In this document: positions 1 to 64,000 of the stretch, piece by piece
Position numbering within the stretch: the stretch's first letter is position 1
How the letters are laid out: each line of letters opens with the position of its first letter
Source of the DNA: Elusimicrobiota bacterium
GTDB lineage: Bacteria; Elusimicrobiota; Elusimicrobia; FEN-1173
Direction: 5' to 3'
DNA: 64,000 nt
Assembly: GCA_016715645.1 (NCBI GenBank)
Contig: JADJZR010000004.1
Coordinates: 37,269 to 101,268 of the forward strand
Position numbers and translations under genes: made by a program
The notes under the pieces: model-generated
What the model was told of the DNA's origin: nothing
The model's input: only the letters and a program-made list of their open reading frames with translations
Databases searched by the model: none

Positions 1-1101
1 CGGCCGGTTCGTGACCGAGCCGTTCGTTGACCGCTCGGAACCGGTCCAGATCGACATAGATCACGGCCAAAATATAGCCGGGTTGGCGTTTAATCCGGTC
101 GATCACGTTGGTGAGCCGGTCCATAAACAGAGCGCGGTTGGCCAAGCCGGTGACCTTGTCGTGGAACCCTTCGTGGCGAAGGCGCTCTTCGGCTTCTTTG
201 CGGGACGTGATGTCGGTTTGCGATCCGACGACCCGGTACGGCGCGCCGGACGCGTCTCGAACCATCAAGCCCCGGGTGGAGACCCATCGGTACCCGTTGT
301 CACGGTGGCGGATGCGGTATTGAATTTCCAGCGTGTCGTGGCCTTCGCGGCCCAAATGGTCGAACGACTGCAACACCAGCTCCGCGTCGTCCGGATGAAT
401 GCGGTCCCACCAGGCTTTGGGATGGTTTTCAAACTCCGTTTCAGCGAACCCCAGGATGCTTTTCCATCGGGGCGAGAAAAAATACGGTCGCTGGGCAGAT
501 GCCAGTCAAACAATCCGTCGTTGGCGGCTTGCGCGGCGATGGCGTAACGCTCTTCCGAGGATTTCAATGCGTCCAAGGCGTTGCGGCGGGCGGTGATGTC
601 GCGGGCGATCAAAACGGCCTGATCGTCAACGGCCGAACGCAGACGGGCTTCGTAAAACAGCATTCCCCGCGTTCCCAAAAAGCCGAATTCCAACGAGCCC
701 GTTTCGCGCGTGCGACGCGCGTGGGTCAACGCTTCGTGCAAGCGACGACCAATGTCGGAGTTGGGAAACTCGGCGAGGGTTTTTCCGATCCATTCCCACG
801 CGGGCCGGCCCAGTTCGTCCAGGGCCGTCCCGCTGGTTTCCAGAATGAGTCCCTGTTGATCAATGACCAGAAAAATATCGGGAAACGCTTCGAAGACAGC
901 GCGCAGGTGCGAGGCGGTCCGCGCCATTTGAAGCGCGTTAGCGTGAAGGGAGTTCTGGAGGGATCGGCGGACTTCTTCGTCTTTCCACAGCGCGTCGTTG
1001 ACGGCCCGAACCCACCGGCGAAACAAGAGAGTCATCGCGCCGGTGGGGCCTCGGAAAAAGTTTCTGTATTGCGCTTTAAGCCGATCGTGAAGTTTGACCA
1101 C
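1..1101 (-). CDS. PAS-PAS-GGDEF diguanylate cyclase, 3' end outside window; apparent -1 frameshift at the T6/A6 run near 477-482
   Basis: ORF 265..1101 translates to two PAS-like blocks (DGLFDWHLPSDRIF...). After the run at 477-482 an alternative frame continues the PAS consensus (FSPRWKSILGF...IQYRIRHRDNGYRWV) and the start of a GGDEF domain (GLANRALFMDRLTNVIDR...YVDLDRF). Restoring one T would join the two frames. Confidence 0.75.
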
Positions 1102-1265
1102 GGTCCCGTCCTTGGTTGTCTATCCTTACACATATAGCCCCCCAAAGCTTCAAAATCAACCCCCCCCAACGGTTGGGAATGGGGCCGCCGGTGCTGGTTT
1201 TCCGCGGTCGGCGATGGGCGTTCGCTTTTGGTAAAATCGAGGTCACTTTCAGGGGAGGCCGATCC

Positions 1266-2021
1266 ATGACCGTTTCGCCCGCTTTGTTGGAAACGCTGAA
1301 ATCCATCGACGATGTCAAAGTGTTCTTAAAAACTCTTCACGATCATTTCGGCGATCGGATGGCCATCGCCACCAGCGGCCAATTGACGGGAGAAGTCATT
1401 TTGGATCTGTGCGTGAAGGCGGGTTTCAAGCCCCGGGTTTACACGGTGGACACGAAACGTCTTTTTCCGGAAACCCTGGCCCTCTTCGATGCGGTGGAAA
1501 AAAAATACGGGATAAAAATCGAGCGTTATTATCCGGATCCCGCCGAGCTCAAGACCCTGGTCGAAGAGAACGGGGAATACCTGTTCTTTGATTCGAAAGA
1601 GAAACAGGAATTGTGTTGCCGGGTTCGAAAAGTATTGCCCAACGAACGGGTGTTGCGGACCTTGGACGTGTGGGTGACGGGGTTGACGGCGGACCAGTCC
1701 GCCAGCCGCCAGAAAATGCCCCGGGCCGAAATTATTGAGCGCGTGGAAGACGGGAAGAAACGATCTCTTTTGAAAGTGTCGCCGTTGGTCGATTGGCCCG
1801 AATCCAAGGTGAGGGAGTATGCCAACGCCAACGGCGTGCCCGTGAACCCCCTGATGAACCGGGAATTTCCAGGCGGGTGGCGCTACGAATCGTTGGGATG
1901 CGTGATCTGCACGACCCCCATCGGTCCGTTCGAATCCCGTCGAGCGGGTCGCTGGCGGTGGTTGAACCAAGACGCATCGAAAGAATGCGGTCTGCACCTG
2001 CCGCCGCCGACCCATGGTTGA
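1266..2021 (+). CDS. cysH: adenylyl-sulfate / phosphoadenylyl-sulfate reductase (thioredoxin-dependent; CC and CxxC Fe-S type)
   Basis: Translation carries a PAPS_reduct core, an ELCC pair, a GCVIC motif and the C-terminal KECGLH signature. ATG at 1266 is preceded by a GGGGAGG RBS. The upstream part of ORF 1116.. shows no homology-like signal. Confidence 0.85.
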   Translation: MTVSPALLETLKSIDDVKVFLKTLHDHFGDRMAIATSGQLTGEVILDLCVKAGFKPRVYTVDTKRLFPETLALFDAVEKKYGIKIERYYPDPAELKTLVEENGEYLFFDSKEKQELCCRVRKVLPNERVLRTLDVWVTGLTADQSASRQKMPRAEIIERVEDGKKRSLLKVSPLVDWPESKVREYANANGVPVNPLMNREFPGGWRYESLGCVICTTPIGPFESRRAGRWRWLNQDASKECGLHLPPPTHG

Positions 2022-2826
2022 GACCGGCGAATTGTTGGATGTCGCCCGGGAGGCCGCGTTTGCCGCGGGGCGGCGCGTGATGGAGGTTTTGCGTTCAACG
2101 GTTGAAACGGCCCGCAAAGCGGACCATTCGTTGGTCACCAACGCCGACCATGAGGCGAACACGGTGATTTTAACGGCACTGCGCCGGTCTTTTCCGGAAC
2201 ACGGGATATTGAGCGAGGAAACCGGACGGGAAGGTCCGGTCTCGGCCGAGTATGTGTGGGTGGTGGATCCTCTCGACGGAACCCGGGCGTTCGTCCGCGG
2301 TTTGGCGGGGTTCAGCGTTCATGTGGGCCTTCTCAAGGAGGGGCGTCCCCACGCGGGGGTGGTGTTCGACCCTGTGGCGCAAACCTGTTTTGAGGCGCAA
2401 CGGGGTCAGGGAGCTTTTTTAGTGGGGCCGGGCCGGCGGGTTCCACTTCGCGTGTCATCGCGGGCCGATTGGTTGGCCATGCCCGTTATCACCTCCAAGG
2501 GGTTCCCCCCGGACCTTCGCCGAAGCCTGGAACAAAAGTGCGGTTTGTCCTTTTTAGAGCCCATTAACAGCGTGGGCGTGAAGGTGGGGTATATGGTTCG
2601 GCGGTTGGCGGACATTTACTTAAACCATCATCCGGTCCGGTATTGGGACACCTGTGCGCCCCTGGTGATCCTGGAAGAAGCCGGGGGGCGCATGACCCAT
2701 TGGGACGGCACGCCGCTTTCCTTTGCAGCGGCGGAAGGCAACGCTCATCCGCACCCAACAGTCGCCACAAACGGTGTGCGCCACGAGGAATTGGTGTCGT
2801 TGTTGGCGTCTTTTCCGAAACCGTGA
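2014..2826 (+). CDS. cysQ: 3'(2'),5'-bisphosphate nucleotidase / inositol-monophosphatase family
   Basis: Carries the WVVDPLDGT motif and IMPase-family architecture. It lies immediately downstream of cysH and overlaps it by 8 nt, consistent with PAP removal. Confidence 0.8.
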   Translation: MVETGELLDVAREAAFAAGRRVMEVLRSTVETARKADHSLVTNADHEANTVILTALRRSFPEHGILSEETGREGPVSAEYVWVVDPLDGTRAFVRGLAGFSVHVGLLKEGRPHAGVVFDPVAQTCFEAQRGQGAFLVGPGRRVPLRVSSRADWLAMPVITSKGFPPDLRRSLEQKCGLSFLEPINSVGVKVGYMVRRLADIYLNHHPVRYWDTCAPLVILEEAGGRMTHWDGTPLSFAAAEGNAHPHPTVATNGVRHEELVSLLASFPKP

Positions 2827-3416
2827 AAACGAAACCGTTGGATCTGCGGCGGTTGACCGAACGGGACCTGGTGTCGCGGTTGGCCGACGACAACAACGAT
2901 CTTCGATGGGCGTCGTTTCAGGAGTTGTGTTCCCGGGCCGAAAAAAGGGGTTGGGAAGCTTACGGTCTCATGACCCAAGATACGGAACTCGCTCGTTTGT
3001 TCGTGTCGCCCAAAGACCCGTTCGATGCCGTGGGAGCCCTGGTGGGGTTGTCGACCTACGATCGGATTCGAACCGCGTGGCCAGACGCGGTGGAACGAAA
3101 AATTGAAAACGGCGGCCGGGAGTTGACCATCGATTTCCGCCATCGGCGGTTGGACGTGGTGTGTTTGGGCGAAACGCCCTGGCCCGTTCAGGGCGAAACA
3201 CCGGAAGGGCAGGAAGGGTTGGGCGAGGTGGAGTTTTGTGTCACCGACGTGTCCGCGTTTTCGGCCCGTGTGGGCCAGTTAAAAGGAGATTTACGGGGAC
3301 GGTTAATTTTGTTGCCGGGTTCGGAGGGGGCGGCGTTGCACACGAGGTTTCTGTTGGCCCATGTCCCCGGGCCCCGGGGAACCCGGACAGTGCTGGTTCA
3401 GCTAGTCCAAGGATAA
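2823..3416 (+). CDS. hypothetical protein, possible VOC/glyoxalase-like C-terminal half
   Basis: GTG at 2823 overlaps the cysQ stop. GC3-rich coding frame. No confident family assignment from sequence alone. Confidence 0.35.
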   Translation: MKTKPLDLRRLTERDLVSRLADDNNDLRWASFQELCSRAEKRGWEAYGLMTQDTELARLFVSPKDPFDAVGALVGLSTYDRIRTAWPDAVERKIENGGRELTIDFRHRRLDVVCLGETPWPVQGETPEGQEGLGEVEFCVTDVSAFSARVGQLKGDLRGRLILLPGSEGAALHTRFLLAHVPGPRGTRTVLVQLVQG

Positions 3417-3439
3417 ATCCCCCGACTTGGGTGGGGCGG

Positions 3440-5452
3440 CTACGCCATGGTTTCCGGGTCCACGTCGAGGTGAAGGGTTGTTCCTGCGGGCGGGGTGAAA
3501 GAACGGGCCAGACGGATCCAATGATCCATGGCGGAAAGCGGGGCTTTGATCACGGCTTGCCACTGGGCCCATCCCGCCTTCATTCGATGAAACGCCGGCG
3601 CCGGGCCCAACACGTCTCCTTCCACGGCGGGAACGTGCGATTGCATCCAACGAACAAATTGTTCCGCCGCGGATTCCGCGCCGCTCTCGGCGCGGGCGCG
3701 CACCACGGCATGGACCACCCGAGTGAACGGGGGATAGGCGGCTTCCCGTCGATAACTCAATTCGTGCTGGGCAAAAGATTCGTAGTTGCGTTCCAGAACG
3801 GCTTGAAGCGCGTAATGGTCCGGACTGGATGTTTGGATGATGACTTCCCCGGGCCGGTCGGACCGGCCCGCGCGGCCGGCCACTTGCATCAGCAACTGAA
3901 AGGTCCGTTCGGCCGCGCGAAAGTCCGGAAACGACAGGGACCGATCCGCGTCTAAAACACCCACCAAAGTTAAATTGGGAAAATCGTGGCCCTGGGCGAT
4001 CATTTGGGTCCCCACGATGATGTCGATTTTTCCGCTGAGAGCGTCGCGGTAAGCCTGTTCGTGGCCCTGACGGCCGCGGACCGCGTCGCGGTCCCACCGA
4101 AACAGGCGCGCGGATGGAAACAGAGCGGTCAGGTCGGCCGCTACCCGCTGGGTGCCCCGGCCCGACATTTTCAAAACTTCGCCACGGCATTTGGGGCATT
4201 TTTCCGACAGCGGTTCCCGGTGGTCGCAGGTGTGACAATGAAGAAACGGGCCCGCCTTCTCCCGATGGAGAACCAGGCTCACGTGGCACGCGGGGCATCT
4301 CGCCACCCATCCGCAGGCGCGGCATTCCACGTGGGTGCTGTAGCCGCGACGGTTTAAAAATAGCATGGATTGTTCTCCCCGAACCAACCGTTCCCTCACG
4401 GCGTTCACCAACACATCGGAAAAATACCAGCCCTCTTTTCGCCGGTCGACCAGCCGAACGGAAGGAAACGGTCGGTTTTCCACCCGTTGGGTAAGAACCA
4501 AACGGTCGATTTCCCCCGCCTGGGCCCGGGCGTGGGTTTCCAAAGACGGGGTGGCGCTTCCCAACAACAAAACGGCGCCGTGCAGCCGGGCTTTTTCTTC
4601 GGCGGTGTCGCGGGCGTGATAGTGGGGTGTGTTGTCTTGTTTGTAAGAGGGATCGTGTTCTTCGTCGATCACGATCAGGCCCAGGGGTGTCACGGGCAAA
4701 AACAGAGCTGAGCGGGGGCCCACCACCACCCGGGCCTCGCCCGACCGCACCCGTTGCCACACGCGCCACCGGTCGCCGAGGGCCATTTCGCTGTGCCACA
4801 CTTCCAGAGAGTCACCAAACCATCCACGCAGGCGGTCTTCCATTTGGGGGGTTAACCCAATTTCGGGCACCAACAACAGGGCGCCTTTCCCGGCGTCGAG
4901 GGCGGCGGTGATGGCTCGACGGTAAATTTCTGTTTTTCCCGACGCGGCCACGCCCTGTACCAACACGCGGCGGTGGACGTTTGCGGCCAGGGCGGGAAGA
5001 ATGAGATCCAGCGCCGCTGTTTGGCCCGCGGTGGGCTCAAACGGCGTGGGTGTTTCCCGGGTGCGGACGGGTTCTTTGGCCGGTCGTTGGGGCGGTTTGC
5101 GTTGGCCCAGGGGGAAAACCGTGAACAGCGCTTCGCCGGGCGAACAGGAGTAACGTCGACTCATCCAATGGGCCAAGGCCATGTCCCGGGGCTCCAAAAC
5201 CGGGTCGGGTTCCACGCAAGCGGCGATGTCTTTCAGTTTCGTCGTCGGCAACCCGCCGGCTTCGGGTTCGTGCAAACGGGCCACGACGCCCATTCGACGG
5301 GTTCCCTTGCCAAAAGGCGCCCAGACGCGATGACCCACTCGCACGAAGCCTTGCAAGTCGAGGGGAATGCGGTAATCGAAAAAACGGTCCAGGGGAACCG
5401 CAAACGCCACTTCGGCCAGCCGCGTGTCCAAATTATTTGTCGAGTTCGGCAC
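3440..5452 (-). CDS. priA: primosomal protein N' (replication restart helicase PriA)
   Basis: 670 aa with a Walker A GKT, a DEEH box, Cys-rich zinc-binding CxxC motifs and PriA-type 3' DNA-binding N-terminus. Confidence 0.9.
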   Translation of the reverse strand: MPNSTNNLDTRLAEVAFAVPLDRFFDYRIPLDLQGFVRVGHRVWAPFGKGTRRMGVVARLHEPEAGGLPTTKLKDIAACVEPDPVLEPRDMALAHWMSRRYSCSPGEALFTVFPLGQRKPPQRPAKEPVRTRETPTPFEPTAGQTAALDLILPALAANVHRRVLVQGVAASGKTEIYRRAITAALDAGKGALLLVPEIGLTPQMEDRLRGWFGDSLEVWHSEMALGDRWRVWQRVRSGEARVVVGPRSALFLPVTPLGLIVIDEEHDPSYKQDNTPHYHARDTAEEKARLHGAVLLLGSATPSLETHARAQAGEIDRLVLTQRVENRPFPSVRLVDRRKEGWYFSDVLVNAVRERLVRGEQSMLFLNRRGYSTHVECRACGWVARCPACHVSLVLHREKAGPFLHCHTCDHREPLSEKCPKCRGEVLKMSGRGTQRVAADLTALFPSARLFRWDRDAVRGRQGHEQAYRDALSGKIDIIVGTQMIAQGHDFPNLTLVGVLDADRSLSFPDFRAAERTFQLLMQVAGRAGRSDRPGEVIIQTSSPDHYALQAVLERNYESFAQHELSYRREAAYPPFTRVVHAVVRARAESGAESAAEQFVRWMQSHVPAVEGDVLGPAPAFHRMKAGWAQWQAVIKAPLSAMDHWIRLARSFTPPAGTTLHLDVDPETMA

Positions 5453-6245
5453 GAAGACTTTTCATGTCTTCCCAGACATCCTTTTTTAAGGACGGGTTGC
5501 GCAAAAGGGCCGCCGGATGATACGTGGGCAATAGTCGTGCGGTCAAACCGTCGATGCGGAAATCCACCCAACGGCCCCGAAATTTTGAAATGCCTTCCTC
5601 GGTTTTTAACAGGGCGCGGCCCGCCGTGTTGCCCAGTGTCACCAAAAACAACGGTTGAATGATGCGCAACTGGGCGAAAAGGAAGGGGGAACACACGTCC
5701 ATTTCCTCGGGCGTTGGCGGACGGTCGTTGCTCCGTTTGGTGTTGTCGGACGGATCGATCATGGGATGGCATTTGACCATGTTGGCGATGAAAACCCAGT
5801 TGACCGGTGGGTTCACGGGACCGCGCGATAAACCGGTGGCCGTCAGAATTTTGTCCAGCAGTTGGCCGGCGGGGCCCACGAAGGGTTCCCCTTGGCGATC
5901 TTCGGCATAGCCTGGTCCTTCCCCGATGAACACCACTTTGGCGTCGGGGTTGCCCACGCCAAACGCCAGGCGAATTCGCGACGCCCCCAACGGACATCGT
6001 TGACAATCGCCGATGTGATTTTGTAACCGGACCAACCGATCCGATTTCGAAAGGGATGGGTCGTCCACAAAAGCGTCGAGAACATTCGTCGGCGCCGCCG
6101 CGGCGGGGGGGAGAGAAGTGAGCCGCTCCGGCGGCTTATTCGAGGTGGGGGAGGTCCCCTTCCCGGACAGATACCGGGAACGTTTTTCAGCGACGGTTCG
6201 ACGGACAGCGGAGGTGAGCGCGGCCAACTCTTCTCTATTCGTCAT
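5433..6245 (-). CDS. uracil-DNA glycosylase, family 4 (4Fe-4S type)
   Basis: Contains the GEGPGxxEDxxGxPFVGxAGQLL motif and a CxxC...C signature typical of family 4 UDG, with a ~70 aa N-terminal extension. Confidence 0.85.
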   Translation of the reverse strand: MTNREELAALTSAVRRTVAEKRSRYLSGKGTSPTSNKPPERLTSLPPAAAAPTNVLDAFVDDPSLSKSDRLVRLQNHIGDCQRCPLGASRIRLAFGVGNPDAKVVFIGEGPGYAEDRQGEPFVGPAGQLLDKILTATGLSRGPVNPPVNWVFIANMVKCHPMIDPSDNTKRSNDRPPTPEEMDVCSPFLFAQLRIIQPLFLVTLGNTAGRALLKTEEGISKFRGRWVDFRIDGLTARLLPTYHPAALLRNPSLKKDVWEDMKSLRAELDK

Positions 6246-6888
6246 GGGATCGGATCATCTCCAGAAGGTTCGTTAAAACAAGGTCTGCCAAATTTTTTTT
6301 GTCTCCGGAAAACCGGTGGGGGGGTCGGCCTGCCTGAATTAAAATCGCCCGTGACCGAACCGCTCCCAGCGCGCGGGGGGAATTGGCCACAACCAGGTCC
6401 AAATTTTTTCCGCGCATTTTTTTCCGGGCGTTGGCCAAAAGATTATCGGATTCCAGGGCAAACCCCGCCAGTCGGGGAAACGCGCCCCGCCGTTCTTTTG
6501 ATAACGTGGCCAAAATATCGGGATTCGCCACCAACCGGATAACCGGTGCGCCGGGCCTCTTTTTCAATTTTGACCGAGAAACCGTTTGCGGACGCCAGTC
6601 GGCGACGGCCGCCGAACCAATGACGGCGTGGGCGCGACGGGCCGCTTTGCGCGTGGCGGCCAACATGTCCCGGGCGCTGACGACCCGAACCACCTGGACC
6701 CCTTTGGGATCCGGTAAATTCGTGGGACCCGCCACCAGGGTCACCCGTGCGCCTCGTTGGTGTGCGGCGGTGGCCAGAGCCCAGCCCATTCGCCCCGACG
6801 ACTCGTTGGAGAGATATCGCACAGGGTCCAATTTTTCCCGCGTGGGCCCCGCGGTGATGACCAGACGTCGGAAACTCCAGTCCTTCAC
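6235..6888 (-). CDS. coaB: phosphopantothenate-cysteine ligase domain (CoaB part of CoaBC)
   Basis: Motif LVITAGPTREKLDPVRYLSNESSGRMG. GTG start at 6888 lies three codons after the in-frame TAA that ends the CoaC domain. Confidence 0.8.
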   Translation of the reverse strand: MKDWSFRRLVITAGPTREKLDPVRYLSNESSGRMGWALATAAHQRGARVTLVAGPTNLPDPKGVQVVRVVSARDMLAATRKAARRAHAVIGSAAVADWRPQTVSRSKLKKRPGAPVIRLVANPDILATLSKERRGAFPRLAGFALESDNLLANARKKMRGKNLDLVVANSPRALGAVRSRAILIQAGRPPHRFSGDKKNLADLVLTNLLEMIRSHDE

Positions 6889-6897
6889 GATGGAGTG

Positions 6898-7440
6898 TTA
6901 CAGCGATCGGCTTAACGCGTCGACAATCGATTCCGGGTCCGCCATTCGGCCAAGACCTTGATCGCCGCTGGCCAGGGGACCCCGTTCAGGGCCCACCAAT
7001 CGGTATCCAAACCCACGAACCGTTTCGACGTTGCGTTGGGTGGCTGGGTGGGTCCACATGGGTTCGTGCATGGCGGGAGCCAAAATCACCGGCGCCCGGC
7101 TGGCCAAAATCAGGGAGGTCAGGAGGTCGTCGGCCGACCCGGCCGCGAGCCGGGCCAAGAGGTTGGCCGACGCCGGGGCGACCAAGATTGCCGCCGCGTT
7201 TTTGGCCAAGTCCAGATGGGGCATGGACCCCGATGGGAGGTCGAAAGGATCTGTGAGAGCCGGTCGGCCCGTGAGGGCCGTCAGGGTCAGCGGGGTGATA
7301 AACCGTTGCGCACCCGCTGTTAAAACAGCGGTAACCTGGGCGCCGGCCGCGGTTAACCGACGGGCCACGTCGGCCGCTTTGTAAGCGGCGACGCTTCCGG
7401 CCACGCCCAACACAATGTGCCGACCGCGCAACGGGTCCAT
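6898..7440 (-). CDS. coaC: phosphopantothenoylcysteine decarboxylase flavoprotein domain (CoaC part of CoaBC), terminated by an in-frame TAA
   Basis: Translation matches the CoaC domain. The TAA at 6898-6900 is in the same frame as the CoaB ORF and sits 9 nt upstream of it. Confidence 0.8.
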   Translation of the reverse strand: MDPLRGRHIVLGVAGSVAAYKAADVARRLTAAGAQVTAVLTAGAQRFITPLTLTALTGRPALTDPFDLPSGSMPHLDLAKNAAAILVAPASANLLARLAAGSADDLLTSLILASRAPVILAPAMHEPMWTHPATQRNVETVRGFGYRLVGPERGPLASGDQGLGRMADPESIVDALSRSL

Positions 7441-7449
7441 GGGGTCGGT

Positions 7450-7803
7450 TTACTTTTCGGGGGCGGGTTCTTCCGCCGCGGTGTCTTTGTCGTCCGCGGG
7501 AAGATCTTTCAAGCTAATGGTGGGAAAGGTGAACTCCAAATCTTTTTTCTCCACTTTGGGCGGCGGGGGTAGCTTTTCAATTTCGTCCAAAGTGACTTTC
7601 TTCCCCAGAATTTCCCGCAAGGATTGGGCCAAAATCTCTTGTGGGGGCAGGTTGGATTGATCGCGGATTTTGATTTCTTTCGCCCATCGGGTCACGAGCG
7701 AAATCATGCGGTACTTATCGTGAGTCACGGTGAGCAGTAATTGGCTGAGCGGAGCGTCGATGTTCACGGGCGCTTCAACGGCGGCTTCTGTTTTTTTAGT
7801 CAC
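7450..7803 (-). CDS. rpoZ: DNA-directed RNA polymerase subunit omega
   Basis: Motif LLLTVTHDKYRMISLVTRWAKEIK matches the RpoZ consensus. GTG start overlaps the gmk stop (GTGACTAA), giving the classical gmk-rpoZ order. Confidence 0.7.
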   Translation of the reverse strand: MTKKTEAAVEAPVNIDAPLSQLLLTVTHDKYRMISLVTRWAKEIKIRDQSNLPPQEILAQSLREILGKKVTLDEIEKLPPPPKVEKKDLEFTFPTISLKDLPADDKDTAAEEPAPEK

Positions 7804-8431
7804 GGGGTTCTCCTCCTCTTTCAAATCCGAGTTTAGGCAATCCGTCCGGCTCCAGATGAAGCCGGCGAACGCGGCACGATTCGGCCTGAACAACCGACAT
7901 CAAGTCGTCCAGTGCCCGTTCGAGCCGGTCGTTAACCAGCAAATAATCGTAGAAGGGCACCTGAGCCGCTTCCCTGTGGGCGTTGGCCAACCGGCGTTGA
8001 ATGGTGGCTTCGTCGTCCTTGTTTCTCCGTCGCAAGCGTTCTTCCAAGGCTTTCCAGGACGGCGGGGCCACAAAGATCAAGACACAGTCGTAGAACATCT
8101 TTTTAATCGAACGGGCGCCCACGGTGTCGATGTTGAGAAACACATGGTACCCCTGGGCGCGCAAAGACTCGATAGGCCCTTTCGGGGTTCCGTAAAGATG
8201 GCCATGGACCTGGGCCCATTCGAGAAATTCGCCGCGGTCCAACTTTTTTCCAAAATCCGATTCGGTTACAAAATAATAATCCACACCCTCCCGTTCCCCC
8301 TCACGCGGGGGCCGTGTCGTGCACGAAACCGACAAGCGCACATCCCCCCGCCGTTGAGCCAACGCGTGGCAAAGGGTCGATTTCCCAGCACCGGAAGGCG
8401 CCGAAAGGACAAACAGGGTACCAATGGACAT
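7796..8431 (-). CDS. gmk: guanylate kinase
   Basis: P-loop SAPSGAGKSTL and GMP-binding motifs. Start taken at the internal M of ORF 7796..8467. Confidence 0.9.
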   Translation of the reverse strand: MSIGTLFVLSAPSGAGKSTLCHALAQRRGDVRLSVSCTTRPPREGEREGVDYYFVTESDFGKKLDRGEFLEWAQVHGHLYGTPKGPIESLRAQGYHVFLNIDTVGARSIKKMFYDCVLIFVAPPSWKALEERLRRRNKDDEATIQRRLANAHREAAQVPFYDYLLVNDRLERALDDLMSVVQAESCRVRRLHLEPDGLPKLGFERGGEPRD

Positions 8432-8463
8432 GGGGATAAGGTCGTTTGAGCAGGGTGATTGTA

Positions 8464-10092
8464 TCACATTTCCGACGTCTTGATCGGCCTAAATTGATGT
8501 CGAATGCGGTCTCGTTGGGTGCGGCGGTTTAACCAGTGGGCAAGTCCAGCCAGGATGACGATGCCGGGAACGCCAAAATAGCCGGCCATTTTGACCAGAA
8601 ATCGCAGGGGGGCCGACAGGGGTTTTAGGGGTCGGTAAGGAGAGCTTTTGGGTGGAATCGCCAAATCGTGTTTTCCCCGTGTCAATGTTTGGGCCAGGGA
8701 CAGAATGAACAGGGCGTTCCCGTCCGGGTTGGGGACTTGGGGATTGGCAAAAAAAGAGGTGCCCATCACCACCAATTTTATGTTGGGGGCCTGACGGCGG
8801 GGGGAACGAAACGAAACCGTAGAGCCTTCCACCATCACCGCCAGTGCAAAGGGGCCCGTGTCTTTTTCTCGTCCGGCCGCGGCGAAACCTGTGGGCGGGT
8901 CGGACTCCCACTGTTTTTGCAGGCTGGGCGGGTCCACGTTGTAAAGGCCGGGCCAGATCCAACTTTCGGGCGAGGACCGCGCCAACACCGTCCAGCGCAA
9001 GGACGACGAGGGCGCAATCGTCGGCTGAAGCGGGCTGGCGAAAGGAAATCCCAACACATCGATATGCGAGAGGGTCCGGTGGCTCCGGTCCAGGTTGTCG
9101 GACCAAACGAAAGGAAAATATTTGACGAGAAACGATCCGTTGGCCGATCGGATCGCGATATTGCTACACTGGGGGTCCATCACAAAGTCCCGGTCCACCC
9201 GAACCCCGTAATGCTCCAGAAAGGATTCCAAACCCGTCTCTTGAGCCATGGACCGAAAATTTTGGGGAAACACAACCCGGCGGTTCAGCGCCACCACCGT
9301 CGGAATTCCCGACGAAATATAATGGTCCAACACGTCCAACTCTTCTTCCGATAGGGCTGTTTGAGGGCCCAGTAGAAAAATCGCGTCGGGACGCAAGCCG
9401 GGGTCTTCCTTTGACAACCGAGTAGGCTCCACATGGAATTCTTCAAACAACCGGCCCGCGGGCCCCTCTTTAATGTGGTTGGGTGATACTTCGTTGTGGT
9501 TGGAAATGAAGAAAAGGTTTTTTTTGTCCGGTTGAATCAAACTTCGGACACGGCTGGACAATTCGTATTCCAGCGTGTCCACGCTCTTAACGAACGGCAA
9601 CACCTCTTCTTTGTCGTTGTATCGCAAAACGATGCCCATGTGGCCTTCCCGCACTTGATACTGGTCCGACGCCACCTGGGTGAACCGGTCCGGGGCCATG
9701 TGAAGGCGCCGAAACTCTCGGTCCATGTCGTCGGACCCGTCGGGGGCGATCTGTTCCACAGTCCATCGACCGCGGGCGGCCCGTTGGTATTCCGCCAGCA
9801 GGTCGCGCACGAACCGGCCGTGGGTTTCATACGGTTGGGGCAATCCCGGCGTCAAATAAAAACGAACCCGAACAGTGTCCGGCAAAGAGGCGAGCAGTTC
9901 CCGAGTGGAGGGGGACAGCGAATAACGGCGATCTGAGGTCAAATCCCAACGGGCGAAAAAACGATCCCCCCAAAAATTCAAAGCGGCCATCACGACAACC
10001 CCGGCTCCCACCGCTAAGGGGGCCGCCCACCCGCGCCTTCGCGTTGTGCCCGGGGAGGTCAACGGCTTCTCCACGCCCGCAACCGAACCCAT
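8464..10092 (-). CDS. GldG-like auxiliary component of an ABC-2 transport system
   Basis: 542 aa, N- and C-terminal TM anchors and a Gldg-family architecture, located downstream of an ABC-2 ATPase and permease. Confidence 0.65.
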   Translation of the reverse strand: MGSVAGVEKPLTSPGTTRRRGWAAPLAVGAGVVVMAALNFWGDRFFARWDLTSDRRYSLSPSTRELLASLPDTVRVRFYLTPGLPQPYETHGRFVRDLLAEYQRAARGRWTVEQIAPDGSDDMDREFRRLHMAPDRFTQVASDQYQVREGHMGIVLRYNDKEEVLPFVKSVDTLEYELSSRVRSLIQPDKKNLFFISNHNEVSPNHIKEGPAGRLFEEFHVEPTRLSKEDPGLRPDAIFLLGPQTALSEEELDVLDHYISSGIPTVVALNRRVVFPQNFRSMAQETGLESFLEHYGVRVDRDFVMDPQCSNIAIRSANGSFLVKYFPFVWSDNLDRSHRTLSHIDVLGFPFASPLQPTIAPSSSLRWTVLARSSPESWIWPGLYNVDPPSLQKQWESDPPTGFAAAGREKDTGPFALAVMVEGSTVSFRSPRRQAPNIKLVVMGTSFFANPQVPNPDGNALFILSLAQTLTRGKHDLAIPPKSSPYRPLKPLSAPLRFLVKMAGYFGVPGIVILAGLAHWLNRRTQRDRIRHQFRPIKTSEM

Positions 10093-10775
10093 GTCCCGGC
10101 CAACGCCATTCCCGTGCCGGAAACAAAAAAGAGCACGTCACGGGAATCCACCACGCCTTTTAGAAAATTCTCAAAATGGCGATCGACGCTTAAAAAAGAA
10201 AGGATCTGGCCCGTAAGGCCTGGCACGTAGTTGGATGCCGGACCCACGAGATAGAAAGAAAAACACAACAAAAAGCCCCACAAAAACGCCACCACCGGAC
10301 TGCGCGTCAACGACGACCCGAACAGTCCCAAGGACGAAAAAAAACCGCCGAGAAAAAACAGGCCCGCATACCCCGCCGCCATTTGGCCCACGTCCGGCGG
10401 ACCAATGACGACCAACAGCAGTAAATAGTAGAGAGACAAGAGGACCCCCACCGACCACACGGCCAAGGCCGCGGCGAATTTTCCACCGACGATGTCGGCG
10501 TCGGTCAGCGGCAGGGTCCCCAGCATTTCGATGGTGCCGGATTTAAACTCTTCGGCGAACAGACGCAAGGTGAGCGCGGGCATGAAAATCGACAGGATCA
10601 GCGGAAGCGGACCAAAGAACCCGTCCAATGAGGCTTTTCCCTCCAATAAAAGAGATCCGGTGAAAAACCATCCCGAGAGAAGGAAAAAAAGGACGAGAAC
10701 GATGTAGGGCATGGGGGAATTAAAAGTCTCTTTCCATTCTTTTCGGGCTACCCACAGCGCACGGGTCCAGGTCAT
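10059..10775 (-). CDS. ABC-2 family permease (GldF-like)
   Basis: 238 aa with six predicted TM segments, between the ATPase and the GldG-like gene. Confidence 0.7.
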   Translation of the reverse strand: MTWTRALWVARKEWKETFNSPMPYIVLVLFFLLSGWFFTGSLLLEGKASLDGFFGPLPLILSIFMPALTLRLFAEEFKSGTIEMLGTLPLTDADIVGGKFAAALAVWSVGVLLSLYYLLLLVVIGPPDVGQMAAGYAGLFFLGGFFSSLGLFGSSLTRSPVVAFLWGFLLCFSFYLVGPASNYVPGLTGQILSFLSVDRHFENFLKGVVDSRDVLFFVSGTGMALAGTWVRLRAWRSR

Positions 10776-11734
10776 GGGGTTCGGGTCACTTGCCGAAAAA
10801 TTTCGTCGAGGGCGGCGGTCGGACGGCGCAGTTCAAGCAGAGGGCATCCCATCTCCGCCGCCAGACCATTGAGATCGACGCGGATGTCCGTTTCAACGGT
10901 CAACTCAAATCCTGGGCAACCGGGCTCTTCCTCGTCTTGCCGCTGAACCGTTTTGACGCCGTTCATGGCCGTCAATCGAGATTTCAGCGCCTCCGCCGGT
11001 CCTTTGAAGCGAACATACAGCGTGCCGTTTCCACTTAACCGTTGGCGGAGTTGGTCCAACGTCCCCTCGGCGGCGATGCGGCCCTGATGGAGGATAAGAA
11101 TTCGATCGCACAGACGTTGGGCTTCGGGCAAAATGTGGGTGGACAGCAAGACGGTCTTTTTTTCTTTCAGCCGAAAAATCAAATCGCGCACTTCTTGTTG
11201 TTGGTGGGGATCCAGGGCCGAGGTGGGCTCGTCCAGAATTAATATGTCCGGATCGTGAAGAATAGCCAGGGCCAGGCCCAACCGTTGCCGGTATCCCTTG
11301 GAAAGTTCCCCCACGTCCTTGTGCATGACGTCCACCAGGGAGCACTGACGGGCCACTTCGTCAATTCGGGCCGACGCGGTCAGCTTGTCCGGGATGCGCA
11401 GTTGGGCGAACAGGCGGAGGGTTTCCCACACGTTGAGGGATTCGTAGAGCGGGTTGGTTTCCGAGAGATATCCCACCCGTCGGCGGGTTTCCATTGGGTT
11501 TTCAAGGATGTCCACCCCGTCCAGGGTGACTGAACCGCCGGTGGGCGGCAAGTAACCGGTCAACACCCGAAGGGTAGTGCTTTTCCCCGCGCCGTTGGGG
11601 CCCAGCAACCCCACCACTTCGCCCGGACGGACTTGAAAAGAAATGTCCGCCACCGCCACAGTGGACCCGTATTCTTTAACCAGTCCGCGGACGTCCATCA
11701 TGGGCGATGCCCCGGAGCCAAAGGGATCGAGCAA
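10772..11734 (-). CDS. ABC transporter ATP-binding protein (GldA-like)
   Basis: Walker A GPNGAGKST, an LSKGYRQRL signature and a Walker B ILILDEPT. Confidence 0.85.
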   Translation of the reverse strand: MLDPFGSGASPMMDVRGLVKEYGSTVAVADISFQVRPGEVVGLLGPNGAGKSTTLRVLTGYLPPTGGSVTLDGVDILENPMETRRRVGYLSETNPLYESLNVWETLRLFAQLRIPDKLTASARIDEVARQCSLVDVMHKDVGELSKGYRQRLGLALAILHDPDILILDEPTSALDPHQQQEVRDLIFRLKEKKTVLLSTHILPEAQRLCDRILILHQGRIAAEGTLDQLRQRLSGNGTLYVRFKGPAEALKSRLTAMNGVKTVQRQDEEEPGCPGFELTVETDIRVDLNGLAAEMGCPLLELRRPTAALDEIFRQVTRTP

Positions 11735-11787
11735 CTTATAAGAACAAAGTGTGGTAACATGGTGTCACAATTCACGCCGAGTACATC

Positions 11788-12834
11788 ATGCCATTTATTT
11801 CAACGTCTCGAAAACAGGCTTTTCGCCACCGTCTTGCCCGGTGGTACAAACGACAAGGCCGACACGACCTTCCGTGGCGGGGGGCGTTTGCCCCTTATCA
11901 AGTCCTGGTGTCGGAATTCATGCTTCAACAAACAACTGTGGCCACGGTGATTCCCTATTTCCATCGGTTCCTCAGGTCGTTTCCAACGGTGGAAAAGTTG
12001 GCCCGGTCACCGTTGGAGAAAGTGCTTGAGCGATGGGCGGGGTTGGGCTATTACGCCCGGGCAAGGAACCTGCACCGAACCGCTAAAATCCTTGTTCGCG
12101 ACTACGGTTCCCGCTTGCCCCTGACACGAGATCAAGCCGAATCGTTGCCCGGGGTCGGGCCCTACACGGCGGGAGCGCTGTTGTCTTTTGCCCATAATTT
12201 ACCGGAAGCTTTGGTGGACGGTAACGTGATCCGGGTTTTGGCCCGTGTGTTTGGCGTGAAAGAAGACCCGCGTCAGCCCGCCGTCCGTCGCCATCTGTGG
12301 GCCTTGGCGCAATCATTGGTTCCTCCCAACGGGGGACGCTATTACAATTCCGCTCTCATGGATTTTGGCGCGACGGCGTGCACGACGGGACTGCCGGATT
12401 GTCCGGCCTGTCCTCTTTCTTCTCTATGTTGGGCCCGCCGAAACGACTGGGTGCAACGGTTGCCTGTCCCGAAACCCGATTCCCCCAAAACAGTTGTTCG
12501 GTTAAGCGCTCTGGTGGTGACTCAAGACGGCCGGATTCTATTGCGTCGTCGTCCCCTGGGCGGTTTGTGGGGGGGATTGTGGGAATTGCCCACCCTGGAA
12601 GGACCCGTCGTTCGAGGTCAACCCGTTGTTGTGGCGGGGGGAGAAATTGTTCCTGTCGGCCAAAGGGGGGCGGCGCGCCACGTTTTGTCTCATCGGGATT
12701 TGCGCGTGGACCTGTGGGAGGGGCGTCTTGTTCGACCCATCCATAAGTCAAAATGGGTTCGCCTCTCCGCCGTCCGATCGAAAGCTGTTTCAGCCTTGAC
12801 AGCGAAATTGATCGATCAATCTACCGCTCTTTGA
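11788..12834 (+). CDS. mutY: A/G-specific adenine DNA glycosylase
   Basis: HhH-GPD domain, a 4Fe-4S Cys cluster (C..C..C..C) and a C-terminal NUDIX-like domain. Confidence 0.85.
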   Translation: MPFISTSRKQAFRHRLARWYKRQGRHDLPWRGAFAPYQVLVSEFMLQQTTVATVIPYFHRFLRSFPTVEKLARSPLEKVLERWAGLGYYARARNLHRTAKILVRDYGSRLPLTRDQAESLPGVGPYTAGALLSFAHNLPEALVDGNVIRVLARVFGVKEDPRQPAVRRHLWALAQSLVPPNGGRYYNSALMDFGATACTTGLPDCPACPLSSLCWARRNDWVQRLPVPKPDSPKTVVRLSALVVTQDGRILLRRRPLGGLWGGLWELPTLEGPVVRGQPVVVAGGEIVPVGQRGAARHVLSHRDLRVDLWEGRLVRPIHKSKWVRLSAVRSKAVSALTAKLIDQSTAL

Positions 12835-13498
12835 TGAAGTCGCCCCCGTGGTGGCGGATGTCTTTGCCTTGAACCATGAAGATGACGTCTTCGGCAATAT
12901 TGGTGGCGTGGTCGCCGATTCGTTCCATGTTGCGCGAGAGCAAAATCAAGTCCACGTATTGGGAAGAGCGTTCGGGGTCTTTTTTGAGCCGCTCAATCAA
13001 CTGGGTCAAGGCCCGGGCTTTGAGTTGATCTTCTTCTTCGTCCTGGGCCAGAACGCCTTTGGCCAATTCCACATCTTGGCGGGCAAACGCGTCCAAACTG
13101 TCCCGAAGCATTTTTTGGCTGATTTCAGACATGCGCGTCAGCAGGACCACTTCGGGGACAGGGGTTTCTTTTAAAAGGTGATAGTGGCAGGTTTGGCTCA
13201 CGTTGACGGCCTGGTCGGCAACGCGTTCCAAGTCGGTGTTAATTTTCATGGCCGCGGCGATCAAACGCAAGTCCACGGCCATGGGCTGATGGAGCGCGAT
13301 CAGTTTCAGGCATCGGTCGTCGATTTCCACGTGCATTTGGTTGACCTGGTTTTCCAGATCGAAAACATCGGACGTCAGCTCGTCCCGCCGTTCGTACAGG
13401 GCCTTGACGGCCTTTTGAATCATTTCTTCCGCAATAGATCCCATGCGAAGCAAGCGTTCTTTGAGTAGGCGTAAATCCTCATCGAAGTGGCGTTCCAT
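12821..13498 (-). CDS. phoU: phosphate signalling complex protein PhoU (copy 1)
   Basis: Two PhoU repeats (..RIGDHATNIAEDV.. and ..DLERVADQAVN..). Start taken at MERHFDEDL. Confidence 0.85.
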   Translation of the reverse strand: MERHFDEDLRLLKERLLRMGSIAEEMIQKAVKALYERRDELTSDVFDLENQVNQMHVEIDDRCLKLIALHQPMAVDLRLIAAAMKINTDLERVADQAVNVSQTCHYHLLKETPVPEVVLLTRMSEISQKMLRDSLDAFARQDVELAKGVLAQDEEEDQLKARALTQLIERLKKDPERSSQYVDLILLSRNMERIGDHATNIAEDVIFMVQGKDIRHHGGDFIKER

Positions 13499-13511
13499 GT
13501 GTTCCTCCCGG

Positions 13512-14315
13512 TTAACCGAATCGGCCTGTGATGTATTGTTCGGTGCGTGTGTCTTGGGGACTGGTAAAAACCCGGCCGGTGGGGCCGAATTCCACACGTT
13601 CTCCCAACAAAAAGTAGGCGGTCATTTCCGAAACCCGTGCGGCCTGTTGCATGTTGTGGGTGACAATGACGATGGTGTAGCGTTCTTGTAAACCCAAAAT
13701 CATTTCCTCAATCCGTTGGGTGGCGATGGGGTCGAGGGCGGAACAGGGTTCGTCCATCAGCAAGACGTCGGGTTCCACCGCCAACAACCGGGAGATGCAC
13801 AGCCGTTGGTGTTGTTCGGGAGGGAGCGCGAGGGCCGGTTCGTTCAGTTTGTCTTTCACTTCTTTCCAAAGGCCGGTGGACCGGAGGGACTGTTCCACCA
13901 CCTCAGGCAAACGCCCCGTCAAAGTGGTGAACCCGTGGGCCGTACGCCACGTTTTCAAATACGGAGATGGGAAACGGGTTGGGCCGTTGGAACACCATCC
14001 CCACCCGTTTGCGGAGTTTGATCAAATCGATCCGGGGAGCCAAAGAATCGTGATGCCGTCCAACCAGGGCTTCCCCTTTGACCCGAACCCCCCGGATGAG
14101 ATCGTTCATTCGGTTGAACGTTCGCAACAGCGTGGACTTGCCGCACCCGGATGGTCCGATGAACGCGGTGATGGTTTGGGCGGAATCGGAAGGGCGATGT
14201 TTTTGAGCGCTTGGAATTCCCCATAAAAAGGTTGAGCCCCGGGTTTCAATAACGGGGGCGGGGACGTTGGACGGTGGGGCGTAAAGGTCGGTTTAGCCAA
14301 ACCGGCCGGACACAT
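13512..14315 (-). CDS. pstB: phosphate ABC transporter ATPase PstB (copy 1), interrupted by two single-base frameshifts in homopolymers
   Basis: Three ORF fragments 14106..14315 ([18 protein letters not shown]), 13903..14127 ([25 protein letters not shown]) and 13512..13958 (LSGGQQQRL...[12 protein letters not shown]...YITGRFG) together make a full PstB. The shifts lie at the TTT run 14175-14177 and the GGG run 13937-13939. Confidence 0.75.
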
Positions 14316-14966
14316 AGTCGGCGGTTTTTTGTTCGCGGGGGCTGGTGAACAGTTGGCCCGTTTCGGCCAGTTCCACCAGGCGCCCCATCAACAGAAACGC
14401 GGTCCGGTCCGACGTGCGGGAGGCCTGTTTCACGTTGTTGGTGACCAAAACGATGGACATGCTCTTTTTGAGGCCCTGCAGGGCTTCTTCAATTTTGGCT
14501 GTGGAAATGGGATCCAAGCCGGAGCAGGGTTCATCGAGCAAAAGCACTTCGGGACGAAGCATCAAGCTTCGCGCCAGGCAAAGCCGTTGCTGTTGGCCCC
14601 CCGATAACGCCAGGGCGGACAGGCCCAATCGGTCTTTCACTTCGTCCCACAAAAACGCGGCCCGCAGGCTTTCTTCGACCCGTTGGCCCGCATCGGCGTG
14701 GCGGCTTTGAAACCGCAGGCCCAGGATGAGGTTGTCGGCAATGGACATGGGAAGCGGTGTGGGCGTGGCGAACACCATGCTGACTCGCCGTCGAAGGGCG
14801 GCCACGTCGGTTTCGCGCTTAAGATATCGTCGTTATCCAACAACAGTTCGCCTGTTACCGACAAGCCATCTTCCAAATCCGTCAGGCGATTCAGGCACCG
14901 CAAAAAAGTGGTTTTCCGCTTCCCGCCGGTCCAATGATGGCCTAAGGCGGGTGTGCTGAGACTCAT
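14293..14966 (-). CDS. pstB: phosphate ABC transporter ATPase PstB (copy 2, tandem), with an apparent frameshift and an aberrant Walker A region
   Basis: Fragments 14637..14966 (..TTFLRCLNRLTDL..) and 14293..14805 (LRRRVSMVF...LSGGQQQRL...LLLDEPCSGLDP...YVSGRFG). Frame switch at the TTT run 14811-14813. The P-loop reads GHHWTGGKRKTT in frame but AIIGPAGSGK in the adjacent frame. Confidence 0.7.
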
Positions 14967-15871
14967 CGTCCGCGCAGTCTCCTTCGAATTTTGGACCGGA
15001 TGATGATGGCCGTAAAGTTTAATCCGAACGTCAGGACCAACAGCACCAACACCGTGGCATACAAGATCGGCAACGTGGCGTCCACGTCGGGACTTTGGGT
15101 GGCCATCACGTAGACGTGGTAGCCCAATTCCATGAACTGGTGGTTGAGTCGCGTGGGGAGGTGCGGAAGGTAATACGCCGCGCCGGTGAATAAAATAGGC
15201 GCCACTTCGCCTGCGCCGCGGCTGACGGCCAAAATAGTTCCGGTTAAAATCCCGCCCACGGCTTGGGGCAACAACACATGGCGAACCATTTGCCAGCGGG
15301 TGGCCCCCAGGGAATAGGCCACTTCACGATGGCTGGGGGGTACGACGCGCAGGGCCTCTTCCGTGGAGACGACCACCGTGGGAAGGGTGAGTAAAGCCAA
15401 TGTCAACGCCGCCCACAGGATGGCCGGTTGGCCGAAATAGAGTTTTCCGTTAAAGAAGACCGTGTCCAGCCCCTGGCCCACGAACTGAATAAAAAATCCC
15501 AAACCGAAGAGGCCGAAGACAATGGCGGGCACTCCCGCCAAGTTTTGTATGGCCAGCCGAACCACATGGATCCAACGGGAATTTTTGGGAGCGTACTCTT
15601 GCAAGTAAATGGCCGTGGAGACCCCCAAGGGGACCACCGCCACCGTCATCAAGAGCACCAGAACGGCCGTGCCGAAAATGGCCGGAAAAATGCCCCCTTC
15701 CGTCATGCCGCTGTGGGGGGCTTGGCTGAGGAAGGCCCATGAAATGTGGCCGATCCCATGGCGGACAATATTGCCCAAAATGAGCGCCACCATCGCTGTT
15801 AAAAGAAGGCAGGCGAACCCGGTGACCGCCGTAAAAAACACGCTGGTGAAATTGATCCAGCGCCGTTTCAT
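14963..15871 (-). CDS. pstA: phosphate ABC transporter permease PstA
   Basis: 302 aa, six TM segments and the EAA-loop motif of PstA. Confidence 0.85.
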   Translation of the reverse strand: MKRRWINFTSVFFTAVTGFACLLLTAMVALILGNIVRHGIGHISWAFLSQAPHSGMTEGGIFPAIFGTAVLVLLMTVAVVPLGVSTAIYLQEYAPKNSRWIHVVRLAIQNLAGVPAIVFGLFGLGFFIQFVGQGLDTVFFNGKLYFGQPAILWAALTLALLTLPTVVVSTEEALRVVPPSHREVAYSLGATRWQMVRHVLLPQAVGGILTGTILAVSRGAGEVAPILFTGAAYYLPHLPTRLNHQFMELGYHVYVMATQSPDVDATLPILYATVLVLLVLTFGLNFTAIIIRSKIRRRLRGR

Positions 15872-16806
15872 CGTCGGCCCGTGAGCTTACGGTTCATGCG
15901 GCCCACCCACATTTGGCCCAAAAGGTTGATTAAAAACGTGAAGATAAAAAGCAATACGCCAATTAAGAACAGCACGTGGTAGTGAGGGCTTCCCCGGACC
16001 ACCTCGCCCAACTCGGATGCCACTGTGGCCGACAGGCTCCGAAACCCGTAGCCTAAATTCCAGGCGGGAATGGCTTGGTTGCCCGAGGCCATCAGCACGA
16101 TCATGGTCTCCCCGATGGCGCGGCCGAACCCCAAAATCCCCGCGGCGAACAGGCCCGGAAACGCGGCCGGCAACACCACCCGTCGGGCTGTTTGCCACGG
16201 CGTCGCGCCCAAGGCGATCGACCCATGACGGTAGCTTTGGGGAACGGCGGTGAGCGCGTCTTCCGCCACGGTGAACACGATGGGAATCACCGCCAGGCCC
16301 AACGCGATACCGGCGTTGACCGTGTTGAGCCGATAGTCCAACCCGAACAGGTCTTGAATGGTGGACGCCATCACAATCAGAGCGAAAAATCCGAGCACCA
16401 CCGATGGTATCCCCGCCAACATTTCAATGACGGGTTTGACGATTTCCCTCAGCCAGGGCGGGGCGAACTCTGACGTAAACAGCGCCGCCCCCAACGCCAA
16501 AGGGAACGCGAACACCAACGCCACCAAGGTCACTTTCAGCGTGCCGATCATGAGAGGCCACAAGGAATATTTCGGCATTTCCGATACCGGTTGCCACATG
16601 TGCGAGGGGGGTTCGCCCTCTTCGGGAACCTGGGCGATGAACAGTTTTGACAGGCTCGCCTCCTGGCGTGCCTCCGCCGAGGTGAACAGGGGCAGAGCTT
16701 CTTTTCCAATAAACACAAAAATCAGGATCAACCCGACTATGGCCACGCCCGCGCTGACGCGGATGCCGTTTTCAATGATTCGTTCACGCAGGGGGGGGCG
16801 GTTCAT
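15868..16806 (-). CDS. pstC: phosphate ABC transporter permease PstC
   Basis: 312 aa PstC-like permease. Overlaps pstA by 4 nt. Confidence 0.85.
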   Translation of the reverse strand: MNRPPLRERIIENGIRVSAGVAIVGLILIFVFIGKEALPLFTSAEARQEASLSKLFIAQVPEEGEPPSHMWQPVSEMPKYSLWPLMIGTLKVTLVALVFAFPLALGAALFTSEFAPPWLREIVKPVIEMLAGIPSVVLGFFALIVMASTIQDLFGLDYRLNTVNAGIALGLAVIPIVFTVAEDALTAVPQSYRHGSIALGATPWQTARRVVLPAAFPGLFAAGILGFGRAIGETMIVLMASGNQAIPAWNLGYGFRSLSATVASELGEVVRGSPHYHVLFLIGVLLFIFTFLINLLGQMWVGRMNRKLTGRR

Positions 16807-17681
16807 TGTTTTTGGGGGGACCCGATGGGGTAATAGCCGACTTTGGCCACGATGGCCTGGCCTTCAGGGCTCAAAACAAAATCAACGAAGTTGTTAATGG
16901 CGCCCGCGGGCTCGTCGCGCAGATAAAAAAAGAGGTTTCGGCTGACCGGATAAGAGCCATCGAGGATATGGGTTTCGTTAGGCAAAATGCCCGGCGTGGC
17001 CGCGTCGGGTTTGATGGCGCAAAAGCGAATTCCTTTCGCGTAGGCCGCGCCGCCGTAGCCGATGCCCCGTTTATCGCGGGCCACGGCGTTGGCCACCGAC
17101 GCGGTACCGGGCAGACACTGGGCGAACGGGGTGAAATCTTTTTTCTTCAGCACATGTTCTTTGAAAAATTCGTAGGTGCCGGAATTGTTCTCTCGGGAAT
17201 AAAGAATGATCTTTTGATCCGCGCCGCCCAGGTCGCGCCAGTTGGTGATTTTCCCTCGGTAGATCAAAGCCACCTGTTCGAGAGTGAGTTCGCGCAGAGG
17301 ATTGGCCTCATTGAGGTAGATCGCGATGCCGTCTTTGGCCACGGCGATTTCGATCGGGGAACGGCCCGTTTTGGCTTGAAGGGCGACCCGCTCTTTTTCC
17401 TTCATCGGTCGAGAGGAAGCGCAGATATCCGTGGCCCCTCCTAAAAGCGCGGCAATACCTGTGCCCGACCCGCCGCCCGTGACCTGAATCACTGCTGACG
17501 GTCGATCAAACATGTATTTTTCCGCCCACCGCTGGTTTAAAATCACCATGGTGTCCGACCCTTTGATAGTGACAGCCTCAGAGGCCGTCACCGAAAAGCC
17601 GTAAATAGCCGACAATAGGAAAGAAAAGAATTTTTTCACGCTAAAGAATCTATCAGTTTCCAACTGGTTCAGGAAGGGCAT
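16803..17681 (-). CDS. pstS: phosphate-binding protein PstS (copy 1)
   Basis: PBP-like phosphate-binding fold (TIKGSDTM... GSGTG). First gene of the pstSCAB-phoU operon. Confidence 0.8.
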   Translation of the reverse strand: MPFLNQLETDRFFSVKKFFSFLLSAIYGFSVTASEAVTIKGSDTMVILNQRWAEKYMFDRPSAVIQVTGGGSGTGIAALLGGATDICASSRPMKEKERVALQAKTGRSPIEIAVAKDGIAIYLNEANPLRELTLEQVALIYRGKITNWRDLGGADQKIILYSRENNSGTYEFFKEHVLKKKDFTPFAQCLPGTASVANAVARDKRGIGYGGAAYAKGIRFCAIKPDAATPGILPNETHILDGSYPVSRNLFFYLRDEPAGAINNFVDFVLSPEGQAIVAKVGYYPIGSPQKQ

Positions 17682-17775
17682 CTTGTAATGATCTTAAAAA
17701 CGATTGTTGGTAAACTATTTTTAACGTTTGGCCGATTTGTCGCCAAGGGAAGGGTGAAGGGAAACTCTGAGCGGG

Positions 17776-18285
17776 GTGGGGGAGGGGGCCATGAGCGCAC
17801 AACTTCCAGATCGGATAGTGTTTCAAGGCAAGGAATACGACGTCATTACGTCTTTTCCGCCAAAGCTCTTTAACCCTATTTCGTGGGGATTAAAGCCGGC
17901 TTCTCCGCACGGGGCGTGTTTGCGTGGGACACTGTTGACCTACGAGGTCAAAGAAGAGACTCTTTTCCTCAAAGATCTTCGCTATTGGACCAAACAAGAA
18001 AATTTGTCGGAGCTGGTTCCAGGGGTTCCCTCGAAAGAAGACGAATTCGGCGGTTGTACCGGATATTTGTATTCCAACATTAACGCCGTCATTCCATGGA
18101 GCGGCGAGATTGTTATTGGCCGTTCATTTCTCTGGCCGCTCCTTTTACCCCGTGGATTTCAGCCGGCATGGAAATATAAGGAAGTGGTGAAACTTTTATT
18201 TGAGGGGGGATCTCTCCGAGCCTTCGGCGATGTAAGCCGAACCATGGCCCGCCTCCGCTCCGAAGTCCTCCAAGCCGTCCCCTAA
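17776..18285 (+). CDS. hypothetical protein in a low-GC islet
   Basis: 169-aa ORF with GC clearly below the surrounding genes. No recognisable family. Confidence 0.4.
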   Translation: MGEGAMSAQLPDRIVFQGKEYDVITSFPPKLFNPISWGLKPASPHGACLRGTLLTYEVKEETLFLKDLRYWTKQENLSELVPGVPSKEDEFGGCTGYLYSNINAVIPWSGEIVIGRSFLWPLLLPRGFQPAWKYKEVVKLLFEGGSLRAFGDVSRTMARLRSEVLQAVP

Positions 18286-18377
18286 CCCCCAAAGGGGACG
18301 GAGTATACTTATTCACTAGGAAACCAATTTGGTTTGTTAAACCCTTTGCTAAAGAACAGCTGTTTGGTGAAAATTTG

Positions 18378-18416
18378 TTTACAGGAAATTTACAAAATTG
18401 TTTCAATTGTTTTACA
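18378..18416 (+). promoter_or_regulatory. direct repeats TTTACA/TTTCA with ~11-bp periodicity; candidate OmpR/PhoB-family operator
   Basis: TTTACA at 18378, 18389 and 18411, and TTTCA at 18402, lie in an AT-rich 190-bp spacer upstream of ORF 18492..18998. Confidence 0.3.
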
Positions 18417-18491
18417 AGTTCTTAAGGGAAACTTAAGAGACTTTTTGTTCAATGTCGGCACGGCCTGATCCGGGTTTCCCAGGGGGAAACG

Positions 18492-18998
18492 ATGGGAGAA
18501 AAAAATCATATGGCGAAGGTTGTGAAATGGGCAATAGCCTTGTTCCTCGGATTTTCAGGCTTGAAAAGTTGGGCGGAATTTCCTAACCATCGATGGGCGG
18601 CATTAGCGACATACGGGGGCGCGGGTTTGCGTTATGCGCTGTCGCCCAGAATCAGCGGAGAAGGGCGGGTTTTAATGGGGGATGGGTTGGCTGTCAGCTT
18701 GCGAGGGTCTTACCTCTGGGAGAAAGAGAGTTGGAAAATACGACCGCTGGCGGGAGCGGAGGTGAGCGTTCTTAGTCCATTTCGCGGGGAAGGCCATCAA
18801 GGAGCGGCTTTTCTCCTGTTTGTGGGCGGAGAGGTTCGCCTGGCCAAGCGCTGGACCTTTCAAGTGGACATGGGTCCGGCGGTTTTGCGGATGCGGGAGG
18901 AAGACGGACAGAAAGAGGAATGGGATTACCAGAACGTGCTGAACGTATCTTTGAATTATTACTTTGGTAAGAAAGTGAAAGGTCGAGGGAAAGAATAA
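18492..18998 (+). CDS. hypothetical secreted beta-strand-rich protein with a signal peptide
   Basis: N-terminal AKVVKWAIALFLGFSGL signal-like segment followed by an alternating hydrophobic pattern. No family assigned. Confidence 0.45.
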   Translation: MGEKNHMAKVVKWAIALFLGFSGLKSWAEFPNHRWAALATYGGAGLRYALSPRISGEGRVLMGDGLAVSLRGSYLWEKESWKIRPLAGAEVSVLSPFRGEGHQGAAFLLFVGGEVRLAKRWTFQVDMGPAVLRMREEDGQKEEWDYQNVLNVSLNYYFGKKVKGRGKE

Positions 18999-19108
18999 TT
19001 TCACTGGCTTTGATTCCCCAATTGGGCGCGATGCGTCTCGGATGGCGCAGAGGGGGCGCTCCCTTTAGCCGGGCCGGTCCAACTGGGGAATTGGGCTATT
19101 TTAATGCG

Positions 19109-20392
19109 TTAAATCTTACGTTCGGGGGTGGGGGGGAGGCGTTTTTCGAGGGAGGGGAGGATTTTGTTCCGTTGTTGTTCAAAGGCGGGGAGGTGGGCGG
19201 AGGGGACACCTCCGACCGAAGGGACTTTGAGTTTTAAGAAATTGATGCTCGTCCCGTTCTTGATCATTTCGAAGTGCAGGTGCGGGCCCGTTGAGAGTCC
19301 TGTGGATCCGACGTAGCCGATCACTTGGCCCTGTTTCACCCGGGTTCCCGCCGATACGTTTTTGGCGAACCGCGACAGGTGCCCGTAATAGCTGGAATAC
19401 GTTCCGTTGTGACGCACTTTCACCACGTTTCCAAGCCCTCCCGCGTATCCTCGAAAATAGACCGTCCCGTCTCCCACCGTGACGACCGGTGTGCCTTTCG
19501 GGGCGGCGTAATCGGTGCCGTGATGGGCCCGATACTTTCGCAAAATGGGGTGGAACCGCCGTGAGGTGAACCCCGACGATATTCGGCGGAAATTGAGCGG
19601 CGCGTGCAAAAAGGACCTCCGCAATGACGCGCCGTCGTGGGCGTAGTAGTCGTCCATAAACCGTGTCGCCGTGTGCCGACCCGTGAACTTCCCGTTGTAA
19701 ATGGCGCCCAGGATTTTCAGGGAAGCCAAGCGATTTTCAGGGGTCCGTTCTTCTTCCCAGGTGAGAGCAAATCGGTCTCCCACGCGGGTCTCCGTTAAAA
19801 AATCAATGTCCCAAGCGAAAATATCGGCCAGTTCGACGATGACGACCGGATCCAACCCTTGACCCCTCATGCTGGCCCACAACGAATCCGTCAACGTTCC
19901 CGAAGCGGTTTTTTCCGATCGGGTCAGGGGCACCGCTTCTTTGCGGGCTGAAAAAGTGCGAGGTTCGTCTCCCTGGCTTGGCTCTACCACAAACCGTTCG
20001 AGTTTGCGGGTCACCAAGAGACTTCGAAAATCGCCCGAGGTGCTGTGGCGGACTTCGTAACGGTCGGACTCGTTAAGCGAGCGGGGGTCTAAAAGTTTTG
20101 ATAAGGTTTGAACGATGGCTTGGGAAAGGTGGGGGTCTATAGACGCCCCGTCAAGAACGTTGAAGAGGCGGGTCCCCTGGGTAAAGGACCCGGCGGTGAG
20201 GACGAACCTTACCGCGTCTTCCGATGCGGTGGGACGTTCCCCGACACCCGTGTCCGGGCCGGAGGAGCGAAGAAAAAACCACAGGAAGAATCCGCCCACG
20301 GCCAGCGCGGCGATCGCCCAAACTCCCCATCGGGTCGGGGGCGGCGAAGCATCGCCCGGATTAACCAAGAGCCGTCGCCATCGTTTGCGCAT
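19109..20392 (-). CDS. M23 family metallopeptidase (LytM-like)
   Basis: C-terminal HxxxD...HLHFE motifs (HHGTDYAAP...GSTGLSTGPHLHFEM) and an N-terminal TM anchor. Confidence 0.85.
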   Translation of the reverse strand: MRKRWRRLLVNPGDASPPPTRWGVWAIAALAVGGFFLWFFLRSSGPDTGVGERPTASEDAVRFVLTAGSFTQGTRLFNVLDGASIDPHLSQAIVQTLSKLLDPRSLNESDRYEVRHSTSGDFRSLLVTRKLERFVVEPSQGDEPRTFSARKEAVPLTRSEKTASGTLTDSLWASMRGQGLDPVVIVELADIFAWDIDFLTETRVGDRFALTWEEERTPENRLASLKILGAIYNGKFTGRHTATRFMDDYYAHDGASLRRSFLHAPLNFRRISSGFTSRRFHPILRKYRAHHGTDYAAPKGTPVVTVGDGTVYFRGYAGGLGNVVKVRHNGTYSSYYGHLSRFAKNVSAGTRVKQGQVIGYVGSTGLSTGPHLHFEMIKNGTSINFLKLKVPSVGGVPSAHLPAFEQQRNKILPSLEKRLPPTPERKI

Positions 20393-20485
20393 CGGGAAAT
20401 TATAGGGAGGCGGCGTTGACCTGTCAAGAAAATCGATGATTTTCCGATAACTGATGGGAAGTGTGCAACTCCAGGAGACGACACC

Positions 20486-22924
20486 ATGACGACTCACGAT
20501 TCGCTCCACGACGACATTAAAGAAATTCTTGTTCGCAACCTGCGCACCACCAGCGGCCGCACGCCCGAATACGCCTCCAAAAACGATTGGTACCAGGCCC
20601 TCGCCTTGACCGTGCGCGAGAAAGTCTATGGGTCCATGGATTACGTGATGGGCCGCTTAAGAAAACCCGACGGCCGGTTGGTGGCTTATTTGTCGGCGGA
20701 GTTTTTGCTGGGCCCGCATCTGCGCAACCACATCTTGAATTTAAACCTACGCCCCGCCGTGGAGGCGGCCATGGCGGCCCTGGGGCTGGACCTGGAACAA
20801 ATATTGGATCAGGAAGAAGAACCGGGTTTGGGCAATGGCGGGTTGGGTCGGTTGGCGGCGTGTTTTTTGGATTCTTTGGCCACGTTGGGCATTCCGGCCA
20901 AAGGATACGGGATCCGATACGAGTTCGGAATTTTTGACCAACAAATTCGCAACGGCGCCCAGGTGGAAGTGACCGACAAATGGCTCAAGCACGGCAACCC
21001 GTGGGAAATTCCCCATCCGGAAATTGCCTTCACCGTGGGGTTCGGCGGTCACACCGAAAACGTCCAAAACGAATCGGGCCGGTTGCGCACCCGTTGGGTG
21101 CCCAACTGGGTCGTCAACGGAGTGGCCTACGACACGCCCATGACGGGGTATCGATCGCCCAGCGCGGCGCTGTTGCGGTTGTGGAAAGCGGAAGCGGTGG
21201 AATCGTTCGATTTTGCCGCCTTCAACAGCGGCGACTACTATCGTGCGGTGCACGACAAAATCACCTCCGAAAATATTTCCAAAGTTCTCTATCCCAACGA
21301 CGACGCGCCGGAAGGCAAACGGCTTCGGCTGGAACAACAGTATTTTTTCGTCTCGTGCACGCTCCAGGATTTGATTCGGGTCAACATGGCCCTCAAAAAC
21401 CCGCTCACGCAGTTTCATAAAAAGTTTGCCGTTCAACTCAACGACACCCACCCCAGCGTGGCCGTGGCGGAACTGATGCGCCTGTTCGTGGACGTGCACG
21501 GCATGGAATGGGACGAATCGTGGAACATCGTCCGGGAAACGTTCGGTTACACCAACCACACGCTGATGCCGGAAGCCCTGGAGAAATGGCCCGTGGGCCT
21601 GTTTGGGTCTCTTTTACCGAGACACCTGGAAATTATTTATGAAATCAACCGCCGTTTCATCGCGGATGTTCGCCGGGATCACCCCGGGGACGAGGATTTG
21701 GTCCGCCGGGTGTCGTTGATCGACGAAGGGGGGGAACGCTATGTCCGCATGGCCCATCTGGCCGCCGTGGGAAGCCGGGCCATCAACGGCGTCGCTCAAC
21801 TGCACACCGACCTGCTTAAAAAAGATGTTCTGCGGGATTTTCATTATTTGATGCCGGAAAAAATCGTTAACATCACCAACGGCGTAACGCCCCGGCGGTT
21901 TGTGGCCTCGGCCAATCCCGGGTTGGCGGCATTAATCAGCGAAGCCATCGGAGATTCCTGGATTCTTCGGTCGGAACAAGAGTTGCCCCGCCTGGCGCCG
22001 TTCGCGTCCGACGCCGGTTTTCGCGCCCGGTGGAAAGAGGTCAAAACGCGCAACAAACGGCGATTGGCCGGGCTGATTTTGGACCGCACGGGCGTGACCG
22101 TCAACCCCGACAGTTTGTTTGACGTCCAGGTCAAACGCATTCACGAATACAAACGCCAACACTTAAACGCGCTGCATGTTCTTCGGCGGTATTTGGATTT
22201 GAAAGATAATCCGCGGTTGTCTCCGGTTCCCCGAACGTTTGTTTTCGGCGGGAAAGCGGCTCCGGGCTATTTCATGGCGAAATTGATGATCCGGTTCATC
22301 AATGCCGTGGCCGATACGGTCAACCACGACCCCGCCACCCGCGACACCTATCGGGTGGTGTTTTTTCCCGACTTCAACGTGAAATACGGAGAGGCGATTT
22401 ATCCGGCGGCGGAACTGTCTGAACAAATTTCCACGGCCGGCAAAGAAGCGTCGGGAACCGGCAACATGAAGTTCACGCTCAACGGCGCGCTCACCATCGG
22501 CACCTTGGACGGCGCCAACGTGGAAATCCGCGACGCCGTGGGTCACGACCATTTTTTCCTGTTCGGAAAAACCGCGCCGGAAGTGGACGCTCTGTGGCGG
22601 GCGGGATACAACCCTCGCCGGTTTTACGAGGCGGATCCCCGGTTGTCGGAAGTGTTGGATTTCGTGTCGTCGGGGTTTTTATCCCCCCACGATCGCGGCC
22701 TGTTCCGACCTTTGGTGGACACGTTGTTGTACCGCGACCCGTTTCTGGTCATGGCGGATTTCGCCGCTTATGTGGACGCCCAAGACGCCGTGAACCAAAC
22801 TTACGCCGACCCGTCCCTCTGGGGCGAGAAATCCATCCTCAACGTGGCCGGAGCCGGCCGGTTTTCGTCCGACCGCTCCATCCGCGATTACGCCCGGGAG
22901 ATCTGGAAGATTAAGCTTACTTGA
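20486..22924 (+). CDS. glgP: glycogen/alpha-glucan phosphorylase (GT35)
   Basis: 812 aa with the PLP-site motif EASGTGNMKFTLNGALTIGTLDGANVEI and overall GT35 collinearity. Confidence 0.9.
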   Translation: MTTHDSLHDDIKEILVRNLRTTSGRTPEYASKNDWYQALALTVREKVYGSMDYVMGRLRKPDGRLVAYLSAEFLLGPHLRNHILNLNLRPAVEAAMAALGLDLEQILDQEEEPGLGNGGLGRLAACFLDSLATLGIPAKGYGIRYEFGIFDQQIRNGAQVEVTDKWLKHGNPWEIPHPEIAFTVGFGGHTENVQNESGRLRTRWVPNWVVNGVAYDTPMTGYRSPSAALLRLWKAEAVESFDFAAFNSGDYYRAVHDKITSENISKVLYPNDDAPEGKRLRLEQQYFFVSCTLQDLIRVNMALKNPLTQFHKKFAVQLNDTHPSVAVAELMRLFVDVHGMEWDESWNIVRETFGYTNHTLMPEALEKWPVGLFGSLLPRHLEIIYEINRRFIADVRRDHPGDEDLVRRVSLIDEGGERYVRMAHLAAVGSRAINGVAQLHTDLLKKDVLRDFHYLMPEKIVNITNGVTPRRFVASANPGLAALISEAIGDSWILRSEQELPRLAPFASDAGFRARWKEVKTRNKRRLAGLILDRTGVTVNPDSLFDVQVKRIHEYKRQHLNALHVLRRYLDLKDNPRLSPVPRTFVFGGKAAPGYFMAKLMIRFINAVADTVNHDPATRDTYRVVFFPDFNVKYGEAIYPAAELSEQISTAGKEASGTGNMKFTLNGALTIGTLDGANVEIRDAVGHDHFFLFGKTAPEVDALWRAGYNPRRFYEADPRLSEVLDFVSSGFLSPHDRGLFRPLVDTLLYRDPFLVMADFAAYVDAQDAVNQTYADPSLWGEKSILNVAGAGRFSSDRSIRDYAREIWKIKLT

Positions 22925-23324
22925 CGCCGTTGCTGTTCAGGAAATCCGAATATTTTTTATCGGTTCCGCAGATGTGTTTGGTGAGCCAGTTGCTCAGGAA
23001 GTCCATGATATTGATGGTGAGGCTCATGTTGCCTTTTTTGAAACCTTCCCGAAACTCCGACACCTTTTTGACAAACGCGGCGTGTTCTTCTTTGTGGGCT
23101 GGCGTGTCGGGATACTTGTACTTATCGAACAGCATTTCTTCTTTGGAGAAGTGAACCTGGGTGTAGGCGATCAATCCGTCGATAAGGGGAGACAGGATGT
23201 CTTTGGCCTTGCCTTTGAGCATGGCGTCGTTTAACTCGTTGATCATCGTGATGAGTTTTTGGTGTTGCGAGTCGATTTCTCCGATTTTTACGCTGTAGCT
23301 GGGGTTCCAATTAATCAGGGCCAT
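22917..23324 (-). CDS. hemerythrin-like (bacteriohemerythrin) protein
   Basis: H...HF..EE...H...H...D iron-ligand pattern (IDSQHQKL..HFSKEE..HKEEH). Local GC ~48% against ~63% around it. Confidence 0.8.
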   Translation of the reverse strand: MALINWNPSYSVKIGEIDSQHQKLITMINELNDAMLKGKAKDILSPLIDGLIAYTQVHFSKEEMLFDKYKYPDTPAHKEEHAAFVKKVSEFREGFKKGNMSLTINIMDFLSNWLTKHICGTDKKYSDFLNSNGVK

Positions 23325-23445
23325 TGCATCTCCTTTAATTGCGGTGGAATAGACAGACGTCCAAGCGTAGCCCCGGAATGATTTTTTTTCAAGGGAATTT
23401 TATTGTAGGATTCAAAACACTTAATTTTCTATTGGAGGGCGGGCT

Positions 23446-24474
23446 GTGATCTCGATCTCTTTGCCGATGGCGACGGGCCTGTTTTTTGTCTCCGGCATGG
23501 CCGGGCTGATGTATGAGGTGGTTTGGATCCGAATGATGGCCAGCGCGTTCGGGGCCACGGACACGCCATGGCCGTCGTGGTATCGGCGTTCATGGCGGGA
23601 TTGGCTTTGGGCGGGTGGGCGTTCGGCCGATGGATGGATCGGGTTCGTCATCCGTTGCGGGCTTACGCCTGGCTGGAAGCCGGGATCGCCCTGTCGGCCC
23701 TCCTGGTGCCGTTGGTTCTCCGGGCCTCGGAATGGATCTACGTCGCCGTGTATGCCCAATTTCCGAACAGCCCTCTTGTGGGCGTGTTGAGCTGGTTTTT
23801 CTTGTCGTTTGTTCCTCTTCTTGTTCCTCCCACGCTGATGGGCGCGACTCTTCCGGCCATCAGCAAACACATGGCGCGCCGAGCCGATCGGATCGGGACC
23901 GACGTGGGATCGTTGTACAGCGTCAACATCGTCGGTGCCGTGGGGGGGGGCTTATCTGGCGGGATTTATCCTGGTCGGCCGCTATGGCCTTGATCGGACC
24001 GTTTTTTTGGCGGGGGGCCTAAACATTCTGGCCGACCTCTTGGCGTTGGGTATCGATCGATATACGCAAGCGCCCACACCAGCGTTGAATCTATCGGCGG
24101 GACAGGCCCAAGGGGAGCCCTCTCGACCGGTTTGGATGGTCGTCTTTTTTCTCACGGGCTTCGCCTCTTTGGCGTTTCAAATTTTGTGGACCAAGGGCTT
24201 GGCCCTTTTCGTGGACAACACGGTTTATTCCTCTTCGGCCAAATCCCACAACAACATAGCGACCCTTTACCTGGCGGTCGGGCAGGGAGACACGGCCGCG
24301 AGGCATTTTCTTCGGGCCATTGAATTGGATCCGGCGTATGTGACCCCGCGTTTGAATCTGGGATTTTACTACCGCGATGCCGGGAAGAGCGATCAAGTGG
24401 AGGAACAGTTTCAGAGAGCCCGCGAGATCGATCCCACCCACCCCGCTTTGCGGGAGATCCACGCTTTGCCGTGA
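23446..24474 (+). CDS. polytopic membrane protein (MFS-like N-terminal module of fused spermidine-synthase-type proteins) with a C-terminal TPR; two apparent frameshifts
   Basis: Fragments 23446.. (GLMYEVVWIRMMASAFGAT), 23523..23993 and 23935..24474 (TPR: AIELDPAYVTPRLNLGFYY). Frame switches at GG 23559-23560 and at a G9 tract 23944-23952. Confidence 0.6.
23944..23952. repeat. G9 homopolymer tract inside a coding sequence
   Basis: Nine consecutive G (cgtGGGGGGGGGcttatc) coincide with the frame change in the membrane/TPR gene. Confidence 0.9.
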
Positions 24475-24507
24475 ACGAGTGAGCTTAGTTTGGTATCATA
24501 CCGTCCT

Positions 24508-27500
24508 ATGAACGCGCTCAACGAATTGGTGCGGGAAAAAATTTTAATTTTGGACGGGGCCATGGGCACCGCCCTTCAAAAGATGAATTTGACGGCGGCG
24601 GATTTCGGCGGACCCGCCCTGGACGGGTGCAACGAACATTTGGTCTTGTCAAAACCCGAGGCCATCGCCGCGGTCCACGAATCGTATCTGGCGGCGGGCG
24701 CCGACATCATTGAAACCAATAGTTTCGGGTCGACCCCGCTGGTGTTGGCCGAATATAGCCTGGCCGACAAGGCCCACACGCTCAACCGGGCCGCCGCTCA
24801 ACTGGCCAAATCCGTCGCCGCCAAACATTCGACACCTCAAAAGCCGCGGTTCGTTGCGGGGTCTGTGGGCCCCACCACCAAATCTCTTTTTGTCACCGGC
24901 GGGGCCACGTTCGATCAATTGGTGGAAAATTTTCAGGTCCAGGGCCGCGGCCTTTTGGAAGGCGGCGTGGATCTGTTTTTGGTGGAAACTTGCCAAGACA
25001 GCCTGAACATCAAAGCCGCTTTGATCGGTTTGGACCGCGCCATGGTCGATGCCGGGCGAACGGTTCCTGTGAGCGTTTCGGCCACCATTGAGGTGATGGG
25101 CACCACCCTGGCCGGGCAGGGGATCGAGGCCCTCTATTATTCATTCCAACAACGGAACCTGTTCACGTTCGGCATCAACTGCGCCACCGGGCCGGATTTT
25201 ATGGCCGACCACATTCGCACGCTCTCGGAAATCTGTCGATGGGGAGTGTCCTGTTATCCCAACGCGGGGTTGCCCGACGAAGAAGGGCGGTATAACGAAA
25301 CGCCGGAAATGATCGCCCGCAAACTGGAACGGTTTGTGGACAAGGGGTGGGTCAACCTTCTGGGCGGCTGTTGCGGCACAACCCCGGACCATGTCCGATT
25401 GATCGCGCGGATGGCCGACGGAAAGAAGCCCCGGCGTCTTCCCGCCGCCACGCGCTTTTCTCTTTCCGGATTGGACCCGCTGGTGGTGACCGACGAGATG
25501 CGCCCCGTGGCTGTGGGCGAGCGGACCAACGTGATCGGAAGCCGAAAATTCAAGGAAATGATCGTCGCGGGTCAGTTTGAAGAAGCGTCCGAGATCGGGC
25601 GAAAACAAGCCCGGGCCGGCGCTCCCGTGATCGATGTGTGTTTGGCGAACCCCGATCGCAACGAGAAATCCGATATGGAGGCGTTTTTGGGCCATTTGAC
25701 CAAAAAGGTTAAAACTCCCCTCATGATTGACAGCACCGACCCGGTGGTGATGGAAGCGGCGCTTAAACTGTGCCCGGGCCGATCGGTGATCAATTCCGTG
25801 AACTTGGAAGATGGCGAAGAGCGGTTTGCCCATGTGGCCAGGCTGGTTCGCGAGTACGGCGCCGCGGTGGTGGTGGGTTGCATCGACGAAGACAAAGCCC
25901 AGGGCATGGCCGTGACCCGGGATCGGAAAGAAGCCGTGGCCCGCAGGGCATTCGCCCTGTTGACACAAAAAGAGGGGTTATTTCCGGAAGATATTATTTT
26001 CGACCCGCTGGTTTTTCCGGCGGCCACGGGTGACAAAAATTACATCGGGTCGGCCCGGGAAACCATCGAAGGCGTTCGATTGATCAAGGCGGCGTTTCCC
26101 CGGTGCAAGACCATTTTGGGGGTCAGCAACGTATCGTTCGGTTTGCCGGAAGCGGGCCGTGACGTGATGAACGCCGTGTTTCTGCACGATTGCGTTCAAG
26201 CGGGTTTGGATTTCGCCATTGTGAACGCTGAGAAATTGGCGCGATACGCCTCGATTCCCGCCGCCGAAATTGAGCTGGTTCGGTCGGTTTTGTTCGCGTC
26301 GCCGGACGAGTCGAAAGGCGCGGTGGACCGGTTCACCGCCCATTTCCGTGGCAAATCGTCGGTTCAAAAGACAACGCCCGTTCGACATGCCACACCGGAA
26401 GAACGAATCGCTCAAAATGTTGTGGACGGTTCCAAGGAGGGACTGCTGTCTGATCTCGACGCGCTTTTGGAAGGAGAGGGCCGAATGGCCCCCCTGGGCA
26501 TCGTGAACGGGCCGTTGATGAAAGGAATGGACACGGTGGGCCGCCTGTTTGCGAAAAACGAAATGATTGTGGCGGAAGTGCTTCAATCGGCCGAAGTGAT
26601 GAAAGCAGCGGTGGCCCATCTGGAACCCCACATGAGCAAGGCCGACGCCGCCGCCCGGGGCACGATGGTGTTGGCCACGGTCAAAGGCGACGTCCATGAC
26701 ATCGGAAAAAACCTTGTCCACATCATTCTCAAAAACAACGGGTTTCGCGTCATTGATTTAGGCATCAAATGTCCGCCGGAAGAATTGGTTCGGGCTGTTC
26801 AAGAACACCGACCGGACATGGTAGGTTTGTCGGGCCTGTTGGTTAAATCCGCCCAGCAAATGGTGGTCACCGCTGAAGACATGAAGGTTGCCGGCGTGAC
26901 CGTCCCGGTGTTGGTGGGGGGGGCGGCCTTGTCGGAAAAGTTTACGTCGACCAAAATTTCTCCGGCCTACGGGGCGGACGTTTTTTACGCCAAAGACGCC
27001 ATGGCGGGGCTCGACATGGCCAACCGACTCATGGAAAAGGGGTCCCGGGAAAAGTTGCTGGAGGCCAACCGGACTCGACAATCCGAGTTGCGGACTGCCC
27101 CGGCCGTCCGGGCGTCGCCGGTCGTGGCGCGGGCGGTCATCGAGCACGGGGCGGACTCGCCCCTGCCGCCGGATTTGAAACCCCACGTCTGGGAAGACGC
27201 CCGGGTGGAAGACGTTTTTCGGTACATTAATCCGGTGATGCTGTACGGAAAACATTTGGGATTGCGCGGCACGCTGAAAAAGTTGTTGGACATCGGGGAC
27301 GAAAAAGCGATCAAACTTCACCGAGCCGTCACGGATTTGCAGGGAGATATTTTGGCCCGGGGTTTGATCAAGCCCCGGGCGATCTGGCGGTTTTTTTGCG
27401 CCGACTCTGACGCCGAGACGCTGCGGGTGTATGAATCGCCCGGCCAATCGGTTCCCACGGTTGAGTTCGCGTTCCCTCGTCAGGCCACGGGGGAAGGGCT

Positions 27501-27957
27501 GTGCCTGGCCGATTTCGTGCGGCCGGCGGCCGCCGGGAAAAAAGATTTCGTGGCATTTTTCGTCGTCACCTGCGGGCAGGGGATTTTGGAGTTGTCCCGG
27601 GCGTGGATGGAGAAGGGCGACTATCTTAAATCCCACGCGGTTCAAGCCGTGGCCATTGAGTCGGCGGAAGCGTTCGCGGAATTGTTGCACGAACGTATTC
27701 GCGCCATGTGGGGTTTCCCGGACGGCGCGGCCCTCACGATGTCCGACAAATTTCAAACCCAGTACCGGGGTGTGCGGGTGAGTTTCGGATACCCCGCGTG
27801 CCCGAACCTGGAAGACCAACGAAAACTGTTCCGGCTACTGGACCCATCGTCCATCGGGGTGACCCTGACCGAAAACGACATGATGGAGCCCGAAGCCAGC
27901 GTGTCCGCCCTGGTTTTCCACCATCCCCAGGCCCGCTATTTTTCCGTTGGCGAATAG
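24508..27957 (+). CDS. metH: cobalamin-dependent methionine synthase
   Basis: Hcy-binding, pterin-binding, B12-binding (DVHDIGKN) and AdoMet-activation domains all present in order. ~1150 aa. Confidence 0.9.
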   Translation: MNALNELVREKILILDGAMGTALQKMNLTAADFGGPALDGCNEHLVLSKPEAIAAVHESYLAAGADIIETNSFGSTPLVLAEYSLADKAHTLNRAAAQLAKSVAAKHSTPQKPRFVAGSVGPTTKSLFVTGGATFDQLVENFQVQGRGLLEGGVDLFLVETCQDSLNIKAALIGLDRAMVDAGRTVPVSVSATIEVMGTTLAGQGIEALYYSFQQRNLFTFGINCATGPDFMADHIRTLSEICRWGVSCYPNAGLPDEEGRYNETPEMIARKLERFVDKGWVNLLGGCCGTTPDHVRLIARMADGKKPRRLPAATRFSLSGLDPLVVTDEMRPVAVGERTNVIGSRKFKEMIVAGQFEEASEIGRKQARAGAPVIDVCLANPDRNEKSDMEAFLGHLTKKVKTPLMIDSTDPVVMEAALKLCPGRSVINSVNLEDGEERFAHVARLVREYGAAVVVGCIDEDKAQGMAVTRDRKEAVARRAFALLTQKEGLFPEDIIFDPLVFPAATGDKNYIGSARETIEGVRLIKAAFPRCKTILGVSNVSFGLPEAGRDVMNAVFLHDCVQAGLDFAIVNAEKLARYASIPAAEIELVRSVLFASPDESKGAVDRFTAHFRGKSSVQKTTPVRHATPEERIAQNVVDGSKEGLLSDLDALLEGEGRMAPLGIVNGPLMKGMDTVGRLFAKNEMIVAEVLQSAEVMKAAVAHLEPHMSKADAAARGTMVLATVKGDVHDIGKNLVHIILKNNGFRVIDLGIKCPPEELVRAVQEHRPDMVGLSGLLVKSAQQMVVTAEDMKVAGVTVPVLVGGAALSEKFTSTKISPAYGADVFYAKDAMAGLDMANRLMEKGSREKLLEANRTRQSELRTAPAVRASPVVARAVIEHGADSPLPPDLKPHVWEDARVEDVFRYINPVMLYGKHLGLRGTLKKLLDIGDEKAIKLHRAVTDLQGDILARGLIKPRAIWRFFCADSDAETLRVYESPGQSVPTVEFAFPRQATGEGLCLADFVRPAAAGKKDFVAFFVVTCGQGILELSRAWMEKGDYLKSHAVQAVAIESAEAFAELLHERIRAMWGFPDGAALTMSDKFQTQYRGVRVSFGYPACPNLEDQRKLFRLLDPSSIGVTLTENDMMEPEASVSALVFHHPQARYFSVGE

Positions 27958-28022
27958 TCAGCCCATTTTTTGTCTTGGACATGCCTTAGGCCCGTCGATA
28001 AATGATAAAATTTCCACGAGCT

Positions 28023-29243
28023 ATGAAACCCATCTATTTCGATAACAACGCCACCACCCCGGTTCGGGCGGAGGTGTTTGAGGCCATGAGGCCGTTTTTG
28101 GCGCCGGACGGGGGGTTCGGCAATCCGTCGAGCCTGCACACCCTCGGGCAACAGGCCCATGCCGCGATGGAATCGTCACGGGAACAGGTGGCGGCGCTGG
28201 TGGGCGCGGCGGATCCGGCCGAAATTGTTTTTACGTCCTGTGGGACGGAAGCCGATAATATGGCCGTGATCGGCGCCGCCTTTGCCCATCGCGACAAAGG
28301 ACGTCATTTGATCACGAGCGCCGTGGAGCATCACGCCGTTCTCCACGCCTGCGACTATTTGGAAAAAGAACATGGGTTCGCGGTCACGTATTTGCCGGTG
28401 GACCGGCACGGTCGGGTGTCCCCGGACGACTTGCGCGCGGCCCTTCGGCCCGACACGTTGCTGGTGTCCATCATGACCGCCAACAACGAGATCGGAACCA
28501 TTGAGCCGATACAGGAACTGGGGGAGCTGTGCCGCAACGCCGGCGTGTTGTTCCATACCGACGCCGTTCAATCAGCTGGCAAGGTTCCCCTGGACCTTAA
28601 AGAATGGCCCGTGGATCTCGCCGCCCTCTCCGGACATAAACTCTATGGCCCCAAGGGAATTGGCGCCCTCTACATTCGGCGGGGGGTTCAACTTCACGCC
28701 CTGTTGCATGGGGGCGCCCACGAGAAAAATCGCCGCGCGGGGACCGAAAATGTGCCGGGAGCGGTGGGCCTGGGTGTGGCCTGCCATCTGGCTCTGAAAG
28801 AAATGGCGACGGAAGAACCCCGCGTGAGAGCCCTTCGGGACCGATTGGAACAAGGGCTTTTAGAACGGGTCCCCTGTGCTTACCTGAACGGCCATCCCGC
28901 GCACCGGTTGGGCAACACCACCAACGTGTCTTTTGATGCGGTGGAAGGGGAATCCCTGGTCCTGGCGTTGGATCAGGCGGGATTTACGCTCAGAAACGAG
29001 GGGCTTCCGGGGTTGGAAATCTCAACGGGGTCGGCGTGCGCGTCGGGGTTGCTCGAGCCGTCCCATGTGTTGAAAGCCATCGGTGTTCCGTCCGATCGCA
29101 TTCACGGGAGCGTGCGGTTTTCTTTGGGCCATTTCAACACGGACGCCGATATCGATGCCGCGCTGGACATTATTCCCCGAGCGGTGGATCGGCTTCGTTC
29201 GTTGTCTCCCATTTGGGAAGATCGTCAAAAGGCCGGGGTGTAA
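28023..29243 (+). CDS. iscS: cysteine desulfurase (NifS/IscS)
   Basis: PLP-lysine motif SGHKLYGPKG and an active-site Cys loop STGSACAS. Confidence 0.85.
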   Translation: MKPIYFDNNATTPVRAEVFEAMRPFLAPDGGFGNPSSLHTLGQQAHAAMESSREQVAALVGAADPAEIVFTSCGTEADNMAVIGAAFAHRDKGRHLITSAVEHHAVLHACDYLEKEHGFAVTYLPVDRHGRVSPDDLRAALRPDTLLVSIMTANNEIGTIEPIQELGELCRNAGVLFHTDAVQSAGKVPLDLKEWPVDLAALSGHKLYGPKGIGALYIRRGVQLHALLHGGAHEKNRRAGTENVPGAVGLGVACHLALKEMATEEPRVRALRDRLEQGLLERVPCAYLNGHPAHRLGNTTNVSFDAVEGESLVLALDQAGFTLRNEGLPGLEISTGSACASGLLEPSHVLKAIGVPSDRIHGSVRFSLGHFNTDADIDAALDIIPRAVDRLRSLSPIWEDRQKAGV

Positions 29244-29596
29244 TGTATTCGGCGAAAGTGATGGACCATTTTCAAAACCCCCGCAACGTCGGCGATATGC
29301 CCGACGCCGATACAGTGGGGTCCGCGGGTAGCCCCACGTGCGGAGATATTCTTAAGCTTTACCTGAAATTTCACAATGGGCGGGTGTCTCGGGCGACGTT
29401 CAAAACGTTCGGTTGCGGGGCGGCCATTGCCGCGTCGTCCATGTTAACCGAGATGGTGATTGGTAAAACTGTTTCGGAATTAAAATCAATCACCAATACC
29501 CAAGTGGCGGAAGCGTTGGGCGGGTTGCCGCCCATCAAAATGCACTGTTCAGTCTTGGCGGAACAAGCGTTAAAATCCGCCTTGGAAAAACGATGA
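29243..29596 (+). CDS. iscU: Fe-S cluster scaffold IscU/NifU N-terminal domain
   Basis: Motifs GSPTCGD, GCGAAIA and HCSVLAEQAL. ATG overlaps the iscS stop (TAATG). Confidence 0.85.
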   Translation: MYSAKVMDHFQNPRNVGDMPDADTVGSAGSPTCGDILKLYLKFHNGRVSRATFKTFGCGAAIAASSMLTEMVIGKTVSELKSITNTQVAEALGGLPPIKMHCSVLAEQALKSALEKR

Positions 29597-30705
29597 ACGT
29601 GGTGGTGGCCCTGTCCGGGGGCGTGGACTCGTCGGTGGCGGCGGCCCTATTAAAAGAGGCCGGCCACAGGGTCATTGGCGTGACGTTAAAACTGTTGCGT
29701 GTGGAAACGGGGTTTGGTTGTTGCGGGTCGACCCGGGACATCACCGACGCTCGCGCGGTGTGCGCCGCGTTGGGCGTCCCCCATTATGTGTTGGATTTTT
29801 CCGACACGTTCCAAAAAAATATTATGGACCCCTTCGTGAATTCCTATTTAACGGGGCAGACCCCCAACCCGTGCATCGCCTGCAACCGATTTGTGAAATT
29901 CGACGCTCTTCTTAAAAAAGCGGTGGGGTTGGGCGCCGACGTTGTGGCCACGGGCCACTACGCCCGGATCGAAACCCGCTCGGAAAACGGGCGCACCATG
30001 CGTTACCTGGCTCGCGCCGCCGATCGACACAAAGACCAATCCTACGTTCTTTATCATTTGGGCCAAGCCGAATTGGCGCGGTTGATGTTTCCAATCGGAG
30101 AGATGACCAAACCCCAGGTGCGCGACGCGGCCCGTCGGTTCAATTTGAAAATAGCCGAGAAAGCCGAGAGCATGGAAATCTGTTTTGTGCCCAACGCCGA
30201 CACCGCGGGTTACGTTCAATTTCGCGCGCGGGAAGAGGGACGTTCGGCGATCACCCTTCAACCGGGGCCGATCAAAAGTTTGGACGGACGAATTTTGGGC
30301 GAGCACAAGGGCGTGGCGTATTACACCCGCGGTCAACGAAGCGGGCTGGGTGTCTCGCTGGGCCGGCCGGCGTATGTGGTGGACTTGGATGCCCAGACCA
30401 ACACGGTGTTTGTGGGGGAAGACGATGAAACCGTATCCCTTCATGCCCAGGTGCGCGAAACAGTGTGGTCGTCGGGCGCCCCGCCAGCGCAACCGGTTCG
30501 GGTCACGGTGCAAATTCGTTCTCGTCCTTCAGACGCTTCGGCCCGGGTGTCGGCCACGTCCACGGGCGCCTCCATTGAGTTTGATGAGCCTCAACGGGCC
30601 GTCACACCCGGTCAGGCCGCCGTTTTTTACATGGACGACCGCGTGATCGGGGGCGGCGTTCTTCATTCGGCCGTGCCTGTGGGCATGCAAGGGCGGGCGG
30701 CGTGA
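29593..30705 (+). CDS. mnmA: tRNA-specific 2-thiouridylase
   Basis: PP-loop SGGVDSSV and MnmA Cys motifs. ATGA overlap with iscU. Confidence 0.85.
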   Translation: MNVVVALSGGVDSSVAAALLKEAGHRVIGVTLKLLRVETGFGCCGSTRDITDARAVCAALGVPHYVLDFSDTFQKNIMDPFVNSYLTGQTPNPCIACNRFVKFDALLKKAVGLGADVVATGHYARIETRSENGRTMRYLARAADRHKDQSYVLYHLGQAELARLMFPIGEMTKPQVRDAARRFNLKIAEKAESMEICFVPNADTAGYVQFRAREEGRSAITLQPGPIKSLDGRILGEHKGVAYYTRGQRSGLGVSLGRPAYVVDLDAQTNTVFVGEDDETVSLHAQVRETVWSSGAPPAQPVRVTVQIRSRPSDASARVSATSTGASIEFDEPQRAVTPGQAAVFYMDDRVIGGGVLHSAVPVGMQGRAA

Positions 30706-31823
30706 ACCATTCCTACGACTTGTTGGTGGTGGGCGGCGGGGTCATCGGTTGTTCGGTGGCGTTTCATTCGGCCAAAAAAGGCGCCAAGGTGATGGTGGTT
30801 CAGAAAGGGCCCATCGGGGGCGAAGCGGTGGCTCTGACCGCGGGGTTGCTGGCCGCGCAGGCCGACGCCGACGAGCCGGGTCCTTTGTTTGATTTGGGGC
30901 GGGCCAGCGCCGCGCTTTTCGCGGGGCAGGTCGATGAGGTTCGAGAATTGTCCGGAATCGATCCGGAATACGAGCCGTGCGGTGTCTGGGTGGCTTCGTC
31001 CACTCAGAAAGGAAAGGATCGGTTGTTGGACAAGATGCGTTGGCAACAGGAGCGATCCCTGGCTGTGGAGTGGTTGGAGCCGGCGGCGGTTAAAGACGTC
31101 CATCCGGGTTTGGGTGAGAACATCGGGGCCGCGTATTTCCCAACGGATGCCCACATCGACAGTGGTCTGTGGACGTTGGGGTTGGCGGAGGCCTCGCGTC
31201 GCAAGGGGGTCCGATTTTTGGACCAGGCCTCCAGCATGGAATTTTTGCGGGAGCGTCGGCGTGTGTCGGGTGTCCGCACGGGGGAAGAAACCCTCTTGGC
31301 CGATCAGGTGGTGTTGGCGGCCGGCGCTTGGACCCCGCGGGTGTTGGACGCGCTTCGCATCTCCATTCCCTTGGAACCCGTGAAAGGACAGCTGATGGTG
31401 TTGGCGGGCGTGCCGCGGGCGTTTCGGGGCCCGGTGTATGCCGGGGCCGGTTATTTGATCCCGCGCTTTGACGGCCGTCTGGTGGTGGGCACCACCTATG
31501 AACGGGCAGGTTATGACACCCGTCCGACCTTGGACGCGCAGCGCTTTCTGGCCGATTGGGCCGCGCGCTGGTGCCCGGGTTTACGGGACTTGCCGGTGGT
31601 GGATTTTCAGGGGGGATTGCGGCCCGGGACACCCGATGGCGGTCCGTTGATGGGCCGGTTGTGGGATTACGACAATTTGTTTATCGCGAGCGGCCATTAT
31701 AAAAGCGGCATCTTGTTGTCGGCGTTTACCGGACACTACATGGCCGACGGAATTTTGGGCGGACGATGGGACCCCCTGGGCGCGTCCTTTTTGCCGGAAC
31801 GGTTTCGGGAGAAACCCAGTTGA
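30702..31823 (+). CDS. FAD-dependent oxidoreductase (glycine/D-amino-acid oxidase, ThiO/DadA family)
   Basis: N-terminal Rossmann motif DLLVVGGGVIGCSVA and DAO-family length. Confidence 0.7.
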   Translation: MNHSYDLLVVGGGVIGCSVAFHSAKKGAKVMVVQKGPIGGEAVALTAGLLAAQADADEPGPLFDLGRASAALFAGQVDEVRELSGIDPEYEPCGVWVASSTQKGKDRLLDKMRWQQERSLAVEWLEPAAVKDVHPGLGENIGAAYFPTDAHIDSGLWTLGLAEASRRKGVRFLDQASSMEFLRERRRVSGVRTGEETLLADQVVLAAGAWTPRVLDALRISIPLEPVKGQLMVLAGVPRAFRGPVYAGAGYLIPRFDGRLVVGTTYERAGYDTRPTLDAQRFLADWAARWCPGLRDLPVVDFQGGLRPGTPDGGPLMGRLWDYDNLFIASGHYKSGILLSAFTGHYMADGILGGRWDPLGASFLPERFREKPS

Positions 31824-33010
31824 CCGCCGCGCCGGACGTGGATCAATTACTGCGGGGGAGCGTGCAGGTGTTTTCCCGCGCGGGCCTGGCAGAAAAGGCG
31901 GCGGGAAACCGTCCGTTGCGGGTGAAATACGGTGTGGACCCCACGTCCCCCGACCTCCATTTGGGCCACACGGTGCCGCTGAACGCGTTGAGGGCTTTTC
32001 AAGAGGCGGGGCACACGGCGGTGCTTATCATTGGCGATTACACGGCGCGGGTGGGAGACCCTTCCGGTCGATCGGAAACCCGACCGCCCCTTTCCGCCGA
32101 GTCGGTTGCGGCCCACGCCCAAACCTATCTCCAACAGGTGTTCAAGGTGTTGGACGAAAAGCGGACGGAGGTCCGCTGGAATGCCGAATGGCTCACCCCC
32201 CTGTTCGCCAACACCGACCCGGACCCTGGTCGGCGATTGTTGGGGTTGATGGCCCGGCACACCGTCCAGCAGTTGACGGAACGGGAGGATTTTCAAAAAC
32301 GGCTCGCTTCCAAAACGCCCATTTCCCTGTTGGAGTTGCTCTATCCGTTGATGCAGGGCTACGATTCCGTGGCGGTGAAAGCGGACGTGGAAATCGGGGG
32401 GACCGACCAACTGTTCAATCTGCTGATGGGTCGGGAAATCCAAAAAGATTTTGGCCAGAGCGTCCAGGTGGTGATCACCTTTCCGTTGTTGGAAGGGACC
32501 GACGGGGTGCGAAAAATGTCCAAGTCCTATGGGAACGCCATTTCCCTCAACGATACGCCGGAGGACATGTTCGGTAAAATCCTGTCGTTGTCCGATGAAA
32601 TGATGTGGAAATATTATCACCTGTTGACCCGCGAAGACGTGGCCGCTCTCAAGGCGGGCCATCCTCTGGACGTTAAAAAGAAGTTGGGGGAAATTGTGGT
32701 AACGCGGTTTCACGGAGGCGAGGCGGCCCGGGCCGCCCGGACGGGGTTTGAGCGGGTGTTCTCAAACCGGGAAACACCCGCGGAGATCGACGATCACGTT
32801 TTGTCAAAATCCCCATTGCGGTTGTCGGAAATATTGGTGGAATCAAAACTGGCTCCGTCCAAAAACGAGGCCCGTCGGTTGATCCAACAGAAAGCCGTCG
32901 ATTTGGCCGGCGAACGGGTCGCGCAAGACAGAGAGGTGACGGTTCATTCCCCTCTTCTCCTGAAAGTGGGCAAGCGGCAGTTTCGGCGGTTGATGCCCCC
33001 CGCTCTGTGA
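31820..33010 (+). CDS. tyrS: tyrosine--tRNA ligase
   Basis: HIGH (HLGH) and KMSKS motifs and a C-terminal S4-like domain. Start tentative (TTG overlapping the upstream stop). Confidence 0.85.
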   Translation: MTAAPDVDQLLRGSVQVFSRAGLAEKAAGNRPLRVKYGVDPTSPDLHLGHTVPLNALRAFQEAGHTAVLIIGDYTARVGDPSGRSETRPPLSAESVAAHAQTYLQQVFKVLDEKRTEVRWNAEWLTPLFANTDPDPGRRLLGLMARHTVQQLTEREDFQKRLASKTPISLLELLYPLMQGYDSVAVKADVEIGGTDQLFNLLMGREIQKDFGQSVQVVITFPLLEGTDGVRKMSKSYGNAISLNDTPEDMFGKILSLSDEMMWKYYHLLTREDVAALKAGHPLDVKKKLGEIVVTRFHGGEAARAARTGFERVFSNRETPAEIDDHVLSKSPLRLSEILVESKLAPSKNEARRLIQQKAVDLAGERVAQDREVTVHSPLLLKVGKRQFRRLMPPAL

Positions 33011-33879
33011 AAGGATATTCTTTCCTCCGATCAGCCGGTCGGTTGGCCCGGGCCACGATTCAGCATTGGCGAGAAGATCATTGTTCCCTCATTGCCGCGG
33101 GGTTGGCCTACTACGCGGTCATTTCGCTGGTTCCCCTTTTTATTTTGGCGTTGGCGCTAAGCGGAAAATTGTTAGGGCCCGCCGCTTCCATGAAAAAATT
33201 GGCCCCCGCCCTGGAAGGCGTTATGGGATCGCAAATTGCCCGCCCGCTTGAGGGGTTGATCGAGCAAGCATCGAAAAAGAGTGTTCGGGGGGCATCGATG
33301 GTCAGCCTGGGGATTTTGGTGTGGGTCGCGTCGATCATTTTCAGCAATTTGCGCCGGGCTTTGAATTTGGTGTGGGATTGTCCCGCGGCCGGAGGTGTGC
33401 GCGGAGCTCTGGCGGACAGAATGATTTCCTTCGCCATGGTGATGGGGGTTGGGTTGTTGGTGGGGTTGTTCGCTCTGCTGAACGCGGGGCTGGGTATGAT
33501 CCGGGGGTTTTTGGATCCTTACGCGCCGTTTTTGGGTCATATCCCTTTTTGGCAAGGAGTTAATTTGCTTCTTTTTTTGGGTTCCCTCATGCTCTTTTGG
33601 AGCATGGTTTATAAATTTCTTCCGGCGTTAAAATTGCGTTGGCGCGATGTGTGGGTGGGTGCGTTTACCACGTCGGTGCTGGTGACGATCGGCGCGTTCG
33701 GGCTGGGCATCTACTTCAGCCATGTGAAGTTTTGGTCGATTTTCGGCGTCGCCACGTCGGTGATGTTGGTGCTGGTCTGGATCTATGTCACCGCCCAAAT
33801 CTTTTTATTGGGCGCCGAGTTCACCTGGGCTTGGGCCCATCGCCACCTACCGCTCAACGAATCGAACGGGCCGATCTGA
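33007..33879 (+). CDS. YihY/BrkB family membrane protein
   Basis: YihY-family TM topology and the LAYYAVISLVPL motif. Confidence 0.75.
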   Translation: MKGYSFLRSAGRLARATIQHWREDHCSLIAAGLAYYAVISLVPLFILALALSGKLLGPAASMKKLAPALEGVMGSQIARPLEGLIEQASKKSVRGASMVSLGILVWVASIIFSNLRRALNLVWDCPAAGGVRGALADRMISFAMVMGVGLLVGLFALLNAGLGMIRGFLDPYAPFLGHIPFWQGVNLLLFLGSLMLFWSMVYKFLPALKLRWRDVWVGAFTTSVLVTIGAFGLGIYFSHVKFWSIFGVATSVMLVLVWIYVTAQIFLLGAEFTWAWAHRHLPLNESNGPI

Positions 33880-34959
33880 GCGGGGAACAACCTTGAGATG
33901 GTGGGGTTGCGTCATGACCGCCAAAAAGCTCTTGTCCGATTGGATGTCCGGCGTGGAGAGATGATACTCGACGAGCGTTTCCACGGCGGTTGAAGAAACC
34001 TTTGTTACCTCTACGCTGTACCCGCTGGACCCTTTGTCCCCAGCAAACACGCCCACCACCATCTGGGCATTAAAATCAACAGGGGGGACGGGCGCGGGCG
34101 GATAATGGATCGACTGATGTTCGACCCAGAAAGCGTCCCACTCTTTCACCGAACGAATAATTATTTCCCGCGCGTCGGTAACGCCGCTCGAATCTCCCTG
34201 CCATTCCGGGAGGGGTGGCGCCGGCCCGCGTTTCGTCGAAATCGTCTCATTCGTCTCTTTTAGACGGGTCTGCCTGGGTTCCATCCTTATTGCGTTGGCG
34301 GTTGATCCAAATTCTTCCTCAAACACGAACTGTTTGCTTGGCACCGGCGGAGTGGCATTCCCGACGCCCTTTGCGGAAGACAGTGAAATATTTTCCCCGC
34401 TTTCTATGGAACGACGTATTGTTCCTGCCGCGCCGGGGGATGCGAGGGAATTTTTTTCATCCGACGCGGTCTTTTTTTTGTCTTTTCGGATGGGATCGGC
34501 GGACAGGCTGAGGGGCACGGCAGAATCTGCTGAGGGTTTCTCTTGTTTGTTCTCCCGAAAAGCCGATGGCGCGATCGATCGGTCGGCCATCATGGCCGGC
34601 GTTGCCCCTTCCAACTGGGACATCTCCCTTCTGGACTTGGAGAGGAAAAACGATGGTTTGGAATCCTGAAAAACATAAATCATGACCAGGGCCGCGGCCA
34701 TGGCCGTCACGAGAGAAACGCTCCAGGGGGCCCATCGGCGGGGTCGAATACGGGTTTTGTTTAAGACCCGAGCATAAAAATCCGCGGGCGGCTCTTGGGC
34801 CGGTACCGACTTGATCAGTGGGCCCAAAGCGCGCAGTCGAGCCAGGTCGGTTCTCAGTTCCGGGGATTCGGCCAGGGCCCGGTCCACCTGAGCTTTTTCC
34901 GCCGCCGAGAGGGCCCCATCTACGTACGCCGACAACTGTTCGTGGGAAACCGGTTTCAT
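33847..34959 (-). CDS. anti-sigma factor (membrane-spanning, N-terminal anti-sigma motif)
   Basis: N-terminal HEQLSAYVDGAL anti-sigma signature and a single TM segment. Overlaps the ECF sigma gene by 4 nt. Confidence 0.7.
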   Translation of the reverse strand: MKPVSHEQLSAYVDGALSAAEKAQVDRALAESPELRTDLARLRALGPLIKSVPAQEPPADFYARVLNKTRIRPRRWAPWSVSLVTAMAAALVMIYVFQDSKPSFFLSKSRREMSQLEGATPAMMADRSIAPSAFRENKQEKPSADSAVPLSLSADPIRKDKKKTASDEKNSLASPGAAGTIRRSIESGENISLSSAKGVGNATPPVPSKQFVFEEEFGSTANAIRMEPRQTRLKETNETISTKRGPAPPLPEWQGDSSGVTDAREIIIRSVKEWDAFWVEHQSIHYPPAPVPPVDFNAQMVVGVFAGDKGSSGYSVEVTKVSSTAVETLVEYHLSTPDIQSDKSFLAVMTQPHHLKVVPRSDRPVRFVER

Positions 34960-35546
34960 AGGTCCCTCAACACAGGAGCCAATTTGGCTTTCAGGGCCGT
35001 ACGCGCCCGGGCCATGCGGGATTTCACGGTGCCCAAGGGAAGGTCCAGTAAATCGGCGATTTCTTCATAACTTTTGTCCTCCATCTCCCGAAGAACCAGG
35101 GCGGCCCGTTCGTGGGGCGGCAAACTCGCCAGAGCGGTCTGAATCAAACGGTTGCGATCTGCAATCTCGGCGGGGGCGTCGGTTTGGTCGTTGGGGTCCG
35201 CCAGCTCCATGGGAAGAGGATCGTCGTCTTCATCGCTTGGCGGGCCCGCAAAGATTGAAATGTGTTTCCAGAAAAACCGCCGCTTTTCATAGCGCACCCT
35301 ATTTTTCCACAGATTGACGCAGATTCGGTAGACCCAAGACCCAAAATCCGCTTCCCCGCGAAATTGGCCAAACCGACGATAGGCGGTGATGAACGTTTCC
35401 TGGGCCAGATCGTCTCCGTCGGTGGTGTTGCCGCACAGTCGGACCGCCAAGGCGTAGATCCGCGCTCCGTGACGGCGAAAGAGCGGTTCAAAGTCCGTCT
35501 CTGATTGATTAGACCCTTCCGGATCTGAAAAGTTCCCGGGTTCCAC
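34956..35546 (-). CDS. RNA polymerase ECF-type sigma factor
   Basis: Sigma-70 regions 2 and 4 (..DLAQETFI..; ..EEIADLLDLPLGTVKSR..). Confidence 0.85.
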   Translation of the reverse strand: MEPGNFSDPEGSNQSETDFEPLFRRHGARIYALAVRLCGNTTDGDDLAQETFITAYRRFGQFRGEADFGSWVYRICVNLWKNRVRYEKRRFFWKHISIFAGPPSDEDDDPLPMELADPNDQTDAPAEIADRNRLIQTALASLPPHERAALVLREMEDKSYEEIADLLDLPLGTVKSRMARARTALKAKLAPVLRDL

Positions 35547-35634
35547 ACGAGTAGAATAGCAAACGAGCCTTTCCGATCACAACGGGAAGTTCGTATAATG
35601 AGATCGCAATTGAGATCTTTAAGGAGCGTCAATC

Positions 35635-36273
35635 ATGGGAAAACTGGTATTGGTTCGGCATGGGCAATCGCAGTGGAATTTGGAAAACCGGTTCACCGGC
35701 TGGGTGGATGCGCCGTTAACGGAAACTGGGGAAAAAGAAGCCCGACGGGCGGGGGAGCATTTGAAGGGCATGAAATTCAATCGGGCTTTCACGTCCGTTC
35801 TTCAGCGGGCCCAAAAAACCTTAGCGAACATCCTTGACGTGGTGGGCCAGACAGGTATTCCGACCGAAAAAAATCAGGCTTTAAACGAACGGCACTATGG
35901 GGCTCTGCAGGGTCTTAACAAGGAGGAGACGGCCAAAAAGTTTGGCGCCGACCAGGTCAAGATTTGGCGGCGCAGTTACGATGTTCCTCCCCCTAAGGAC
36001 AAAACCGACATGAATCCCGAAGGGATTGCGGAAAGTTTGAAAGACACCGCCGCCCGTACCTTGCCTTACTTTTACAGCGCCATTCTGCCCCACGTGAAAA
36101 AAGGGGAAACCGTTCTTGTGGCGGCTCACGGAAACAGCCTTCGCTCCATCGTCATGGACCTTGATAAACTGACCAAAGAACAGGTGTTGGAACTCAACCT
36201 GGACACGGGCGTGCCCATCGTCTATGAGTTGGACGATCGCGGACGCGTGCTGGACAAAAAAGTTCTCAAGTAA
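35635..36273 (+). CDS. gpmA: 2,3-bisphosphoglycerate-dependent phosphoglycerate mutase
   Basis: Motif [10 protein letters not shown] and the histidine-phosphatase fold. Confidence 0.85.
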
Positions 36274-37182
36274 TTATTTTTTATCGATCGTTGGTAACTG
36301 CTCAGGTCCCTCACCCTGCCCTCTCCCAAGAGGAGAGGGAAATTCTTTGTATTCCTTCCCCTCTTGGGGGAAGGTGCCCCGAAGGGGCGGATGAGGGACC
36401 TGGGTAGTTACGATTGTTGAGTAAATATTCTCGGCTTCTGGCATCCATTTTTGCAGGTCGCGGATGCGGGTTTCGTGGCTGGGGTGGGTGGATAAAAACT
36501 GGGGCGGAGATTTGCCTCCGGAAGCCGATTCCATTCGTGTCCAGAAGGCCAACGCTTCCCGGGGATCGTAACCGGCTTTCGCCATATAAATGAGGCCCAT
36601 TCGGTCCGCCTCAGATTCTTGGCTCCGACCGAACGGCATGATCGCGCCGAAGGTCGCCCCCAAACCAAAAGCTTGAAGGGCCAATTGCCGTGTTTCAGCG
36701 GGTTTCTTGCTCATGGCCGCTTCCAGGGTTTGGCCGCCCAGTTGGAGAAGGATCCCTTGGGTCATTCGTTCGGCGCCGTGTTTGGCGATGGCGTGGGCAA
36801 TTTCGTGGCCCAAAACAACGGCCAGGCCCGTTTCCGTTTTTGTGATGGGCAAAAGCCCGGTGTAAACCGCCACCTTACCGCCGGGAAGGCAGAAGGCGTT
36901 TTGGTTTTTGGGGTCGTCGATCAGGACGTACTCCCACGGATAGTCCGGCCGGTCGGAGACGCGGGCAATCCGCTCGCCCACCCGGCGAACCATGGCCGCG
37001 GCGGCGGTATCGGGTGACGCTTTGGAGGTGCCGATCACTTCGCGGTAAGCGTTTGTTCCCAGGGCCAGTTCTTGGTCTTCGGAGATAATATTAAAGGACC
37101 GTCGGCCCGACACGGGCACCGTGGCGCACGCCGCCATCACGAACGGGGCGAGGATCCAAAACGCAACAGGGATTCGTTTCAT
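36274..37182 (-). CDS. M48 family zinc metallopeptidase (lipoprotein-like); 3' end reads through the palindromic element
   Basis: HEIAH zinc motif (VLGHEIAHAIAKHGAE) and a lipoprotein-like signal (..VMAAC). Confidence 0.75.
   Translation of the reverse strand: MKRIPVAFWILAPFVMAACATVPVSGRRSFNIISEDQELALGTNAYREVIGTSKASPDTAAAAMVRRVGERIARVSDRPDYPWEYVLIDDPKNQNAFCLPGGKVAVYTGLLPITKTETGLAVVLGHEIAHAIAKHGAERMTQGILLQLGGQTLEAAMSKKPAETRQLALQAFGLGATFGAIMPFGRSQESEADRMGLIYMAKAGYDPREALAFWTRMESASGGKSPPQFLSTHPSHETRIRDLQKWMPEAENIYSTIVTTQVPHPPLRGTFPQEGKEYKEFPSPLGRGQGEGPEQLPTIDKK
36301..36404. repeat. cloverleaf-like nested palindrome: 13-bp closing stem enclosing three hairpins
   Basis: Outer stem 36301-36313 pairs with 36392-36404. 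Hairpin A 36319-26/36332-39, hairpin B 36354-61/36367-74, hairpin C 36376-80/36384-88. Lies between the convergent gpmA and M48 genes. Confidence 0.7.
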
Positions 37183-37220
37183 AGGGGCTATTATATAAAA
37201 CCTCAGCAAGGGAGACGATT

Positions 37221-37880
37221 GTGATTGGACACATTACCGAATGGATCTTGGAGGCCCTCCGAACCAATGGAGGGTGGAGCGTTTTTTGGGGCGTTTTAAT
37301 TGAGCAGGTGATCGTGCCCATTCCGTCGCCGGCCATCATCATGGGGGCCGGGTTCATTTTGATCCCCGCCGAATCAACGTGGTCGGCGGCTCTTATGAAA
37401 TCGTCCCTTGAAATCGTGTTGCCCGGCGTGTTGGCGTCCACGATGGGGGCCATCGGCATGTACTACCTCGGGCATCTGGGCGGAAAAGTGCTTGTGGACA
37501 AATTCCAAAAATATTTGGGGTTTCAGTGGTCGGACGTGGAAAGCATCGGCGCCCATTTCAGCCGTCGGGGGGAAGAAATTTCGTTGTTTCTCCTTCGCGC
37601 GGCGCCCATCGTGCCCCTCTCGTTGATCTCTGTGGCGGCGGGGGTGTTAAAGGTCCCCGTCGGACTCTTTGTGGTTTGGTCGGTGCTGGGAACCATCGTG
37701 CGGTGTTACCTGTTGGCGATCCTGGGGTGGCAAATGGGCGGAAAGGCTTTGGAAGTGGCCCGGGGCGTGAACCGGTTTGAAAGTCTGATTTCCGTTGTGA
37801 TCGCCCTGGGCGTGGTGGCCGGCATCCTCTACGTCCGGCACCGGGTTCGAAAGGGGTTTGGGTCGAACAAACAGGCGTAA
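37221..37880 (+). CDS. DedA/VTT-domain family membrane protein
   Basis: LIEQVIVPIPSPAII..GAGF resembles the DedA core. Multi-TM. Confidence 0.55.
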   Translation: MIGHITEWILEALRTNGGWSVFWGVLIEQVIVPIPSPAIIMGAGFILIPAESTWSAALMKSSLEIVLPGVLASTMGAIGMYYLGHLGGKVLVDKFQKYLGFQWSDVESIGAHFSRRGEEISLFLLRAAPIVPLSLISVAAGVLKVPVGLFVVWSVLGTIVRCYLLAILGWQMGGKALEVARGVNRFESLISVVIALGVVAGILYVRHRVRKGFGSNKQA

Positions 37881-37901
37881 CCCGGTCAAAAAAAGGTTCA
37901 A

Positions 37902-39593
37902 TTAAAGCGTGTCGAAGTAGGCCGCCATTTCGCGGGCGGTTCGGTCCACGCTGACATCGGGCGTCACGGCCAAGGCCGCCCTCAGAAGCGCCGCCCGTTG
38001 AACGGGGTTTTGGAAGGCTGTGTTAAAATCTTTCAATGCTTTCAAAAACGAGTCCACGTCCGGTTGGTCGTTGGAGTAGCTGACGCCGTACCCGTTGGCT
38101 TGCCGGCCAGGTGGGACGGCTCCCTCAAAAAACACGAACTCAGGCACGGCTCCATCCGGATTGGCGATGACGGCGCCGCCGTTCATTTGGGCTTTCATGA
38201 ACCCCGTGGCCGACGCTTCCCGGCCGTCGTCGGACAACATCACCGATCCGTCGGCTCCGTGGAACAACCGGGGCGCCTCCAGCACGTTGTAATTGTGCAG
38301 GAAGATCACTCGTTCGCCCAATTCTTCGTCCCGGTTTAAAAATTCCACCAACCCGTACACCATTTTTTCCGAGACATTGTCGCGCTGGTAAATACGTCCT
38401 CCCACCACCAACACCACCTGAGTGTCCAAGAACGCCTTGCGCCGGACCGGGTCGTGAAAAATGCGTTCCAAAATGTCCAGCCGTTTGTAGCTGGTGATGC
38501 GCCGCGTCCAGAGCGCGACCGGATGGGCGCGCATTTTTTTGGCCCAATGGGGCCACAGCAGGGCTCGGCGCCACAGCCATTCCAGAAATTCGCCTTTCAG
38601 TTTTTCTTTCACCGCAATCAAGTCCTTGTCCGAAAGCGAGGCCGATCCCGCGTAGGCCGGATGTTGCCACAGAGCGACGCTGACGCCGTTGGTCACGTGT
38701 TGAATTTTGGTCGCCTGCGATCTCAGGGAAGGCATGGCGCGCATCACGCGGGCGTGTTTTTCCGCCACGCCGAACGCCCCGTTGGAAATGCCGATCAGCA
38801 TTTGGGTAATGTCCACCCGCCCGTCTCTCAGGAACGGGGAATAGGCGGTGGGGCTCATCCGTGTAAGTTCCAACACCTCTTTCGGCCAGATGGGATGGGC
38901 GTACTCCAGGGGTGTGTGATCGTTAAACACGGTTTTAGCGTCGGCGAAAAGCGGGTCGGTGGCCAAAGCGTCGTTGACCAGTGTGGGATGGCCGAAGAGG
39001 GTGGGCGTTTCGCTCATGACAACCATGTCCGGTTTAAACCCGATGGCTTTGGCCAACGCTAAGGCGCCTCGGCCCACCAACCAGCTTTGGAGCAAACGTT
39101 GCCGTTCGGCCCAGGCGTTGGTGTCGAAGGTGTTGGGAGGCGCGTCTTCGGCGCAGGGGTAAACCACGTCGGTGATCTCGGGGCAATCCAAAAAGTAGAC
39201 CGGCGCCATGCCGAAAAAAGCTTCCCAAACTTTCACGTTAACCGTCCGTCCGTCGAACAGGGGGAGGTCCAACGTGAATTCGGCTTTTGTTAATATTTCT
39301 CGAAGCGCTCGGCCGGCTGACACCCGCTCCAAGATGAGGTGGTTCCAGTCGTGCCACGCTTGGCTCCAGACGGTGTTGTAGAGGAGAGAAACGCCCACCA
39401 CATCGACGCCCTGTTCTTTTTGGGCGATGACCCGTTCGCGCAGGAGGGGCCCGATGCCGCCCACCGACGTGGACATCGCGGCCGCTTGGGCGGCTTCCAG
39501 GCCGAACTTTTTTTCCACGGCCGAGAGAATCTCCGGTGTGAGGGCCATTTCCATAGCGACTTCCAGGATGCGGCGCGGGGCGGCGGGGTTCAT
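37902..39593 (-). CDS. alpha-glucan phosphorylase-family (GT35-like) protein, second copy
   Basis: N-terminal SxGGIGxL...GVSLLY pattern characteristic of the short alpha-glucan phosphorylases. 563 aa. Confidence 0.5.
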   Translation of the reverse strand: MNPAAPRRILEVAMEMALTPEILSAVEKKFGLEAAQAAAMSTSVGGIGPLLRERVIAQKEQGVDVVGVSLLYNTVWSQAWHDWNHLILERVSAGRALREILTKAEFTLDLPLFDGRTVNVKVWEAFFGMAPVYFLDCPEITDVVYPCAEDAPPNTFDTNAWAERQRLLQSWLVGRGALALAKAIGFKPDMVVMSETPTLFGHPTLVNDALATDPLFADAKTVFNDHTPLEYAHPIWPKEVLELTRMSPTAYSPFLRDGRVDITQMLIGISNGAFGVAEKHARVMRAMPSLRSQATKIQHVTNGVSVALWQHPAYAGSASLSDKDLIAVKEKLKGEFLEWLWRRALLWPHWAKKMRAHPVALWTRRITSYKRLDILERIFHDPVRRKAFLDTQVVLVVGGRIYQRDNVSEKMVYGLVEFLNRDEELGERVIFLHNYNVLEAPRLFHGADGSVMLSDDGREASATGFMKAQMNGGAVIANPDGAVPEFVFFEGAVPPGRQANGYGVSYSNDQPDVDSFLKALKDFNTAFQNPVQRAALLRAALAVTPDVSVDRTAREMAAYFDTL

Positions 39594-39655
39594 GGGCTCG
39601 TTATGATAACAATTTTGGTAAAATGCGGCTTCAATTCACCGATCGAGGTCAAACC

Positions 39656-41068
39656 ATGAAAACACGCATCGAAAAAGATTCGTTGGGCACCAAAGAAGTT
39701 CCCGCGGACGCGCTGTTCGGCATCCAAACCCTGCGCGCCGTTGAAAATTTCCCCGTGAGCGGATGGCGTTTTCCGCGCTCGTTCATTCGAGCCCTCGCGT
39801 TGATAAAAAAATGCGCCGCCGAGGTCAACATGGAGTTGGGGGGCTTGGACAAAAAAGTCGGGGGCGCCATCCTCCAATCGGCCCAGGAAGTGGCGGATGG
39901 AAAATGGGACGACCAATTTCCCGTGGACATTTTCCAAACCGGGTCCGGCACGTCGACCAACATGAACGCCAACGAAGTGATCGCCAGCCGGGCGAACGAG
40001 TTGTTGGGCGGCCAACGGGGGGCCAAATCGCCGGTGCATCCCAACGATCACGTGAACAAGGGCCAATCGTCCAACGACGTGATTCCCACAGCGATCCATG
40101 TGGCGGCTCTGGAATCTCTGGTGAAGGAGTTGGTCCCCGCTTTGGACGTTTTGCGCGCGGCCCTGGCGGAGAAGGCGATCGCCTTCGACGGCATCTTGAA
40201 AATCGGCCGAACCCATTTGCAAGACGCCGTTCCGATGCGGTTGGGCCAGGAATTCGGCGGTTACGCCAGCCAAATCGCCCACGCCATCCAGCGGGTGAAA
40301 AACGTTCAACCCCATTTGGCGGAACTGGCTTTGGGCGGAACCGCGGTGGGTACGGGCCTCAACGCCGATCCCGCTTTTATTGAAGGCGTGATCAAAAAGC
40401 TCGGCGCCTTGTTGGGGTTGCCGTTTGTGGGGGCGCCCTCGCGATTTGAAGCCTTAGCGGCCCGCGACGCGTGCGTGGAAGCCAGCGGCGCTTTGAAAAC
40501 CGTGGCGGTCTCGCTCATGAAAATCGCCAACGATTTGCGGTGGCTCTCATCGGGGCCGCGGTGCGGCATCGGCGAAATTGAGTTGCCTTCGTTGCAACCC
40601 GGCAGTTCCATCATGCCCGGAAAGGTCAACCCGGTCATTCCGGAAGCGGTGGCCATGGTGGCGGCCCAGGTGATCGGCGCCGACGTGGCCATTACCGTGG
40701 GGGGCCAATCGGGGAATTTTGAATTGAACGTCATGAAACCCATGATCGCCCACAACCTGTTGTCGTCGATCACGATCTTGGCCAACGTGTCCCGTCTGTT
40801 CGCGGACCGGTGCGTGAAAGGGATCAAGGCCAATAAGGCCATCGCGGAAGGGTTTATCGAAAACAGTTTGGCCATGTGCACCGCCTTGGCGCCGAAAGTG
40901 GGTTACGACAAAGCCGCGGAAATTGCCAAAGAGGCCTACGCCACCGGCAAAACGGTTCGTCAGGTGGCCTTGGACAAAAAAGTTCTTTCGGCCAAAGAGC
41001 TGGAAACCTTGCTGGATGCCCGAGCCATGACCGAACCCGGCATGACCCTCGACGGCGCGGGGGGGTGA
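39656..41068 (+). CDS. aspA: aspartate ammonia-lyase (fumarase/aspartase superfamily)
   Basis: Signature GSSIMPGKVNP and the AspA-type N-terminus TLRAVENFPVSG...DQFPVDIFQTGSGTSTNMN. Confidence 0.8.
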   Translation: MKTRIEKDSLGTKEVPADALFGIQTLRAVENFPVSGWRFPRSFIRALALIKKCAAEVNMELGGLDKKVGGAILQSAQEVADGKWDDQFPVDIFQTGSGTSTNMNANEVIASRANELLGGQRGAKSPVHPNDHVNKGQSSNDVIPTAIHVAALESLVKELVPALDVLRAALAEKAIAFDGILKIGRTHLQDAVPMRLGQEFGGYASQIAHAIQRVKNVQPHLAELALGGTAVGTGLNADPAFIEGVIKKLGALLGLPFVGAPSRFEALAARDACVEASGALKTVAVSLMKIANDLRWLSSGPRCGIGEIELPSLQPGSSIMPGKVNPVIPEAVAMVAAQVIGADVAITVGGQSGNFELNVMKPMIAHNLLSSITILANVSRLFADRCVKGIKANKAIAEGFIENSLAMCTALAPKVGYDKAAEIAKEAYATGKTVRQVALDKKVLSAKELETLLDARAMTEPGMTLDGAGG

Positions 41069-41989
41069 TTGACCGGCACGGATCCAGCTCAGGGATCTGA
41101 GCCCCTGAGTATCCCATGTCCGTTGTGTGGCGTCCAGGATGAAAAACAATTGTTTACATCCTCTGTGGGCATTTTTGATGCTCGCTTGACAACGGATCTG
41201 TACGGCGGGTGTGGGCGGGTGGTTCGGTGTCGACAGTGTGGTCTGGCTTATAGAAACCCTCGCGAAGCGACTTCGACCATTGAAAAGGCCTACATTTCCA
41301 ACGAAGATCCCGACGCCCTTGGAGAACAAGAATGCCGTAGTATCAACGCCTTCTTGTCTTTGAAAACCATCCGTGAATTCCGGGAAGGGGGGCGATTGCT
41401 GGAGGTGGGAAGTTCCCTTGGGCATTTCTTGAACGCGGCCCGTTCGACCTTCGATGCGGTCGGGATCGAACCAAACAGATGGGCCTCCCGATGGGCCCGA
41501 GAACGGTTTCGTGTGGATGTTCGAGAAGGAGTTTTGTCGCCGGGCCTTTTTGCCCCCGATTCGTTTGACGTGGTCGTTGCCATTGATCTTCTAGAGCATG
41601 TGACCGACCCACAGGCCCTTGTCACCTCGTTGTCCCATCTTCTGGTGCCAGGGGGCGTACTTTATATCGTTACCCCAAACATAGAAAGCTTATCATGCCG
41701 ATTGTTGGGTCGGTGGTGGTGGGGTTTTCGCCCTTCCCATTTGACATATTTTTCACCGAAAACAATGGCAAGAATGTTGTCAAACGCGGGGTTGTACGTT
41801 CGCCAATGTCGATCCTACGGGCGCGTGTTTTCCTACGGATATTGGCTGAGTCGATTAAAGAACTACCCTTCTCTTGCGGTCTGGCCGATCTCGTTTGTTT
41901 TGTCGCTTATGGGATGGGCGGGCAAAGTCCTTTATCTGGATACTCGCGACTCGATGGAAATTATTGCCTTTAAACGCGCCCACTCTTAA
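41069..41989 (+). CDS. class I SAM-dependent methyltransferase with an N-terminal Cys4 zinc-ribbon
   Basis: CPLCG...CRQCG ribbon and methyltransferase motif I (LLEVGSSLGHF). GC drops below the genome average across this gene. Confidence 0.7.
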   Translation: MTGTDPAQGSEPLSIPCPLCGVQDEKQLFTSSVGIFDARLTTDLYGGCGRVVRCRQCGLAYRNPREATSTIEKAYISNEDPDALGEQECRSINAFLSLKTIREFREGGRLLEVGSSLGHFLNAARSTFDAVGIEPNRWASRWARERFRVDVREGVLSPGLFAPDSFDVVVAIDLLEHVTDPQALVTSLSHLLVPGGVLYIVTPNIESLSCRLLGRWWWGFRPSHLTYFSPKTMARMLSNAGLYVRQCRSYGRVFSYGYWLSRLKNYPSLAVWPISFVLSLMGWAGKVLYLDTRDSMEIIAFKRAHS

Positions 41990-43518
41990 TGAATTCCAAA
42001 ATTGCCGTGCCCTCCTCGGATTCTTGGACCCATTGGATTGAGATTCTTGTCGGTTTTGCGGGTTCAATTGTGTTTGTGGTGTCTTGCAATCATTTGCCTT
42101 TTGGCCATTATGTTGATGATATAAAATGGGTTTTGTTGGCCGAATCTTTTCTTCAAGGATCGGTTCTAACATCCTGGTCGTCCATTCCCATGGCCAACAC
42201 ATCCATTACCTGGGGTTTTGGATTTCTTTTGACTCCCGTGGTGTGGCTATTCGGTCGTCAAGAGTTGGTTTTCAAAATATACTCGTCCATGCTCATGGTG
42301 GCTGGACTGGGGTTCTTTTACTTTTCCGTGAGGCGGCTTATGGATAGCGGCGGGCGGATTTTATTGTTGGTGGGTTTGGGGGGGGTGTCGTATGTGACTT
42401 CTTTCTCAGGGAATGTCATCAGTGAGTCGGGGTACGTGCTGATGTGGGGGCTGATCTGCTTCTTTTTGTCCAGAGTGGAGGCGGGAATATTGGAGCCCAA
42501 ACGGGCATTTCTGATCGGTGTTTTTATGGGATTTCTTTTTTTGATCCGAAACATTGGGGGGCTGGTGGCTATTTCTGTGGCGGGGATGGGACTGACTTTT
42601 TTTCGAAAGCGAATATTTTTGCCTTTTACAGTGGGCGGTTTAATCACGTCCATTCCGGTAAGCTTGTATATTAAAAGCGCCTCTGGAACGTGGTCTTTTT
42701 ACGCGCCTTATTGGAAGATGGGCGCTTCCCGCGGTGTCGGGTTTTACGCAGAGCTAATTTCCAATAACCTTTACTACTATTGGAAAGGTTTAACATGCAT
42801 GACGTTTGTAAACCTCCCGGAACTAATGCCATCCAACTCTTTCCTTAAATCGATCTTTGTCGTTTTGGGATTTGTGGTGATGGGGCGGGGTCTTTTTTTG
42901 CTCAAGGAAAAGCTGTTCGGTCGTTGGCTCATTGTTTATATTTTGGGGTATCTTGTTGTCCTGGGTTTTTGGTCATACCAAGCTCCTCGGTATTTGCTCC
43001 CAGCGTACCCGGCTTTTATGGCTTTAGTGGGCATGGGTGTTCAAGGGTTGTGGAAAAAAACCTTAACCCGCTGGGCTCTTATAGGCGCGGTCTGTCTATC
43101 GGTCCGCAGTAACGGTCCTGAAATAGCGAGCCTCATAAAAAAATCAGTTTCTCAACCGGTATTAATACCGCACACATCCGAGATGTGGCTGAGGGACAAT
43201 TCCACTCCCGATGATGTTATTGTATCCATGGACATCGCGCGTATTTATTACCTTGCGGGTCGCCGAGGCGTGCCATTTATTCCCTCTCACGATGTGGCCT
43301 CTTTTGTCGAGGGGGCAAAAAAAAACGGGGTAACCCTTTTCCACTTCAGAGAAAATAATTATGTTGGGGCGGCTCCTGGGATGTCCGACCCGATTGCCGC
43401 CCAGCATTCCCTATTGCGCGATTATCTTTTTCAATCGAAATTGTTTGAACCGGTTTATTCAAACCCGACCGAAAAAACGACATTTTTTAGGATAAAAAGC
43501 ATTCCCGCCGTGCTATAA
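41989..43518 (+). CDS. GT-C fold glycosyltransferase-like polytopic membrane protein (ArnT/PMT-like)
   Basis: ~12 TM segments with a DD motif in the first extracytoplasmic loop (HYVDDIKW). Low GC. Start overlaps the methyltransferase stop. Confidence 0.55.
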   Translation: MNSKIAVPSSDSWTHWIEILVGFAGSIVFVVSCNHLPFGHYVDDIKWVLLAESFLQGSVLTSWSSIPMANTSITWGFGFLLTPVVWLFGRQELVFKIYSSMLMVAGLGFFYFSVRRLMDSGGRILLLVGLGGVSYVTSFSGNVISESGYVLMWGLICFFLSRVEAGILEPKRAFLIGVFMGFLFLIRNIGGLVAISVAGMGLTFFRKRIFLPFTVGGLITSIPVSLYIKSASGTWSFYAPYWKMGASRGVGFYAELISNNLYYYWKGLTCMTFVNLPELMPSNSFLKSIFVVLGFVVMGRGLFLLKEKLFGRWLIVYILGYLVVLGFWSYQAPRYLLPAYPAFMALVGMGVQGLWKKTLTRWALIGAVCLSVRSNGPEIASLIKKSVSQPVLIPHTSEMWLRDNSTPDDVIVSMDIARIYYLAGRRGVPFIPSHDVASFVEGAKKNGVTLFHFRENNYVGAAPGMSDPIAAQHSLLRDYLFQSKLFEPVYSNPTEKTTFFRIKSIPAVL

Positions 43519-43550
43519 TTCAAGTCGATGACCATTGATGGAGGAATTTT

Positions 43551-44027
43551 ATGACGGGGACTTTTCTTTCGCGGACGGGGTATGAAAAACTGAGGGACGA
43601 TTTGGGCCGTTTGAAGGTGCGGCGGGGGGAACTGAGCGGCGAAATCGGCGAGGCGCGGGAAAAAGGCGACCTTAAAGAAAATGCCGAATATCACGCCGCA
43701 AAAGAAGAACAGGCGAAAGTTCAACGGCGCATCAATGAGCTGGAAGAAAAGTTACGGTCCGCCCAAATCATCGATGAGTCCAACGTGAAAGCGGGCGAAA
43801 TCCGGATCGGGGCGACCGCGCACATCAAAGAAGTCAAATCCGGCGAGGAAACCATGTACACGCTGGTGGATCCCGCGGAAGCGGATTTTTCCAAAGGACG
43901 CATTTCGGTGCAGTCGCCGGTGGCGCAAGCTCTTTTAGGCCACAAGGAAGGCGAACAGGTGACCGTGAAACTTTCGTCCGGCCCGGTGTTGTATCAGGTC
44001 ATCAAGGTGACGCGGTCATTGAGTTGA
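43551..44027 (+). CDS. greA: transcription elongation factor GreA
   Basis: N-terminal coiled coil with conserved acidic residues and a C-terminal FKBP-like domain. Confidence 0.85.
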   Translation: MTGTFLSRTGYEKLRDDLGRLKVRRGELSGEIGEAREKGDLKENAEYHAAKEEQAKVQRRINELEEKLRSAQIIDESNVKAGEIRIGATAHIKEVKSGEETMYTLVDPAEADFSKGRISVQSPVAQALLGHKEGEQVTVKLSSGPVLYQVIKVTRSLS

Positions 44028-46604
44028 CGGAGTTTGAGCGGGTTGACTGGGTTTGCCTTTCCAACCGCCGAGGGTCTTTTTCAGGATGTCCTGGGCGGCC
44101 CGTTTAACGGTGTCTCGATAGTCCACTTTTACTTGGGGATCGCGCAGGGGCCCTTTTAAGCGGGCTTCAATGGTGGGCCGTCCGTCCTCGGCGGTCATCC
44201 ATTGTCCCACGCTTCCGCGGACCGATCCCGCGGGCAGTTTGAGAACGAGCTTTAAATCCGATTCCATACCGCCCAGGCGAACCTGGCCGGTGGCGGAAAA
44301 GTCCGTCTGGTCGCTGTTCAGCGTGAACGAAGGAATCTGAGCCACGCCCCGTGTCACCAAAAATCGGCCCGCCAATTTTTTGTAACCAAGATCCGATCCT
44401 TCTCGGTCGATCAGTCCGTTGATTTTCTCCGCCACGGGCACGTTCATGATTTCGCCGCTGGCGGCGGTGACCGTGGCCGTTCCGGATAGAAGAGAGAGGT
44501 TGGGGCCCACGTCGGAAAAATTCCAGTTAAATTGAAAGTCCCGGCCCCGATAATGGGGATGCGCGATCTCGCCGATTCGAAACACGCCCTCGGCCCGAGC
44601 CAAAGGCGCCCGGGCGGGTTCTTTGGAAGCCGGTGTCGATGGCCCCGCGGGAGCCGAGGAGGAAAAGATCTTAAGCACTTTTTCCACCTGCATTTTTTCC
44701 CAATCTCCGTTGAGAAACACCAAGGGCCGTTTCCCGGCGTGGTCGATTCGTCCCGCCAGGCGAAACGGGGATCCAAAGGCTGTTCCCTGGAGTGATTTAA
44801 GCTCGACTGTTTCATCGGCCCATTCGATATGGCTATTCAGGTTCGAGAGAGCAACCCCTGGGATCGGGGTGATCGATCCCAGGGACAGGCGGATTTGGCC
44901 TTGCACAGCGGGATCTTCAATGGAGCCCGTCACTTGGGCGGACAGGATGGAGCGCCCCCGAAGACGGTAGTTGGTCAAGGACGGCAACATCTTTTGTACC
45001 GTGGACAAGTCCGGGATTTGGCTTTCGATATCCATATCGATAGCTCGGGGAAACACGACGGTTCCCCGGGCCGTCGCATCGCCCGCAACGGTGTGGAGGG
45101 TGGATGAAGACAGTTCGACCCGAAAAACGCCTGGCTCTTCGCTCCGGGCCAGCTCGCCGTCGGCGGACAAAAACAGCGCGCTGTCGGCGGGTTTTTGAAA
45201 GCTGGATTTGAAACGAGCTTCGAGTGATTGACCGTCCGCGGTCACGGAGAATGCCATTAAAGAGGGAGTTCCTTTAAGCTCGGCGGTGACCCCCAGGTTC
45301 CCCGAAATTGTAATGCCAGAGGGCCATGGACCTTGGGGGGATAAATTTAGATCGGGCGCTCGCACGTCCAGGGTGAGGCGGGGTTCGCCTTCCCGCGATG
45401 AAGCGCCCGATGCGTTAAGAACAATCGAGGAGCCCACCGGTTTCGTGATCCACTCTCCACAAGAAATACGGGCCCCGTCGGCGGTCAGGGTGCCCTGAAC
45501 GGTCCAGTTCCCGTCGGCATAATTCCCGGTCCAGGGACCACGGAGGGGGCCCCTGGCCGAACACGCGGGAATCCACGGATTGTCGTCCAGGCGAACCGAT
45601 GTCGGGTCCAGCTGGGCGGTGTAACGGGCCCTATCCTTCGCGACCACCAGTTTTCCGGAAAAGTCAACGGCGGGGGATTTAACGTCAAATTCGCCTTCCG
45701 TTCGGAAAACCGACGACGTTCCTTTCACTGTCCATCGGCCGGACAACGTGGCGGTCTGAAAGGGGGCGGGCAGTTGAACGAGGGGGTTCAGATCAACCGC
45801 GGATAAGGTGTTCAAAACCAGCGTGGCTTCAACCCGTGGCTCCGGGAAAGGAGTTAGGGTGCCCCTGGCGTTGATCGACGACGACCCCAATCCCCAACTG
45901 AGTTTTTGTATAACCACCGCCTTGTCCCCCGACAAGGAAAGACGCGCCTGAACCGACAAAGGACCCTTCCACTGAGTGTGGGCGTATTGTATTTCGGTAG
46001 TCGCGTCTATCTTTGCGCCAAACGGGTCGGTGAGGGAAAGGCCGGACACTCGAGACTCCAGTCCGTTGAGCTGAATGTTGATTTTGGCGACATCGTCCTG
46101 GAAAAGCAGGGTGCCCTTGTGGACAACGGCTTCGGAAATAAAAAGGGTGGAAAAGGCGCCCCCCCTTGGTGGCGCGGAGGGTCCGGCGGGGGCGGCGCCG
46201 AGAGAGGAAAAATTAAACGTGTCCGCGGAAAGGCGGTGAAGGCGGATCGAAGGCCGATCGAGTTCCACCCGGCGAACCACAAGCCGTCCCGACATCAGCG
46301 GAACCAGCCGGGGGAGCACACGCACCGACTCGGCCGAAAAAAATGTGCCGGCCGAAAAGTCCGGTTGCTCGGAGATGCGAACCCCGTTTAATTCCAAGCC
46401 CTTCAAAAGGCTCACGCGGGCGCCCGCCACCTCGATTCGTCGTCCCAACCGGGCGCCCGCCGCCTCGGAGGCCATTTGTCTCAGCCGTTCCGGCGGGTAC
46501 TGGTGGCGAAACCAAACTCCAAGGAGGGCCAGCCCTCCAACAAGGCCCGCCGTGATGAGGGCCGTCCAGACCAATGCTTTTTTCAAGAGAGGACCTTTTT
46601 CCAA
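44016..46604 (-). CDS. AsmA-family outer-membrane biogenesis protein (start tentative)
   Basis: N-terminal TM segment (ALVWTALITAGLVGGLALLGVW) followed by an ~850 aa beta-rich periplasmic region. Confidence 0.5.
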   Translation of the reverse strand: MEKGPLLKKALVWTALITAGLVGGLALLGVWFRHQYPPERLRQMASEAAGARLGRRIEVAGARVSLLKGLELNGVRISEQPDFSAGTFFSAESVRVLPRLVPLMSGRLVVRRVELDRPSIRLHRLSADTFNFSSLGAAPAGPSAPPRGGAFSTLFISEAVVHKGTLLFQDDVAKINIQLNGLESRVSGLSLTDPFGAKIDATTEIQYAHTQWKGPLSVQARLSLSGDKAVVIQKLSWGLGSSSINARGTLTPFPEPRVEATLVLNTLSAVDLNPLVQLPAPFQTATLSGRWTVKGTSSVFRTEGEFDVKSPAVDFSGKLVVAKDRARYTAQLDPTSVRLDDNPWIPACSARGPLRGPWTGNYADGNWTVQGTLTADGARISCGEWITKPVGSSIVLNASGASSREGEPRLTLDVRAPDLNLSPQGPWPSGITISGNLGVTAELKGTPSLMAFSVTADGQSLEARFKSSFQKPADSALFLSADGELARSEEPGVFRVELSSSTLHTVAGDATARGTVVFPRAIDMDIESQIPDLSTVQKMLPSLTNYRLRGRSILSAQVTGSIEDPAVQGQIRLSLGSITPIPGVALSNLNSHIEWADETVELKSLQGTAFGSPFRLAGRIDHAGKRPLVFLNGDWEKMQVEKVLKIFSSSAPAGPSTPASKEPARAPLARAEGVFRIGEIAHPHYRGRDFQFNWNFSDVGPNLSLLSGTATVTAASGEIMNVPVAEKINGLIDREGSDLGYKKLAGRFLVTRGVAQIPSFTLNSDQTDFSATGQVRLGGMESDLKLVLKLPAGSVRGSVGQWMTAEDGRPTIEARLKGPLRDPQVKVDYRDTVKRAAQDILKKTLGGWKGKPSQPAQTPSTQ

Positions 46605-46624
46605 TTGGAGTTGTCCAATGTCAA

Positions 46625-47422
46625 TCAGCTGACGGACTCGGAACTGTAGCGGGCGATAAGCCCTGTGCGGACCGCGCGGCGAAAAACCGCTCGAAAAACC
46701 CAACACGCCGCGAAAAGGTGAAGACCCGCTAAACCCATTCCCCACAGAACTGGGGCGAAGGAGACGGCGTGCCCCAACACCAGCGAGCGCAAACTCTCAA
46801 ACACATAGGACGCAGGCAAGACCCGGGCCACTTCTCTCATCCATGCGGGGAGTATGTCCAAGGGGTACAACACGCCGACGAAGGGTGAAAGGAGGGCTGG
46901 AATGGGCCAGATGAACCATTCGGCGGCGGGGCCTAACCTCAAAACCAGAGCGCACCCCAATATCCCCATGGAAATGCCATAAACGAATAAGACGAGGAGA
47001 AAAGGTATCGCCATCGCCCCATACGCCATGCCGGAGAACCCAAATACGGCCGTCGCCAAAGCCAGCATAACGCCCAGCCCAATCAGGCTGGTGGTTACAC
47101 TCGAGAGCACGAGACCAAGCAGATACTCCCCTACGGAGATCGGGGTGGAAAAAACATTGAGGAAGTTCCTCGACCACACGTCCTCAAAAAAGATCATCGT
47201 AACCCCTTGCATCACCCGGATGAAGAAATTCCATAACAGCACCGCGCCCAACAGGGTGGGAACAAAATTGGAGGTGGTGATCGTGTTCAAATAGCGGGTG
47301 AGGTATCCCCACAAGACCATGTCGATGGCCACCCACGTGAACAGCGGAAAGACCCGGGAAAGACTTCCCCGGATCAAATAGGCGTAACGCAACAACACGG
47401 CCGCGACGCGATGAAAATTCAT
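46625..47422 (-). CDS. ABC-2 family permease
   Basis: 265 aa, six TM segments. Overlaps the ATPase gene by 4 nt. Confidence 0.7.
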   Translation of the reverse strand: MNFHRVAAVLLRYAYLIRGSLSRVFPLFTWVAIDMVLWGYLTRYLNTITTSNFVPTLLGAVLLWNFFIRVMQGVTMIFFEDVWSRNFLNVFSTPISVGEYLLGLVLSSVTTSLIGLGVMLALATAVFGFSGMAYGAMAIPFLLVLFVYGISMGILGCALVLRLGPAAEWFIWPIPALLSPFVGVLYPLDILPAWMREVARVLPASYVFESLRSLVLGHAVSFAPVLWGMGLAGLHLFAACWVFRAVFRRAVRTGLIARYSSESVS

Positions 47423-48156
47423 TGAGACACCTGTTCGATCGAAAGTGGTTCAAGGGCCACCGCAACGAAAAGGTCTTCTAGATTCTTTTTTCCGTGCAAA
47501 GCGGGCAAGGTTTTGGGATCTCCTTCCAACAAAATTCGACCCCGTGAGAGAAAGAGAACCCGGTTGCAGACCTCGGCCACTTCGTGCATGTTGTGGGAGG
47601 TCCACAACACGCCGGCCCGGCTCTCGTCAACGTAAGACCGGATCTCCAACCGGATCCGGCGCGCCGTGGCGGGGTCCAAGGAGGCCGTGGGCTCGTCCAG
47701 AAGAAGAAGAGGAGGGTGGTTTAAGAGGGCCTTGGCCAGGGACACCCGGGTTTGTTCGCCGGACGACAGGGTGCCGCATTTGACGTGGCGAAATTTCCGA
47801 AGGTCGAATTGTTCCAGGAGTGCGTCGATCCGATTCCGCGGGTGAGCCACGCTGTAGAGCAGTGAGAAAACCCGCAGGTTTTGATAAACGGTCAGGTTTC
47901 CGGGAAGCGGCGCATAGCCCGCCGCAAAGTTCATGCGGGAGAGAGCATTGCTTCGTTGGGTCGAAAGAAAAGACCCTTCGACCGCGATAAACCCTGAATC
48001 GGGTTCCAAGACGCCCATCACCATATTAATGGTGGTGGTTTTGCCCGCTCCGTTAGGTCCCAAAAGACCAACGATCTCGCCCGGCCGAACGCAGAAGGAC
48101 ACCCCGTCCACGGCGGCCACCGTTGCAAACCTTTTGCGAAGCGAATCAATCGTCAA
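47419..48156 (-). CDS. ABC transporter ATP-binding protein
   Basis: Walker A GPNGAGKTT, the LSSGEQTRVSLA signature and Walker B LLLDEPT. Confidence 0.85.
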   Translation of the reverse strand: MTIDSLRKRFATVAAVDGVSFCVRPGEIVGLLGPNGAGKTTTINMVMGVLEPDSGFIAVEGSFLSTQRSNALSRMNFAAGYAPLPGNLTVYQNLRVFSLLYSVAHPRNRIDALLEQFDLRKFRHVKCGTLSSGEQTRVSLAKALLNHPPLLLLDEPTASLDPATARRIRLEIRSYVDESRAGVLWTSHNMHEVAEVCNRVLFLSRGRILLEGDPKTLPALHGKKNLEDLFVAVALEPLSIEQVSQ

Positions 48157-48236
48157 AACGTCGATAAAAAATCCCCCTGAATCGAACGCGCTTTCTGCTA
48201 TCTTACTTAATCTAAAGCTTTCAAACGTCGAATCTC

Positions 48237-48260
48237 GGGGGACGTATTTAGGTAATTAGG
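48237..48260. repeat. left terminal inverted repeat of the IS-like element
   Basis: GGGGGACGTATTTAGGTAATTAGG. Confidence 0.7.
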
Positions 48261-48298
48261 TTATTGACTTTCCAAGAATAGCTTGATATTAATTGACC

Positions 48299-49312
48299 AT
48301 GCCCCGTCAGGCGCGCCTTGATTTTCCTGGTCTTCTCCACCATGTAATCGCTCGCGGTATTGAGCGACGGCCGATCTTTAACTCTCCAACGGATTACGCC
48401 GATTTCTTGTCCCGTATCGAAATCAACTATTCTCGATATCCATGTCAAATATACGCCTGGGCCCTTATGCCAAACCACTTTCATCTCCTGGTTCGGTCAG
48501 GGGAGAATGGGATTTTCCCGTTCATGAAGAGGCTCATGACAGGTTATGCCGTCGGGTTTAATCATCGGCACAAACGCGCAGGGCATCTTTTTCAAAACCG
48601 GTACAAGTCTATTGTTTGCGAGGAAGGTCCCTATTTTCTTGAACTTATTCGGTACATTCATTTAAACCCCTATCGGGCCAAAATGGTCAACAATTTAGAG
48701 GAACTTTCGACATTTCCTTATACGGGGCACCCTGTTCTATTGGGCAAAAAGTCGTGCTCCTGGCAAAATCAAGATGGTGTTTTGTCCTTGTTCTCCCGAA
48801 TTTCATCGGAGGCAATCAGAGGCTATTTCCAATTCATGAAGGATGGGGAAAACCAGGGGTCCCGACCCGATTTGATGGGAGGAGGCCTGATCCGGAGCCA
48901 AGGGGGAGTTCGGGCGGTTCTTTCAAATAATCAGCCTGGGAACCGTGAAGCCTATGATTCCCGTATTCTAGGGTCGGGAGAATTTGTGGAGGGGGTTTTA
49001 AGACGGGCGGAAAAGGAAATGGAGTTGGAATACGAACTGAAAAGGAAAGGCGTGGGGATTCAGGATATTGCGAAGAAAATCGCTAAAGAGGAAGGGGTGG
49101 ATGAAGCCGACCTCTACCGTCGTGTAAGGACAGAGGCGGTATCCCGGGCGAAGGCGAGGCTGATTCATGTGGGTGTGGAATATTTGGGTCGGACGAACCG
49201 GGAAATGGCACTACTAACGAGGATGTCGGATCCCTCTGCCAGCGAAGCTCGGAGAAAAGGAGCAGGTTATTTTAGGGAAAACGAAGTCGCGGGATGGCTA
49301 TTACCTAATTAA
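48299..49312 (+). CDS. IS200/RAYT-like HuH tyrosine (Y1) transposase with a C-terminal HTH-like extension
   Basis: HuH motif PNHFHLLV and a RAYT-like LFQNRY...YIHLNP block. The ~150-aa C-terminal tail (..REMALLTRMSDPSASEARRKG) looks HTH-like. The candidate ATG follows TTGACT-17-TATTAAT. Confidence 0.7.
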   Translation: MPRQARLDFPGLLHHVIARGIERRPIFNSPTDYADFLSRIEINYSRYPCQIYAWALMPNHFHLLVRSGENGIFPFMKRLMTGYAVGFNHRHKRAGHLFQNRYKSIVCEEGPYFLELIRYIHLNPYRAKMVNNLEELSTFPYTGHPVLLGKKSCSWQNQDGVLSLFSRISSEAIRGYFQFMKDGENQGSRPDLMGGGLIRSQGGVRAVLSNNQPGNREAYDSRILGSGEFVEGVLRRAEKEMELEYELKRKGVGIQDIAKKIAKEEGVDEADLYRRVRTEAVSRAKARLIHVGVEYLGRTNREMALLTRMSDPSASEARRKGAGYFRENEVAGWLLPN

Positions 49313-49327
49313 CTAAATGCGTCCCCC
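49304..49327. repeat. right terminal inverted repeat of the IS-like element
   Basis: CCTAATTAACTAAATGCGTCCCCC, reverse complement 22/24 identical to the left end. Confidence 0.7.
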
Positions 49328-49353
49328 ACTGCGGGGACCGAAATGGAGGGGGC

Positions 49354-50889
49354 TTGCGTATTGCTTTGATTGATTTGGGTACTAACGCGGTGAGGTTTGA
49401 TGTTTATGAACTGTCGGGGCGGGGCGAACCGTGTCGGCTTCACCGGGAACGGCTGGCCGTGCGGTTGGGGGAGGGCGTTTTTGTTCGGGGCCGGTTGGCC
49501 CCGGCGGCCATCCGTCGGACCTTGGCGGCGTTTGTCAGTTTCAAAAAAACCTGTCATCGGTTGGGTGTCGATCGAATGACAGCGTTCGGTACCAGCGCCC
49601 TGCGCGATTCGGCCAACAGCGAACTGTTGTTAGGCCTGATCAAACGCCGCACCGGTATTGAGGTCCGTGTGATTTCCGGACAGGAAGAGGTTTGGTTGAT
49701 CGTTTAAGGCATTTTGGTCCATGAGAATCGTTTGGCCAAGGGGCTGGCGGCCTTGGTGGATATCGGCGGGGGAAGCGTGGAGATCACGCTGTGTCGGGGC
49801 CGTCGGTTGTTGAGGTCCACCAGTTTTAAGTTGGGCGTCGCCCGCCTGCAACAGGTCTTTTTAAAAACGATCCCTCCGCGCGCGGGGCCAGGGGAAAAGT
49901 CGCCCCTCGCCAAACTCCGTCGGCACGTTCGTGCCCTGTTGGCGGAGGGCGCTCCGCGAGGCGGGTGGCCAAACGTGTCTCGAATCGTGGGGTCGGCGGG
50001 CACCATTCGGGCCCTGGACCGGATTCATCGCGCCGCCGGCGGTGACTTTTTGACCCCCAAACACTTGAACCGATGGGCCGAGCATTTTTCAACCTTGTCC
50101 CGGACGGGGTTGGCCCGGGTTCCCGGCATGGATCCGAAACGGCCCGACACCATTCTGGCGGGGGTGGTTGTGTTGGAAGAAATAGCTCGGGCTTTAGGAT
50201 CTCCCCGGGTGGATCCGACGGATTATTCTCTCCGTGACGGCATGCTCGAAGAAGAAATCGAAACCGCCCGCCGGGGCGCGGGAACGGCGTTGGACTTCCA
50301 TTTAAAAGACGTTTTTGAGAAGGCCCGCGGGTGGGGGGTGCCGGTCCGTCATTTGCGACATGTGCAAGGGTTTGCCGAACGGTTGTTCGACCGCCTCGCG
50401 CCCCTTCACCGACTCGGCCGCGCCCATCGGGATTATTTAGTGGCCGCCGCGTGGCTTCAAGACGTGGGCGAGTTGATGAGCCCTGTCCATCACGAGCGCC
50501 ACTCGTATTACATGGTGAAAAACGGGGATTTTCCCGGAGTTGACGCGCGGGAATTGGAATGGATCGGGCAGTTGGTGCTGTGGCACAAAGGGGGCAAAAT
50601 TGATCGAACCGACGTTCCGTTCAAAGAAACCGCTCGCTGGAAAATATTTTGCCGGCTTCTTTCCCTGCTTCGAATCGTTGATGCTTTGGAAAAACCCCAA
50701 GCCCACCTTGTGACGCTCCGGGGGGTGCACCGGCAACGGGGTCGGGTGCGTTTGCGGCTGAAGGGCAATCGGTCGGCCGTGGATCTGGCCATTTTGAGGG
50801 TCGAACAAAAAAAAGAACTTTTCGAGAAAACTTTCCGTCGCACCCTCACCGCGGTGATTGATTCGTCTGCGAAAAAGTCTGTTCGTTGA
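49354..50889 (+). CDS. ppx: Ppx/GppA family exopolyphosphatase, interrupted by an in-frame TAA at 49705-49707
   Basis: ORFs 49354..49707 and 49714..50889 are in the same frame. Across the stop the sequence reads EVWLIV*GILVHENRLAKGLAALVDIGGGS, colinear with the Ppx/GppA motif. A C-terminal HD-like region is present. Confidence 0.75.
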
Positions 50890-53005
50890 GCGCGTGGTCG
50901 CGGCACAGGGGGGTGTCGCGGTATCGGCGTTTGGCCAATTCTTCAAAACAAGTTTGGGCCCGAACGGGTGTGGGCAGATGGAGAGAGTCGGGAAGCGGAC
51001 GCAACGCCGTCGTCGACCGCTTCCGCCAGGTCCCCTGCGGGGTCAGTTCCCGGGCTTTGACCGTGTCGGCCAAATAAATGGGGATGACCGTCTCCCGGAT
51101 GAAATGGCGCAGTCGATCGTCCAGAATGGGAAAGGCGATTTCGAGGCGGGAGAAAAAGTTTCGGGGCATCCAGTCGGCGCTGGACAAATACATGCGGTCC
51201 GAATCCCCGAAATAATAGATGCGGCTATGTTCCAGAAAACGGTCCACGATCGAAAGGACACGGATGTTGTCGCTCAGTCCTTTCACCTGCGGAATCAAGG
51301 AGCAGGCTCCCCGCACCATCAGGTTGACCTTCACCCCCGCTTGGGACGCCCGGTAGAGGCATTCGATAATTTTTTCGTCGACCAGCGCGTTCACTTTGGC
51401 AAACAAGCCGGCCGGTCGGCCCGTGAGGGCCGCGGCGGTTTCCGCCTCGATGGATTGAACCAGCAGGCGGTGCATCCGGGCGGGGGCCGGGACGACGGTC
51501 TTAAACCCGCCAGGGATTTCGCCGCGGCACAGGGCGTCAAAAAAGAGCCTGGCGTCTTCCCCGTATTCCGGTCGTGCCGAGAGGATAGCCAAATCTTCAT
51601 AGGCCCGCGCTGTGGCGGCGTTGTAATTACCGGTGGACAGGTGCGTGTAGAGGCGTTCGACATTGTTTTCAACACGGGTCACCAGCGCCACTTTGGCGTG
51701 AACCTTGAGACGCCCGAACCCAAAGGCCACTTCCACACCCGCTTTGCGCAGTTCGTCGGCCAAGCGGAGATTGTTCATCTCATCAAACCGGGCCCTCAAT
51801 TCGATCACCACACGCACTCGCTTTTTTTTCTCCGCGGCGTTTTTAAGCGCTTCAACGACTGGAGAAAGCGCGTCCATGCGGTAAACCGTTTGCTGAATGG
51901 AGGTCACTTTCGGGTCGTGGGCGGCGGCCCGAACAAAATTGACGTAACCCTCGAAACTTTCGTAAGGATGGTGGAGAAGGATGTCCCGGTGGTGAAGTTC
52001 TTCAAAGATGGATTTTTTGTCGGTCATGGCCGTCATGAGAAACGGTTGAAGGGGAGCGAGGCTGAGTCGGGGTTCTGTGCGCACCGGTTCGGGCAACCGG
52101 GCTGGGACGGACCAGAGCCCCGACAGATGAAGACTTCCCGGCGCCGGGTGGACTTGCCGAGGGGATAGGTGAAGGGCTGAAACGCATCGACCCAACAGGT
52201 CCACAGGGGCTTCCCCCCCGTATTGAAGGCGAACCGGCCGACCCCGGTCCCGGGATCCCACTCCGGTCCGAATGATGTCGGGAACCGTGGAAGGGTCCTC
52301 TTCGGAAATTTCCACGGGCATGTCGCCGTCGCGGGTGAGACGAAAAAGGGCGGGCACGTCCGGGAGCCGATAGGCGGGGCCGGCGTGGCTGAGGAGAAGG
52401 TCATCCAGGAAAAAAATCCGGCACGGCCCCGTGTCGGAAACGTCGATGTAAATCGGAGGCAATCGCCGGGACACGGTGATCCAAACGCCGGCCCGAAACA
52501 CCAGGGCACTCTTTAAATTTTCAAGGGAAGAGAGTCGGTGCGGTCGAAAAGGTTCCGGGGGCGGCAGGTGCGGCAATATCTCGTGGGAAAAAAGAGTTTG
52601 GCCCCGGAAAAACGCTTCGCTCTCCGCGGGCGGTCGTCGCACCAGGACCACGCCGGTCGGTTCCAAAGCCGTCGTCAAAAGGTCCAAGGTCTCCGTTTGT
52701 TTGGCCACGAGACCCGTCACCATGTCCAGCAGAGTGTTGCGGGTTTCGCGCAGATGGTGCGCCGTTTGCCGGTTTTGTTGGAGTCGGATGGACCGGTCTA
52801 AGGAAGCGTATCGGATCATGAAAAACTCGTCCAAATTTGATGCGGTGATGGCGAGAAATTTTAACCGTTCCAGGAGAGGGTTCGAGCTGGACCGGGCCTC
52901 GGCCAGTACCCGCTCGTTAAATTGAAGCCCGCTGAGGTCCCGGTGAATAAAAGGCCGCCGTGGAGAACTGAGAAGATGCGGAAGCGTAGGAAGAAAATGG
53001 TTCAC
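50846..53005 (-). CDS. ppk: polyphosphate kinase 1
   Basis: N-terminal FNERVL...NLDEFF and a C-terminal PLD-like tandem HKD architecture. 719 aa. Confidence 0.9.
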   Translation of the reverse strand: MNHFLPTLPHLLSSPRRPFIHRDLSGLQFNERVLAEARSSSNPLLERLKFLAITASNLDEFFMIRYASLDRSIRLQQNRQTAHHLRETRNTLLDMVTGLVAKQTETLDLLTTALEPTGVVLVRRPPAESEAFFRGQTLFSHEILPHLPPPEPFRPHRLSSLENLKSALVFRAGVWITVSRRLPPIYIDVSDTGPCRIFFLDDLLLSHAGPAYRLPDVPALFRLTRDGDMPVEISEEDPSTVPDIIRTGVGSRDRGRPVRLQYGGEAPVDLLGRCVSALHLSPRQVHPAPGSLHLSGLWSVPARLPEPVRTEPRLSLAPLQPFLMTAMTDKKSIFEELHHRDILLHHPYESFEGYVNFVRAAAHDPKVTSIQQTVYRMDALSPVVEALKNAAEKKKRVRVVIELRARFDEMNNLRLADELRKAGVEVAFGFGRLKVHAKVALVTRVENNVERLYTHLSTGNYNAATARAYEDLAILSARPEYGEDARLFFDALCRGEIPGGFKTVVPAPARMHRLLVQSIEAETAAALTGRPAGLFAKVNALVDEKIIECLYRASQAGVKVNLMVRGACSLIPQVKGLSDNIRVLSIVDRFLEHSRIYYFGDSDRMYLSSADWMPRNFFSRLEIAFPILDDRLRHFIRETVIPIYLADTVKARELTPQGTWRKRSTTALRPLPDSLHLPTPVRAQTCFEELAKRRYRDTPLCRDHALNEQTFSQTNQSPR

Positions 53006-53055
53006 GGAACGTTCATCGATTTCATCGCGAAGATAACCAATACCAGCCGAGTGGG

Positions 53056-53736
53056 CTACGAGGTTTGTGGATCAATGGCCGAATGGCCATGGCGAATGTC
53101 TTTGCCGAGGACCATGTAGACGACGTCTTCGGCGATGTTGGTGGCGTGGTCGCCGATGCGTTCCATGTTTTTGGACAGCAAGATCAATTCCACAAAGGCT
53201 TCCGACCGGGGCGGATCCGTCCGGATCAACGAAATTAAATCCGTCAAGGCTTTCGCTTTCAACCGGTCTTCTTCTTCGTCTTCCAACAACACTTTTTGGG
53301 CCAATTGCACGTCGCGCCGGGCGTAAGCGTCTAAACTTTCGCGCAACATTTTTTGGGCCACCTCGGCCATGCGCGTCACCCAATCCAGCTGAGGGACCGG
53401 CGGTTCTTTAAAAAGGTGGTAATAGCCGGTCTGGCCGGCGTTGACGGCCATGTCGGCGATGCGTTCCAAATCGGTGTTGACTTTCAAAGCGGCTGTGAGA
53501 AACCGCAGATCCACCGCCATGGGCTGATGCAGGGCCAAGAGTTTGACCACCGTATCGTCGATGTCCATGTGGAGCCGGTTGGCTTCGGTTTCCATGGTGA
53601 AGACTTCTTCCGTGAGGGCGCTGTCGCGTTCGACCAGGGCCTTGACGGTTTTCTGGATCATGGACTCGCAGAGAGCCCCCATGCCCAAAATCTTTTTTTC
53701 CAGCGCTTTCAAGTCGTGGTCAAAGTGTCGGTCCAT
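53056..53736 (-). CDS. phoU: PhoU (copy 2)
   Basis: Two PhoU repeats (..LERIADMAVN.. and ..RIGDHATNIAEDV..). Confidence 0.85.
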   Translation of the reverse strand: MDRHFDHDLKALEKKILGMGALCESMIQKTVKALVERDSALTEEVFTMETEANRLHMDIDDTVVKLLALHQPMAVDLRFLTAALKVNTDLERIADMAVNAGQTGYYHLFKEPPVPQLDWVTRMAEVAQKMLRESLDAYARRDVQLAQKVLLEDEEEDRLKAKALTDLISLIRTDPPRSEAFVELILLSKNMERIGDHATNIAEDVVYMVLGKDIRHGHSAIDPQTS

Positions 53737-54542
53737 TATCCAAATCTCCCTGTGATGTAATCTTCGGTCAGTTTATTCGACGGGTTGGTGAAAATCTTTT
53801 CGGTGCGGTCGAATTCCGCCAGTTCGCCGATGTACATGAACCCGGTGAAATCGGACACTCGGGCCGCCTGCTGCATGTTGTGGGTGACAATAAGGATAGT
53901 CACGCGGGTTTTTAACTCGGCCACCAGTTCTTCCACTTTCCCCGTGGCGATAGGGTCCAACGCGCTGGTGGGCTCGTCAAACAGAATGATTTCCGGGTCG
54001 GTCACCAACGCCCGGGCGATACACAGGCGTTGTTGTTGTCCACCGGAAAGGTTGGCGCCCAAAGAATGAAGCCGGTCTTTCACTTCGTCCCACAGGGCGG
54101 CTCCGCGCAAGGCCTGTTCTACCCGCTCGTTGATATCGGATTTTTTGAGGTCTCCGCGCACGCGCAGTCCGTAAGCCACGTTTTCAAAAACAGTTTTTGG
54201 AAACGGATTCGCTTTCTGAAACACCATGCTGATCCGCATCCGGACCTCGATGGGATCCACGTCGGCTCCCAGGATGTTGGTGTTTTCGGGAAGGAGGCGA
54301 ATGCCGCCCCCGTCGTAGCGGTTGCCGGGATACAGATCGTGCATGCGGTTGAAACAACGCAGAAGGGTCGTTTTTCCGCATCCGGACGGGCCGATGAGCG
54401 CGGTCACCTTTTTTTCCGCCACCGAGAGGGTGATGTTTTTTAACACCCGGTGGGTGCCGTAATAAAAGCTGAGGTCTTGCACGCGGGCCTTGACGGCGGC
54501 CCCCGCCAGGACGTCGGGGGAAACGTTGAGGGTTTCTACCAT
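53736..54542 (-). CDS. pstB: phosphate ABC transporter ATPase PstB (copy 3, intact)
   Basis: [37 protein letters not shown]...[15 protein letters not shown]...[12 protein letters not shown]...YITGRFG. Start taken at MVETLNV. Confidence 0.85.
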
Positions 54543-55444
54543 TTTATCCTCTTTCGGAACCGATATCGAATCCAGATGGCCGCGCCGTTCATGGCCAGGG
54601 TCATGGCCATGAGCGTTAATCCCGCGGCGGCGGCGTTGAGGTGAAACGCTTTTTGCGGGCGGGAGACCCAATTGAACGCTTGAATGGGCAACACGGTGTA
54701 AGGCGATTTCAACCATTCAAAAGAAAGAAAAGGAAACGTTCCGGTAAAGGGAGAGGCCGGCAGAAAGGCGATAAACGTGAGCGCGCCGATGGTGATCAGC
54801 GGGGCGCTTTCCCCAATGGCTCGGGACAGGCCGATGATAACGCCCGTCAAAATGCCGCCCGCCGAATAGGGCAAAATGTGATGGCGAATCATTTGCCATT
54901 TGGTGGCGCCCACGGCAAAGGCGGCTTCCCGGATAGAGCCGGGGATGGTGCGAATGGCTTCCCGGGTGGCCATAATCACGATCGGTAAGATGAGAAGGGC
55001 CAGGGTAAGTCCCGCGGTCAAAATGCTCATCCCAAATTGAAATTTATAAACGAAAAGGCCCAAAGCCATCAGGCCGTAGACAATGGAGGGAACCCCCGCC
55101 AGGTTGGCGATGTTGATCTCGATCAAGGTGGTCATAACATTTTTGGGCGCGTATTCTTCCAGGTAAACCCCGGCCGCGACGCCCATGGGCACGGCCGCGA
55201 GGGCGGTGACGAACATGACCACGCCAGTACCCACCCAGGCGGACAGAATGCCCGCCTTGTCCGGGAATCGGGAAGGAAACGCAGTGAAAAAATTCCAATT
55301 AAGCCGGGCGGTTCCGTCCCAGGCCAGGTCGATCATGAGGGCCAACAACGTCACGATCCCCACCAGCGTGGCGATCAGTCCCACCAAAGAAAACACTTTG
55401 TCGGTGCGTTTGCGTTGGGCGATGTCTTTGCGGATTTTCATCAA
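54536..55444 (-). CDS. pstA: PstA (copy 2)
   Basis: PstA-type permease, 302 aa. Confidence 0.85.
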
Positions 55445-56427
55445 TATTTCTCCCGGAACCGTTTGCGCAAAACGTGGCCGCCGATATTAAACACCAGGGT
55501 CATCAGCATCAACGTCAGGCCCGCGGCAAAAATGGTTTGGTAGCCCAAACTTCCGTGGGGCAGATCGCCCAACGACACCTGCACGATGTAGGCGGTGATG
55601 GTGGCCGCGGGTTCCATGGGATTGAAGGTCAAGTGGGGTTGCATCCCGGCGGCGATGGCGACGACCATCGTTTCACCGATGGCCCGGGAAAAACCCAACA
55701 CGTAAGCCGCCGCAACGCCGCTCAGGGCCGCTGGGAAAACGACCCGGGTGGACGTCTGAAACCGGGTGGCCCCCATGGCGTAGCTGGCTTCCCGCAGGTG
55801 CATGGGCACGGCCCGCATGGCGTCTTCCGAAAGGGAGCTCACGTAGGGGATGATCATCACTCCGATGACCAACCCCGCCGACAGCATGTTGAACCCGGGA
55901 AGCGATGGAATGAAGTGGCGCAAAAGGGGTGTCACGAACAACAAGGCGAAATAGCCGTAAACCACGGTCGGCACGGCGGTGAGAAGTTCCAGAAAAGGTT
56001 TCACCACTTCACGCACCCGGTGGGGGGCGTATTCCGACAGATAAATGGCCGTGATGGTTCCCACCGGCAACGCCAGGCACAAGGCCACCGCGGCGACGGT
56101 AGCCGTCCCGGCCACCAGGGGCATGATGCCGTAGTGGGCGTCGTCAAAAAGCGGTGTCCATTGGGTGTCCGTTAAAAACGTGAACAACGAAACCTGCTTA
56201 AAAAAGGCAAGCGATTCAAACCCCAAAATTCCCACAATTCCCAAGGTGATGGCAATGGACGACGCGGCGGCCAAAAAGAGGGTAGCTTGGATGGCCCGTT
56301 CTTGCCAGCGCTGAAGAAGCCCCGGTCCCCGTAAGCGGGGCAAGGGGGACAAACGATGAACACCGCCCGGCAACGAGGTTTCCCTCGTTACCGGGCGGTT
56401 CGATGCACGATGAGTCACCAAAGACAT
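55441..56427 (-). CDS. pstC: PstC (copy 2)
   Basis: PstC-type permease, 328 aa. Confidence 0.85.
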   Translation of the reverse strand: MSLVTHRASNRPVTRETSLPGGVHRLSPLPRLRGPGLLQRWQERAIQATLFLAAASSIAITLGIVGILGFESLAFFKQVSLFTFLTDTQWTPLFDDAHYGIMPLVAGTATVAAVALCLALPVGTITAIYLSEYAPHRVREVVKPFLELLTAVPTVVYGYFALLFVTPLLRHFIPSLPGFNMLSAGLVIGVMIIPYVSSLSEDAMRAVPMHLREASYAMGATRFQTSTRVVFPAALSGVAAAYVLGFSRAIGETMVVAIAAGMQPHLTFNPMEPAATITAYIVQVSLGDLPHGSLGYQTIFAAGLTLMLMTLVFNIGGHVLRKRFREKY

Positions 56428-56465
56428 AGATAGTCCTTAAAACCCAAGCCCCAACCGATGAAGCC

Positions 56466-57461
56466 CTAGAGTTTTGGTTTTCGGTTCAACAGTTCGGAGA
56501 TCGGAACGCCCACTTCGGATTTTCCGCCGAAAGCGGTTCCTGTCTGCCCTTTCTGGAACCGGTACAGAACGCTATTATACTCTTCTGCGGGGAGGGGAAC
56601 ATATTTAACTTCGTTCACGAGTTCCTGGGCGTGTTTAATATAAAACTCCACGTAGCGTTTCACCTCGGGTCTCCGGGCCGATTTTTTTGAGACGTAGATG
56701 AAGATCGGCCGGGACAAGGGAGCGTAGGTCCCGCTTTTCACCGTTTCCATGGCAGGGGAGACTCCGCCTTTTCCGCCGTCCACCGCGACCGCTTTAAGGG
56801 TTTCCATGTTTTCCAGGTAGTAGGCCAAACCAAAATACCCCAGACCGCCCTCGTCGTTGGTCACGCCTTGCACCAGGATATTGTCATCTTCCGAGGCGGT
56901 GAAATCGCCCCGGCTGGACTTGGCTTTGCCCACGATGGCTTCCGTGAAGTAGTCGAAGGTTCCCGAATCGGCCCCCGGACCGTACAGTTTCAACGGTTTG
57001 TCGGGCCAGGCGGGGTTGACTTGTTTCCAGGTTTTGATGTTGCCCTGGGCGGCGGGTTCCCATATTTTTTTAAGGTGCGCCACGGTCATGGTTTGGGCCC
57101 AGTTGTTTTTGGGGTTAATGACCACGGTCAACGCGTCGAACGCCACGGGGAGCTCAATGTATTGGATCCCGGCTTCCAGACACGCGTCCATTTCCTTGCG
57201 CAGAATGGGTCGTGACGCGTTGGAAATGTCGGTTTCTCCCCGGCAGAACTTCTTGAACCCCCCGCCGGTGCCCGAGATGCCCACGGTGACTTGGGTGGGT
57301 TCCGATTTCATGAACTCTTCCGACACCGCTTCGGTAATGGGGAACACGGTGCTGGACCCATCAATTTTGATCACATCCTTGGCGGCCCAGAGGCCGGGAG
57401 CGAAGGCGAGAACGAACGTGCCCGCCAGAAACCCTTTCATTGTTTTACGCATTGTGTCCAT
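56466..57461 (-). CDS. pstS: PstS phosphate-binding protein (copy 2)
   Basis: Signal peptide plus the PstS phosphate-binding fold (GSSTVFPITEAV... GISGTGGG). Confidence 0.8.
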   Translation of the reverse strand: MDTMRKTMKGFLAGTFVLAFAPGLWAAKDVIKIDGSSTVFPITEAVSEEFMKSEPTQVTVGISGTGGGFKKFCRGETDISNASRPILRKEMDACLEAGIQYIELPVAFDALTVVINPKNNWAQTMTVAHLKKIWEPAAQGNIKTWKQVNPAWPDKPLKLYGPGADSGTFDYFTEAIVGKAKSSRGDFTASEDDNILVQGVTNDEGGLGYFGLAYYLENMETLKAVAVDGGKGGVSPAMETVKSGTYAPLSRPIFIYVSKKSARRPEVKRYVEFYIKHAQELVNEVKYVPLPAEEYNSVLYRFQKGQTGTAFGGKSEVGVPISELLNRKPKL

Positions 57462-57466
57462 CCTCC

Positions 57467-58603
57467 TTAGAATTTAACCTGCAAGTCGACTTGTAGCAAT
57501 TGAATATCATGTTTTGTGCCGTCGATTTTTCTGGTGTCAAAATACTTGGCTTTAAGTTGAGTTACGTCCGATACCCCGTAGGCGAGCCAATAAATGTTAC
57601 CAACTCGGTTCGTCCCGGGGAAGTCGGAATCGTTGATGTCATCTTCGGTGGCGTCTTTGCCCACGGATTTTCGGAAGAACGCGGCTTCGAACCCTCTCTT
57701 CTTATCGGCCTTGCCCACAATTCCACCGGCCTGGAAACCGGTATTGTCATTCGGTTTAATGGACTCTCGGCTGGCCGTGTTTTTAATGAATGATCCTTGG
57801 ATCGATAAAGGCACATCAATGACCGGCAGGTTTGTGAATATTTCCCCGGTCACTTCGTTGACCCGGATATCGTTGGGAAACGTGTTGGTCCCCTGGGCCT
57901 TTCCCGGACTGGTGGTAAAGGTTTTGGAGGACTCGTTGACGAAATCATGAATCGCCCCGGCCAAGGTTATACGTGAATCAAACGGGAGTGGAAGAGTCAT
58001 TCCGACCTGATTAGAAAAAAGGTATTGGGGTCGATTGAGGGGAGCAGATCCAGCCACGTCCTCGTTGATCACGGACTGGAGGGCATTAAAGAAAACCCGT
58101 GAGTTTCCCAGTCGTAGTTTAAAAGTTTCCGCAATGCCTTCCGGGTTGTAATCCGTGTCCCACACAATGTCGGAGGCGTAGGCCTGCCACAGCGGATTTT
58201 TCATTCGCCCGCCGTAGAGTCCCACACCCTCCAGGGGTTTGAAATCAACATAAGCCAAATCAACCCAGACTTGCTTTTGGGCGGAGTTGTTGCCCAGGCT
58301 CTGGTTGGTGGAAGTCTGCTCTCCTGTTCCGGAAGCCAGTTGGGTTTTGACGCTGAGCTTAGAATCCAGCTTGTAATTCATCCCGATCCGGAGCCGATAC
58401 CGTTGACGATTGCTGGTCCTGTTGTCTTTGGTGGATGGAAATGTTTCTGTTTTAGATTCCTGGCGCAGACGAATGTCTCCTTTAATCTCAAGTTCACCGG
58501 CGTTTCCCAACTTGAGTTCAGCCGCGCTCAGGCTCGATCCGGCCAAGGCCGCAACCGCGCCCAGGACCATGTATTTGAACGATGCTCGTTGACGACGATT
58601 CAT
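57467..58603 (-). CDS. outer-membrane beta-barrel porin (candidate phosphate-selective porin), probably co-transcribed with pst copy 2
   Basis: Signal peptide MNRRQRASFKYMVLGAVAALAGSSLSAAE, alternating beta-strand pattern and a C-terminal aromatic (..DLQVKF). A GGGGAGGA RBS precedes the start. Only 5 nt separate it from pstS. Confidence 0.6.
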   Translation of the reverse strand: MNRRQRASFKYMVLGAVAALAGSSLSAAELKLGNAGELEIKGDIRLRQESKTETFPSTKDNRTSNRQRYRLRIGMNYKLDSKLSVKTQLASGTGEQTSTNQSLGNNSAQKQVWVDLAYVDFKPLEGVGLYGGRMKNPLWQAYASDIVWDTDYNPEGIAETFKLRLGNSRVFFNALQSVINEDVAGSAPLNRPQYLFSNQVGMTLPLPFDSRITLAGAIHDFVNESSKTFTTSPGKAQGTNTFPNDIRVNEVTGEIFTNLPVIDVPLSIQGSFIKNTASRESIKPNDNTGFQAGGIVGKADKKRGFEAAFFRKSVGKDATEDDINDSDFPGTNRVGNIYWLAYGVSDVTQLKAKYFDTRKIDGTKHDIQLLQVDLQVKF

Positions 58604-58622
58604 TGGTGTTTCCTCCCCTTGG

Positions 58623-58793
58623 TTAAGCGGCCCGGCGTAGTTGCCGGACGCTTTTTTCGATGTTTTGGATCCGATAGACGACGGCGTCGGCATCCATATC
58701 GTTGTTTTCCAGATCTTTCAGTGTTTCGCGAACGCGCGCTTCCGTTTCTTGAAGCGCGGCCCGGATTTGTTCCGCCTTGCTTGTGTGTCCCAT
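58623..58793 (-). CDS. small hypothetical protein (56 aa), not in the supplied ORF track
   Basis: ATG is preceded by a strong AAGGAGGT RBS 7 nt upstream. Predicted helical peptide MGHTSKAEQIRAALQETEARVRETLKDLENNDMDADAVVYRIQNIEKSVRQLRRAA. Heads the porin-pst transcription unit. Confidence 0.45.
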   Translation of the reverse strand: MGHTSKAEQIRAALQETEARVRETLKDLENNDMDADAVVYRIQNIEKSVRQLRRAA

Positions 58794-58874
58794 GCGGGGA
58801 CCTCCTTTTCGTCCTTTGTTTTGGAAACACTTTACCCGGAGCGGAGCGCAAAGGCCATTGTGGACATGTAAATC

Positions 58875-58892
58875 CTATGTGACGAACGCGTG
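58875..58892 (-). promoter_or_regulatory. candidate Pho-box-like operator: two 7-bp direct repeats separated by 4 bp
   Basis: Minus strand reads CCGTCAC-GCGT-TCGTCAC followed by ATAGGAT. E. coli-type Pho box is CTGTCAT-AAAA-CTGTCAC. Lies ~80 nt upstream of the small ORF ATG. Confidence 0.3.
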
Positions 58893-59040
58893 ACGGTTCC
58901 TTTACCGTCGAGAGATTCATTCCGAAATTGTCCGCAAGTCCCTGATTTGCGACGTGGATCGACGATAAAATAGACCCTAAAAAATTTACACGCTTTTTTT
59001 TTCGCCGAGGAAGAGACCTTTTAAGACGGAAAAAGAAACC

Positions 59041-59071
59041 CTTGACAGCCACTAGGGATGGTGGTGTAAGA
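59041..59071 (+). promoter_or_regulatory. candidate sigma70-type promoter upstream of nrdR (TTGACA...TAAGAT); a second extended -10 TGgTATAAT lies at 59140-59150
   Basis: TTGACA at 59041-59046 and TGTAAGAT 17-19 nt downstream. TGGTATAAT at 59142-59150 precedes an AGGAGG at 59155-59160. Confidence 0.35.
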
Positions 59072-59189
59072 TACGCCTTGCCACAAGCCCTGGCCGCAAC
59101 GAAGAGGTCGGGGACACCCAAACAACAACACGAACTACAAGATGTGGTATAATCCCAGGAGGAAGACTACCACCAATTGTGTGAGACCT

Positions 59190-59783
59190 ATGCGTTGCCC
59201 TACCTGCGATCACCCGGATGACCGTGTTCTCGACAGCCGACCCTTGGAAACAGCGTCGGTGATTCGTCGTCGCCGCGTTTGCCTGGGATGCGGCAAACGG
59301 TTCACCACGTACGAGCGGGTGGAATCAACGCCTTTGATGGTGGTCAAACGGGACAACCGGCGGGAACCGTTCAACCGGGACAAGATGCGCGAGGGTGTTC
59401 AGCGGGCCTGCCAAAAGCGTCCCATTTCGCCGGCCATGATCGAAAAGTTGGTGGCCGAGGTGGAATACAGTTTGCAGGATTTTGTGTTGGAAGTGCCTTC
59501 CGTGGAAATTGGCCAGCGTTTGTTGAAACGTCTTTATGATCTGGACGCGGTGGCGTATGTGCGGTTCGCGTCAGTTTATCGGTCGTTCGGTAACGTGGAC
59601 GACTTTATGTCGGAGTTGAACCACTTGAAAAAAGATTATGAAAAACGCGCGCGGTTAAAAGCGACGTTGGGCGCCGCCAAAGAGGCGAGCCTGCCCCGGG
59701 ATCCGGCGGATCCCCGATTCGCATCCGATCGCCCCGTCGAGTCGTCCCCGGTTTCCGGGGCGGACCGACTGGTCAAAGTTTGA
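59190..59783 (+). CDS. nrdR: transcriptional repressor NrdR, with a ~45 aa C-terminal extension
   Basis: N-terminal zinc ribbon MRCPTCDHPDDRVLDSR...CLGCGKRFTTYER followed by an ATP-cone domain. Confidence 0.85.
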   Translation: MRCPTCDHPDDRVLDSRPLETASVIRRRRVCLGCGKRFTTYERVESTPLMVVKRDNRREPFNRDKMREGVQRACQKRPISPAMIEKLVAEVEYSLQDFVLEVPSVEIGQRLLKRLYDLDAVAYVRFASVYRSFGNVDDFMSELNHLKKDYEKRARLKATLGAAKEASLPRDPADPRFASDRPVESSPVSGADRLVKV

Positions 59784-59790
59784 TTCTTCT

Positions 59791-62403
59791 ATGAATGAGA
59801 GAGGTCAGCCCATGAATCCCGTCCACACCCCAATCCGCACCAACGGCGCCCAGGCGCCGGAGTCCGTTCCCCCCCTTGCCGTGGGGAGCCCTCGTCCCAC
59901 ATCGGCCCGTCCGCCGGTTCGCCTGAGCGAAAACCAGCGAAAAGTGATTGCCGACAAATACTTACGCAACGATCCGTCCCCCGAAGTGTGGCTGGACCGG
60001 GTGGCCGCGAACATTGCGTTGGCCGAGCTATTGCACGCGCCGGAATCCGACGGTTGGCATTTATGGGACGGGGTTAAACGGCGGGTGATCGATGTGGCCA
60101 CGCGCAAAACCCACAAGTCGCGCATGAATTTGTTGCACCATGGGATTATCCAATCGGATGAACGGGACAAAAATTTCGCCGTGTTTTTGGGCAACCTGCG
60201 CCGGGCCGTTGCCGAGGTCCCGGAAGCCCGGGTTCTCATGGAAGAGTGGCGCGACCGTTTTTACGGGATGATGGCGCGGTTCGACTTTTTGCCCAATTCC
60301 CCGACGCTCATGAACGCGGGTCGGGAACTTCAGCAGTTGTCGGCCTGTTACGTGTTGCCGGTGCCGGATTCCATGGAAGGCATCGCCGACGCGCTCAAAG
60401 CCCAGGCGCTGATTCACAAGTCCGGCGGGGGCACGGGGTTTTCGTTCCAGCGGGTTCGGCCGTCAGGCGACAGCGTGAAATCCACCAAAGGCACGGCGTC
60501 CGGGGCCATCAGCTTTATGCAAATTTTCGACAAGATGACTGACGTGGTCAAACAGGGCGGAACCCGGCGGGGCGCCAACATGGGCATTTTGCCCTACTGG
60601 CATCCGGAAATTGAAGATTTCATCAACATGAAAACGAAACCCGGCGTCATGGAAAACTTCAATGTGTCCGTGACGGTCGACGGTAAATTCATGGAAGCGG
60701 CTCAAAAGGGCGAGGAATACGATTTGCTCAATCCCCGCACTCTTCAGCCCACCGGTAAGCGGGTGAACGCCCGGGACGTGTTCGAGAAAATGGTGGACGG
60801 CGCCTGGAAATCGGGCGATCCCGGCATTATTTTCATCGACCGCATCAACAACAGCCCTTCCAACCCCACGCCCCACCTGGGCCAAATCGAAAGCACGAAT
60901 CCCTGCGGCGAGCAGCCGTTGCTTCCCAACGAGCCGTGCAACCTAGGGTCCATCAACCTCGCTAACTTTGTCGAAGGGGAAGTGGGCCATGGAAAAATGA
61001 ATTGGGACCGGCTCGGCAAAACAGTGGCTTTGGCGGTGCGGTTTCTGGACGACGTCATCGAGGTCAACAACTATCCTCTCTCGCAAATCGAAGAGTTGTC
61101 CAAGGGGAACCGTCGGATCGGTTTGGGCGTGATGGGCTGGGCGGAAGCTCTGGTGAAAATGGGCGTCCCGTATGATTCCGACGAATCATTGAAAGCCGCC
61201 GGCGAGGTCATGGGGTTCGTGAACACGAAAGCCATGGAAGCCTCCGAGCTGTTGGCGGAAGAACGGGGGGTGTTCCCGAACTGGAAAGGCTCTATTTTCG
61301 ATAAGGACAGCCCCCATTTCCGAGGGGAAGAGCATCTGCCGCGCCATTGCGCCCGCACGACGATCGCGCCCACGGGAACGATCGGTTTAGCGGCGGGACT
61401 GCAGGGGGCGGGCATCGAGCCGTTCTTTGCGATCACCTACACCCGCTACAACGCAAAAGCGTTGGCCGCCCTGAAAAAAGGCGAGAAACCCGCCGACGGC
61501 GACGTGTTTTACGAGGTCAACCCGTTGTTTCGTGAAGTGGCGCGCCGCAACAATTATTTCGGTTTATCCGAAACGGACCTGTGGAAAAAAGTGGAGGCCA
61601 ACCACAAGTCGGTGCGGGGGATCAAAGAAATACCCGAGGCGGTGCAGAAATTGTTCGCCACCAGCCACGACGTGCCGGTGCCGTTTCACGTTCAAATCCA
61701 GGCGGCGTTTCAAACGCACACGGACAACGCGGTGTCCAAAACCATCAACATGCCCCACACCGCCACCCGCGAGGACGTCAAAAACGCCTACCGCCAGTCC
61801 TACGAAATGGGGTGCAAAGGCATTACCATTTACCGGGACGGCTCCAAGAGCCAGCAGGTGTTGAACCTGGGCGCCGCGGGCGCGCCGGCCGAAAAACCCA
61901 AAACCCGGGACGCGTCCCGGGGAATGTCGTCGGAGTATTACGAGATCCGCACGGGCCACGGCGGCTTGCACGTTCACATTGATTACGACGAAACGGGTCC
62001 GTATCGGTTGTTCACCAGCCTGTCGCCGCTGGGGACGGACATTTCGGGGCTCACGTCGGTGGTGGGCATCATGATTTCCAAGTATTTGGAAGCGGGCGGG
62101 GATCCCAAACGGATTCTGAAACATCTCAATTCCGTCAAAGGCGACCGGCCGTTCGGGTTCGGGGCCCAACGGGTGGACTCGATTCCCCACGCCATCGCCA
62201 TTGCCCTTCGCACCCATCTTCAAAAGCACGGAAAAATGGACGCCCCCGCTCCCGCCGCGTCGGACACCAAAAGCGGCGGTTTGGAATTGTGGGACCGATC
62301 GTCGGCCCTTTATTGCCCGGACTGTTTCTCGGCCAACGTGGCCCAGCAGAGCGGATGCACCGGCGTGACGTGCTTCGACTGCGGCCATTCGGAGTGTTCC
62401 TGA
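59791..62403 (+). CDS. nrdJ: class II (adenosylcobalamin-dependent) ribonucleotide reductase
   Basis: Active-site [12 protein letters not shown], a ..SKTINMPH.. block and a C-terminal Cys4 ribbon (CPDCFS...CFDCGHSEC). A second possible start at 59812 has a better RBS. Confidence 0.85.
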
Positions 62404-62960
62404 TGGCGGTCAAGTCCGACCGTTGGATCCGGCGCATGGCGCGGGAGCGCGGCCTGATTGAGCCGTTCGTGGAAGCCCAAAAACGCGAGGGCGTGATTTC
62501 CTTCGGGCTCTCCAGCTATGGGTATGACATGCGCGTGGGAACGCGGTTTAAAGTGTCTCGGCCCGGGGGATCGGGTGTGATGGACCCCAAACAACCGGCC
62601 GCGGGGGTGTTTGAAGACGTCCACACGGACACGTTCCTGGAGATTCCGCCTCACGCCATCGCCTTGGGCCAGTCGGTGGAATATTTTCGCATTCCACGCA
62701 ACGTGGTCACGGCGGCGTTCGGAAAAAGCACCTATGCCCGTTGCGGGTTGGTGGTCAACATCACGCCCTTTGAACCGGAATGGGAGGGGTTCGTGACGTT
62801 GGAAATGTCAAACACCACGCCGTTTCCGCTCCGGGTGTATGCCAACGAGGGGATCGCCCAGATCTTGTTTTTCGAATCCGACGAGGTGTGCGAGGTCTCG
62901 TACGCCGATCGGAAAGGGAAATATCAGGGCCAGACGGCGATCACCCTCGGGAAAATATGA
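62403..62960 (+). CDS. dcd: dCTP deaminase
   Basis: dUTPase-fold dCTP deaminase motifs (..[10 protein letters not shown].., ..[20 protein letters not shown]..). ATG overlaps the nrdJ stop. Confidence 0.85.
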
Positions 62961-64000
62961 CACCGATCGAGATCATCGAAAAACATCCCGGGGCTTTGGC
63001 CGACATTGCCGACCTGGAAGACAAGGGGCACCGCATTGTGGATGTGTTGGGCGGAGACGTGGTGCCCACCGACGCCACCCGGGATTTTGTGTCGGCGCTT
63101 CGCGACGAACGTCGGGAGAGTTTTTACAGTGAAGTGTTGCATTACCTCACGTCCGAGAGATATCCGGAAGCCCAGGCCCAGGTTTTATGGAAAGAAATCT
63201 TGGACCATAAATTTTTAATGAGCGAGCGGCTGGGTCGAAACGTGGGGATTCGCGTGTCGGCTTTTGACTATTTGCTCAACGTGCGCAAACTGCTGATTGC
63301 CCCGCGGATTATCAATTCCCATGACTTTCGTCGGACAGTTCGGTTATCGCGGACGGACGCGTTGACAGGCCTTTACAACCGGCGCTACTTTTTGGAACAT
63401 ACCGCCAAAGTGTTGGAAGCGGCAGAGCATGTGAAAGCCCCGGTGTCTCTCCTGATGGCGGACCTGGACAACTTCAAACCGTTCAATGACGATCACGGCC
63501 ACCAAGCGGGGGATTTGTTGATTCAGGAAATCGCCCGGCTGATTCGCGGGTGCGTTCGCGCGTCGGATATGGTGACGCGCTACGGCGGCGATGAATTCGC
63601 TTTGCTTCTTCCCAAGGCCACCAAGGCCGAAGCCGAGGGCGTGGCTGAAAAAATTTGCCGGCAAATTGAAGAAAATTGCCAATCGGTGGGTGTCACCATC
63701 AGCCTGGGTTTGGCCCAGTTCCCGGTGGACGCCACGTCCCGGGAAGATTTGATTGCCGCGGCCGACGAACTGCTTTATCGGGCCAAAGAGTTTGGCGGCA
63801 ACCAAGTGTCGTTGTATCGACCGATCCGGTTCCACTACACGGACAAGGACGGACAGGTCACACAGGTGTCGGTGGTCGGAGACTTTAACAATTGGTCCGG
63901 CCGATCTCACGGATTGGTGCGGCAGTCTTCGGGAAAAGACTGGGAAACCACCCTGCCGCTGAAAGCGGGGCGTTACCGGTATAAGTTTTTGCTCAACCAA
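62957..64000 (+). CDS. GGDEF diguanylate cyclase fused to a C-terminal CBM48/AMPK-beta-like glycogen-binding domain (3' end outside window; own translation, absent from ORF track)
   Basis: ATG at 62957 overlaps the dcd stop (ATGA). N-terminal ~130 aa of unknown type, then a GGDEF domain ([14 protein letters not shown]...[12 protein letters not shown]...[12 protein letters not shown]), then [46 protein letters not shown], matching the glycogen-binding E-set pattern VxVxGxFNxW...W...L.pGxYxYKFxVDG. Confidence 0.75.

Follow-up and report, generated by a model that had tools for sequence, protein, structure and literature searches.

The closest described systems to the interrupted genes of this contig are split coaB/coaC genes, ordinary pseudogene decay, phase-variable contingency loci and the strain-collapsed consensus sequences of Nanopore R9.4.1 assemblies. 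The split of the bifunctional Dfp/CoaBC into monofunctional coaB and coaC is also found in streptococci and enterococci. Homopolymer indels are the known residual error of Nanopore R9.4.1 data (PMC9262707).

We examined a window of 64,000 nucleotides (the whole stretch of DNA analysed) from a wastewater Elusimicrobiota contig, in which a sequence-only reading had listed at least five broken genes and called the pattern of their frameshifts typical of consensus errors in homopolymers. All five are interrupted in the window, with several of the coordinates and descriptions in need of correction. It is most probable (about 0.6) that they have three distinct causes, namely a conserved gene split, a true pseudogene, and assembly or polishing artefacts. 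Most of the lesions look like consensus errors from a metagenome assembly that merged different strains, and biologically there is nothing unusual in this contig.

Comparison with orthologous loci separated the lesions, as those of the PAS-GGDEF gene, the pstB genes and ppx were absent there, whereas the coaBC TAA and a frameshift at 23560 were present. At the pstB, ppx and PAS sites the comparison is with relatives, since the independent contigs that cover them are not from the exact strain of the window, and the G9 run is covered by no independent contig at all. A scan of genome contigs for relatives found a single related species; the relatives found in a scan of metagenome contigs all had amino-acid identities of at most 76%, useless for allele checks, and look-ups of the exact PPK and PhoU products returned no match.

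The coaC|coaB locus and in-frame TAA codons

The coaC and coaB locus (6235..7440, minus strand) consists of coaC (6898-7440), with a Flavoprotein domain, and coaB (6235-6888), with a DFP domain, as identified by Pfam and from the sequence. The in-frame TAA reported for coaBC is indeed present, at 6898-6900, and together with 9 nt it parts coaC from coaB, which has a GTG restart codon at 6886-6888. This TAA and its surrounding sequence were identical in GCA_018057525.1, GCA_018060765.1 and a Logan assembly, and a TAA occupies the same codon in L011, an EBPR Elusimicrobiota MAG with ~83% nucleotide identity. The stop falls within the linker between two complete domains, and a GTG 6-9 nt past the coaC TAA is kept in both species. 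Judged on these comparisons, the TAA is a natural and conserved coaC|coaB split and not an artefact. It would terminate CoaC within the interdomain linker, and CoaB would most likely be restarted at the conserved GTG by translational coupling.

As in the known split systems, the cistrons are adjacent and carry one complete domain each, the boundary falls in the interdomain linker, and the arrangement is conserved across species. Unlike in those systems, the two cistrons of the window share a frame and are only the TAA and 2-3 codons apart. No obvious Shine-Dalgarno sequence was found at the coaB start, which suggests a fairly recent fission with termination-reinitiation.

The shared frame, which the coaBC halves keep across the TAA in two species, could also be expected if in-frame TAAs were translated, through reassignment of the stop codon or programmed readthrough. 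We consider this extremely improbable and rejected reassignment, since TAA is a normal terminator in the window (14 of the 46 intact ORFs end in it), only two in-frame TAAs occur within 64 kb, and there are no tRNA genes within the window. Furthermore, the coaC|coaB linker differs by one codon between the species, which is compatible with two cistrons, and the second TAA, in ppx, which stands in place of His, Arg or Gln within a cluster of damaging changes, is not found in sister assemblies.

The MFS/spermidine-synthase–TPR remnant and the homopolymer runs

The gene at 23467..24474 (plus strand) was recognised from alignments and homologues as a fused MFS/spermidine-synthase–TPR remnant. Its first break, placed earlier at 23559-23560 and attributed to a homopolymer, is a -1 frameshift at 23560/61 (GGTTCAC to GGA-CAC) with no homopolymer involved. 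The same ACGGACAC frameshift recurs, with 0 gaps against the window, in an assembly from a different project, and contig L007 has the intact allele ACGGTTCAC at this site; the frameshift segregates in natural populations. Homologues are at least 430-580 aa long, and the copy in the window, which lacks the C-terminal MFS half and the synthase domain, can be aligned only with residues 12-293 of 505. An internal deletion appears to have its junction at 24233|24234, and two short-read contigs both begin at 24234. L016, a related species, has no copy of the gene between metH and the hemerythrin gene.

Since the frameshift is found in an independent assembly, an intact allele exists elsewhere and domains have been lost, the remnant is a real pseudogene. 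It resembles ordinary pseudogene decay in its frameshift, which is polymorphic in the population, in its missing domains, and in the absence of the gene from a related species. In contrast, the signs of decay to be expected are missing from the other disrupted genes, whose lesions are not reproduced elsewhere, so that pseudogenisation, which had been offered as the alternative for all of them, holds for this remnant only.

The remnant also contains a G9 run, located at 23942-23950 rather than at 23944-23952, where the in-frame length would be G8. The second run that had been pointed out, in the PAS-GGDEF(-EAL) gene (1..1101, minus strand, cut by the window start), was correctly placed: three-frame translation confirmed a frameshift at a T6 run (A6 on the plus strand, 477-482). 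The ~83% identical species L011 has an intact T7 there (ATT TTT TTC), and two short-read assemblies have an intact ATC TTT TTC, so the T6 lesion is absent from them.

With its G9 run, the membrane-protein gene recalls a phase-variable contingency locus, and so does the signalling gene with its T run. It is nevertheless very unlikely that the T6/T7 and G8/G9 runs serve phase-variable regulation by slipped-strand mispairing or are rescued by slippage during transcription. G9 is long enough to slip and T7 is present in the related species; T6, on the other hand, is too short, and no length polymorphism was seen in either run, the two short-read assemblies having ATCTTTTTC and not a variable run. 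The gene with G9 is already dead, with an independent real frameshift and no catalytic domain, leaving nothing to switch. Phase variation would also leave pstB, ppx and coaBC unexplained.

The first pst operon and ppx

The first pst operon lies on the minus strand and contains an intact phoU (12821..13498), the downstream ATPase gene pstB1 (13512..14297) and the upstream ATPase gene pstB2 (14293..14966). They were compared with L001 and L011, which represent the window's species and a close relative, and with the ~76% identical L016. Intact pstB2 (256 aa) is present in all three, and pstB1, likewise intact, is 270 aa long in L016 and 255 aa in the other two.

In pstB2 there are 1-bp deletions at ~14916 (A5 to A4) and ~14814 (A4 to A3), and the sequence-only reading missed a deletion of 95 bp with its junction at 14943|14942, where 32 codons before Walker A are gone. 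Positions 14800-14295 are 100% L001-type, and the 109-aa junction ORF was encoded on no other contig by exact look-up. In pstB1, two breaks had been proposed, at 13937-13939 and 14175-14177. The gene is disrupted, these positions being approximate, by six indel events and not two, most of them outside homopolymers (+2 at ~14258, -2 at ~14226, -1 at ~14182, +1 at ~14066, +2 at ~14041 and +1 at ~13911), and its start codon has changed from ATG to ACG. Besides the 95-bp deletion, the two pstB genes thus carry eight small indels in total. Conserved motifs such as LDGITIL persist out of frame.

In addition to its indels, pstB1 is a fine mosaic of L001-type and L016-type sequence, which extends into the 5′ 170 bp of phoU (L016-type, the remainder being L001-type). 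Among 229 informative sites at 13330-14297, 113 are L001-type and 116 are L016-type, with ~68 parental switches in 968 bp, 10 sites of neither parent's type and only 9 private changes, that is, two sources, many switches and few private changes as in a two-parent mosaic. Of the six indels, five fall in the stretch of finest mixing (14297-14040) and one at a place where the parental sequences differ in length by 5+1 nt, and blocks with 100% parental identity have no indels. Gene conversion from the second pst operon was rejected as the source of the mosaic, the operon being only ~68% identical, and so was a single third lineage as donor, for which there are too few private changes for so much mixing.

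Bacterial pseudogene decay is far less indel-rich than six indels per 9-19 private substitutions, the ratio in pstB1. This very high ratio and the interleaving of two parents argue that pstB1 is a blended consensus of two parental sequences.

The second in-frame stop lies in ppx (Ppx/GppA, 49354..50889, plus strand; Pfam and homologue alignment). The TAA noted there is found at 49705-49707; it is not isolated and lies among 8 substitutions clustered within 28 bp (49691-49718), which comprise CCC>TTT twice and two more changes. By homologue alignment, the cluster strikes the conserved EEARLIAxGIL motif. In the short-read MAGs L097 and L098, ppx is intact with 0 gaps, and the site reads GCCCGGTTGATCGCCCATGGCATTTTGGCC there vs GTTTGGTTGATCGTTTAAGGCATTTTGGTC in the window. 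Outside the cluster, the differences from these two MAGs are mainly at third codon positions, again with 0 gaps, and there is no decay 3′ of the stop. We looked within the window for an ectopic template for the cluster and found none. A methylation motif behind CCC>TTT was not supported either, as unaltered copies persist in the window (34 GCCCAT, 8 GCCCATG and 21 GGCCCGG).

A second phosphate-uptake cluster (porin, pstS, pstC, pstA, pstB and phoU; 53056..58693, minus strand) is intact by Pfam, adjoins ppk (50846-53005), and agrees in its gene lengths with L097 and L098. This redundancy fits a strain in which both ATPase genes of the first pst operon have really been lost, along with ppx and the PAS-GGDEF gene, and which relies on the second cluster; the pstB1 mosaic would then stem from real recombination that brought in sequence of an L016-like species and was followed by decay. 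We regard such a strain-specific inactivation as unlikely. It can draw on the frameshift at 23560, which is proven real, on a consensus quality that is high overall, on strain-level mosaicism, which is common in this population, and on the 95-bp and 1-bp (14916) deletions of pstB2, which add up to 96 bp, restore the frame and could reflect real history. Against it, neither homologous recombination nor a third lineage would give 68 switches within 968 bp alongside only 9 private substitutions, six indels of pstB1 stand against 9-19 private substitutions, its motifs survive out of frame, and ppx shows no decay beyond its stop. Moreover, the truncated products checked and the pstB2 junction ORF are on no other contig, and the genes are intact in relatives at ~99%, 83% and 76% identity.

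Somewhat more doubtful still is the specific reading in which the pstB pair and ppx are inactivated, the ppx cluster results from strand-coordinated CCC>TTT hypermutation and pstB1 from an interspecies recombination import; the agent of hypermutation would be, for example, a cytosine deaminase. If true, the phosphate and polyphosphate metabolism of an activated-sludge Elusimicrobiota strain would have been remodelled by the loss of pstB and ppx. Instead, it is most likely, on the basis of sequence comparison, that the lesions of pstB2 and pstB1, the TAA cluster of ppx and the T6 of the PAS-GGDEF gene are artefacts of the source contig.

The source contig and its consensus

The truncated ppx and PAS products and the TPR fragments that depend on G9 were found in public data only on one 296,530-bp NCBI MAG contig. 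Assemblies from short reads do not exceed ~16 kb for this population, which fits a long-read origin of the source contig. This contig (locus tag IPN19_, MBK88701xx) presumably belongs to a Nanopore study, PRJNA629478. The likely source pipeline was CANU on R9.4.1 reads, followed by Racon, two rounds of medaka and one Illumina Racon round (PMC8012365). Which sequencing platform was used, and at exactly which polishing step the blend arose, are both inferred.

A uniformly error-prone assembly was rejected, as alignments of 8.2, 9.4 and 10.2 kb with short-read contigs were free of gaps. Over ~38 kb, only 2 indel differences from such contigs occurred outside the flagged genes, both intergenic. 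The consensus quality is high, with 146 of the 174 homopolymers of at least 6 nt located within intact ORFs, and therefore residual errors must be strongly localised. When divergence from the nearest short-read contig was scored per 200-bp window, all three unreproduced lesion loci fell in the 13.5% of such windows that are at least 3% divergent.

The source contig thus appears to be a long-read metagenome assembly in which co-existing strains were collapsed before short reads were used for polishing. Where its allele diverges from the short-read-assembled strains, reads of two templates would compete, and the consensus would be mixed site by site and acquire indels wherever the templates align ambiguously or are of unequal length. 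The real pstB1, pstB2, ppx and PAS-GGDEF alleles would then be intact.

The lesions resemble those of a strain-collapsed Nanopore R9.4.1 consensus in being on one long contig, absent from short-read assemblies of the same population, and gathered where the contig diverges from the dominant strains. They are also indel-rich, with several changes in A, T or G runs, as residual errors of this platform are. They differ from such errors in the pstB1 indels, most of which lie outside homopolymers, the 95-bp deletion and the C>T cluster of ppx. In all, the indels at T6 (477-482), at G9 (23942-23950) and at ~14916 and ~14814 in pstB2 are in homopolymers, whereas 23560/61, most pstB1 indels, the 95-bp deletion and both TAAs are outside them.

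Consequently, the earlier attribution to consensus errors can be kept for the PAS T6, the pstB indels and the ppx cluster, all unreproduced elsewhere, with a mechanism that is mostly not simple homopolymer miscalling, and it fails for the coaBC TAA and the 23560 frameshift, which independent assemblies demonstrate to be real. Similarly, the proposal that one homopolymer base restores a full-length protein applies to the PAS-GGDEF gene and, locally, to G9, and does not apply to pstB1, pstB2 or the 23560 site.

Inference of gene content or metabolism from this MAG at face value would be wrong: the first operon would seem to lack a functional PstB, Ppx would seem to be missing, and the PAS-GGDEF gene would seem truncated. 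What is real here, namely the conserved fission of coaC|coaB and the decay of one gene, belongs to ordinary biology. As pstB1 illustrates, strain-collapsed and polished long-read contigs can hold blended sequences that resemble pseudogenes.

Three further observations speak against an artefact. The 95-bp deletion and the CCC>TTT cluster are not classic Nanopore/Racon error types, and one frameshift proven real means that real decay does occur in this genome. Reads of a ~76% identical species would be hard to recruit unless a strain of the window's species carries an L016-like allele.

Origin and background accuracy of the contig

We placed about 58 ORFs greedily and then checked the gene map with Pfam. 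The map comprised priA, UDG, coaC/coaB, an ABC-2 system and mutY, the first pst operon on the minus strand (17681–12821, in the order pstS-C-A-B2-B1-phoU), and beyond it glycogen phosphorylase, metH and iscS, followed by an IS200-like transposase, ppx, ppk and a second cluster with a porin and pstSCAB-phoU. A compact phosphate/polyphosphate island (50846–58693) holds ppk, ppx and this second, complete pst cluster with its Porin_5-family porin, all adjacent. The GC content was roughly 57%, and the only low-GC stretch (0.49 vs about 0.57) contains a 509-aa ORF without Pfam match (41989–43518). Relatives assign the window to Elusimicrobiota of wastewater/EBPR systems.

Exact-product look-up found both halves of ppx, two fragments of the membrane/TPR gene and the PAS fragment (MBK8870193.1, MBK8870194.1, MBK8870170.1, MBK8870171.1 and MBK8870147.1; locus tag IPN19_) on one 296,530-bp "MAG: Elusimicrobia bacterium" contig and on no other. 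The IPN/MBK88 series presumably stems from the Danish activated-sludge Nanopore MAG project. The pipeline of that project ran from CANU on R9.4.1 reads through Racon, two rounds of medaka and a final Racon round that used Illumina reads (PMC8012365); a second report names homopolymer indels as the errors known to persist in data of this kind (PMC9262707). For comparison we used short-read assemblies made independently from the same population (GCA_018057525.1, GCA_018060765.1, GCA_020054605.1, GCA_020049755.1 and Logan SRR11088465/68), whose fragments do not exceed about 16 kb.

About 38 kb of the window was compared with short-read contigs, and gap-free alignments were obtained at 4310–12555 (L003), 4653–8451 (L004, 100% identical), 14944–17831 (L001), 24234–34474 (L099) and 45998–56629 (L097 and L098). 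Only two indel differences were found outside the flagged genes, both intergenic, at 1160 and 1178. One of them is a poly-C tract, C8 in the window and shorter in the independent assembly L012, and the other is a 1-nt difference nearby. As background indels were so few, and as most homopolymers of at least 6 nt (146 of 174) lay within intact long ORFs, the contig is not error-ridden in general. TAA is an ordinary terminator here, given its 14 uses beside 24 of TGA and 8 of TAG. Identity to the short-read strains was strongly mosaic at 297–4337 and 45998–56629, where kilobase blocks of 100% identity alternate with 5–7% divergent patches (e.g. 340–1215, 49458–49932 and 54517–55442) whose differences are mostly synonymous. 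This pattern indicates either that strains living side by side recombine often or that the assembly has collapsed several of them into one sequence.

Breaks reproduced in independent assemblies

The sequence-only reading had judged recurrent homopolymer frameshifts and in-frame TAA codons in PAS-GGDEF, both pstB genes, the membrane/TPR gene, coaBC and ppx to be typical of consensus errors. The recurrence was borne out in part, with evidence differing from gene to gene; the explanation by error is supported for a part of the lesions only, the coaBC TAA and the frameshift at 23560 being real on present evidence. None of the lesions needs a new mechanism, and their practical value is as a warning on metabolic inference from this MAG.

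The CoaC ORF (Flavoprotein, 6898–7440) ends in TAA, and the CoaB ORF (DFP, 6235–6888) opens in the same frame at a GTG nine bases after it. The boundary, ATCGCTGTAACACTCCATC-GTG, was identical in three independent assemblies. In L011, an EBPR Elusimicrobiota MAG of a different species (about 83% nucleotide identity), TAA occupies the same codon and is followed by TTG ATT GTG AAG GAC TGG. The stop is present as claimed, but it is neither error nor pseudogene: almost certainly the bifunctional gene has been split within its linker, an arrangement that is conserved, and CoaB would be reinitiated at the GTG.

Conceptual repair of the membrane/TPR gene gave a product that begins as a "fused MFS/spermidine synthase", of which it has the N-terminal half (MFS), and then passes straight into a short TPR tail. 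The product aligned with its closest homologue (505 aa) over residues 12–293 at 56% identity, other members of the family having 430–580 aa or more. The first break, at 23560/61, lies outside any homopolymer. The window and L008, aligned without gaps over 1,060 bp, share ACGGACAC at this site; L007 has the intact ACGGTTCAC. Since the frameshift recurs in L008, from another project, while L007 is intact, we are confident that it is real and polymorphic in nature; the claimed break thus stands, but not as a homopolymer consensus error. The G9 run at 23942–23950, where G8 would be in frame, may be either real or an error, and the gene is already dead whichever way it falls. L016, a syntenic contig from another species, has no copy of it between metH and the hemerythrin gene. 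L099 and L100, short-read contigs of separate assemblies, both begin exactly at 24234, inside the TPR remnant, of which 24233/24234 is an apparent internal deletion junction. Their shared start suggests a structural polymorphism or a repeat boundary in the population.

Lesions of PAS-GGDEF and ppx

The PAS-GGDEF site reads CGT ATT TTT TCT (T6) in the window, ATT TTT TTC (T7) in L011 and ATC TTT TTC in L012 and L013, the last three being intact. A single base lost from a T7 run breaks the frame, as had been proposed, and by exact-product look-up the lesion occurs in the source contig only, where the surrounding patch differs from the short-read strains by about 5.5%. The T6 run is probably an artefact, a view we hold with modest confidence.

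Over 9.4 kb around ppx, two short-read MAGs were 98.8% identical to the window with no gaps, and both are intact at the lesion, reading GCCCGGTTGATCGCCCATGGCATTTTGGCC where the window has GTTTGGTTGATCGTTTAAGGCATTTTGGTC. The changes (CCC>TTT twice, T>A and C>T) fall within 28 bp, so that the reported TAA is present but is no isolated stop. In the homologue alignment they turn the near-invariant EEARLIA(H/R/Q)GILA into EEVWLIV*GILV; elsewhere in ppx most differences affect third codon positions. The cluster is confined to the source contig and falls in one of the patches where strains diverge; it is somewhat likely to be an artefact, but the C>T changes may instead have arisen recently by strand-coordinated mutation. 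No ectopic template for it was found within the window, and a methylation-motif explanation of CCC>TTT was without support. Directly upstream of ppx is the IS200-like Y1 transposase ORF (PF01797, 48293–49312), which the short-read MAGs also have.

PAS, pstB1 and ppx are the three unreproduced lesion loci, and all three fall in 200-bp windows that differ from the nearest short-read contig by 3% or more, a class of 19 among the 141 compared (13.5%). Mixed-strain pile-ups that defeat consensus calling and polishing would give such placement, which is unexpected for independent real mutations.

The tandem pstB genes

L001, a short-read contig of the window's species, encodes an identical PstA and is 99.6% identical over pstSCA. 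Intact PstB2 (upstream) and PstB1 (downstream) have 256 and 255 aa in L001 and L011, and 256 and 270 aa in L016. Compared with L001, the window changes character downstream of 14944. In pstB2, a 95-bp deletion removes 32 codons before Walker A, and 1-bp deletions shorten A5 to A4 (~14916) and A4 to A3 (~14814), after which comes a 505-bp block with 100% identity to L001. The 95-bp and ~14916 deletions together remove 96 bp and restore the frame, which is broken again at ~14814; the deleted segment is flanked by TTGG microhomology, with an extra A at the junction.

Across 14297–13330, we found six indel events inside pstB1 (+2, −2, −1, +1, +2, +1) and a further one in the pstB2-pstB1 spacer, and the pstB1 start codon is lost. 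Where this stretch is unlike L001, it matches L016 block by block at 90–100% identity, although L016 is only about 76% identical genome-wide. At 239 sites that differ between these two parents, the window agrees with L001 at 113, with L016 at 116 and with neither at 10. Many private changes would be expected of a third lineage that stood between the two, but only 9 were found at 720 parent-agreeing sites. Real recombination would give long tracts; instead, the parental type switches 68 times over 968 bp.

The stretch points to a consensus of two competing templates, because the parents are interleaved every few bases (ATTCTTT+GG+CTCCCCGG combines ATTCTTT-CTCCC of L001 with TTTTGGGTCCCCGC of L016), an L016-like flank adjoins an L001-like 5-nt gap at 13911, conserved motifs such as LDGITIL are stranded out of frame, phoU, whose blended 5′ part is a region of equal parental length, stays in frame, and pstB1 has six indel events against 9–19 non-parental substitutions. 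Decaying bacterial pseudogenes have far fewer indels per substitution. We put the probability that the pstB lesions are artefacts at about 75%. The L016-like template would come from a co-occurring species, or from a strain with a real import. The 95-bp deletion may be a real variant. Both genes are disrupted in the deposited sequence, as had been reported, but this deletion and the two-parent mosaic go beyond small homopolymer slips.

The tandem arrangement (window 13512–14966, L001 2866–4411, L011 4925–6471 and L016 9253–10813) has been kept in three species. In PstB2 the signature is the canonical LSGGQ and the H-loop carries Asn (VTNN), while PstB1 combines the canonical His of the H-loop with a degenerate signature, either LSPEQ or LPPEQ. 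Judged from these motifs, the two ATPases resemble an asymmetric ABC heterodimer, which, if true, would make a Pst importer with one consensus and one degenerate ATP site.

Follow-up and report, generated by a model that had tools for sequence, protein, structure and literature searches.

Genes that encode RAYT-like HUH/Y1 proteins and lie between terminal inverted repeats (TIRs) were given the name TIRYT, and the elements that they form the name TIRtron, by Di Nocera, De Gregorio and Rocco (2013, BMC Genomics 14:522, PMC3733652). In the passages of that paper that describe the repeats, GGGGWSAS is the motif of some TIRs and does not strictly define them, and repeat families (singles, dimers and clusters) are found in some genomes and in most there are none. 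The TnpA-Y1 subclass 2.1 (2.1.2) of Quentin, Siguier, Chandler and Fichant (2018, BMC Genomics 19:475, PMC6006769) was equated there with TIRYT; in its treatment of the C-terminal domain only the tip of the repeat was compared with DnaA boxes, and recognition of the tip by the helix-turn-helix (HTH) was doubted. Our literature search on TIRYT returned these two bioinformatic descriptions and no experiment. These widespread elements unite traits that are usually exclusive, a single-strand-specific HUH/Y1 nuclease and terminal inverted repeats in the style of double-strand transposition.

Here we describe an intact copy with sharply defined ends, located in a 64-kb stretch of DNA (the window, which is the whole of the sequence analysed). 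The original prediction saw in it an IS-like unit complete in itself, in which inverted repeats enclose the gene of a Y1 enzyme with an HTH tail, and possibly a poorly described IS family. The family is indeed insertion-sequence-like, and it has already been published as TIRYT/TIRtron (PMC3733652) and as subclass 2.1 (PMC6006769). We interpret the feature, with a probability of about 0.8, as a TIRtron, that is, a RAYT-like HUH/Y1 enzyme with a DnaA-domain-IV-like HTH bounded by cognate inverted repeats. The element belongs to a kind already named, and the kind itself is not new; by the published descriptions of architecture its protein fits both TIRYT and subclass 2.1. What is new here is the two-part organization of the repeat and a conserved promoter geometry which would imply a leaderless mRNA.

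Extent of the element and its terminal repeats

The coordinates of the features are collected in Table 1.

Table 1. Features of the element and its right flank, in window positions.
Feature	Positions	Strand	Remarks
Whole TIRtron	48237..49327	+	1091 bp, tip to tip of the repeats
Left terminal inverted repeat	48237..48263	+	Tip GGGGGACG at 48237-48244 conserved; inner part variable
Promoter-like region	48264..48292	+	-35 TTGACT 48264-48269; TG 48284-48285; -10 TATTAA 48287-48292
TIRYT gene	48299..49312	+	337 aa + stop
HUH/Y1 nuclease domain	48299..48868	+	aa 1-~190; Pfam Y1_Tnp, Foldseek
Gly-rich linker	48878..48985	+	aa 194-229; GGGLIRSxGG ... DxRILGxGxFV, conserved
DnaA-domain-IV-like helix-turn-helix domain	49046..49273	+	aa ~250-325
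Right terminal inverted repeat	49301..49327	-	Covers the final codons and the TAA stop (49310-49312)
Hairpin GTCCCC-CACTGC-GGGGAC	49321..49338	+	Straddles the right tip; not reckoned part of the element

The predicted inverted 24-mers are present as GGGGGACGTATTTAGGTAATTAGG at 48237-48260 (+) and GGGGGACGCATTTAGTTAATTAGG at 49304-49327 (-), with 22 of the 24 positions matching. With up to 3 mismatches allowed, the 64 kb contain just these 2 matches to the 24-mer, against 0 expected from 100 shuffles. The inverted repeat lengthens to 37 nt at 81% match, and the inner part of the left copy holds two direct repeats of ~8 nt, TTAGGTAA and TTAGGTTA. With respect to the published GGGGWSAS, the window tips GGGGACGT and GGGGACGC agree at 6/8 and 7/8 positions, respectively; the tip of a relative (L012) is GGGGACAT. 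When the ends of the relatives were aligned (51-52 sequences), GGGACG was invariant and the T at +10 near-invariant, with GGGGACGY as the tip consensus. A matched repeat pair of their own (score ≥13, median 20) was found in 55/65 metagenomic loci, the median score between different loci being 9. The position of the repeats relative to the gene is also maintained in the relatives, the left tip being most often 57 nt from the ATG (mode) and the right tip a median of 23.5 nt past the stop codon. Family-wide, the repeat is formed by two parts, the tip and a lineage-specific inner portion of ~18 nt, which often consists of two direct repeats of ~8 nt.

The similarity of the inner repeats followed that of the C-terminal domain (partial rho 0.30) more than that of the N-terminal domain (0.16), the relationship being weak. 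A recognition code leading from the HTH to the inner repeat was considered and set aside, given this weak partial correlation and the counter-example of the window and locus L025. The window element and that of the JBDRON genome have near-identical inner repeats with proteins 43% identical and differing HTH helices, so a simple code of this type is not evident.

The element is AT-rich, as had been proposed, with a GC content of 0.489 versus 0.572 for the window (8 points lower). The ppx gene begins 26 nt downstream, and because of this short distance it is probably transcribed by read-through from the element. Three further assemblies of this species have the element at the same site. The TIRYT gene is the sole Y1 gene of the window, no second copy of the element was detected in these 64 kb, and as far as can be seen from them the element is single-copy in its host genome.

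It was also proposed that GTCCCCC hairpins bound the element. The right hairpin exists (arms GTCCCC at 49321-49326 and GGGGAC at 49333-49338), with a folding z-score of 0.05; the TCCCCC...GGGGGA pair on the left gave z = -0.40 and many comparable pairs occur in the window. At 110 ends of relatives, hairpins containing the tip were no recurrent feature of the flanks (7 inverted versus 11 direct arrangements). With folding at chance level and no recurrence, these hairpins were dismissed as substrates of the enzyme and are not counted with the element. A REP/REPIN census, which the original prediction had suggested, yielded in the window just the 2 copies of the repeat. GGGGACG occurs 9 times per strand versus 9.3 expected, and GTCCCCC is likewise at chance frequency; with GGGGACG at this frequency, the window holds no REP-like population. 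No palindromic REP unit with a GTAG head was found in the 64 kb, and the search against Rfam gave nothing relevant.

The encoded protein and the promoter-like region

From its ATG the protein has 337 aa, one less than originally given; an alternative TTG start upstream would give 339 aa. The HUH motif and the RAYT-type YIHLNP block that had been recognized in it were confirmed. The match to Pfam Y1_Tnp covers aa 13-121 (E = 2.3e-10), the HUH motif is formed by H60-F61-H62 (nt 48476-48484), and Y119 of RYIHLNP (nt 48653-48655) is the candidate catalytic tyrosine; none of H60, H62 and Y119 varies among 112 homologues. A sequence search against the PDB found nothing but 4er8 (E = 0.99), and given this weak result a comparison of folds was required. 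By means of Foldseek, the nuclease domain of the AlphaFold model was matched to TnpA_REP (4er8_A, E = 4e-7, TM 0.73), and also to the TnpA structures of IS608 and ISDra2. In NCBIfam there was one match only, REP_Tyr_transpos (NF047646), with 58.6 bits, below the equivalog cut-off of 80.

The linker, residues 194-229, was modelled with pLDDT <50; despite this low confidence, its residues G194, G196, L224 and G225 are invariant. The C-terminal HTH proved to be real: this domain resembles DnaA domain IV (1j1v_A, TM 0.69, rmsd 3.1; also 3pvp_B), and Bac_DnaA_C was detected in 51/112 homologues, at aa 249-319, and HTH_23 in 13/112. The tail of the window protein itself had no Pfam match. The search for homologues of the protein returned >8000, and a search with just the C-terminal tail gave matches to 680 cluster representatives (clusters at 50% identity). 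In comparison with a homologue of 80% identity, dN/dS was 0.084 for the whole protein, with values of 0.047 in its N-terminal and 0.116 in its C-terminal part, dS being saturated against more distant relatives. The catalytic residues are intact and the gene is under strong purifying selection. Taken as a whole, the product is predicted to be a single-strand DNA nuclease-transposase joined to an HTH by a flexible, conserved linker.

The TTGACT/TATTAAT promoter-like signals noted in the original prediction were not called by the generic promoter/terminator scan at the left end of the element; they do fit exactly the profile of the family. In an ATG-anchored profile of 66 loci, TTGACA occupies positions -35 to -30, TG -15/-14 and TA -12/-11, and the TTGACT and TATTAA of the window coincide with the -35 and -10 boxes. 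Ahead of the TIRYT ATG no Shine-Dalgarno sequence can be seen. This geometry would place the start of transcription at the ATG itself, and thus the TIRYT mRNA is predicted to be leaderless. The -35 box directly follows the left repeat on its inner side, so that TIRYT bound to this repeat would repress its own synthesis.

Mobility of the family and alternative explanations

Relatives with 89, 80, 79 and 66% protein identity are placed in different gene neighbourhoods, and five different gene contexts are seen in this range of identity. For the 89% and 80% relatives, whose contexts are unrelated, the tips are the limits of the nucleotide similarity to the window (48238/48239 to 49325); similarity to L004 runs over 48238-49325 (76.7%) and to L116 over 48239-49325 (86.5%). 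In addition, a 2.7-kb block shared at 99.9% identity by two genomes whose identity is 79% elsewhere ends 3 nt beyond a right tip. Where the gene is found in another genomic context, its repeats accompany it. In the Elusimicrobiota MAG JBDRON01 it was possible to find one full element together with at least six miniatures made of a repeat pair (79-218 bp) and five solo repeats, and these miniatures fold as single strands with z = -10 to -11. The coexistence of a full element and miniature repeat-pair copies in one genome indicates that the TIRtron lineage is or was mobile, a mobility that belongs to the family and is not claimed for the window copy. Extra or solo ends were present nearby in 6/67 loci. 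At L004 and L010, passenger genes are located between alternative or duplicated right ends.

The search for related genomes lacking the insertion gave no clean empty site among the loci of ppx homologues examined. Two relatives with Ppx 81% and 76% identical are without the element, but their upstream genes differ; in a third, with Ppx 85% identical, the corresponding position is occupied by another TIRYT (43% identity). The check for target-site duplications, made at 60 loci, gave no signal either. All the JBDRON copies are bordered by TA on both sides, from which a TA duplication was suspected. At the 60 loci, however, non-palindromic flank dinucleotides matched in inverted orientation only (11 inverted-only versus 0 direct-only), so that an extension of the repeat is the better reading of the flanking A/T bases, although a TA duplication may still have occurred.

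An unlikely alternative is that of a domesticated, immobile host gene, devoted to the processing or regulation of single-stranded DNA, whose repeats are operator or relic sites, as the TIR counterpart of the RAYT "REPtron". The combination of a single copy, purifying selection and absence from plasmids and viruses is what Bertels 2017 (PMC5581495) takes as the signature of domesticated RAYTs, and the locus presents all of this: one copy in 64 kb, at a site identical in the three other assemblies of the species, a dN/dS of 0.084, no full-length TIRYT match in 72,556 plasmids and none in the viral contigs searched. It is also in agreement with this alternative that most TIRYT genes are without a repeat family in their own genome, according to the survey part of Di Nocera 2013. 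The left repeat, adjoining the promoter, could be a mere operator, but this leaves unexplained why the stop codon is covered by another repeat, conserved to the same degree (55/65 loci), and also the similarity across contexts that ends exactly at both tips. Against domestication stand as well the different neighbourhoods of the 89%, 80% and 79% relatives, the miniatures and solo copies in a related genome and a GC content 8 points under that of the host. The original prediction had named, as evidence against itself, a gene conserved in synteny in distant relatives without the repeats; what was found instead is that 55/65 loci have their own pair. Taking together this result, the repeats that travel with the gene and the miniatures of a related genome, the reading as a self-contained IS-like unit was upheld.

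That the element is a canonical member of RAYT/REP or of IS200/IS605, with the GTCCCCC hairpins as substrates, is very improbable and is already contradicted by the data. TnpA_REP is the closest solved structure, REP_Tyr_transpos the sole NCBIfam match, and a GTCCCC/GGGGAC hairpin does lie at the right edge; nevertheless, the NCBIfam score is under its cut-off, GGGGACG shows no REP-like population, and the two hairpins, with z of 0.05 and -0.40, are non-recurrent. Besides, the 337-aa protein with its HTH tail and the ends, which are inverted repeats instead of subterminal hairpins, do not correspond to either system, and subclass 2.1 genes are without nearby REPs in the descriptions given by Quentin 2018. 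As for a chance inverted repeat around an ordinary gene, the presence of just two repeat copies in the window would suit it, but the shuffles expect 0 matches and the same layout is repeated at dozens of independent loci, by which this explanation, the least probable of all, is already refuted.

Proposed mechanism and comparison with known systems

For the TIRtron, we propose that at each end the HTH binds to the inner repeat in duplex form (TTAGGTAATTAGGTTA) and that the HUH domain would bind the single-stranded tip, nicking at or next to GGGGACG through a 5'-phosphotyrosine link on Tyr119. When single-stranded, the two repeats of the same strand may pair into a stem, like the very stable miniatures, in which case one strand would receive both cuts, at the foot of a REPIN-like hairpin. 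Excision and insertion could follow in the style of IS200/IS605, without target duplication. The inverted ends are equivalent sequences on opposite strands, which is not easily reconciled with a strand-specific HUH enzyme except under the stem model.

A more far-reaching version, which we regard as possible though rather doubtful, is a new HUH transposition route in which the HTH reads the lineage-specific duplex inner repeat and delivers the Y1 nuclease to the GGGGACG tip, the ends acting either symmetrically, each on a different strand, or together as a single intramolecular stem, with a window copy that is active and also drives ppx. If true, such a route would yield REPIN-like miniatures, solo ends and the capture of neighbour genes between alternative right ends (L004, L010). 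The two-part repeat, the promoter at the left repeat, the miniatures in JBDRON01, the passenger genes and the fact that no target duplication was seen are handles for biochemistry. In Elusimicrobiota and related uncultured phyla, genes whose only label is "RayT" or "transposase" belong to this distinct type of element.

With the RAYT/TnpA_REP system (E. coli YafM, PDB 4er8) the element shares the best structural match of its nuclease domain and a gene, typically single-copy, bracketed by inverted cognate repeats, and with REPINs the folding of a relative's miniature repeat pairs into long hairpins. RAYTs differ in their length (~165 aa) and are without the HTH tail, and REPs are themselves palindromic, have a GTAG head and are present in hundreds of copies. 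The HUH/Y1 fold and the Pfam family are common to the TnpA of IS200/IS605 (IS608, ISDra2); those elements produce no target duplication, and none was detected here. In contrast, they have no terminal inverted repeats, and are characterized by asymmetric subterminal hairpins, a fixed target tetra- or pentanucleotide, a TnpA of ~130-150 aa and, often, a tnpB. The layout is that of classical DDE insertion sequences, namely a left repeat with an overlapping promoter, one HTH transposase gene and a right repeat overlapping the end of the gene, and MITE-like derivatives are also shared; the catalytic domain here is HUH/Y1 and no direct target duplication was detected.

The agreement with TIRYT/TIRtron as described in PMC3733652 includes a RAYT-like HUH/Tyr protein that exceeds RAYTs in length, terminal inverted repeats in the place of REPs around the gene, a fixed distance between repeat and gene, the overlap of the 3' repeat with the gene and a G-rich tip. 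As in the descriptions of subclass 2.1.2 (PMC6006769), the protein is among the longest of the Y1 group and its tail is like Bac_DnaA_C, HTH_23 or HTH_28; the lack of REP-like sequences nearby is shared with subclass 2.1. With respect to the motif GGGGWSAS as published, the tip found here, GGGGACG(T/C), departs at positions 7-8. The host range in the corresponding passages of Di Nocera 2013 does not name Elusimicrobiota, and the sections of that paper and of Quentin 2018 that deal with these elements do not include the division of the repeat into two parts, the promoter geometry of a leaderless mRNA or passenger genes between two right ends. Finally, whereas the discussion of recognition in Quentin 2018 concerned the tip, the candidate site for the HTH here is the variable inner repeat.

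Delimitation of the element and its putative promoter

Features of the element, in window positions
Feature	Position	Strand	Remarks
TIRYT ORF	48299-49312	+	sole ORF of the region; 337 aa counted from ATG
Left inverted repeat, GGGGGACGTATTTAGGTAATTAGG	48237-48260	+	22/24 match to reverse complement at right end
Right inverted repeat	49304-49327	-	22/24 reverse complement of left GGGGGACGTATTTAGGTAATTAGG
Promoter-like boxes	TTGACT 48264-48269; TG 48284-48285; TATTAA 48287-48292	+	exact fit to 66-locus profile

In the 64-kb window the 24-mer repeat gave just two matches at ≤3 mismatches, and none in 100 shuffles; a repeat finder lengthened the inverted pair to 37 nt at 81%. The inner part of the repeat holds two direct repeats of ~8 nt, TTAGGTAA and TTAGGTTA, and the last ORF codons and the TAA stop fall within the right repeat. 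The GC content of the element was 0.489 versus 0.572 in the window and 0.57-0.58 in the 5-kb flanks. The inverted 24-mers and the AT-richness were thus as described in the original prediction, as was the single ORF, for which the proposed 338 aa were slightly too many. No other Y1 gene lies in the window.

When 66 loci were anchored on the ATG, TTGACA was seen at -35..-30, TG at -15/-14 and TA at -12/-11, counted from the A of ATG. The TTGACT/TATTAAT signals previously proposed coincide with this profile, and the -35 box adjoins the left repeat on its inner side. A generic scan did not call this site in the window because its TATTAA is without a final T. There was no Shine-Dalgarno sequence ahead of the window TIRYT ATG, and with the boxes so placed, transcription would begin at the start codon and yield a leaderless mRNA.

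The GTCCCCC hairpins that had been pointed out in the flanks are incidental. As single-stranded DNA, the right GTCCCC hairpin and the left TCCCC...GGGGA region folded at the level of shuffles (z = 0.05 and -0.40), TCCCC...GGGGA pairs are abundant across the window, and tip-containing flank copies in 55 related loci (110 ends) were inverted in 7 cases and direct in 11; the hairpins were discounted on these grounds. The heptamer GGGGACG occurred 9 times per strand in the window versus 9.3 expected. A separate hairpin, CCGTCCCC-TAACCCCCAAA-GGGGACGG, was observed at 18275-18301 over the stop codon of the ORF 17776-18285. The stem has the same sequence as the initial 8 nt of the repeat tip of the Elusimicrobiota MAG JBDRON01 (GGGGACGG), and an AT-rich stretch with repeated TTTACA motifs follows (18300-18450). 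A terminator is one possible reading of this hairpin, a relic tip pair another.

Domains and conservation of TIRYT

Pfam placed Y1_Tnp over residues 13-121 (E = 2.3e-10), and the REP-associated tyrosine transposase model of NCBIfam scored 58.6 bits, under its cut-off of 80. More than 8000 homologues were found, the closest in Elusimicrobiota MAGs and others in Thermodesulfobacteriota/Deltaproteobacteria, nearly all 325-340 aa long. N59, H60 and H62 (HUH motif) and Y119 of RYIHLNP were invariant in an alignment of 112 homologues. The AlphaFold2 model (mean pLDDT 83.5) was confident in the N-terminal alpha/beta domain and in the helical C-terminal domain, with low confidence at 194-229. Its top Foldseek match in the PDB was E. 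coli TnpA_REP (4er8_A, E = 4e-7, TM 0.73), followed by the IS608 and ISDra2 transposases; DnaA domain IV was also matched (1j1v_A, TM 0.69, rmsd 3.1 over 88 columns; 3pvp_B). Over residues ~250-319, Bac_DnaA_C was recognized in 51/112 homologues and HTH_23 in 13/112. Both the HuH and RAYT-type tyrosine motifs and the HTH-like tail of the original prediction are supported by these results. The tail alone (aa 190-337) retrieved 680 representatives of 50%-identity clusters, and it occupies positions ~190-330 in the matched full-length proteins.

Against an 80%-identical homologue, dN/dS was 0.084 (0.047 in the N-terminal part and 0.116 in the C-terminal part), so the whole protein is under purifying selection. 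The segment 194-229 (48878-48985) had the lowest pLDDT (<50) yet is among the best-conserved sequence, with the pattern GGGLxRSxGG ... DxRILGxGxFV and several invariant residues. This combination suggests a segment that folds solely upon contact with DNA or a partner.

Repeats and gene in relatives and at the ppx site

The close relatives at 66-89% protein identity lie in gene neighbourhoods unrelated to one another: P0002 (89%, locus L116) near a hypothetical and an AHSA1 gene, P0003 (80%, L004) near a 201-aa gene and an ABM gene, P0004 (79%, L117 and L118) downstream of a PLD-like gene, and P0008 (66%, L010) near glyoxalase and acetyltransferase genes. Nucleotide similarity to the window was confined to 48238-49325 for L004 (76.7%) and to 48239-49325 for L116 (86.5%), and so runs tip to tip. 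All these relatives and more distant ones, a deltaproteobacterial one among them, have their own inverted pair beginning GGGGACG. In a metagenomic sample of 80 loci at 41-51% identity, both flanks were present in 65, and 55 of these reached an own-pair score ≥13 (median 20); the control, left ends against right ends of other loci, had a median of 9. GGGACG was invariant at the ends, and T at +10 varied very little. From the start of the tip to the ATG the modal distance was 57 nt, and from the stop to the end of the right tip the median was 23.5 nt. The inner ~18 nt, frequently two direct ~8-nt repeats, are lineage-variable, yet match between both ends of an element. The repeats belong to the TIRYT gene and move with it. 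The architecture and the intact catalytic residues are established, as is, for the lineage, the movement of the unit with its repeats from one context to another.

Three other assemblies carry the element at this same site (98.7-99.6% identity). Among the relatives identified by their Ppx there was no clean empty site, because those with Ppx 81% and 76% identical, which have no element upstream of ppx, differ in upstream genes and have a conserved AT-rich leader absent from the window, and the 85% relative (L033) carries a different TIRYT (43% identity), whose own repeats stop 3 nt short of ppx. This L033 unit (40-1117; TIRYT of 330 aa, repeats AGGGGACGTTGCTTCT...) is at the same place upstream of ppx, with a tRNA gene 3' end ~20 nt from its left tip; this points to a hot spot for insertion or to replacement. 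In 60 elements the dinucleotides at the flanks matched in the inverted sense in 11 cases and directly only when palindromic, so there was no sign of the target-site duplication that had been looked for; the A/T-rich flank is better read as an extension of the repeat. The flanks of the window element are CTC / ACT and have neither feature.

With 26 nt between the right tip and the start of ppx, ppx probably receives read-through transcription from the element. The window ppx (49354-50889) has an in-frame TAA at 49705-49707, which is CAT in two other assemblies of the species, within a cluster of changes at 49691-49718 (CCC>TTT 49691-93, CCC>TTT 49703-05, T>A 49707, C>T 49718). It could be a true pseudogene, localised damage or an assembly error.

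Scanning 185,579 species genomes with GGGACGNANTTNGNTAATTAGG gave 17 stretches, 12 of them in JBDRON01, in which a single full element (L025) is accompanied by six repeat pairs enclosing merely 79, 112 or 214-218 bp and by five solo repeats; the window's own genome was not among the sources of these stretches. Nearly all copies read TA-GGGGACGGAGTTAGGTAATTAGGTTA...CGTCCCC-TA. Its repeat is almost identical to that of the window; the proteins share just 43% identity. As single strands the miniatures fold at -30 to -32 kcal/mol (z = -10 to -11), in which they resemble REPINs. The miniatures and solo repeats (L020-L026, L016, L027, L029, L030, L032) have TA on both sides in almost all cases, which may be a target duplication or the terminus of the element, and the 215-bp type is present in either orientation.

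Additional repeat copies within a few kb were seen in 6/67 loci. L004 has solo right ends at 9004-9069 and 12453-12513, with the ABM and ADH (zinc alcohol dehydrogenase) genes between the element right end and the second solo end (region 9004-12513). In L010 (2941-5197) the right end is followed by a GNAT acetyltransferase gene and then by a second right end, and this outer copy matches the left repeat perfectly (22/22). These passengers suggest gene capture via alternative right ends. L117:2302-5037 and L118:275-3010 share a 2.7-kb block at 99.9% identity, containing a tRNA-Ser 3' half, the PLD-like gene and TIRYT; it ends 3 nt beyond the right tip, and the adjacent racemase-queC region is just 79% identical. 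This looks like recent transfer or recombination, with the tip serving as junction. At L118:2987-3010 the downstream Asp/Glu racemase begins within the right repeat, where ATGCGTCCCCCT provides its ATG and opening four codons (MRPP) in place of the usual N-terminus, which in L117 is MKNQFRPI. Direct tandem copies of the tip alone occur in the right flank of L092 (CGTCCCC-TTTTGT three times after the right end) and in L044, L012 and L036; L036 also has its whole left repeat duplicated, 39 nt apart. These duplications may be traces left by ends that were nicked and rejoined several times.

Possible mechanism and known elements

The HTH would bind the duplex, lineage-specific inner repeat; partial correlation with inner-repeat similarity was slightly higher for the C-terminal domain (0.30) than for the N-terminal one (0.16). 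The conserved HUH domain would nick the conserved tip via Tyr119, and the two repeats, once single-stranded, could pair as a stem, something of which the miniatures are clearly capable. Both cuts would then be made in a single strand, the pattern of IS200/IS605 and REPINs, with no target duplication. Alternatively, opposite strands might be nicked symmetrically, a novelty among HUH enzymes.

In the chief rival reading, improbable in our opinion, this copy would be a domesticated gene that does not move. That reading draws on the single copy in the window, the strong selection and the lack of plasmid carriage, a pattern tied to domesticated RAYTs (Bertels 2017, PMC5581495); no full-length relative was found among 72,556 plasmids or in viral contigs. 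Domestication leaves unexplained the second repeat, the tip-to-tip similarity and the derivatives in relatives.

Literature searches found no experimental work on TIRYT or TIRtrons, and we know of no ISfinder family for them. RAYT-like genes lying between terminal inverted repeats, with GGGGWSAS common to several of the repeats, were described by Di Nocera et al. (2013, PMC3733652), who coined TIRYT for the protein and TIRtrons for the units and reported that some of the repeats make up families of moderate size, arranged singly, as dimers and in clusters. Quentin et al. (2018, PMC6006769), in their account of TnpA-Y1 subclass 2.1, assigned to it 20 of 26 TIRYTs, defined it by a C-terminal Bac_DnaA_C, HTH_23 or HTH_28-like extension and no REPs, and doubted HTH reading of the GGGG tip, which is unlike a DnaA box. 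The IS-like unit originally predicted therefore stands, not as an undescribed family: the window element has the features of TIRtrons and of subclass 2.1, with the tip variant GGGGACGY, a partial fit to GGGGWSAS. It is a real, well-delimited TIRtron, of a kind already described but experimentally untouched; the mechanism of the family is puzzling, and can be tested directly with the help of the comparative features gathered here.

Follow-up and report, generated by a model that had tools for sequence, protein, structure and literature searches.

A predicted Pho-box-controlled operon linking a short Porin_5 porin to the Pst phosphate importer in an Elusimicrobiota bacterium

The locus lies on contig JADJZR010000004.1 of an Elusimicrobiota bacterium (GCA_016715645.1), in a 64-kb stretch that is referred to here as the window, where it occupies 49354-58793. 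Pfam and NCBIfam profile matches identified a porin gene, pstS, pstC, pstA, pstB, phoU, and ppk1 in this order on the minus strand, behind a 56-aa ORF, with ppx converging on them from the plus strand (Table 1). These matches agreed with the gene names, order, and strands given in an earlier annotation made from the letters alone (the sequence-only reading). The cistrons of the operon were separated by 50 nt or less or overlapped, and a generic promoter and terminator scan indicated no terminator-like signals above chance within the operon. An Rfam scan of 48000-59400 returned 0 matches, and no phoB or phoR was identified among the window ORFs scanned. A hairpin at 49321-49338 occurred as a single copy within the window and, with no repeats there, gave no evidence of a REP family at this locus.

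Table 1 Features of the locus with their positions in the window.
Feature	Coordinates	Strand	Description
ppx (Ppx/GppA)	49354..50889	+	convergent with ppk1; internal TAA; both fragments match Ppx-GppA and TIGR03706
ppx mutation cluster	49691..49718	+	28 nt; seven C>T and one T>A; EEARLIAHGILAH -> EEVWLIV*GILVH
ppk1	50846..53005	-	50 nt past phoU; TIGR03705 601.7 bits, cut-off 465.85
phoU	53056..53736	-	TIGR02135 188.6 bits, cut-off 130.25
pstB, ATPase	53736..54542	-	268 aa; TIGR00972 357.4 bits, cut-off 343.2
pstA, permease	54536..55444	-	4-nt overlap with pstC; TIGR00974 262.5 bits, cut-off 193.45
pstC, permease	55441..56427	-	TIGR02138 267.5 bits, cut-off 196.45
pstS, periplasmic phosphate-binding protein	56466..57452	-	start probable; TIGR02136 310.6 bits, cut-off 206.6
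porin	57467..58603	-	378 aa; signal peptide; C-terminal VKF; short Porin_5 (PF16930) subfamily
small ORF	58623..58793	-	56 aa; first cistron; predicted two-helix hairpin
-10-like hexamer	58829..58834	-	TAAAGT; position conserved across related sites
proximal promoter block	58855..58872	-	third 11-bp-phased half-site TTTAC (58872-58868) and CCACAATGG (58863-58855)
Pho box	58879..58894	-	direct repeat GTCAC-GCGTTC-GTCAC, 11-bp phasing, = GTCACGCGTTCGTCAC

All five components of PstSCAB-PhoU were intact, each scoring above its NCBIfam cut-off. The porin had been described as lying only 5 nt from pstS, which holds for the longest pstS ORF, beginning at 57461; with the probable start at 57452, which gives the 328 aa called in conspecific contigs, the gap is instead 14 nt. 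The signal peptide of PstS ends ...GLWA before AKD. The start of pstB, which overlaps the pstA stop by 7 nt, was assigned to 54542 and not to 54716, the gene calls in the conspecific contigs L089 and L090 being 268 aa as well. Downstream of phoU, the PP_kinase_N, middle, C1, and C2 domains of PPK1 were all matched; ppk1 is probably the last gene of the operon, and the phoU-ppk1 order recurs in the nearer relatives. In this assembly, another pst unit of the window, counted as the first and situated at 12.8-17.7 kb, has degenerated, and comparison with a conspecific contig showed this degeneration to be rich in indels. The conspecific contigs were located via phoU and pstA-1, and searching for the exact products of the ppx fragments, ppk1, and phoU-1 gave no match.

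The 44-nt 3' overlap claimed for ppx and ppk1 was borne out by the positions of their stop codons (50887-50889 and 50846-50848, respectively). However, ppx, which had been read as a single ORF, is divided by an in-frame TAA at 49705-49707 into 117 + 391 codons. Domains I-III were all found, the Ppx-GppA and Ppx-GppA_III matches being spread over the two fragments. The stop belongs to a mutation cluster called against L089 and L090; these two contigs agree with the window at 98.8% of positions across 9.4 kb, and in both of them ppx is whole (511 codons) and flanked by the same genes. The cluster is unique, no comparable one being present among the 114 mismatches to these contigs. It alters the EEAR motif to EEVW, and at the position of the stop, relatives with an intact gene have Q, R, or H.

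An artefact of assembly or sequencing, with a gene functional in the organism, would explain the stop, and we give this reading slightly less than an even chance. It is favoured by the two conspecific assemblies with the intact gene and by the remainder of ppx, which, judged from its 82 synonymous and 29 non-synonymous codon differences from the related locus L088, evolves under purifying selection outside the lesion; the indel-rich other pst unit in the same window could also point to uneven consensus quality. On the other hand, the lesion consists of eight substitutions in a run (CCC>TTT twice) with no homopolymer indel, and conserved motif residues are replaced, as would be expected if clustered mutations had really arisen in a single strain. 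Given the stop codon, this strain may have incomplete polyphosphate turnover, or the assembly may be wrong at this site. The proposal of the sequence-only reading that polyphosphate turnover is co-located with phosphate uptake stands for the placement of ppk1 and the convergent ppx, which is kept in relatives (L004, L006, L009, L089, and L090), whereas the turnover itself is put in doubt here by the interrupted ppx.

The longest porin ORF starts at 58693 and overlaps the small ORF. This start was rejected in favour of the ATG at 58603, which has a GGGGAGG RBS, is followed by a signal peptide ending LSA before AE, and yields a protein identical to a 378-aa "putative porin" at NCBI. With this start, 19 nt separate the end of the small ORF from the porin. 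The small ORF does have the strong RBS ascribed to it, AAGGAGGT plus 6 nt preceding 58793. Homologues of the small protein were found upstream of the porin in approximately 17 non-redundant Elusimicrobiota loci and aligned without internal gaps. An exhaustive phmmer search recovered only about nine small-protein clusters. AlphaFold predicted helices at residues 6-29 and 35-55 (pLDDT 89.5). As judged from this conservation, the 56-aa ORF is a real protein-coding gene between the Pho box and the porin. It had no Pfam family; DUF948 was discarded, being below threshold and not common to the relatives, and hhalign gave no similarity to PhoU.

The Pho box lies approximately 86-101 nt upstream of the small ORF and is the only exact match to GTCAY-N6-GTCAY in the window on both strands; at least two 11-bp-phased TGTCA-type repeats are present upstream of the first gene. 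Of 77 related loci, 40 also had this motif in the 800 nt preceding the porin, where its density was 0.68 per kb vs 0.036 per kb in the background, a 19-fold enrichment. When 41 sites were aligned, TTKAC was found at +7 after the box in 34 and a TAYGG-like element at +20 in 30. TAnnnT was located exactly 45 nt past the box in 25 sites and no more than 2 nt off in 30, with the consensus TAnAAT. From the hexamer TAAAGT in the window, transcription is predicted to start near 58822, which would put the centre of the Pho box approximately 60-70 nt upstream of the start. CACAATGG is a separate conserved block in the promoter, apart from the -10-like element. CACAAT (58862-58857) was considered as the -10 element, with the second GTCAC at -35, and was dropped because the 41-site alignment pointed to TAnAAT at 45 nt after the box. 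A sigma-54 promoter in the conserved block was likewise discarded, the spacing being unsuitable by eye, and a sigma-70 consensus scan gave no promoter above chance. Pi-responsive control of the operon is supported in silico by the canonical Pho box.

The window porin matched Porin_5 at 130.3-130.8 bits (cut-off 22) and no other Pfam family above threshold, and PF16930 was present in all 76 homologues. With 378 aa against a model of 535 positions, it was matched best over model positions 138-334. The sequence-only reading had proposed a phosphate-selective channel and suggested a search with OprO/OprP profiles; Porin_O_P (PF07396) gave no match to the protein even at E<=10. Membership of the OprO/OprP family was ruled out by this result together with phmmer and profile searches of the PDB and Foldseek. 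By phmmer, the porin had no PDB sequence match, and a porin profile hit among PDB sequences only the N-terminus of a "major outer membrane protein" (E = 1.8e-5); neither Pfam nor phmmer against the PDB gave a sequence match to the OmpF/PhoE-type general porin family.

The expected barrel was obtained: the AlphaFold monomer is a 16-strand barrel (pLDDT 84.8). Its top Foldseek match was OmpM1 (E = 1.4e-14, TM 0.61-0.74), and OmpF, OmpC, PorB, and OmpU followed at E of approximately 1e-9, so the predicted fold resembles general porins. On strands 1-2, arginines fall at alternating positions, R47, R68, R70, and R72 showing no variation and R45 and R66 very little. In the model, they face a loop that contains a short helix and carries conserved acidic residues (D145, D149, D151, and NPEG). 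The conserved arginines, STNQ, and DxVWDxD also occur in long proteobacterial Porin_5 proteins that do not adjoin pst, and accordingly provide no argument for phosphate specificity. Since OprO/OprP matches were lacking and the best structural matches were general porins, "phosphate-selective" is a description drawn from gene context.

These features raise another reading, that of a general diffusion pore without specificity, perhaps the main porin of the cell, which is co-expressed with pst for outer-membrane permeability and is at most PhoE-like rather than OprP-like. The OmpM1 and OmpF/OmpC/PorB-type matches, the acidic loop facing the strand 1-2 arginines, as general porins have, and the motifs common to Porin_5 proteins without pst linkage all favour it. 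Gene neighbourhoods argue the other way. Enough downstream sequence was available for 62 related loci; in 55 of them, pst directly followed the porin, the criterion being a pst gene that begins no more than 3 kb away in the same orientation. Porin-to-pst loci were found in four phyla, Elusimicrobiota, Nitrospirota/Manganitrophaceae, Planctomycetota, and Verrucomicrobiota. This synteny and the Pho box argue for a dedicated role in phosphorus acquisition, as do the two porin-pstS pairs observed in some genomes, and we consider a general pore unlikely, at about one chance in four.

In loci where tblastn had missed PstS, the gap was filled by an E. coli-type PstS ORF, and the immediate partner of the porin was always a PstS-type orthophosphate-binding protein. 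This constancy bears on whether the porin admits other phosphorus species, namely pyrophosphate or short polyphosphate (as OprO does), phosphite, or organophosphate. The presence of ppk1 in the operon and of alkaline phosphatase nearby in some relatives would suit such substrates, but the orthophosphate-binding partner makes them improbable. One Nitrospirota locus also holds PsiE, alkaline phosphatase, and OmpR-type regulators. That the porin, pst, and polyphosphate genes are neighbours by chance without shared regulation is hardly credible, because gene order and promoter motifs are kept across phyla, and the comparative data already contradict it. A literature search on Porin_5/PF16930 or porin-pst links in these phyla found nothing relevant. 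Overall, strong but indirect evidence links the porin to phosphate. That the porin and the Pst importer are co-transcribed, as proposed in the sequence-only reading, gains in silico support from the tight spacing, the lack of an above-chance terminator, and the porin-pst synteny, and we infer one transcript for the whole operon.

Taken together, the findings suggest a Pho-regulon operon, and we assign a probability of about 0.72 to the following mechanism. When phosphate is limiting, a response regulator of the PhoB/PhoP type, for which no gene was identified among the window ORFs scanned, would bind the GTCAC/GTCAC/TTTAC repeats at 58894-58868 and activate the promoter with the -10-like TAAAGT. 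A single transcript would then provide the 56-aa protein, the porin, PstS, PstC, PstA, PstB, PhoU, and probably PPK1. The 16-stranded short Porin_5 barrel would let phosphate (or small phosphorus anions) through the outer membrane, and periplasmic PstS would capture the phosphate for import by PstCAB. PhoU would feed back on the system, and PPK1 would store the imported phosphate as polyphosphate. The converging ppx, with its nonsense codon in the present assembly, would degrade the polyphosphate. Within this scheme, the substrate of the porin and the part played by the small protein are presumed.

A broader proposal is that short Porin_5 proteins form a widespread class of outer-membrane porins for phosphate uptake under Pho-box control that has so far gone unrecognised. 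They would be evolutionarily distinct from OprO/OprP and PhoE and promoter-proximal in pst operons of Elusimicrobiota, Nitrospirota, Planctomycetota, and Verrucomicrobiota; in some Elusimicrobiota, a new 55-60-aa helical-hairpin protein acting with the porin, e.g. as a regulator or assembly factor, would precede them. We advance this proposal tentatively, at a little under even odds. To our knowledge, passage of phosphate through the outer membrane is experimentally established only for a few Proteobacteria (PhoE and OprP/OprO). The present analysis offers a testable functional assignment for a Pfam family named only "putative porin" and a Pho-box promoter model ready for several poorly studied diderm phyla. 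The lineages concerned include those of wastewater and EBPR, where phosphorus uptake and polyphosphate storage matter practically. As the last gene of a pst-phoU operon, ppk1 would tie polyphosphate synthesis directly to the response to phosphate starvation. In itself, this is an ordinary Pho-type operon whose outer-membrane component belongs to an as yet uncharacterised porin family, and because its logic is conventional, the gain is incremental and not conceptual.

Several known systems can be compared with this operon. B. subtilis PhoP and E. coli PhoB recognise 11-bp-phased TTAACA or TGTCA repeats. The E. coli PhoB consensus CTGTCATAWAWCTGTCAY has GTCAY-N6-GTCAY as its core, like the window box, and the third half-site of the window, TTTAC(A/C), resembles the B. 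subtilis PhoP half-site in the same phasing. Compared with the classical arrangement of E. coli Pho promoters, however, the window box is farther from the -10 element.

Long proteobacterial Porin_5 proteins have GDxRxR, RxRxRxRL, STNQ, and DLVWDxD in common with the window porin, but in Halochromatium and Asticcacaulis they are encoded after ExbB/TonB-like genes and not beside pst. The window porin is a short form. PhoE of E. coli is a Pho-regulon member of the general porin family with a preference for anions, and phoE is a stand-alone gene, not part of pst. The window porin is like PhoE in its Pho-box control and in its predicted acidic loop opposite a basic barrel wall, and its model matched OmpF/OmpC-type porins with TM 0.5-0.6. 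It differs in being pst-linked and in having no sequence match to the enterobacterial porin family. OprP and OprO of Pseudomonas aeruginosa are Pho-regulated porins specific for phosphate and pyrophosphate. The window porin shares with them a Pho box and a place beside Pst; it may also resemble them in its predicted 16-stranded barrel, a trait common to many porins, and in its strand 1-2 arginines. Two distant Porin_5 members showed weak N-terminal Porin_O_P matches (P0076, E = 1.2e-6; P0034, E = 3.8e-4). In contrast, neither OprP nor OprO appeared among the 50 best Foldseek PDB matches to the window porin, and here the porin gene is itself a promoter-proximal structural gene of the operon.

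Eight genes on the minus strand of this Elusimicrobiota metagenome-assembled genome, in the order 56-aa ORF, porin, pstS, pstC, pstA, pstB, phoU, and ppk1, were followed by a convergent ppx. All products except those of the small ORF and the porin exceeded curated NCBIfam cut-offs, and these matches, together with the strands, bore out the order phoU-pst-porin-small ORF with convergent ppx and ppk1 that had been read from the sequence alone. The 44-nt 3' overlap of ppx and ppk1 was likewise confirmed by both stop-codon positions. A porin start at 58693 (the longest ORF) was rejected, because the ATG at 58603 is preceded by a GGGGAGG ribosome-binding site (RBS) and begins a typical signal peptide. 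Translation from 58603 gave a signal peptide cleaved between ...SSLSA and AELK and exactly the 378-aa database protein, 100% identical to the NCBI entry "putative porin [Elusimicrobia bacterium]"; accordingly, the small ORF stops 19 nt before the porin without overlap. The most likely pstS start lies 9 nt after GGAGG and gives 328 aa, as called in conspecific contigs, and pstB encodes 268 aa. Divergent from the operon are nrdR and a class II-type ribonucleotide reductase gene (TSCPD domain), which share with it a 348-nt intergenic region including an A/T-rich stretch; these neighbours recur in the conspecific contigs and in the related locus L004.

Positions of the phosphate operon and other features in the window
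Feature	Position	Strand
Operon, 56-aa ORF to ppk1	58793 to 50846	minus
56-aa ORF	58793-58623	minus
Porin	57467-58603	minus
pstS start (most likely)	57452	minus
pstB start	54542	minus
ppk1 stop	50846-50848	minus
ppx	49354-50889	plus
ppx stop	50887-50889	plus
In-frame TAA in ppx	49705-49707	plus
Substitution cluster in ppx	49691-49718	
Transposase-like gene (339 aa)	48293-49312	plus
Hairpin GTCCCCGCAGTGGGGGAC (18 nt)	49321-49338	
nrdR and ribonucleotide reductase gene	59142-62403	plus
GTCACGCGTTCGTCAC	58894-58879	
Third half-site TTTAC	58872-58868	
CCCAnTAYGG-like block CCACAATGG	58863-58855	
TAnAAT-like element TAAAGT	58834-58829	
Transcription start (predicted)	near 58822	
"First" pst unit	12821-17681	minus

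GTCACGCGTTCGTCAC, the core of the Pho box consensus of E. coli, lies in the intergenic region ahead of the small ORF. With both strands considered, this site was the single exact match to the pattern GTCAY-N6-GTCAY in the whole window. Of 77 related loci, 40 had the pattern no more than 800 nt upstream of the porin, where its density was 0.68 per kb versus 0.036 per kb elsewhere in these loci. Alignment of 41 Pho-box sites indicated a common architecture, in which a third half-site TTKAC follows 6 nt after the box (34 sites), a CCCAnTAYGG-like block is present (30 sites), and TAnAAT begins exactly 45 nt after the box in 25 sites and within 2 nt of this spacing in 30. From the corresponding elements of the window, transcription is predicted to start just downstream of TAAAGT, with a short leader ahead of the small-ORF RBS. 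A generic sigma-70 scan did not pick up this predicted promoter. In four Elusimicrobiota loci without the small ORF (L029, L034, L036, and L062), the porin ATG lies only about 6-10 nt past the conserved -10-like hexamer, suggesting that their porin mRNAs are leaderless.

A synteny scan with one genome per species yielded 80 loci encoding porin relatives. Among the 62 with at least 2.5 kb of downstream sequence, to which the count was limited, 55 had same-strand pst genes that start within 3 kb, and where tblastn missed PstS the gap was filled by an E. coli-type PstS ORF. The linkage was found in Elusimicrobiota, Nitrospirota (including Manganitrophaceae), Planctomycetota, and Verrucomicrobiota. 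On a single contig from Nitrospirota, two porin-pstS pairs were accompanied by PsiE, alkaline phosphatase, and OmpR-type regulators. The synteny and the promoter combined give good in silico support for a Pho-type control common to the porin and pst genes; the synteny also supports the proposed co-transcription of the porin with the importer.

The sequence-only reading had also suggested that the porin is a phosphate-selective channel and that it be compared with OprO/OprP. In Pfam, the sole match above threshold was Porin_5 (about 130 bits; cut-off 22), and Porin_O_P, the OprO/OprP model, gave no match at E<=10. No match was obtained against PDB sequences by phmmer, and a 51-sequence profile gave none beyond the N-terminus of a "major outer membrane protein" (E=1.8e-5). 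With the 51-sequence alignment, AlphaFold predicted a confident 16-stranded porin barrel (pLDDT 84.8, pTM 0.80) with a short helix inside a long internal loop (residues 134-154). Foldseek against the PDB placed the OmpM1 barrel at the top (E=1.4e-14) and general porins next (E about 1e-9), and OprP and OprO were absent from the best 50 matches.

Residues D43, R47, R68, R70, and R72 were conserved and R45 and R66 nearly invariant, all in an alternating pattern on strands 1 and 2. Conservation extended to the segment GTGEQTSTNQ, to SDxVWDxDxNPEG within the internal loop, and to the VKF at the C-terminus. Since these motifs also occur in long proteobacterial Porin_5 proteins encoded after ExbB/TonB-like genes and away from pst, they are family-defining and not a phosphate filter. 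Such long proteins of Halochromatium and Asticcacaulis are encoded at L081:4714-7122 and L086:5494-7047 (one 517-aa ORF and one 802-aa longest ORF). Their genes come after MotA/ExbB-like and TonB-like genes instead of pst, which suggests a second Porin_5 clade with a distinct function. The window porin was 70% identical to that at L008:604-1764, from an EBPR-derived Elusimicrobiota MAG, versus 93-98% for the flanking genes, and the first ~57 residues were almost alike. The porin body is either a mosaic or fast-evolving, as expected of a surface-exposed protein.

The 56-aa ORF represents a genuine gene. About 17 non-redundant Elusimicrobiota loci have a homologue (55-62 aa, typically with the ending ...LRRLREAA) between Pho box and porin, and these sequences align without internal gaps at 18-46% identity; an exhaustive search gave only about nine related small-protein clusters. 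Single-sequence AlphaFold modelled a helical hairpin (pLDDT 89.5), and no signal peptide, transmembrane segment, Pfam family, or similarity to PhoU was detected. Because the protein is cytoplasmic and promoter-proximal, we tentatively see it as a partner of the system with a regulatory or chaperone-like role. In Nitrospirota loci another ORF, of 65 aa, occupies this position. The Nitrospirota contig L007 has two copies (7760-7957 and 15108-15305) ending in ...ASCRRExxRAVG, one immediately preceding a porin-pstS pair and the second after an OmpR-type regulator, with no detectable relation to the Elusimicrobiota protein.

The conspecific contigs and the related loci L004, L006, and L009 also show phoU adjacent to ppk1 and a convergent ppx, and further Elusimicrobiota carry ppk1 upstream of the porin, a few kb away; the suggested co-location of polyphosphate and uptake genes is therefore conserved. 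The overlap itself is not, being 11 nt in the related locus L088. The window has no gene between the overlapping ppk1 and ppx, whereas the spacer encodes an unannotated 99-aa ORF in L004 (18143-18442) and a SixA-like His_Phos_1 phosphatase in L006 (15817-16296).

The frame of ppx is interrupted by an in-frame TAA. The matching codon is CAA in an intact relative (75% identity), CGA in a 94%-identical relative, and CAT in the conspecific assemblies L089 and L090, which match the window at 98.8% identity across 9.4 kb, share its RAYT-like neighbour and 44-nt overlap, and have an intact 511-codon ppx. Against these assemblies, seven C>T and one T>A changes fall inside 28 nt (GCC CGG to GTT TGG, GCC CAT to GTT TAA, and GCC to GTC), converting the conserved EEARLIAHGILAH to EEVWLIV*GILVH. 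The other 106 mismatches, mostly scattered single-base differences, form no such cluster, and outside the patch 82 synonymous versus 29 non-synonymous codon differences from L088 indicate purifying selection. This leaves two readings of the lesion: a clustered mutation that arose very recently in one strain, or an artefact of the consensus.

The product of the gene directly upstream of ppx (339 aa) begins with an IS200-like Y1 transposase domain and reached 58.5 bits against the REP-associated tyrosine transposase model, below the cut-off of 80. The hairpin 3' of its gene had no further copy elsewhere in the window. L004 and L088 have other genes at this position, indicating that the ppx flank is rearranged.

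The "first" pst unit comprises pstS-pstC-pstA, two tandem pstB, and phoU, and both pstB copies are frameshifted in this assembly. One has lost its 5' end (about 95-nt deletion) with its Walker A ruined (GHHWTGGKRKTT), and in the second LSGGQ has become LPPEQ. The conspecific contig L092 has intact PstB genes of 256 and 255 aa. Its identity to the window falls from 99.6% across pstS-pstC-pstA to 93%, with 13 gap openings, across pstB-pstB-phoU.

The phosphate operon is conventional. A literature search of incomplete coverage turned up no work on Porin_5 or on linked porin and pst genes in these phyla, and a prior description is possible. What appears new is that an unassigned porin family gains a functional context, along with a conserved promoter model and a small putative partner protein. 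The closest systems in function are the Pho-regulated porins PhoE and OprP/OprO. By membership, the window porin is Porin_5, and it failed the OprO/OprP sequence test.

Follow-up and report, generated by a model that had tools for sequence, protein, structure and literature searches.

The end of the window (the whole 64,000-nucleotide stretch of Elusimicrobiota DNA analysed here) raises the question of what a module of the glycogen-binding type may be doing on a bacterial diguanylate cyclase. The gene concerned, dgc, occupies positions 62957–64000 of the plus strand, where the translation is stop-free over 348 codons. Its ATG (62957–62959) shares the nucleotides ATGA with the TGA (62958–62960) of the preceding gene, dcd. 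The initial annotation had dgc running beyond the end of the window, and rightly so: as judged by its nearest ortholog (P0001, 375 aa, 94% identical), 348 of about 375 codons are present, and the window end cuts off the ~27 C-terminal residues. The contig of P0001 is syntenic with the window and 89% identical to it at the DNA level. The motifs pointed out at the outset, i.e., RYGGDEF, FNNW (63884–63895), and GRYRYKF, are all found in the sequence. A 218-aa open reading frame on the minus strand (63344–64000) was considered as a gene and rejected: it lies wholly within the strongly supported GGDEF/CBM coding region.

The dgc protein displayed no hydrophobic segment and no signal peptide (the maximum 19-residue Kyte–Doolittle score is 1.0). 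It is predicted to be a soluble cytoplasmic diguanylate cyclase comprising three domains: an N-terminal domain (N-domain), a GGDEF domain, and a carbohydrate-binding module (CBM) of the CBM48 type. Since the protein lacks hydrophobic segments, any ligand of the CBM would be intracellular, glycogen being the most plausible candidate. An extracytoplasmic ligand was rejected, as the protein carries neither a signal peptide nor a membrane segment.

This combination of domains is not confined to the organism in question. When 5.8 billion proteins were searched, ~77 clusters of proteins 368–383 aa long showed the same precomputed architecture, and at least 74 clusters (formed at 90% identity) are near full length and possess the FNNW-type motif (F[ND][NRG]W). 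Wherever taxon labels are present among these 74 clusters, all of them point to Elusimicrobiota, namely to metagenome-assembled genomes of Elusimicrobia or Endomicrobiia. The family was aligned as 47 sequences with identity down to 37%; both GGDEF and AMPK1_CBM were matched in 47 of the 47 members, DUF4032 in 40, and CBM_48 in 36. Thus, the order given initially, a GGDEF domain followed by a CBM48-like module and preceded by an uncharacterised N-terminal domain, is borne out, Pfam matching GGDEF and the CBM in all 47 orthologs, and the proteins make up a family that is conserved in Elusimicrobiota and has its domains arranged as N-domain, GGDEF, CBM48. The architecture had also been called unrecognised as a described family, but the proteins are not new to the databases: orthologs are already recorded in NCBI and JGI, where they bear only the name “diguanylate cyclase”. 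In the literature searched, no report of a GGDEF–CBM48 fusion was found, nor any paper on DUF4032, nor anything on Elusimicrobia together with c-di-GMP and glycogen; the only fusion of a carbohydrate enzyme with GGDEF found there is one GH126–GGDEF protein (PMC7479077). Overall, the dgc family is real and conserved; it represents a variant, so far not discussed, of an enzyme class that is very well known. Since fusions of GGDEF to sensor domains of many kinds exist, a new partner is not shocking on its own.

The GGDEF domain (aa 133–286, positions 63353–63814 of the plus strand) is matched by the Pfam model PF00990 over aa 133–283 (E = 7.9e-43, 146.5 bits against a cut-off of 23.8) and by the NCBIfam model TIGR00254 (E = 8e-45, 152.5 bits against a cut-off of 37.4). 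Foldseek comparison with the PDB retrieved the domains of active cyclases such as WspR, PleD, GcbC, and DgcR with E-values down to 4e-16, and the best 50 matches listed for the full-length model were all GGDEF structures. The active-site motif GGDEF itself corresponds to aa 210–214 (63584–63598). Residues D169, D171, K174, N177, D186, R208, the GGDE stretch, and K277 (K442 in PleD) are invariant in 47 of 47 sequences; among these are both acidic residues of the DxD segment and the residues that bind metal (D327 in PleD), the base (N177 and D186, N335 and D344 in PleD), and phosphate. In comparison with WspR, PleD, DgcR, and DgcB (E about 1e-15 for the GGDEF fold, 30–43% identity), the common features include the active-site residues, the RxxD I-site, and an N-terminal helix leading into the GGDEF domain. 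Unlike the canonical cyclases, the dgc protein lacks a receiver, PAS, GAF, or membrane sensor and possesses instead a DUF4032-like helical bundle, an additional CBM48, and a Gly in place of R446 (PleD numbering).

Certain positions of the domain are more variable. The I-site, R201-A-S-D204 (63557–63568), is situated five residues before the GGDEF motif. Such a site marks a product-inhibited subset of GGDEF cyclases and not the whole family; in the dgc proteins it is intact in 26 of the 47 members (the Elusimicrobia-type clade) and lost in the Endomicrobiia clade. The fifth residue of the GGDEF motif is F in 30, M in 10, L in 4, and I in 3 of the 47 members. Where PleD has R446, the Arg of the “GRN” motif contacting phosphate, the window protein has Gly, as do 43 of the 47 members overall; of 71 unrelated GGDEF domains among the matches listed, 68 carry R or K there. 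This background set was obtained by scanning genome contigs for a generic GGDEF peptide pattern and was used for residue frequencies only; no dgc orthologs were present among the matches listed in that scan. Close to K277, there is a nearly invariant R275. Judging from the sequence, the Gly at the R446 position could lower or change the activity; the cyclase is probably active.

The CBM48/AMPK-beta-type module begins at aa 288 and extends to aa 348 in the window (63818–64000, plus strand) and to aa 375 in the orthologs; its assignment relies on Pfam, PDB sequences, and a structural model. In the window copy, AMPK1_CBM (PF16561) matches aa 299–346 with 30.0 bits against a cut-off of 26.8 and CBM_48 (PF02922) matches aa 302–344 with 28.8 bits against a cut-off of 22.4, so both models pass their cut-offs although the window end cuts the domain; in the full-length P0001, the scores are 35.9 and 30.7 bits, respectively. 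Among NCBIfam models, those of GlgB branching enzymes matched weakly in their CBM48 region. A comparison of the 88-aa CBM with PDB sequences gave, as the best solved match, the N-terminal CBM of the Thermococcus pullulanase TK-PUL (5ot1_A, residues 87–178, E = 3e-10), the similarity including the C-terminal DGYGG. It was followed by the CBM of AMPK beta2 (E = 2e-6) and beta1 (E = 1e-4), which belong to the same Pfam family AMPK1_CBM, and by GlgB; the PDB entries 1z0m, 2f15, and 4y0g are taken here to represent the AMPK beta-subunit module. A profile of the CBM run against 1.84 billion representatives yielded 14,691 matches at E ≤ 0.001. Most of the best matches listed contain 3–19 tandem CBM copies per protein; of ten top matches scanned, four harbor GH13 alpha-amylase domains, and the remainder are tandem AMPK1_CBM proteins. 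This company of relatives places the CBM subtype among alpha-glucan-binding modules.

The principal residues engaged in glycogen binding by the AMPK module are retained in the alignment of 74 members. The numbering of the AMPK beta1 query sequence fits the known positions, and the sequence agrees with the beta2 segments from the PDB-sequence search. The equivalents of W100 and K126, found in the FNNW and YKF motifs, are invariant (W and K, respectively, in 74 of 74), and so is, with a single exception, that of W133 in the QW motif (W in 73 of 74); G147 is likewise kept as a nearly invariant G. At the L146 position, F is found in 69 members, Y in four, and L in one, F being a conservative change. 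More pronounced departures concern T148 (G in 72 of 74) and N150 (C in 68 of 74), so that the two binding sites are similar and not the same. The window copy itself carries W313 and K343, while W351 falls past the window end. In AMPK beta1, glycogen binding is abolished by the substitutions W100G and K126Q and weakened by W133L and G147R (PMC6274970). Two further hallmarks of the module are a near-invariant, family-specific motif DGFGGxCS in its C-terminal part and an invariant W329.

The domain junctions were studied in P0001, modelled with AlphaFold2 from the 47-sequence alignment (mean pLDDT 89). The model comprises a helical N-domain (~17–132), the alpha/beta domain of GGDEF, and a beta module (288–374), the latter consisting of seven beta-strands with pLDDT of at least 93. 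At the GGDEF–CBM junction (residues 271–300), pLDDT is 94–97, and only one or two residues separate the last strand of the former from the first strand of the latter; in the loop between the N-domain and the stalk helix of GGDEF, pLDDT drops to 55. According to the model, the CBM is rigidly joined to the cyclase, almost without a linker. The C-terminal module is thus predicted to be a complete AMPK-beta/CBM48 domain with the principal sugar-contact residues kept. The three ways in which the initial CBM48 assignment might have failed can be set against these data: AMPK1_CBM scores above its cut-off in 47 of 47 orthologs, the sugar-binding Trp and Lys residues are those retained in 73–74 of 74 members, and, rather than a merely local similarity, the full-length orthologs are predicted to form a confident beta-sandwich of ~88 aa.

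The N-domain (aa 1–132, positions 62957–63352 of the plus strand) is all-helical in the model, and its last helix leads into GGDEF. It is related to the C-terminal third of DUF4032 (PF13224): only profile positions 107–161 of 163 are matched, and this partial match lies below the cut-off of 23.8 bits in the full protein (22.6) and above it when the N-domain is searched alone (24.8). Among the relatives, 26 of 27 are matched by DUF4032, the best with 3.5e-10. The domain has 11 invariant residues, suggestive of a site for a ligand or a partner, and no recognisable nucleotide-binding fold. It is predicted to be a conserved input domain without a structural relative.

The same N-domain also occurs with other C-terminal partners. 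In a group of sister proteins (P0078–P0091), 40–46% identical over the N-domain and GGDEF and sharing the same invariant HK...LGRNVG...DY, the place of CBM48 is taken by the c-di-GMP-binding PilZ domain (in Planctomycetota, where named) or by nothing. Hence, the C-terminal position is a slot for interchangeable accessory modules, and proteins with CBM48 there are the Elusimicrobiota variant of N-domain–GGDEF proteins. Searching the 5.8-billion-protein database with a profile of the N-domain added 13 proteins, including stand-alone DUF4032 of ~150 aa, and no new informative architectures were found there.

The genomic neighbourhood of dgc tells a different part of the story. In the window, dgc is the fourth gene of a string on the plus strand, and the Pfam matches corroborate the initial placement of the gene directly downstream of nrdR–nrdJ–dcd. 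The string begins with nrdR (59190–59783; Zn_ribbon_NrdR and ATP-cone matches, with the MRCP start kept in orthologous loci), followed by nrdJ, coding for class II ribonucleotide reductase (59791–62403; Ribonuc_red_lgC, E = 2e-123, and TSCPD), and by dcd, coding for dCTP deaminase (62403–62960; DCD, E = 2.5e-32). The spacing is tight: a 7-nt gap between nrdR and nrdJ, a 1-nt overlap of nrdJ and dcd, and a 4-nt overlap of dcd and dgc. The adjacency had initially been given as a matter of position only.

Twelve contexts were compared, i.e., 11 ortholog loci and the window. Five loci of the Elusimicrobia type, the window included, display the order nrdR–nrdJ–dcd–dgc; in the four orthologs among them, dgc is followed by a relative of IMP dehydrogenase of the GuaB3 family (TIGR01304, 447 bits), guaA, and pur genes. 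In four loci of the Endomicrobiia type, the order is nrdR–dgc, the two genes overlapping or being spaced by 4 to 22 nt, and dgc is followed by a conserved 60-aa open reading frame and then by a kinase-like gene, dCMP deaminase, and NDK. One locus retains only carB upstream of dgc, and two are unrelated; in one of the latter, the second gene downstream codes for a c-di-GMP phosphodiesterase of the HD type. Altogether, nrdR lies upstream of dgc on the same strand in nine of the 12 loci; these nine come from two classes, with only ~40% protein identity between the lineages. The conserved neighbourhood of dgc is that of nrdR and nucleotide metabolism.

Given the gene spacing, dgc is inferred to be co-transcribed with the nrdR operon. 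Upstream of the string, a promoter-like sequence TTGACA-N19-TAAGAT (59043–59075, plus strand) contains, in the spacer between the −35 and −10 elements, the palindrome CCACTAGGGATGGTGG (59049–59064), which resembles an NrdR box and may be regarded as a candidate for one; a second, weaker palindrome is situated ~32 bp downstream of it. Both, as read from the sequence, are kept in the loci of two close relatives, L001 and L086; promoters of the NrdR regulon are marked by 16-bp NrdR boxes in tandem. The operon position suggests co-expression of dgc with deoxyribonucleotide and guanine-nucleotide metabolism.

Genes of glycogen metabolism are arranged otherwise. The initial annotation had drawn attention to glgP (20486–22924) and a second phosphorylase in the window. 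The former identification stood (1058 bits) and indicates that the genome can process glycogen; the latter stood only in part, since the open reading frame at 37902–39593 on the minus strand shows only partial phosphorylase and Glyco_transf_5 matches below the NCBIfam cut-offs. As a context for dgc, these genes do not serve: they are 24–40 kb away, glgP being the more distant one at 40 kb, and no glycogen genes were found within 8 kb of dgc in the 11 ortholog loci. Proximity to glgP was accordingly rejected as evidence, being not conserved in the orthologous loci.

A mechanism reconciling these observations can be outlined as follows. The CBM would bind endogenous chains of glycogen or malto-oligosaccharides. 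GGDEF domains produce c-di-GMP only as dimers; because of this and of the rigid attachment of the CBM, docking on a glycogen particle, which is multivalent, would bring cyclase molecules together or change their orientation. The output of c-di-GMP, or at least its location, might then become a readout of the carbon store, much as in AMPK. The helical N-domain would supply a dimerising stalk and a second input, and shared transcription with the NrdR-controlled nucleotide operon would tie the level of the enzyme to nucleotide supply. The core of this proposal, a cytoplasmic cyclase that binds glycogen or another alpha-glucan, with the binding setting its location or activity, is seen as evenly poised between right and wrong. 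The extended version, a bacterial glycogen-sensing messenger synthase analogous to the AMPK sensor, co-expressed with the NrdR operon and translating the carbon store, the N-domain signal, and nucleotide supply into c-di-GMP, is a tentative and rather doubtful one.

The evidence is open to other readings, each with arguments on either side. The CBM48-like module might bind no carbohydrate and be, e.g., a protein–protein, oligomerisation, or intramolecular regulatory domain packed against GGDEF. The CBM of AMPK, too, docks on the kinase domain, and the very short, confidently modelled GGDEF junction of the dgc protein would suit such a role, as would the Cys and Gly at the N150 and T148 equivalents, the motif DGFGGxCS and the invariant W329 (neither of which has an assigned sugar-binding role), and the fact that no glycogen genes lie within 8 kb of dgc in the ortholog loci. 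Still, the three key glycogen-binding residues of AMPK (PMC6274970) have been kept in 73–74 of 74 members at ~40% divergence, and the nearest relatives among solved structures and profile matches are modules of alpha-glucan-active enzymes; this reading is rated as fairly unlikely. It is quite improbable that the defect lies at the other end, i.e., that GGDEF is impaired and the protein is a receptor of GTP or c-di-GMP or a scaffold on glycogen. The loss of the R446 Arg in most members, exceptional against the background of the matches listed, the variable fifth residue of the motif, and the presence of the c-di-GMP-binding RxxD site in the Elusimicrobia-type clade all speak for it. Degenerate GGDEF receptors, however, usually lack several active-site residues, whereas none of the 47 dgc sequences shows a substitution in GGDE, K174, R208, K277, the two Asp that bind metal, or the Asn and Asp that bind the base; the HMM score is high (146 bits), and the near-invariant R275 close to K277 might compensate for the missing Arg.

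Another reading takes its cue from the neighbourhood: nucleotide supply would be the main logic of the system, with dgc belonging to the NrdR regulon, the N-domain sensing a nucleotide-related signal, and the CBM serving only as an anchor. It can draw on the adjacency to nrdR in both classes, which share only ~40% identity, on neighbours such as nrdJ, dcd, GuaB3, guaA, and pur genes or the kinase, dCMP deaminase, and NDK, on the candidate NrdR box in the promoter, and on the 11 invariant residues of the N-domain. At the same time, nrdR is absent from three of the 12 loci, the N-domain lacks a recognisable nucleotide-binding fold, and nrdR adjoins unrelated genes in many bacteria; this reading is judged unlikely as the principal explanation. 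It is, moreover, compatible with glycogen binding.

The preferred reading, a glycogen-binding cyclase, has its closest counterpart in AMPK. In both cases, the CBM resides on a signalling enzyme and not on a glycoside hydrolase. In AMPK, it belongs to a separate scaffold subunit of the kinase, whereas in dgc it is fused in cis to the cyclase; the dgc module is also bacterial, features Cys and Gly instead of N150 and T148 and the family-specific C-terminal DGFGGxCS, and its glycogen binding is a prediction. The AMPK module relays the glycogen status to the catalytic subunit, and glycogen inhibits AMPK through this same module (PMC2642990). The CBMs of pullulanases and other GH13 enzymes, often arranged in tandem, target hydrolases to alpha-glucan, whereas dgc possesses a single copy on a signalling enzyme.

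The joint presence of an AMPK-type glycogen module, a structurally novel N-domain, and a conserved linkage to nrdR makes the family a good and cheaply testable lead; with small, soluble domains of a cytoplasmic protein, the glycogen-binding hypothesis lends itself to a simple test. That dgc and nrdR are paired, unexpectedly and with deep conservation, may point to a connection of c-di-GMP with the supply of DNA precursors in a little-studied phylum. The coupling of second messengers to glycogen stores in bacteria is little understood. The one direct link with c-di-GMP found in the literature searched is the glycogen-debranching GlgX of Streptomyces venezuelae, which is directly controlled by c-di-GMP (PMC9530166) and bears no sequence relationship to dgc beyond the CBM48 in GlgX. 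If the proposal is true, dgc would represent the reverse of this link, with the glycogen store informing the messenger, and a striking parallel to AMPK, the master energy kinase regulated by glycogen via the same module.

The conserved neighbourhood of the cyclase gene (dgc) across the 12 loci compared is nrdR, not glycogen genes, for which no conserved place beside dgc was found among these loci. Hence, the glycogen genes of the window, which the initial annotation regarded as a meaningful context of the cyclase, do not hold this role. The linkage of nrdR and dgc on the same strand is retained in nine of the 12 loci, comprising the window (59190-64000) and the ortholog loci L001, L086, L089, L092, L004, L085, L090, and L091, and it spans two Elusimicrobiota classes. 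The gene order in one class is nrdR-nrdJ-dcd-dgc-guaB3; in the other, dgc is immediately preceded by nrdR.

Downstream of dgc, each of the four Endomicrobiia loci carries an ORF that is exactly 60 aa long (L004 9182-9364, L085 9172-9354, L090 9168-9350, and L091 9144-9326). None of the four copies had a precomputed Pfam match, and the L004 copy, the only one scanned, gave no NCBIfam match. The lineage of the window lacks this ORF, and guaB3 takes its place after dgc. At L087 (9110-12276), the locus of the family member P0040, the cyclase gene is followed by the genes of a Fer4_16 protein and then of a 7TM-GAF-GAF-HD protein, the latter matching a response-regulator c-di-GMP phosphodiesterase model with 149 bits; the cyclase and this protein may represent a local synthase/hydrolase pair.

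Upstream of nrdR, the window harbors a promoter-like TTGACA-N19-TAAGAT (59043-59075) whose spacer contains a CCAC-N8-GTGG palindrome (59049-59064); approximately 32 bp downstream lies a weaker repeat, CCACAAGCCCTGGCCG. This arrangement is preserved in two relatives (L001 at 6093 and L086 at 2850), and the palindrome together with the weaker repeat looks like candidate tandem NrdR boxes. In L086, the locus of an 85%-identical relative, the nrdJ ortholog (3603-7442) encodes 1279 aa with Intein_splicing and LAGLIDADG matches; nrdJ of the window is intein-free and encodes 870 aa.

The minus-strand ORF at 37902-39593 was initially annotated as a second GT35-like phosphorylase. This holds insofar as a Phosphorylase match was obtained, but the match is partial (profile positions 506-581), a Glyco_transf_5 match is also present and also partial, and the score is below the NCBIfam cut-offs (100.8 vs. 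191.7). Judging by these profiles, its product is a divergent, putative alpha-glucan phosphorylase or glycosyltransferase-like protein. Another minus-strand ORF (63344-64000; 218 aa, TTG start) is located entirely inside the GGDEF/CBM coding region on the opposite strand; in DNA this rich in G+C, it most likely represents a shadow ORF.

The cyclase domain itself deviates from the canonical pattern: in alignment A1 of the family, the position of PleD R446, the Arg that is conserved in the “GRN” motif of GGDEF domains, is occupied by Gly in 43 of 47 members (G281 in the window, codon 63797-63799), and the final residue of the GGDEF motif is M, L, or I, not F, in 17 of the 47. The CBM profile search yielded 14,691 representatives at E <= 0.001, which makes this CBM subtype very abundant. 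Among the matches listed (P0121-P0270), it often occurs in arrays of 3-19 tandem copies; proteins of ~480 aa with four copies form a recurring class of these, and giant proteins of 5,000-7,400 aa are also among them. The sister proteins P0078-P0091, labeled, where a taxon is given, as Planctomycetota, share the N-domain and GGDEF with the cyclase family, but their C-terminus bears PilZ or nothing instead of CBM48. The C-terminal accessory domain has been exchanged, being CBM48 in the cyclase family and PilZ or none in these proteins.
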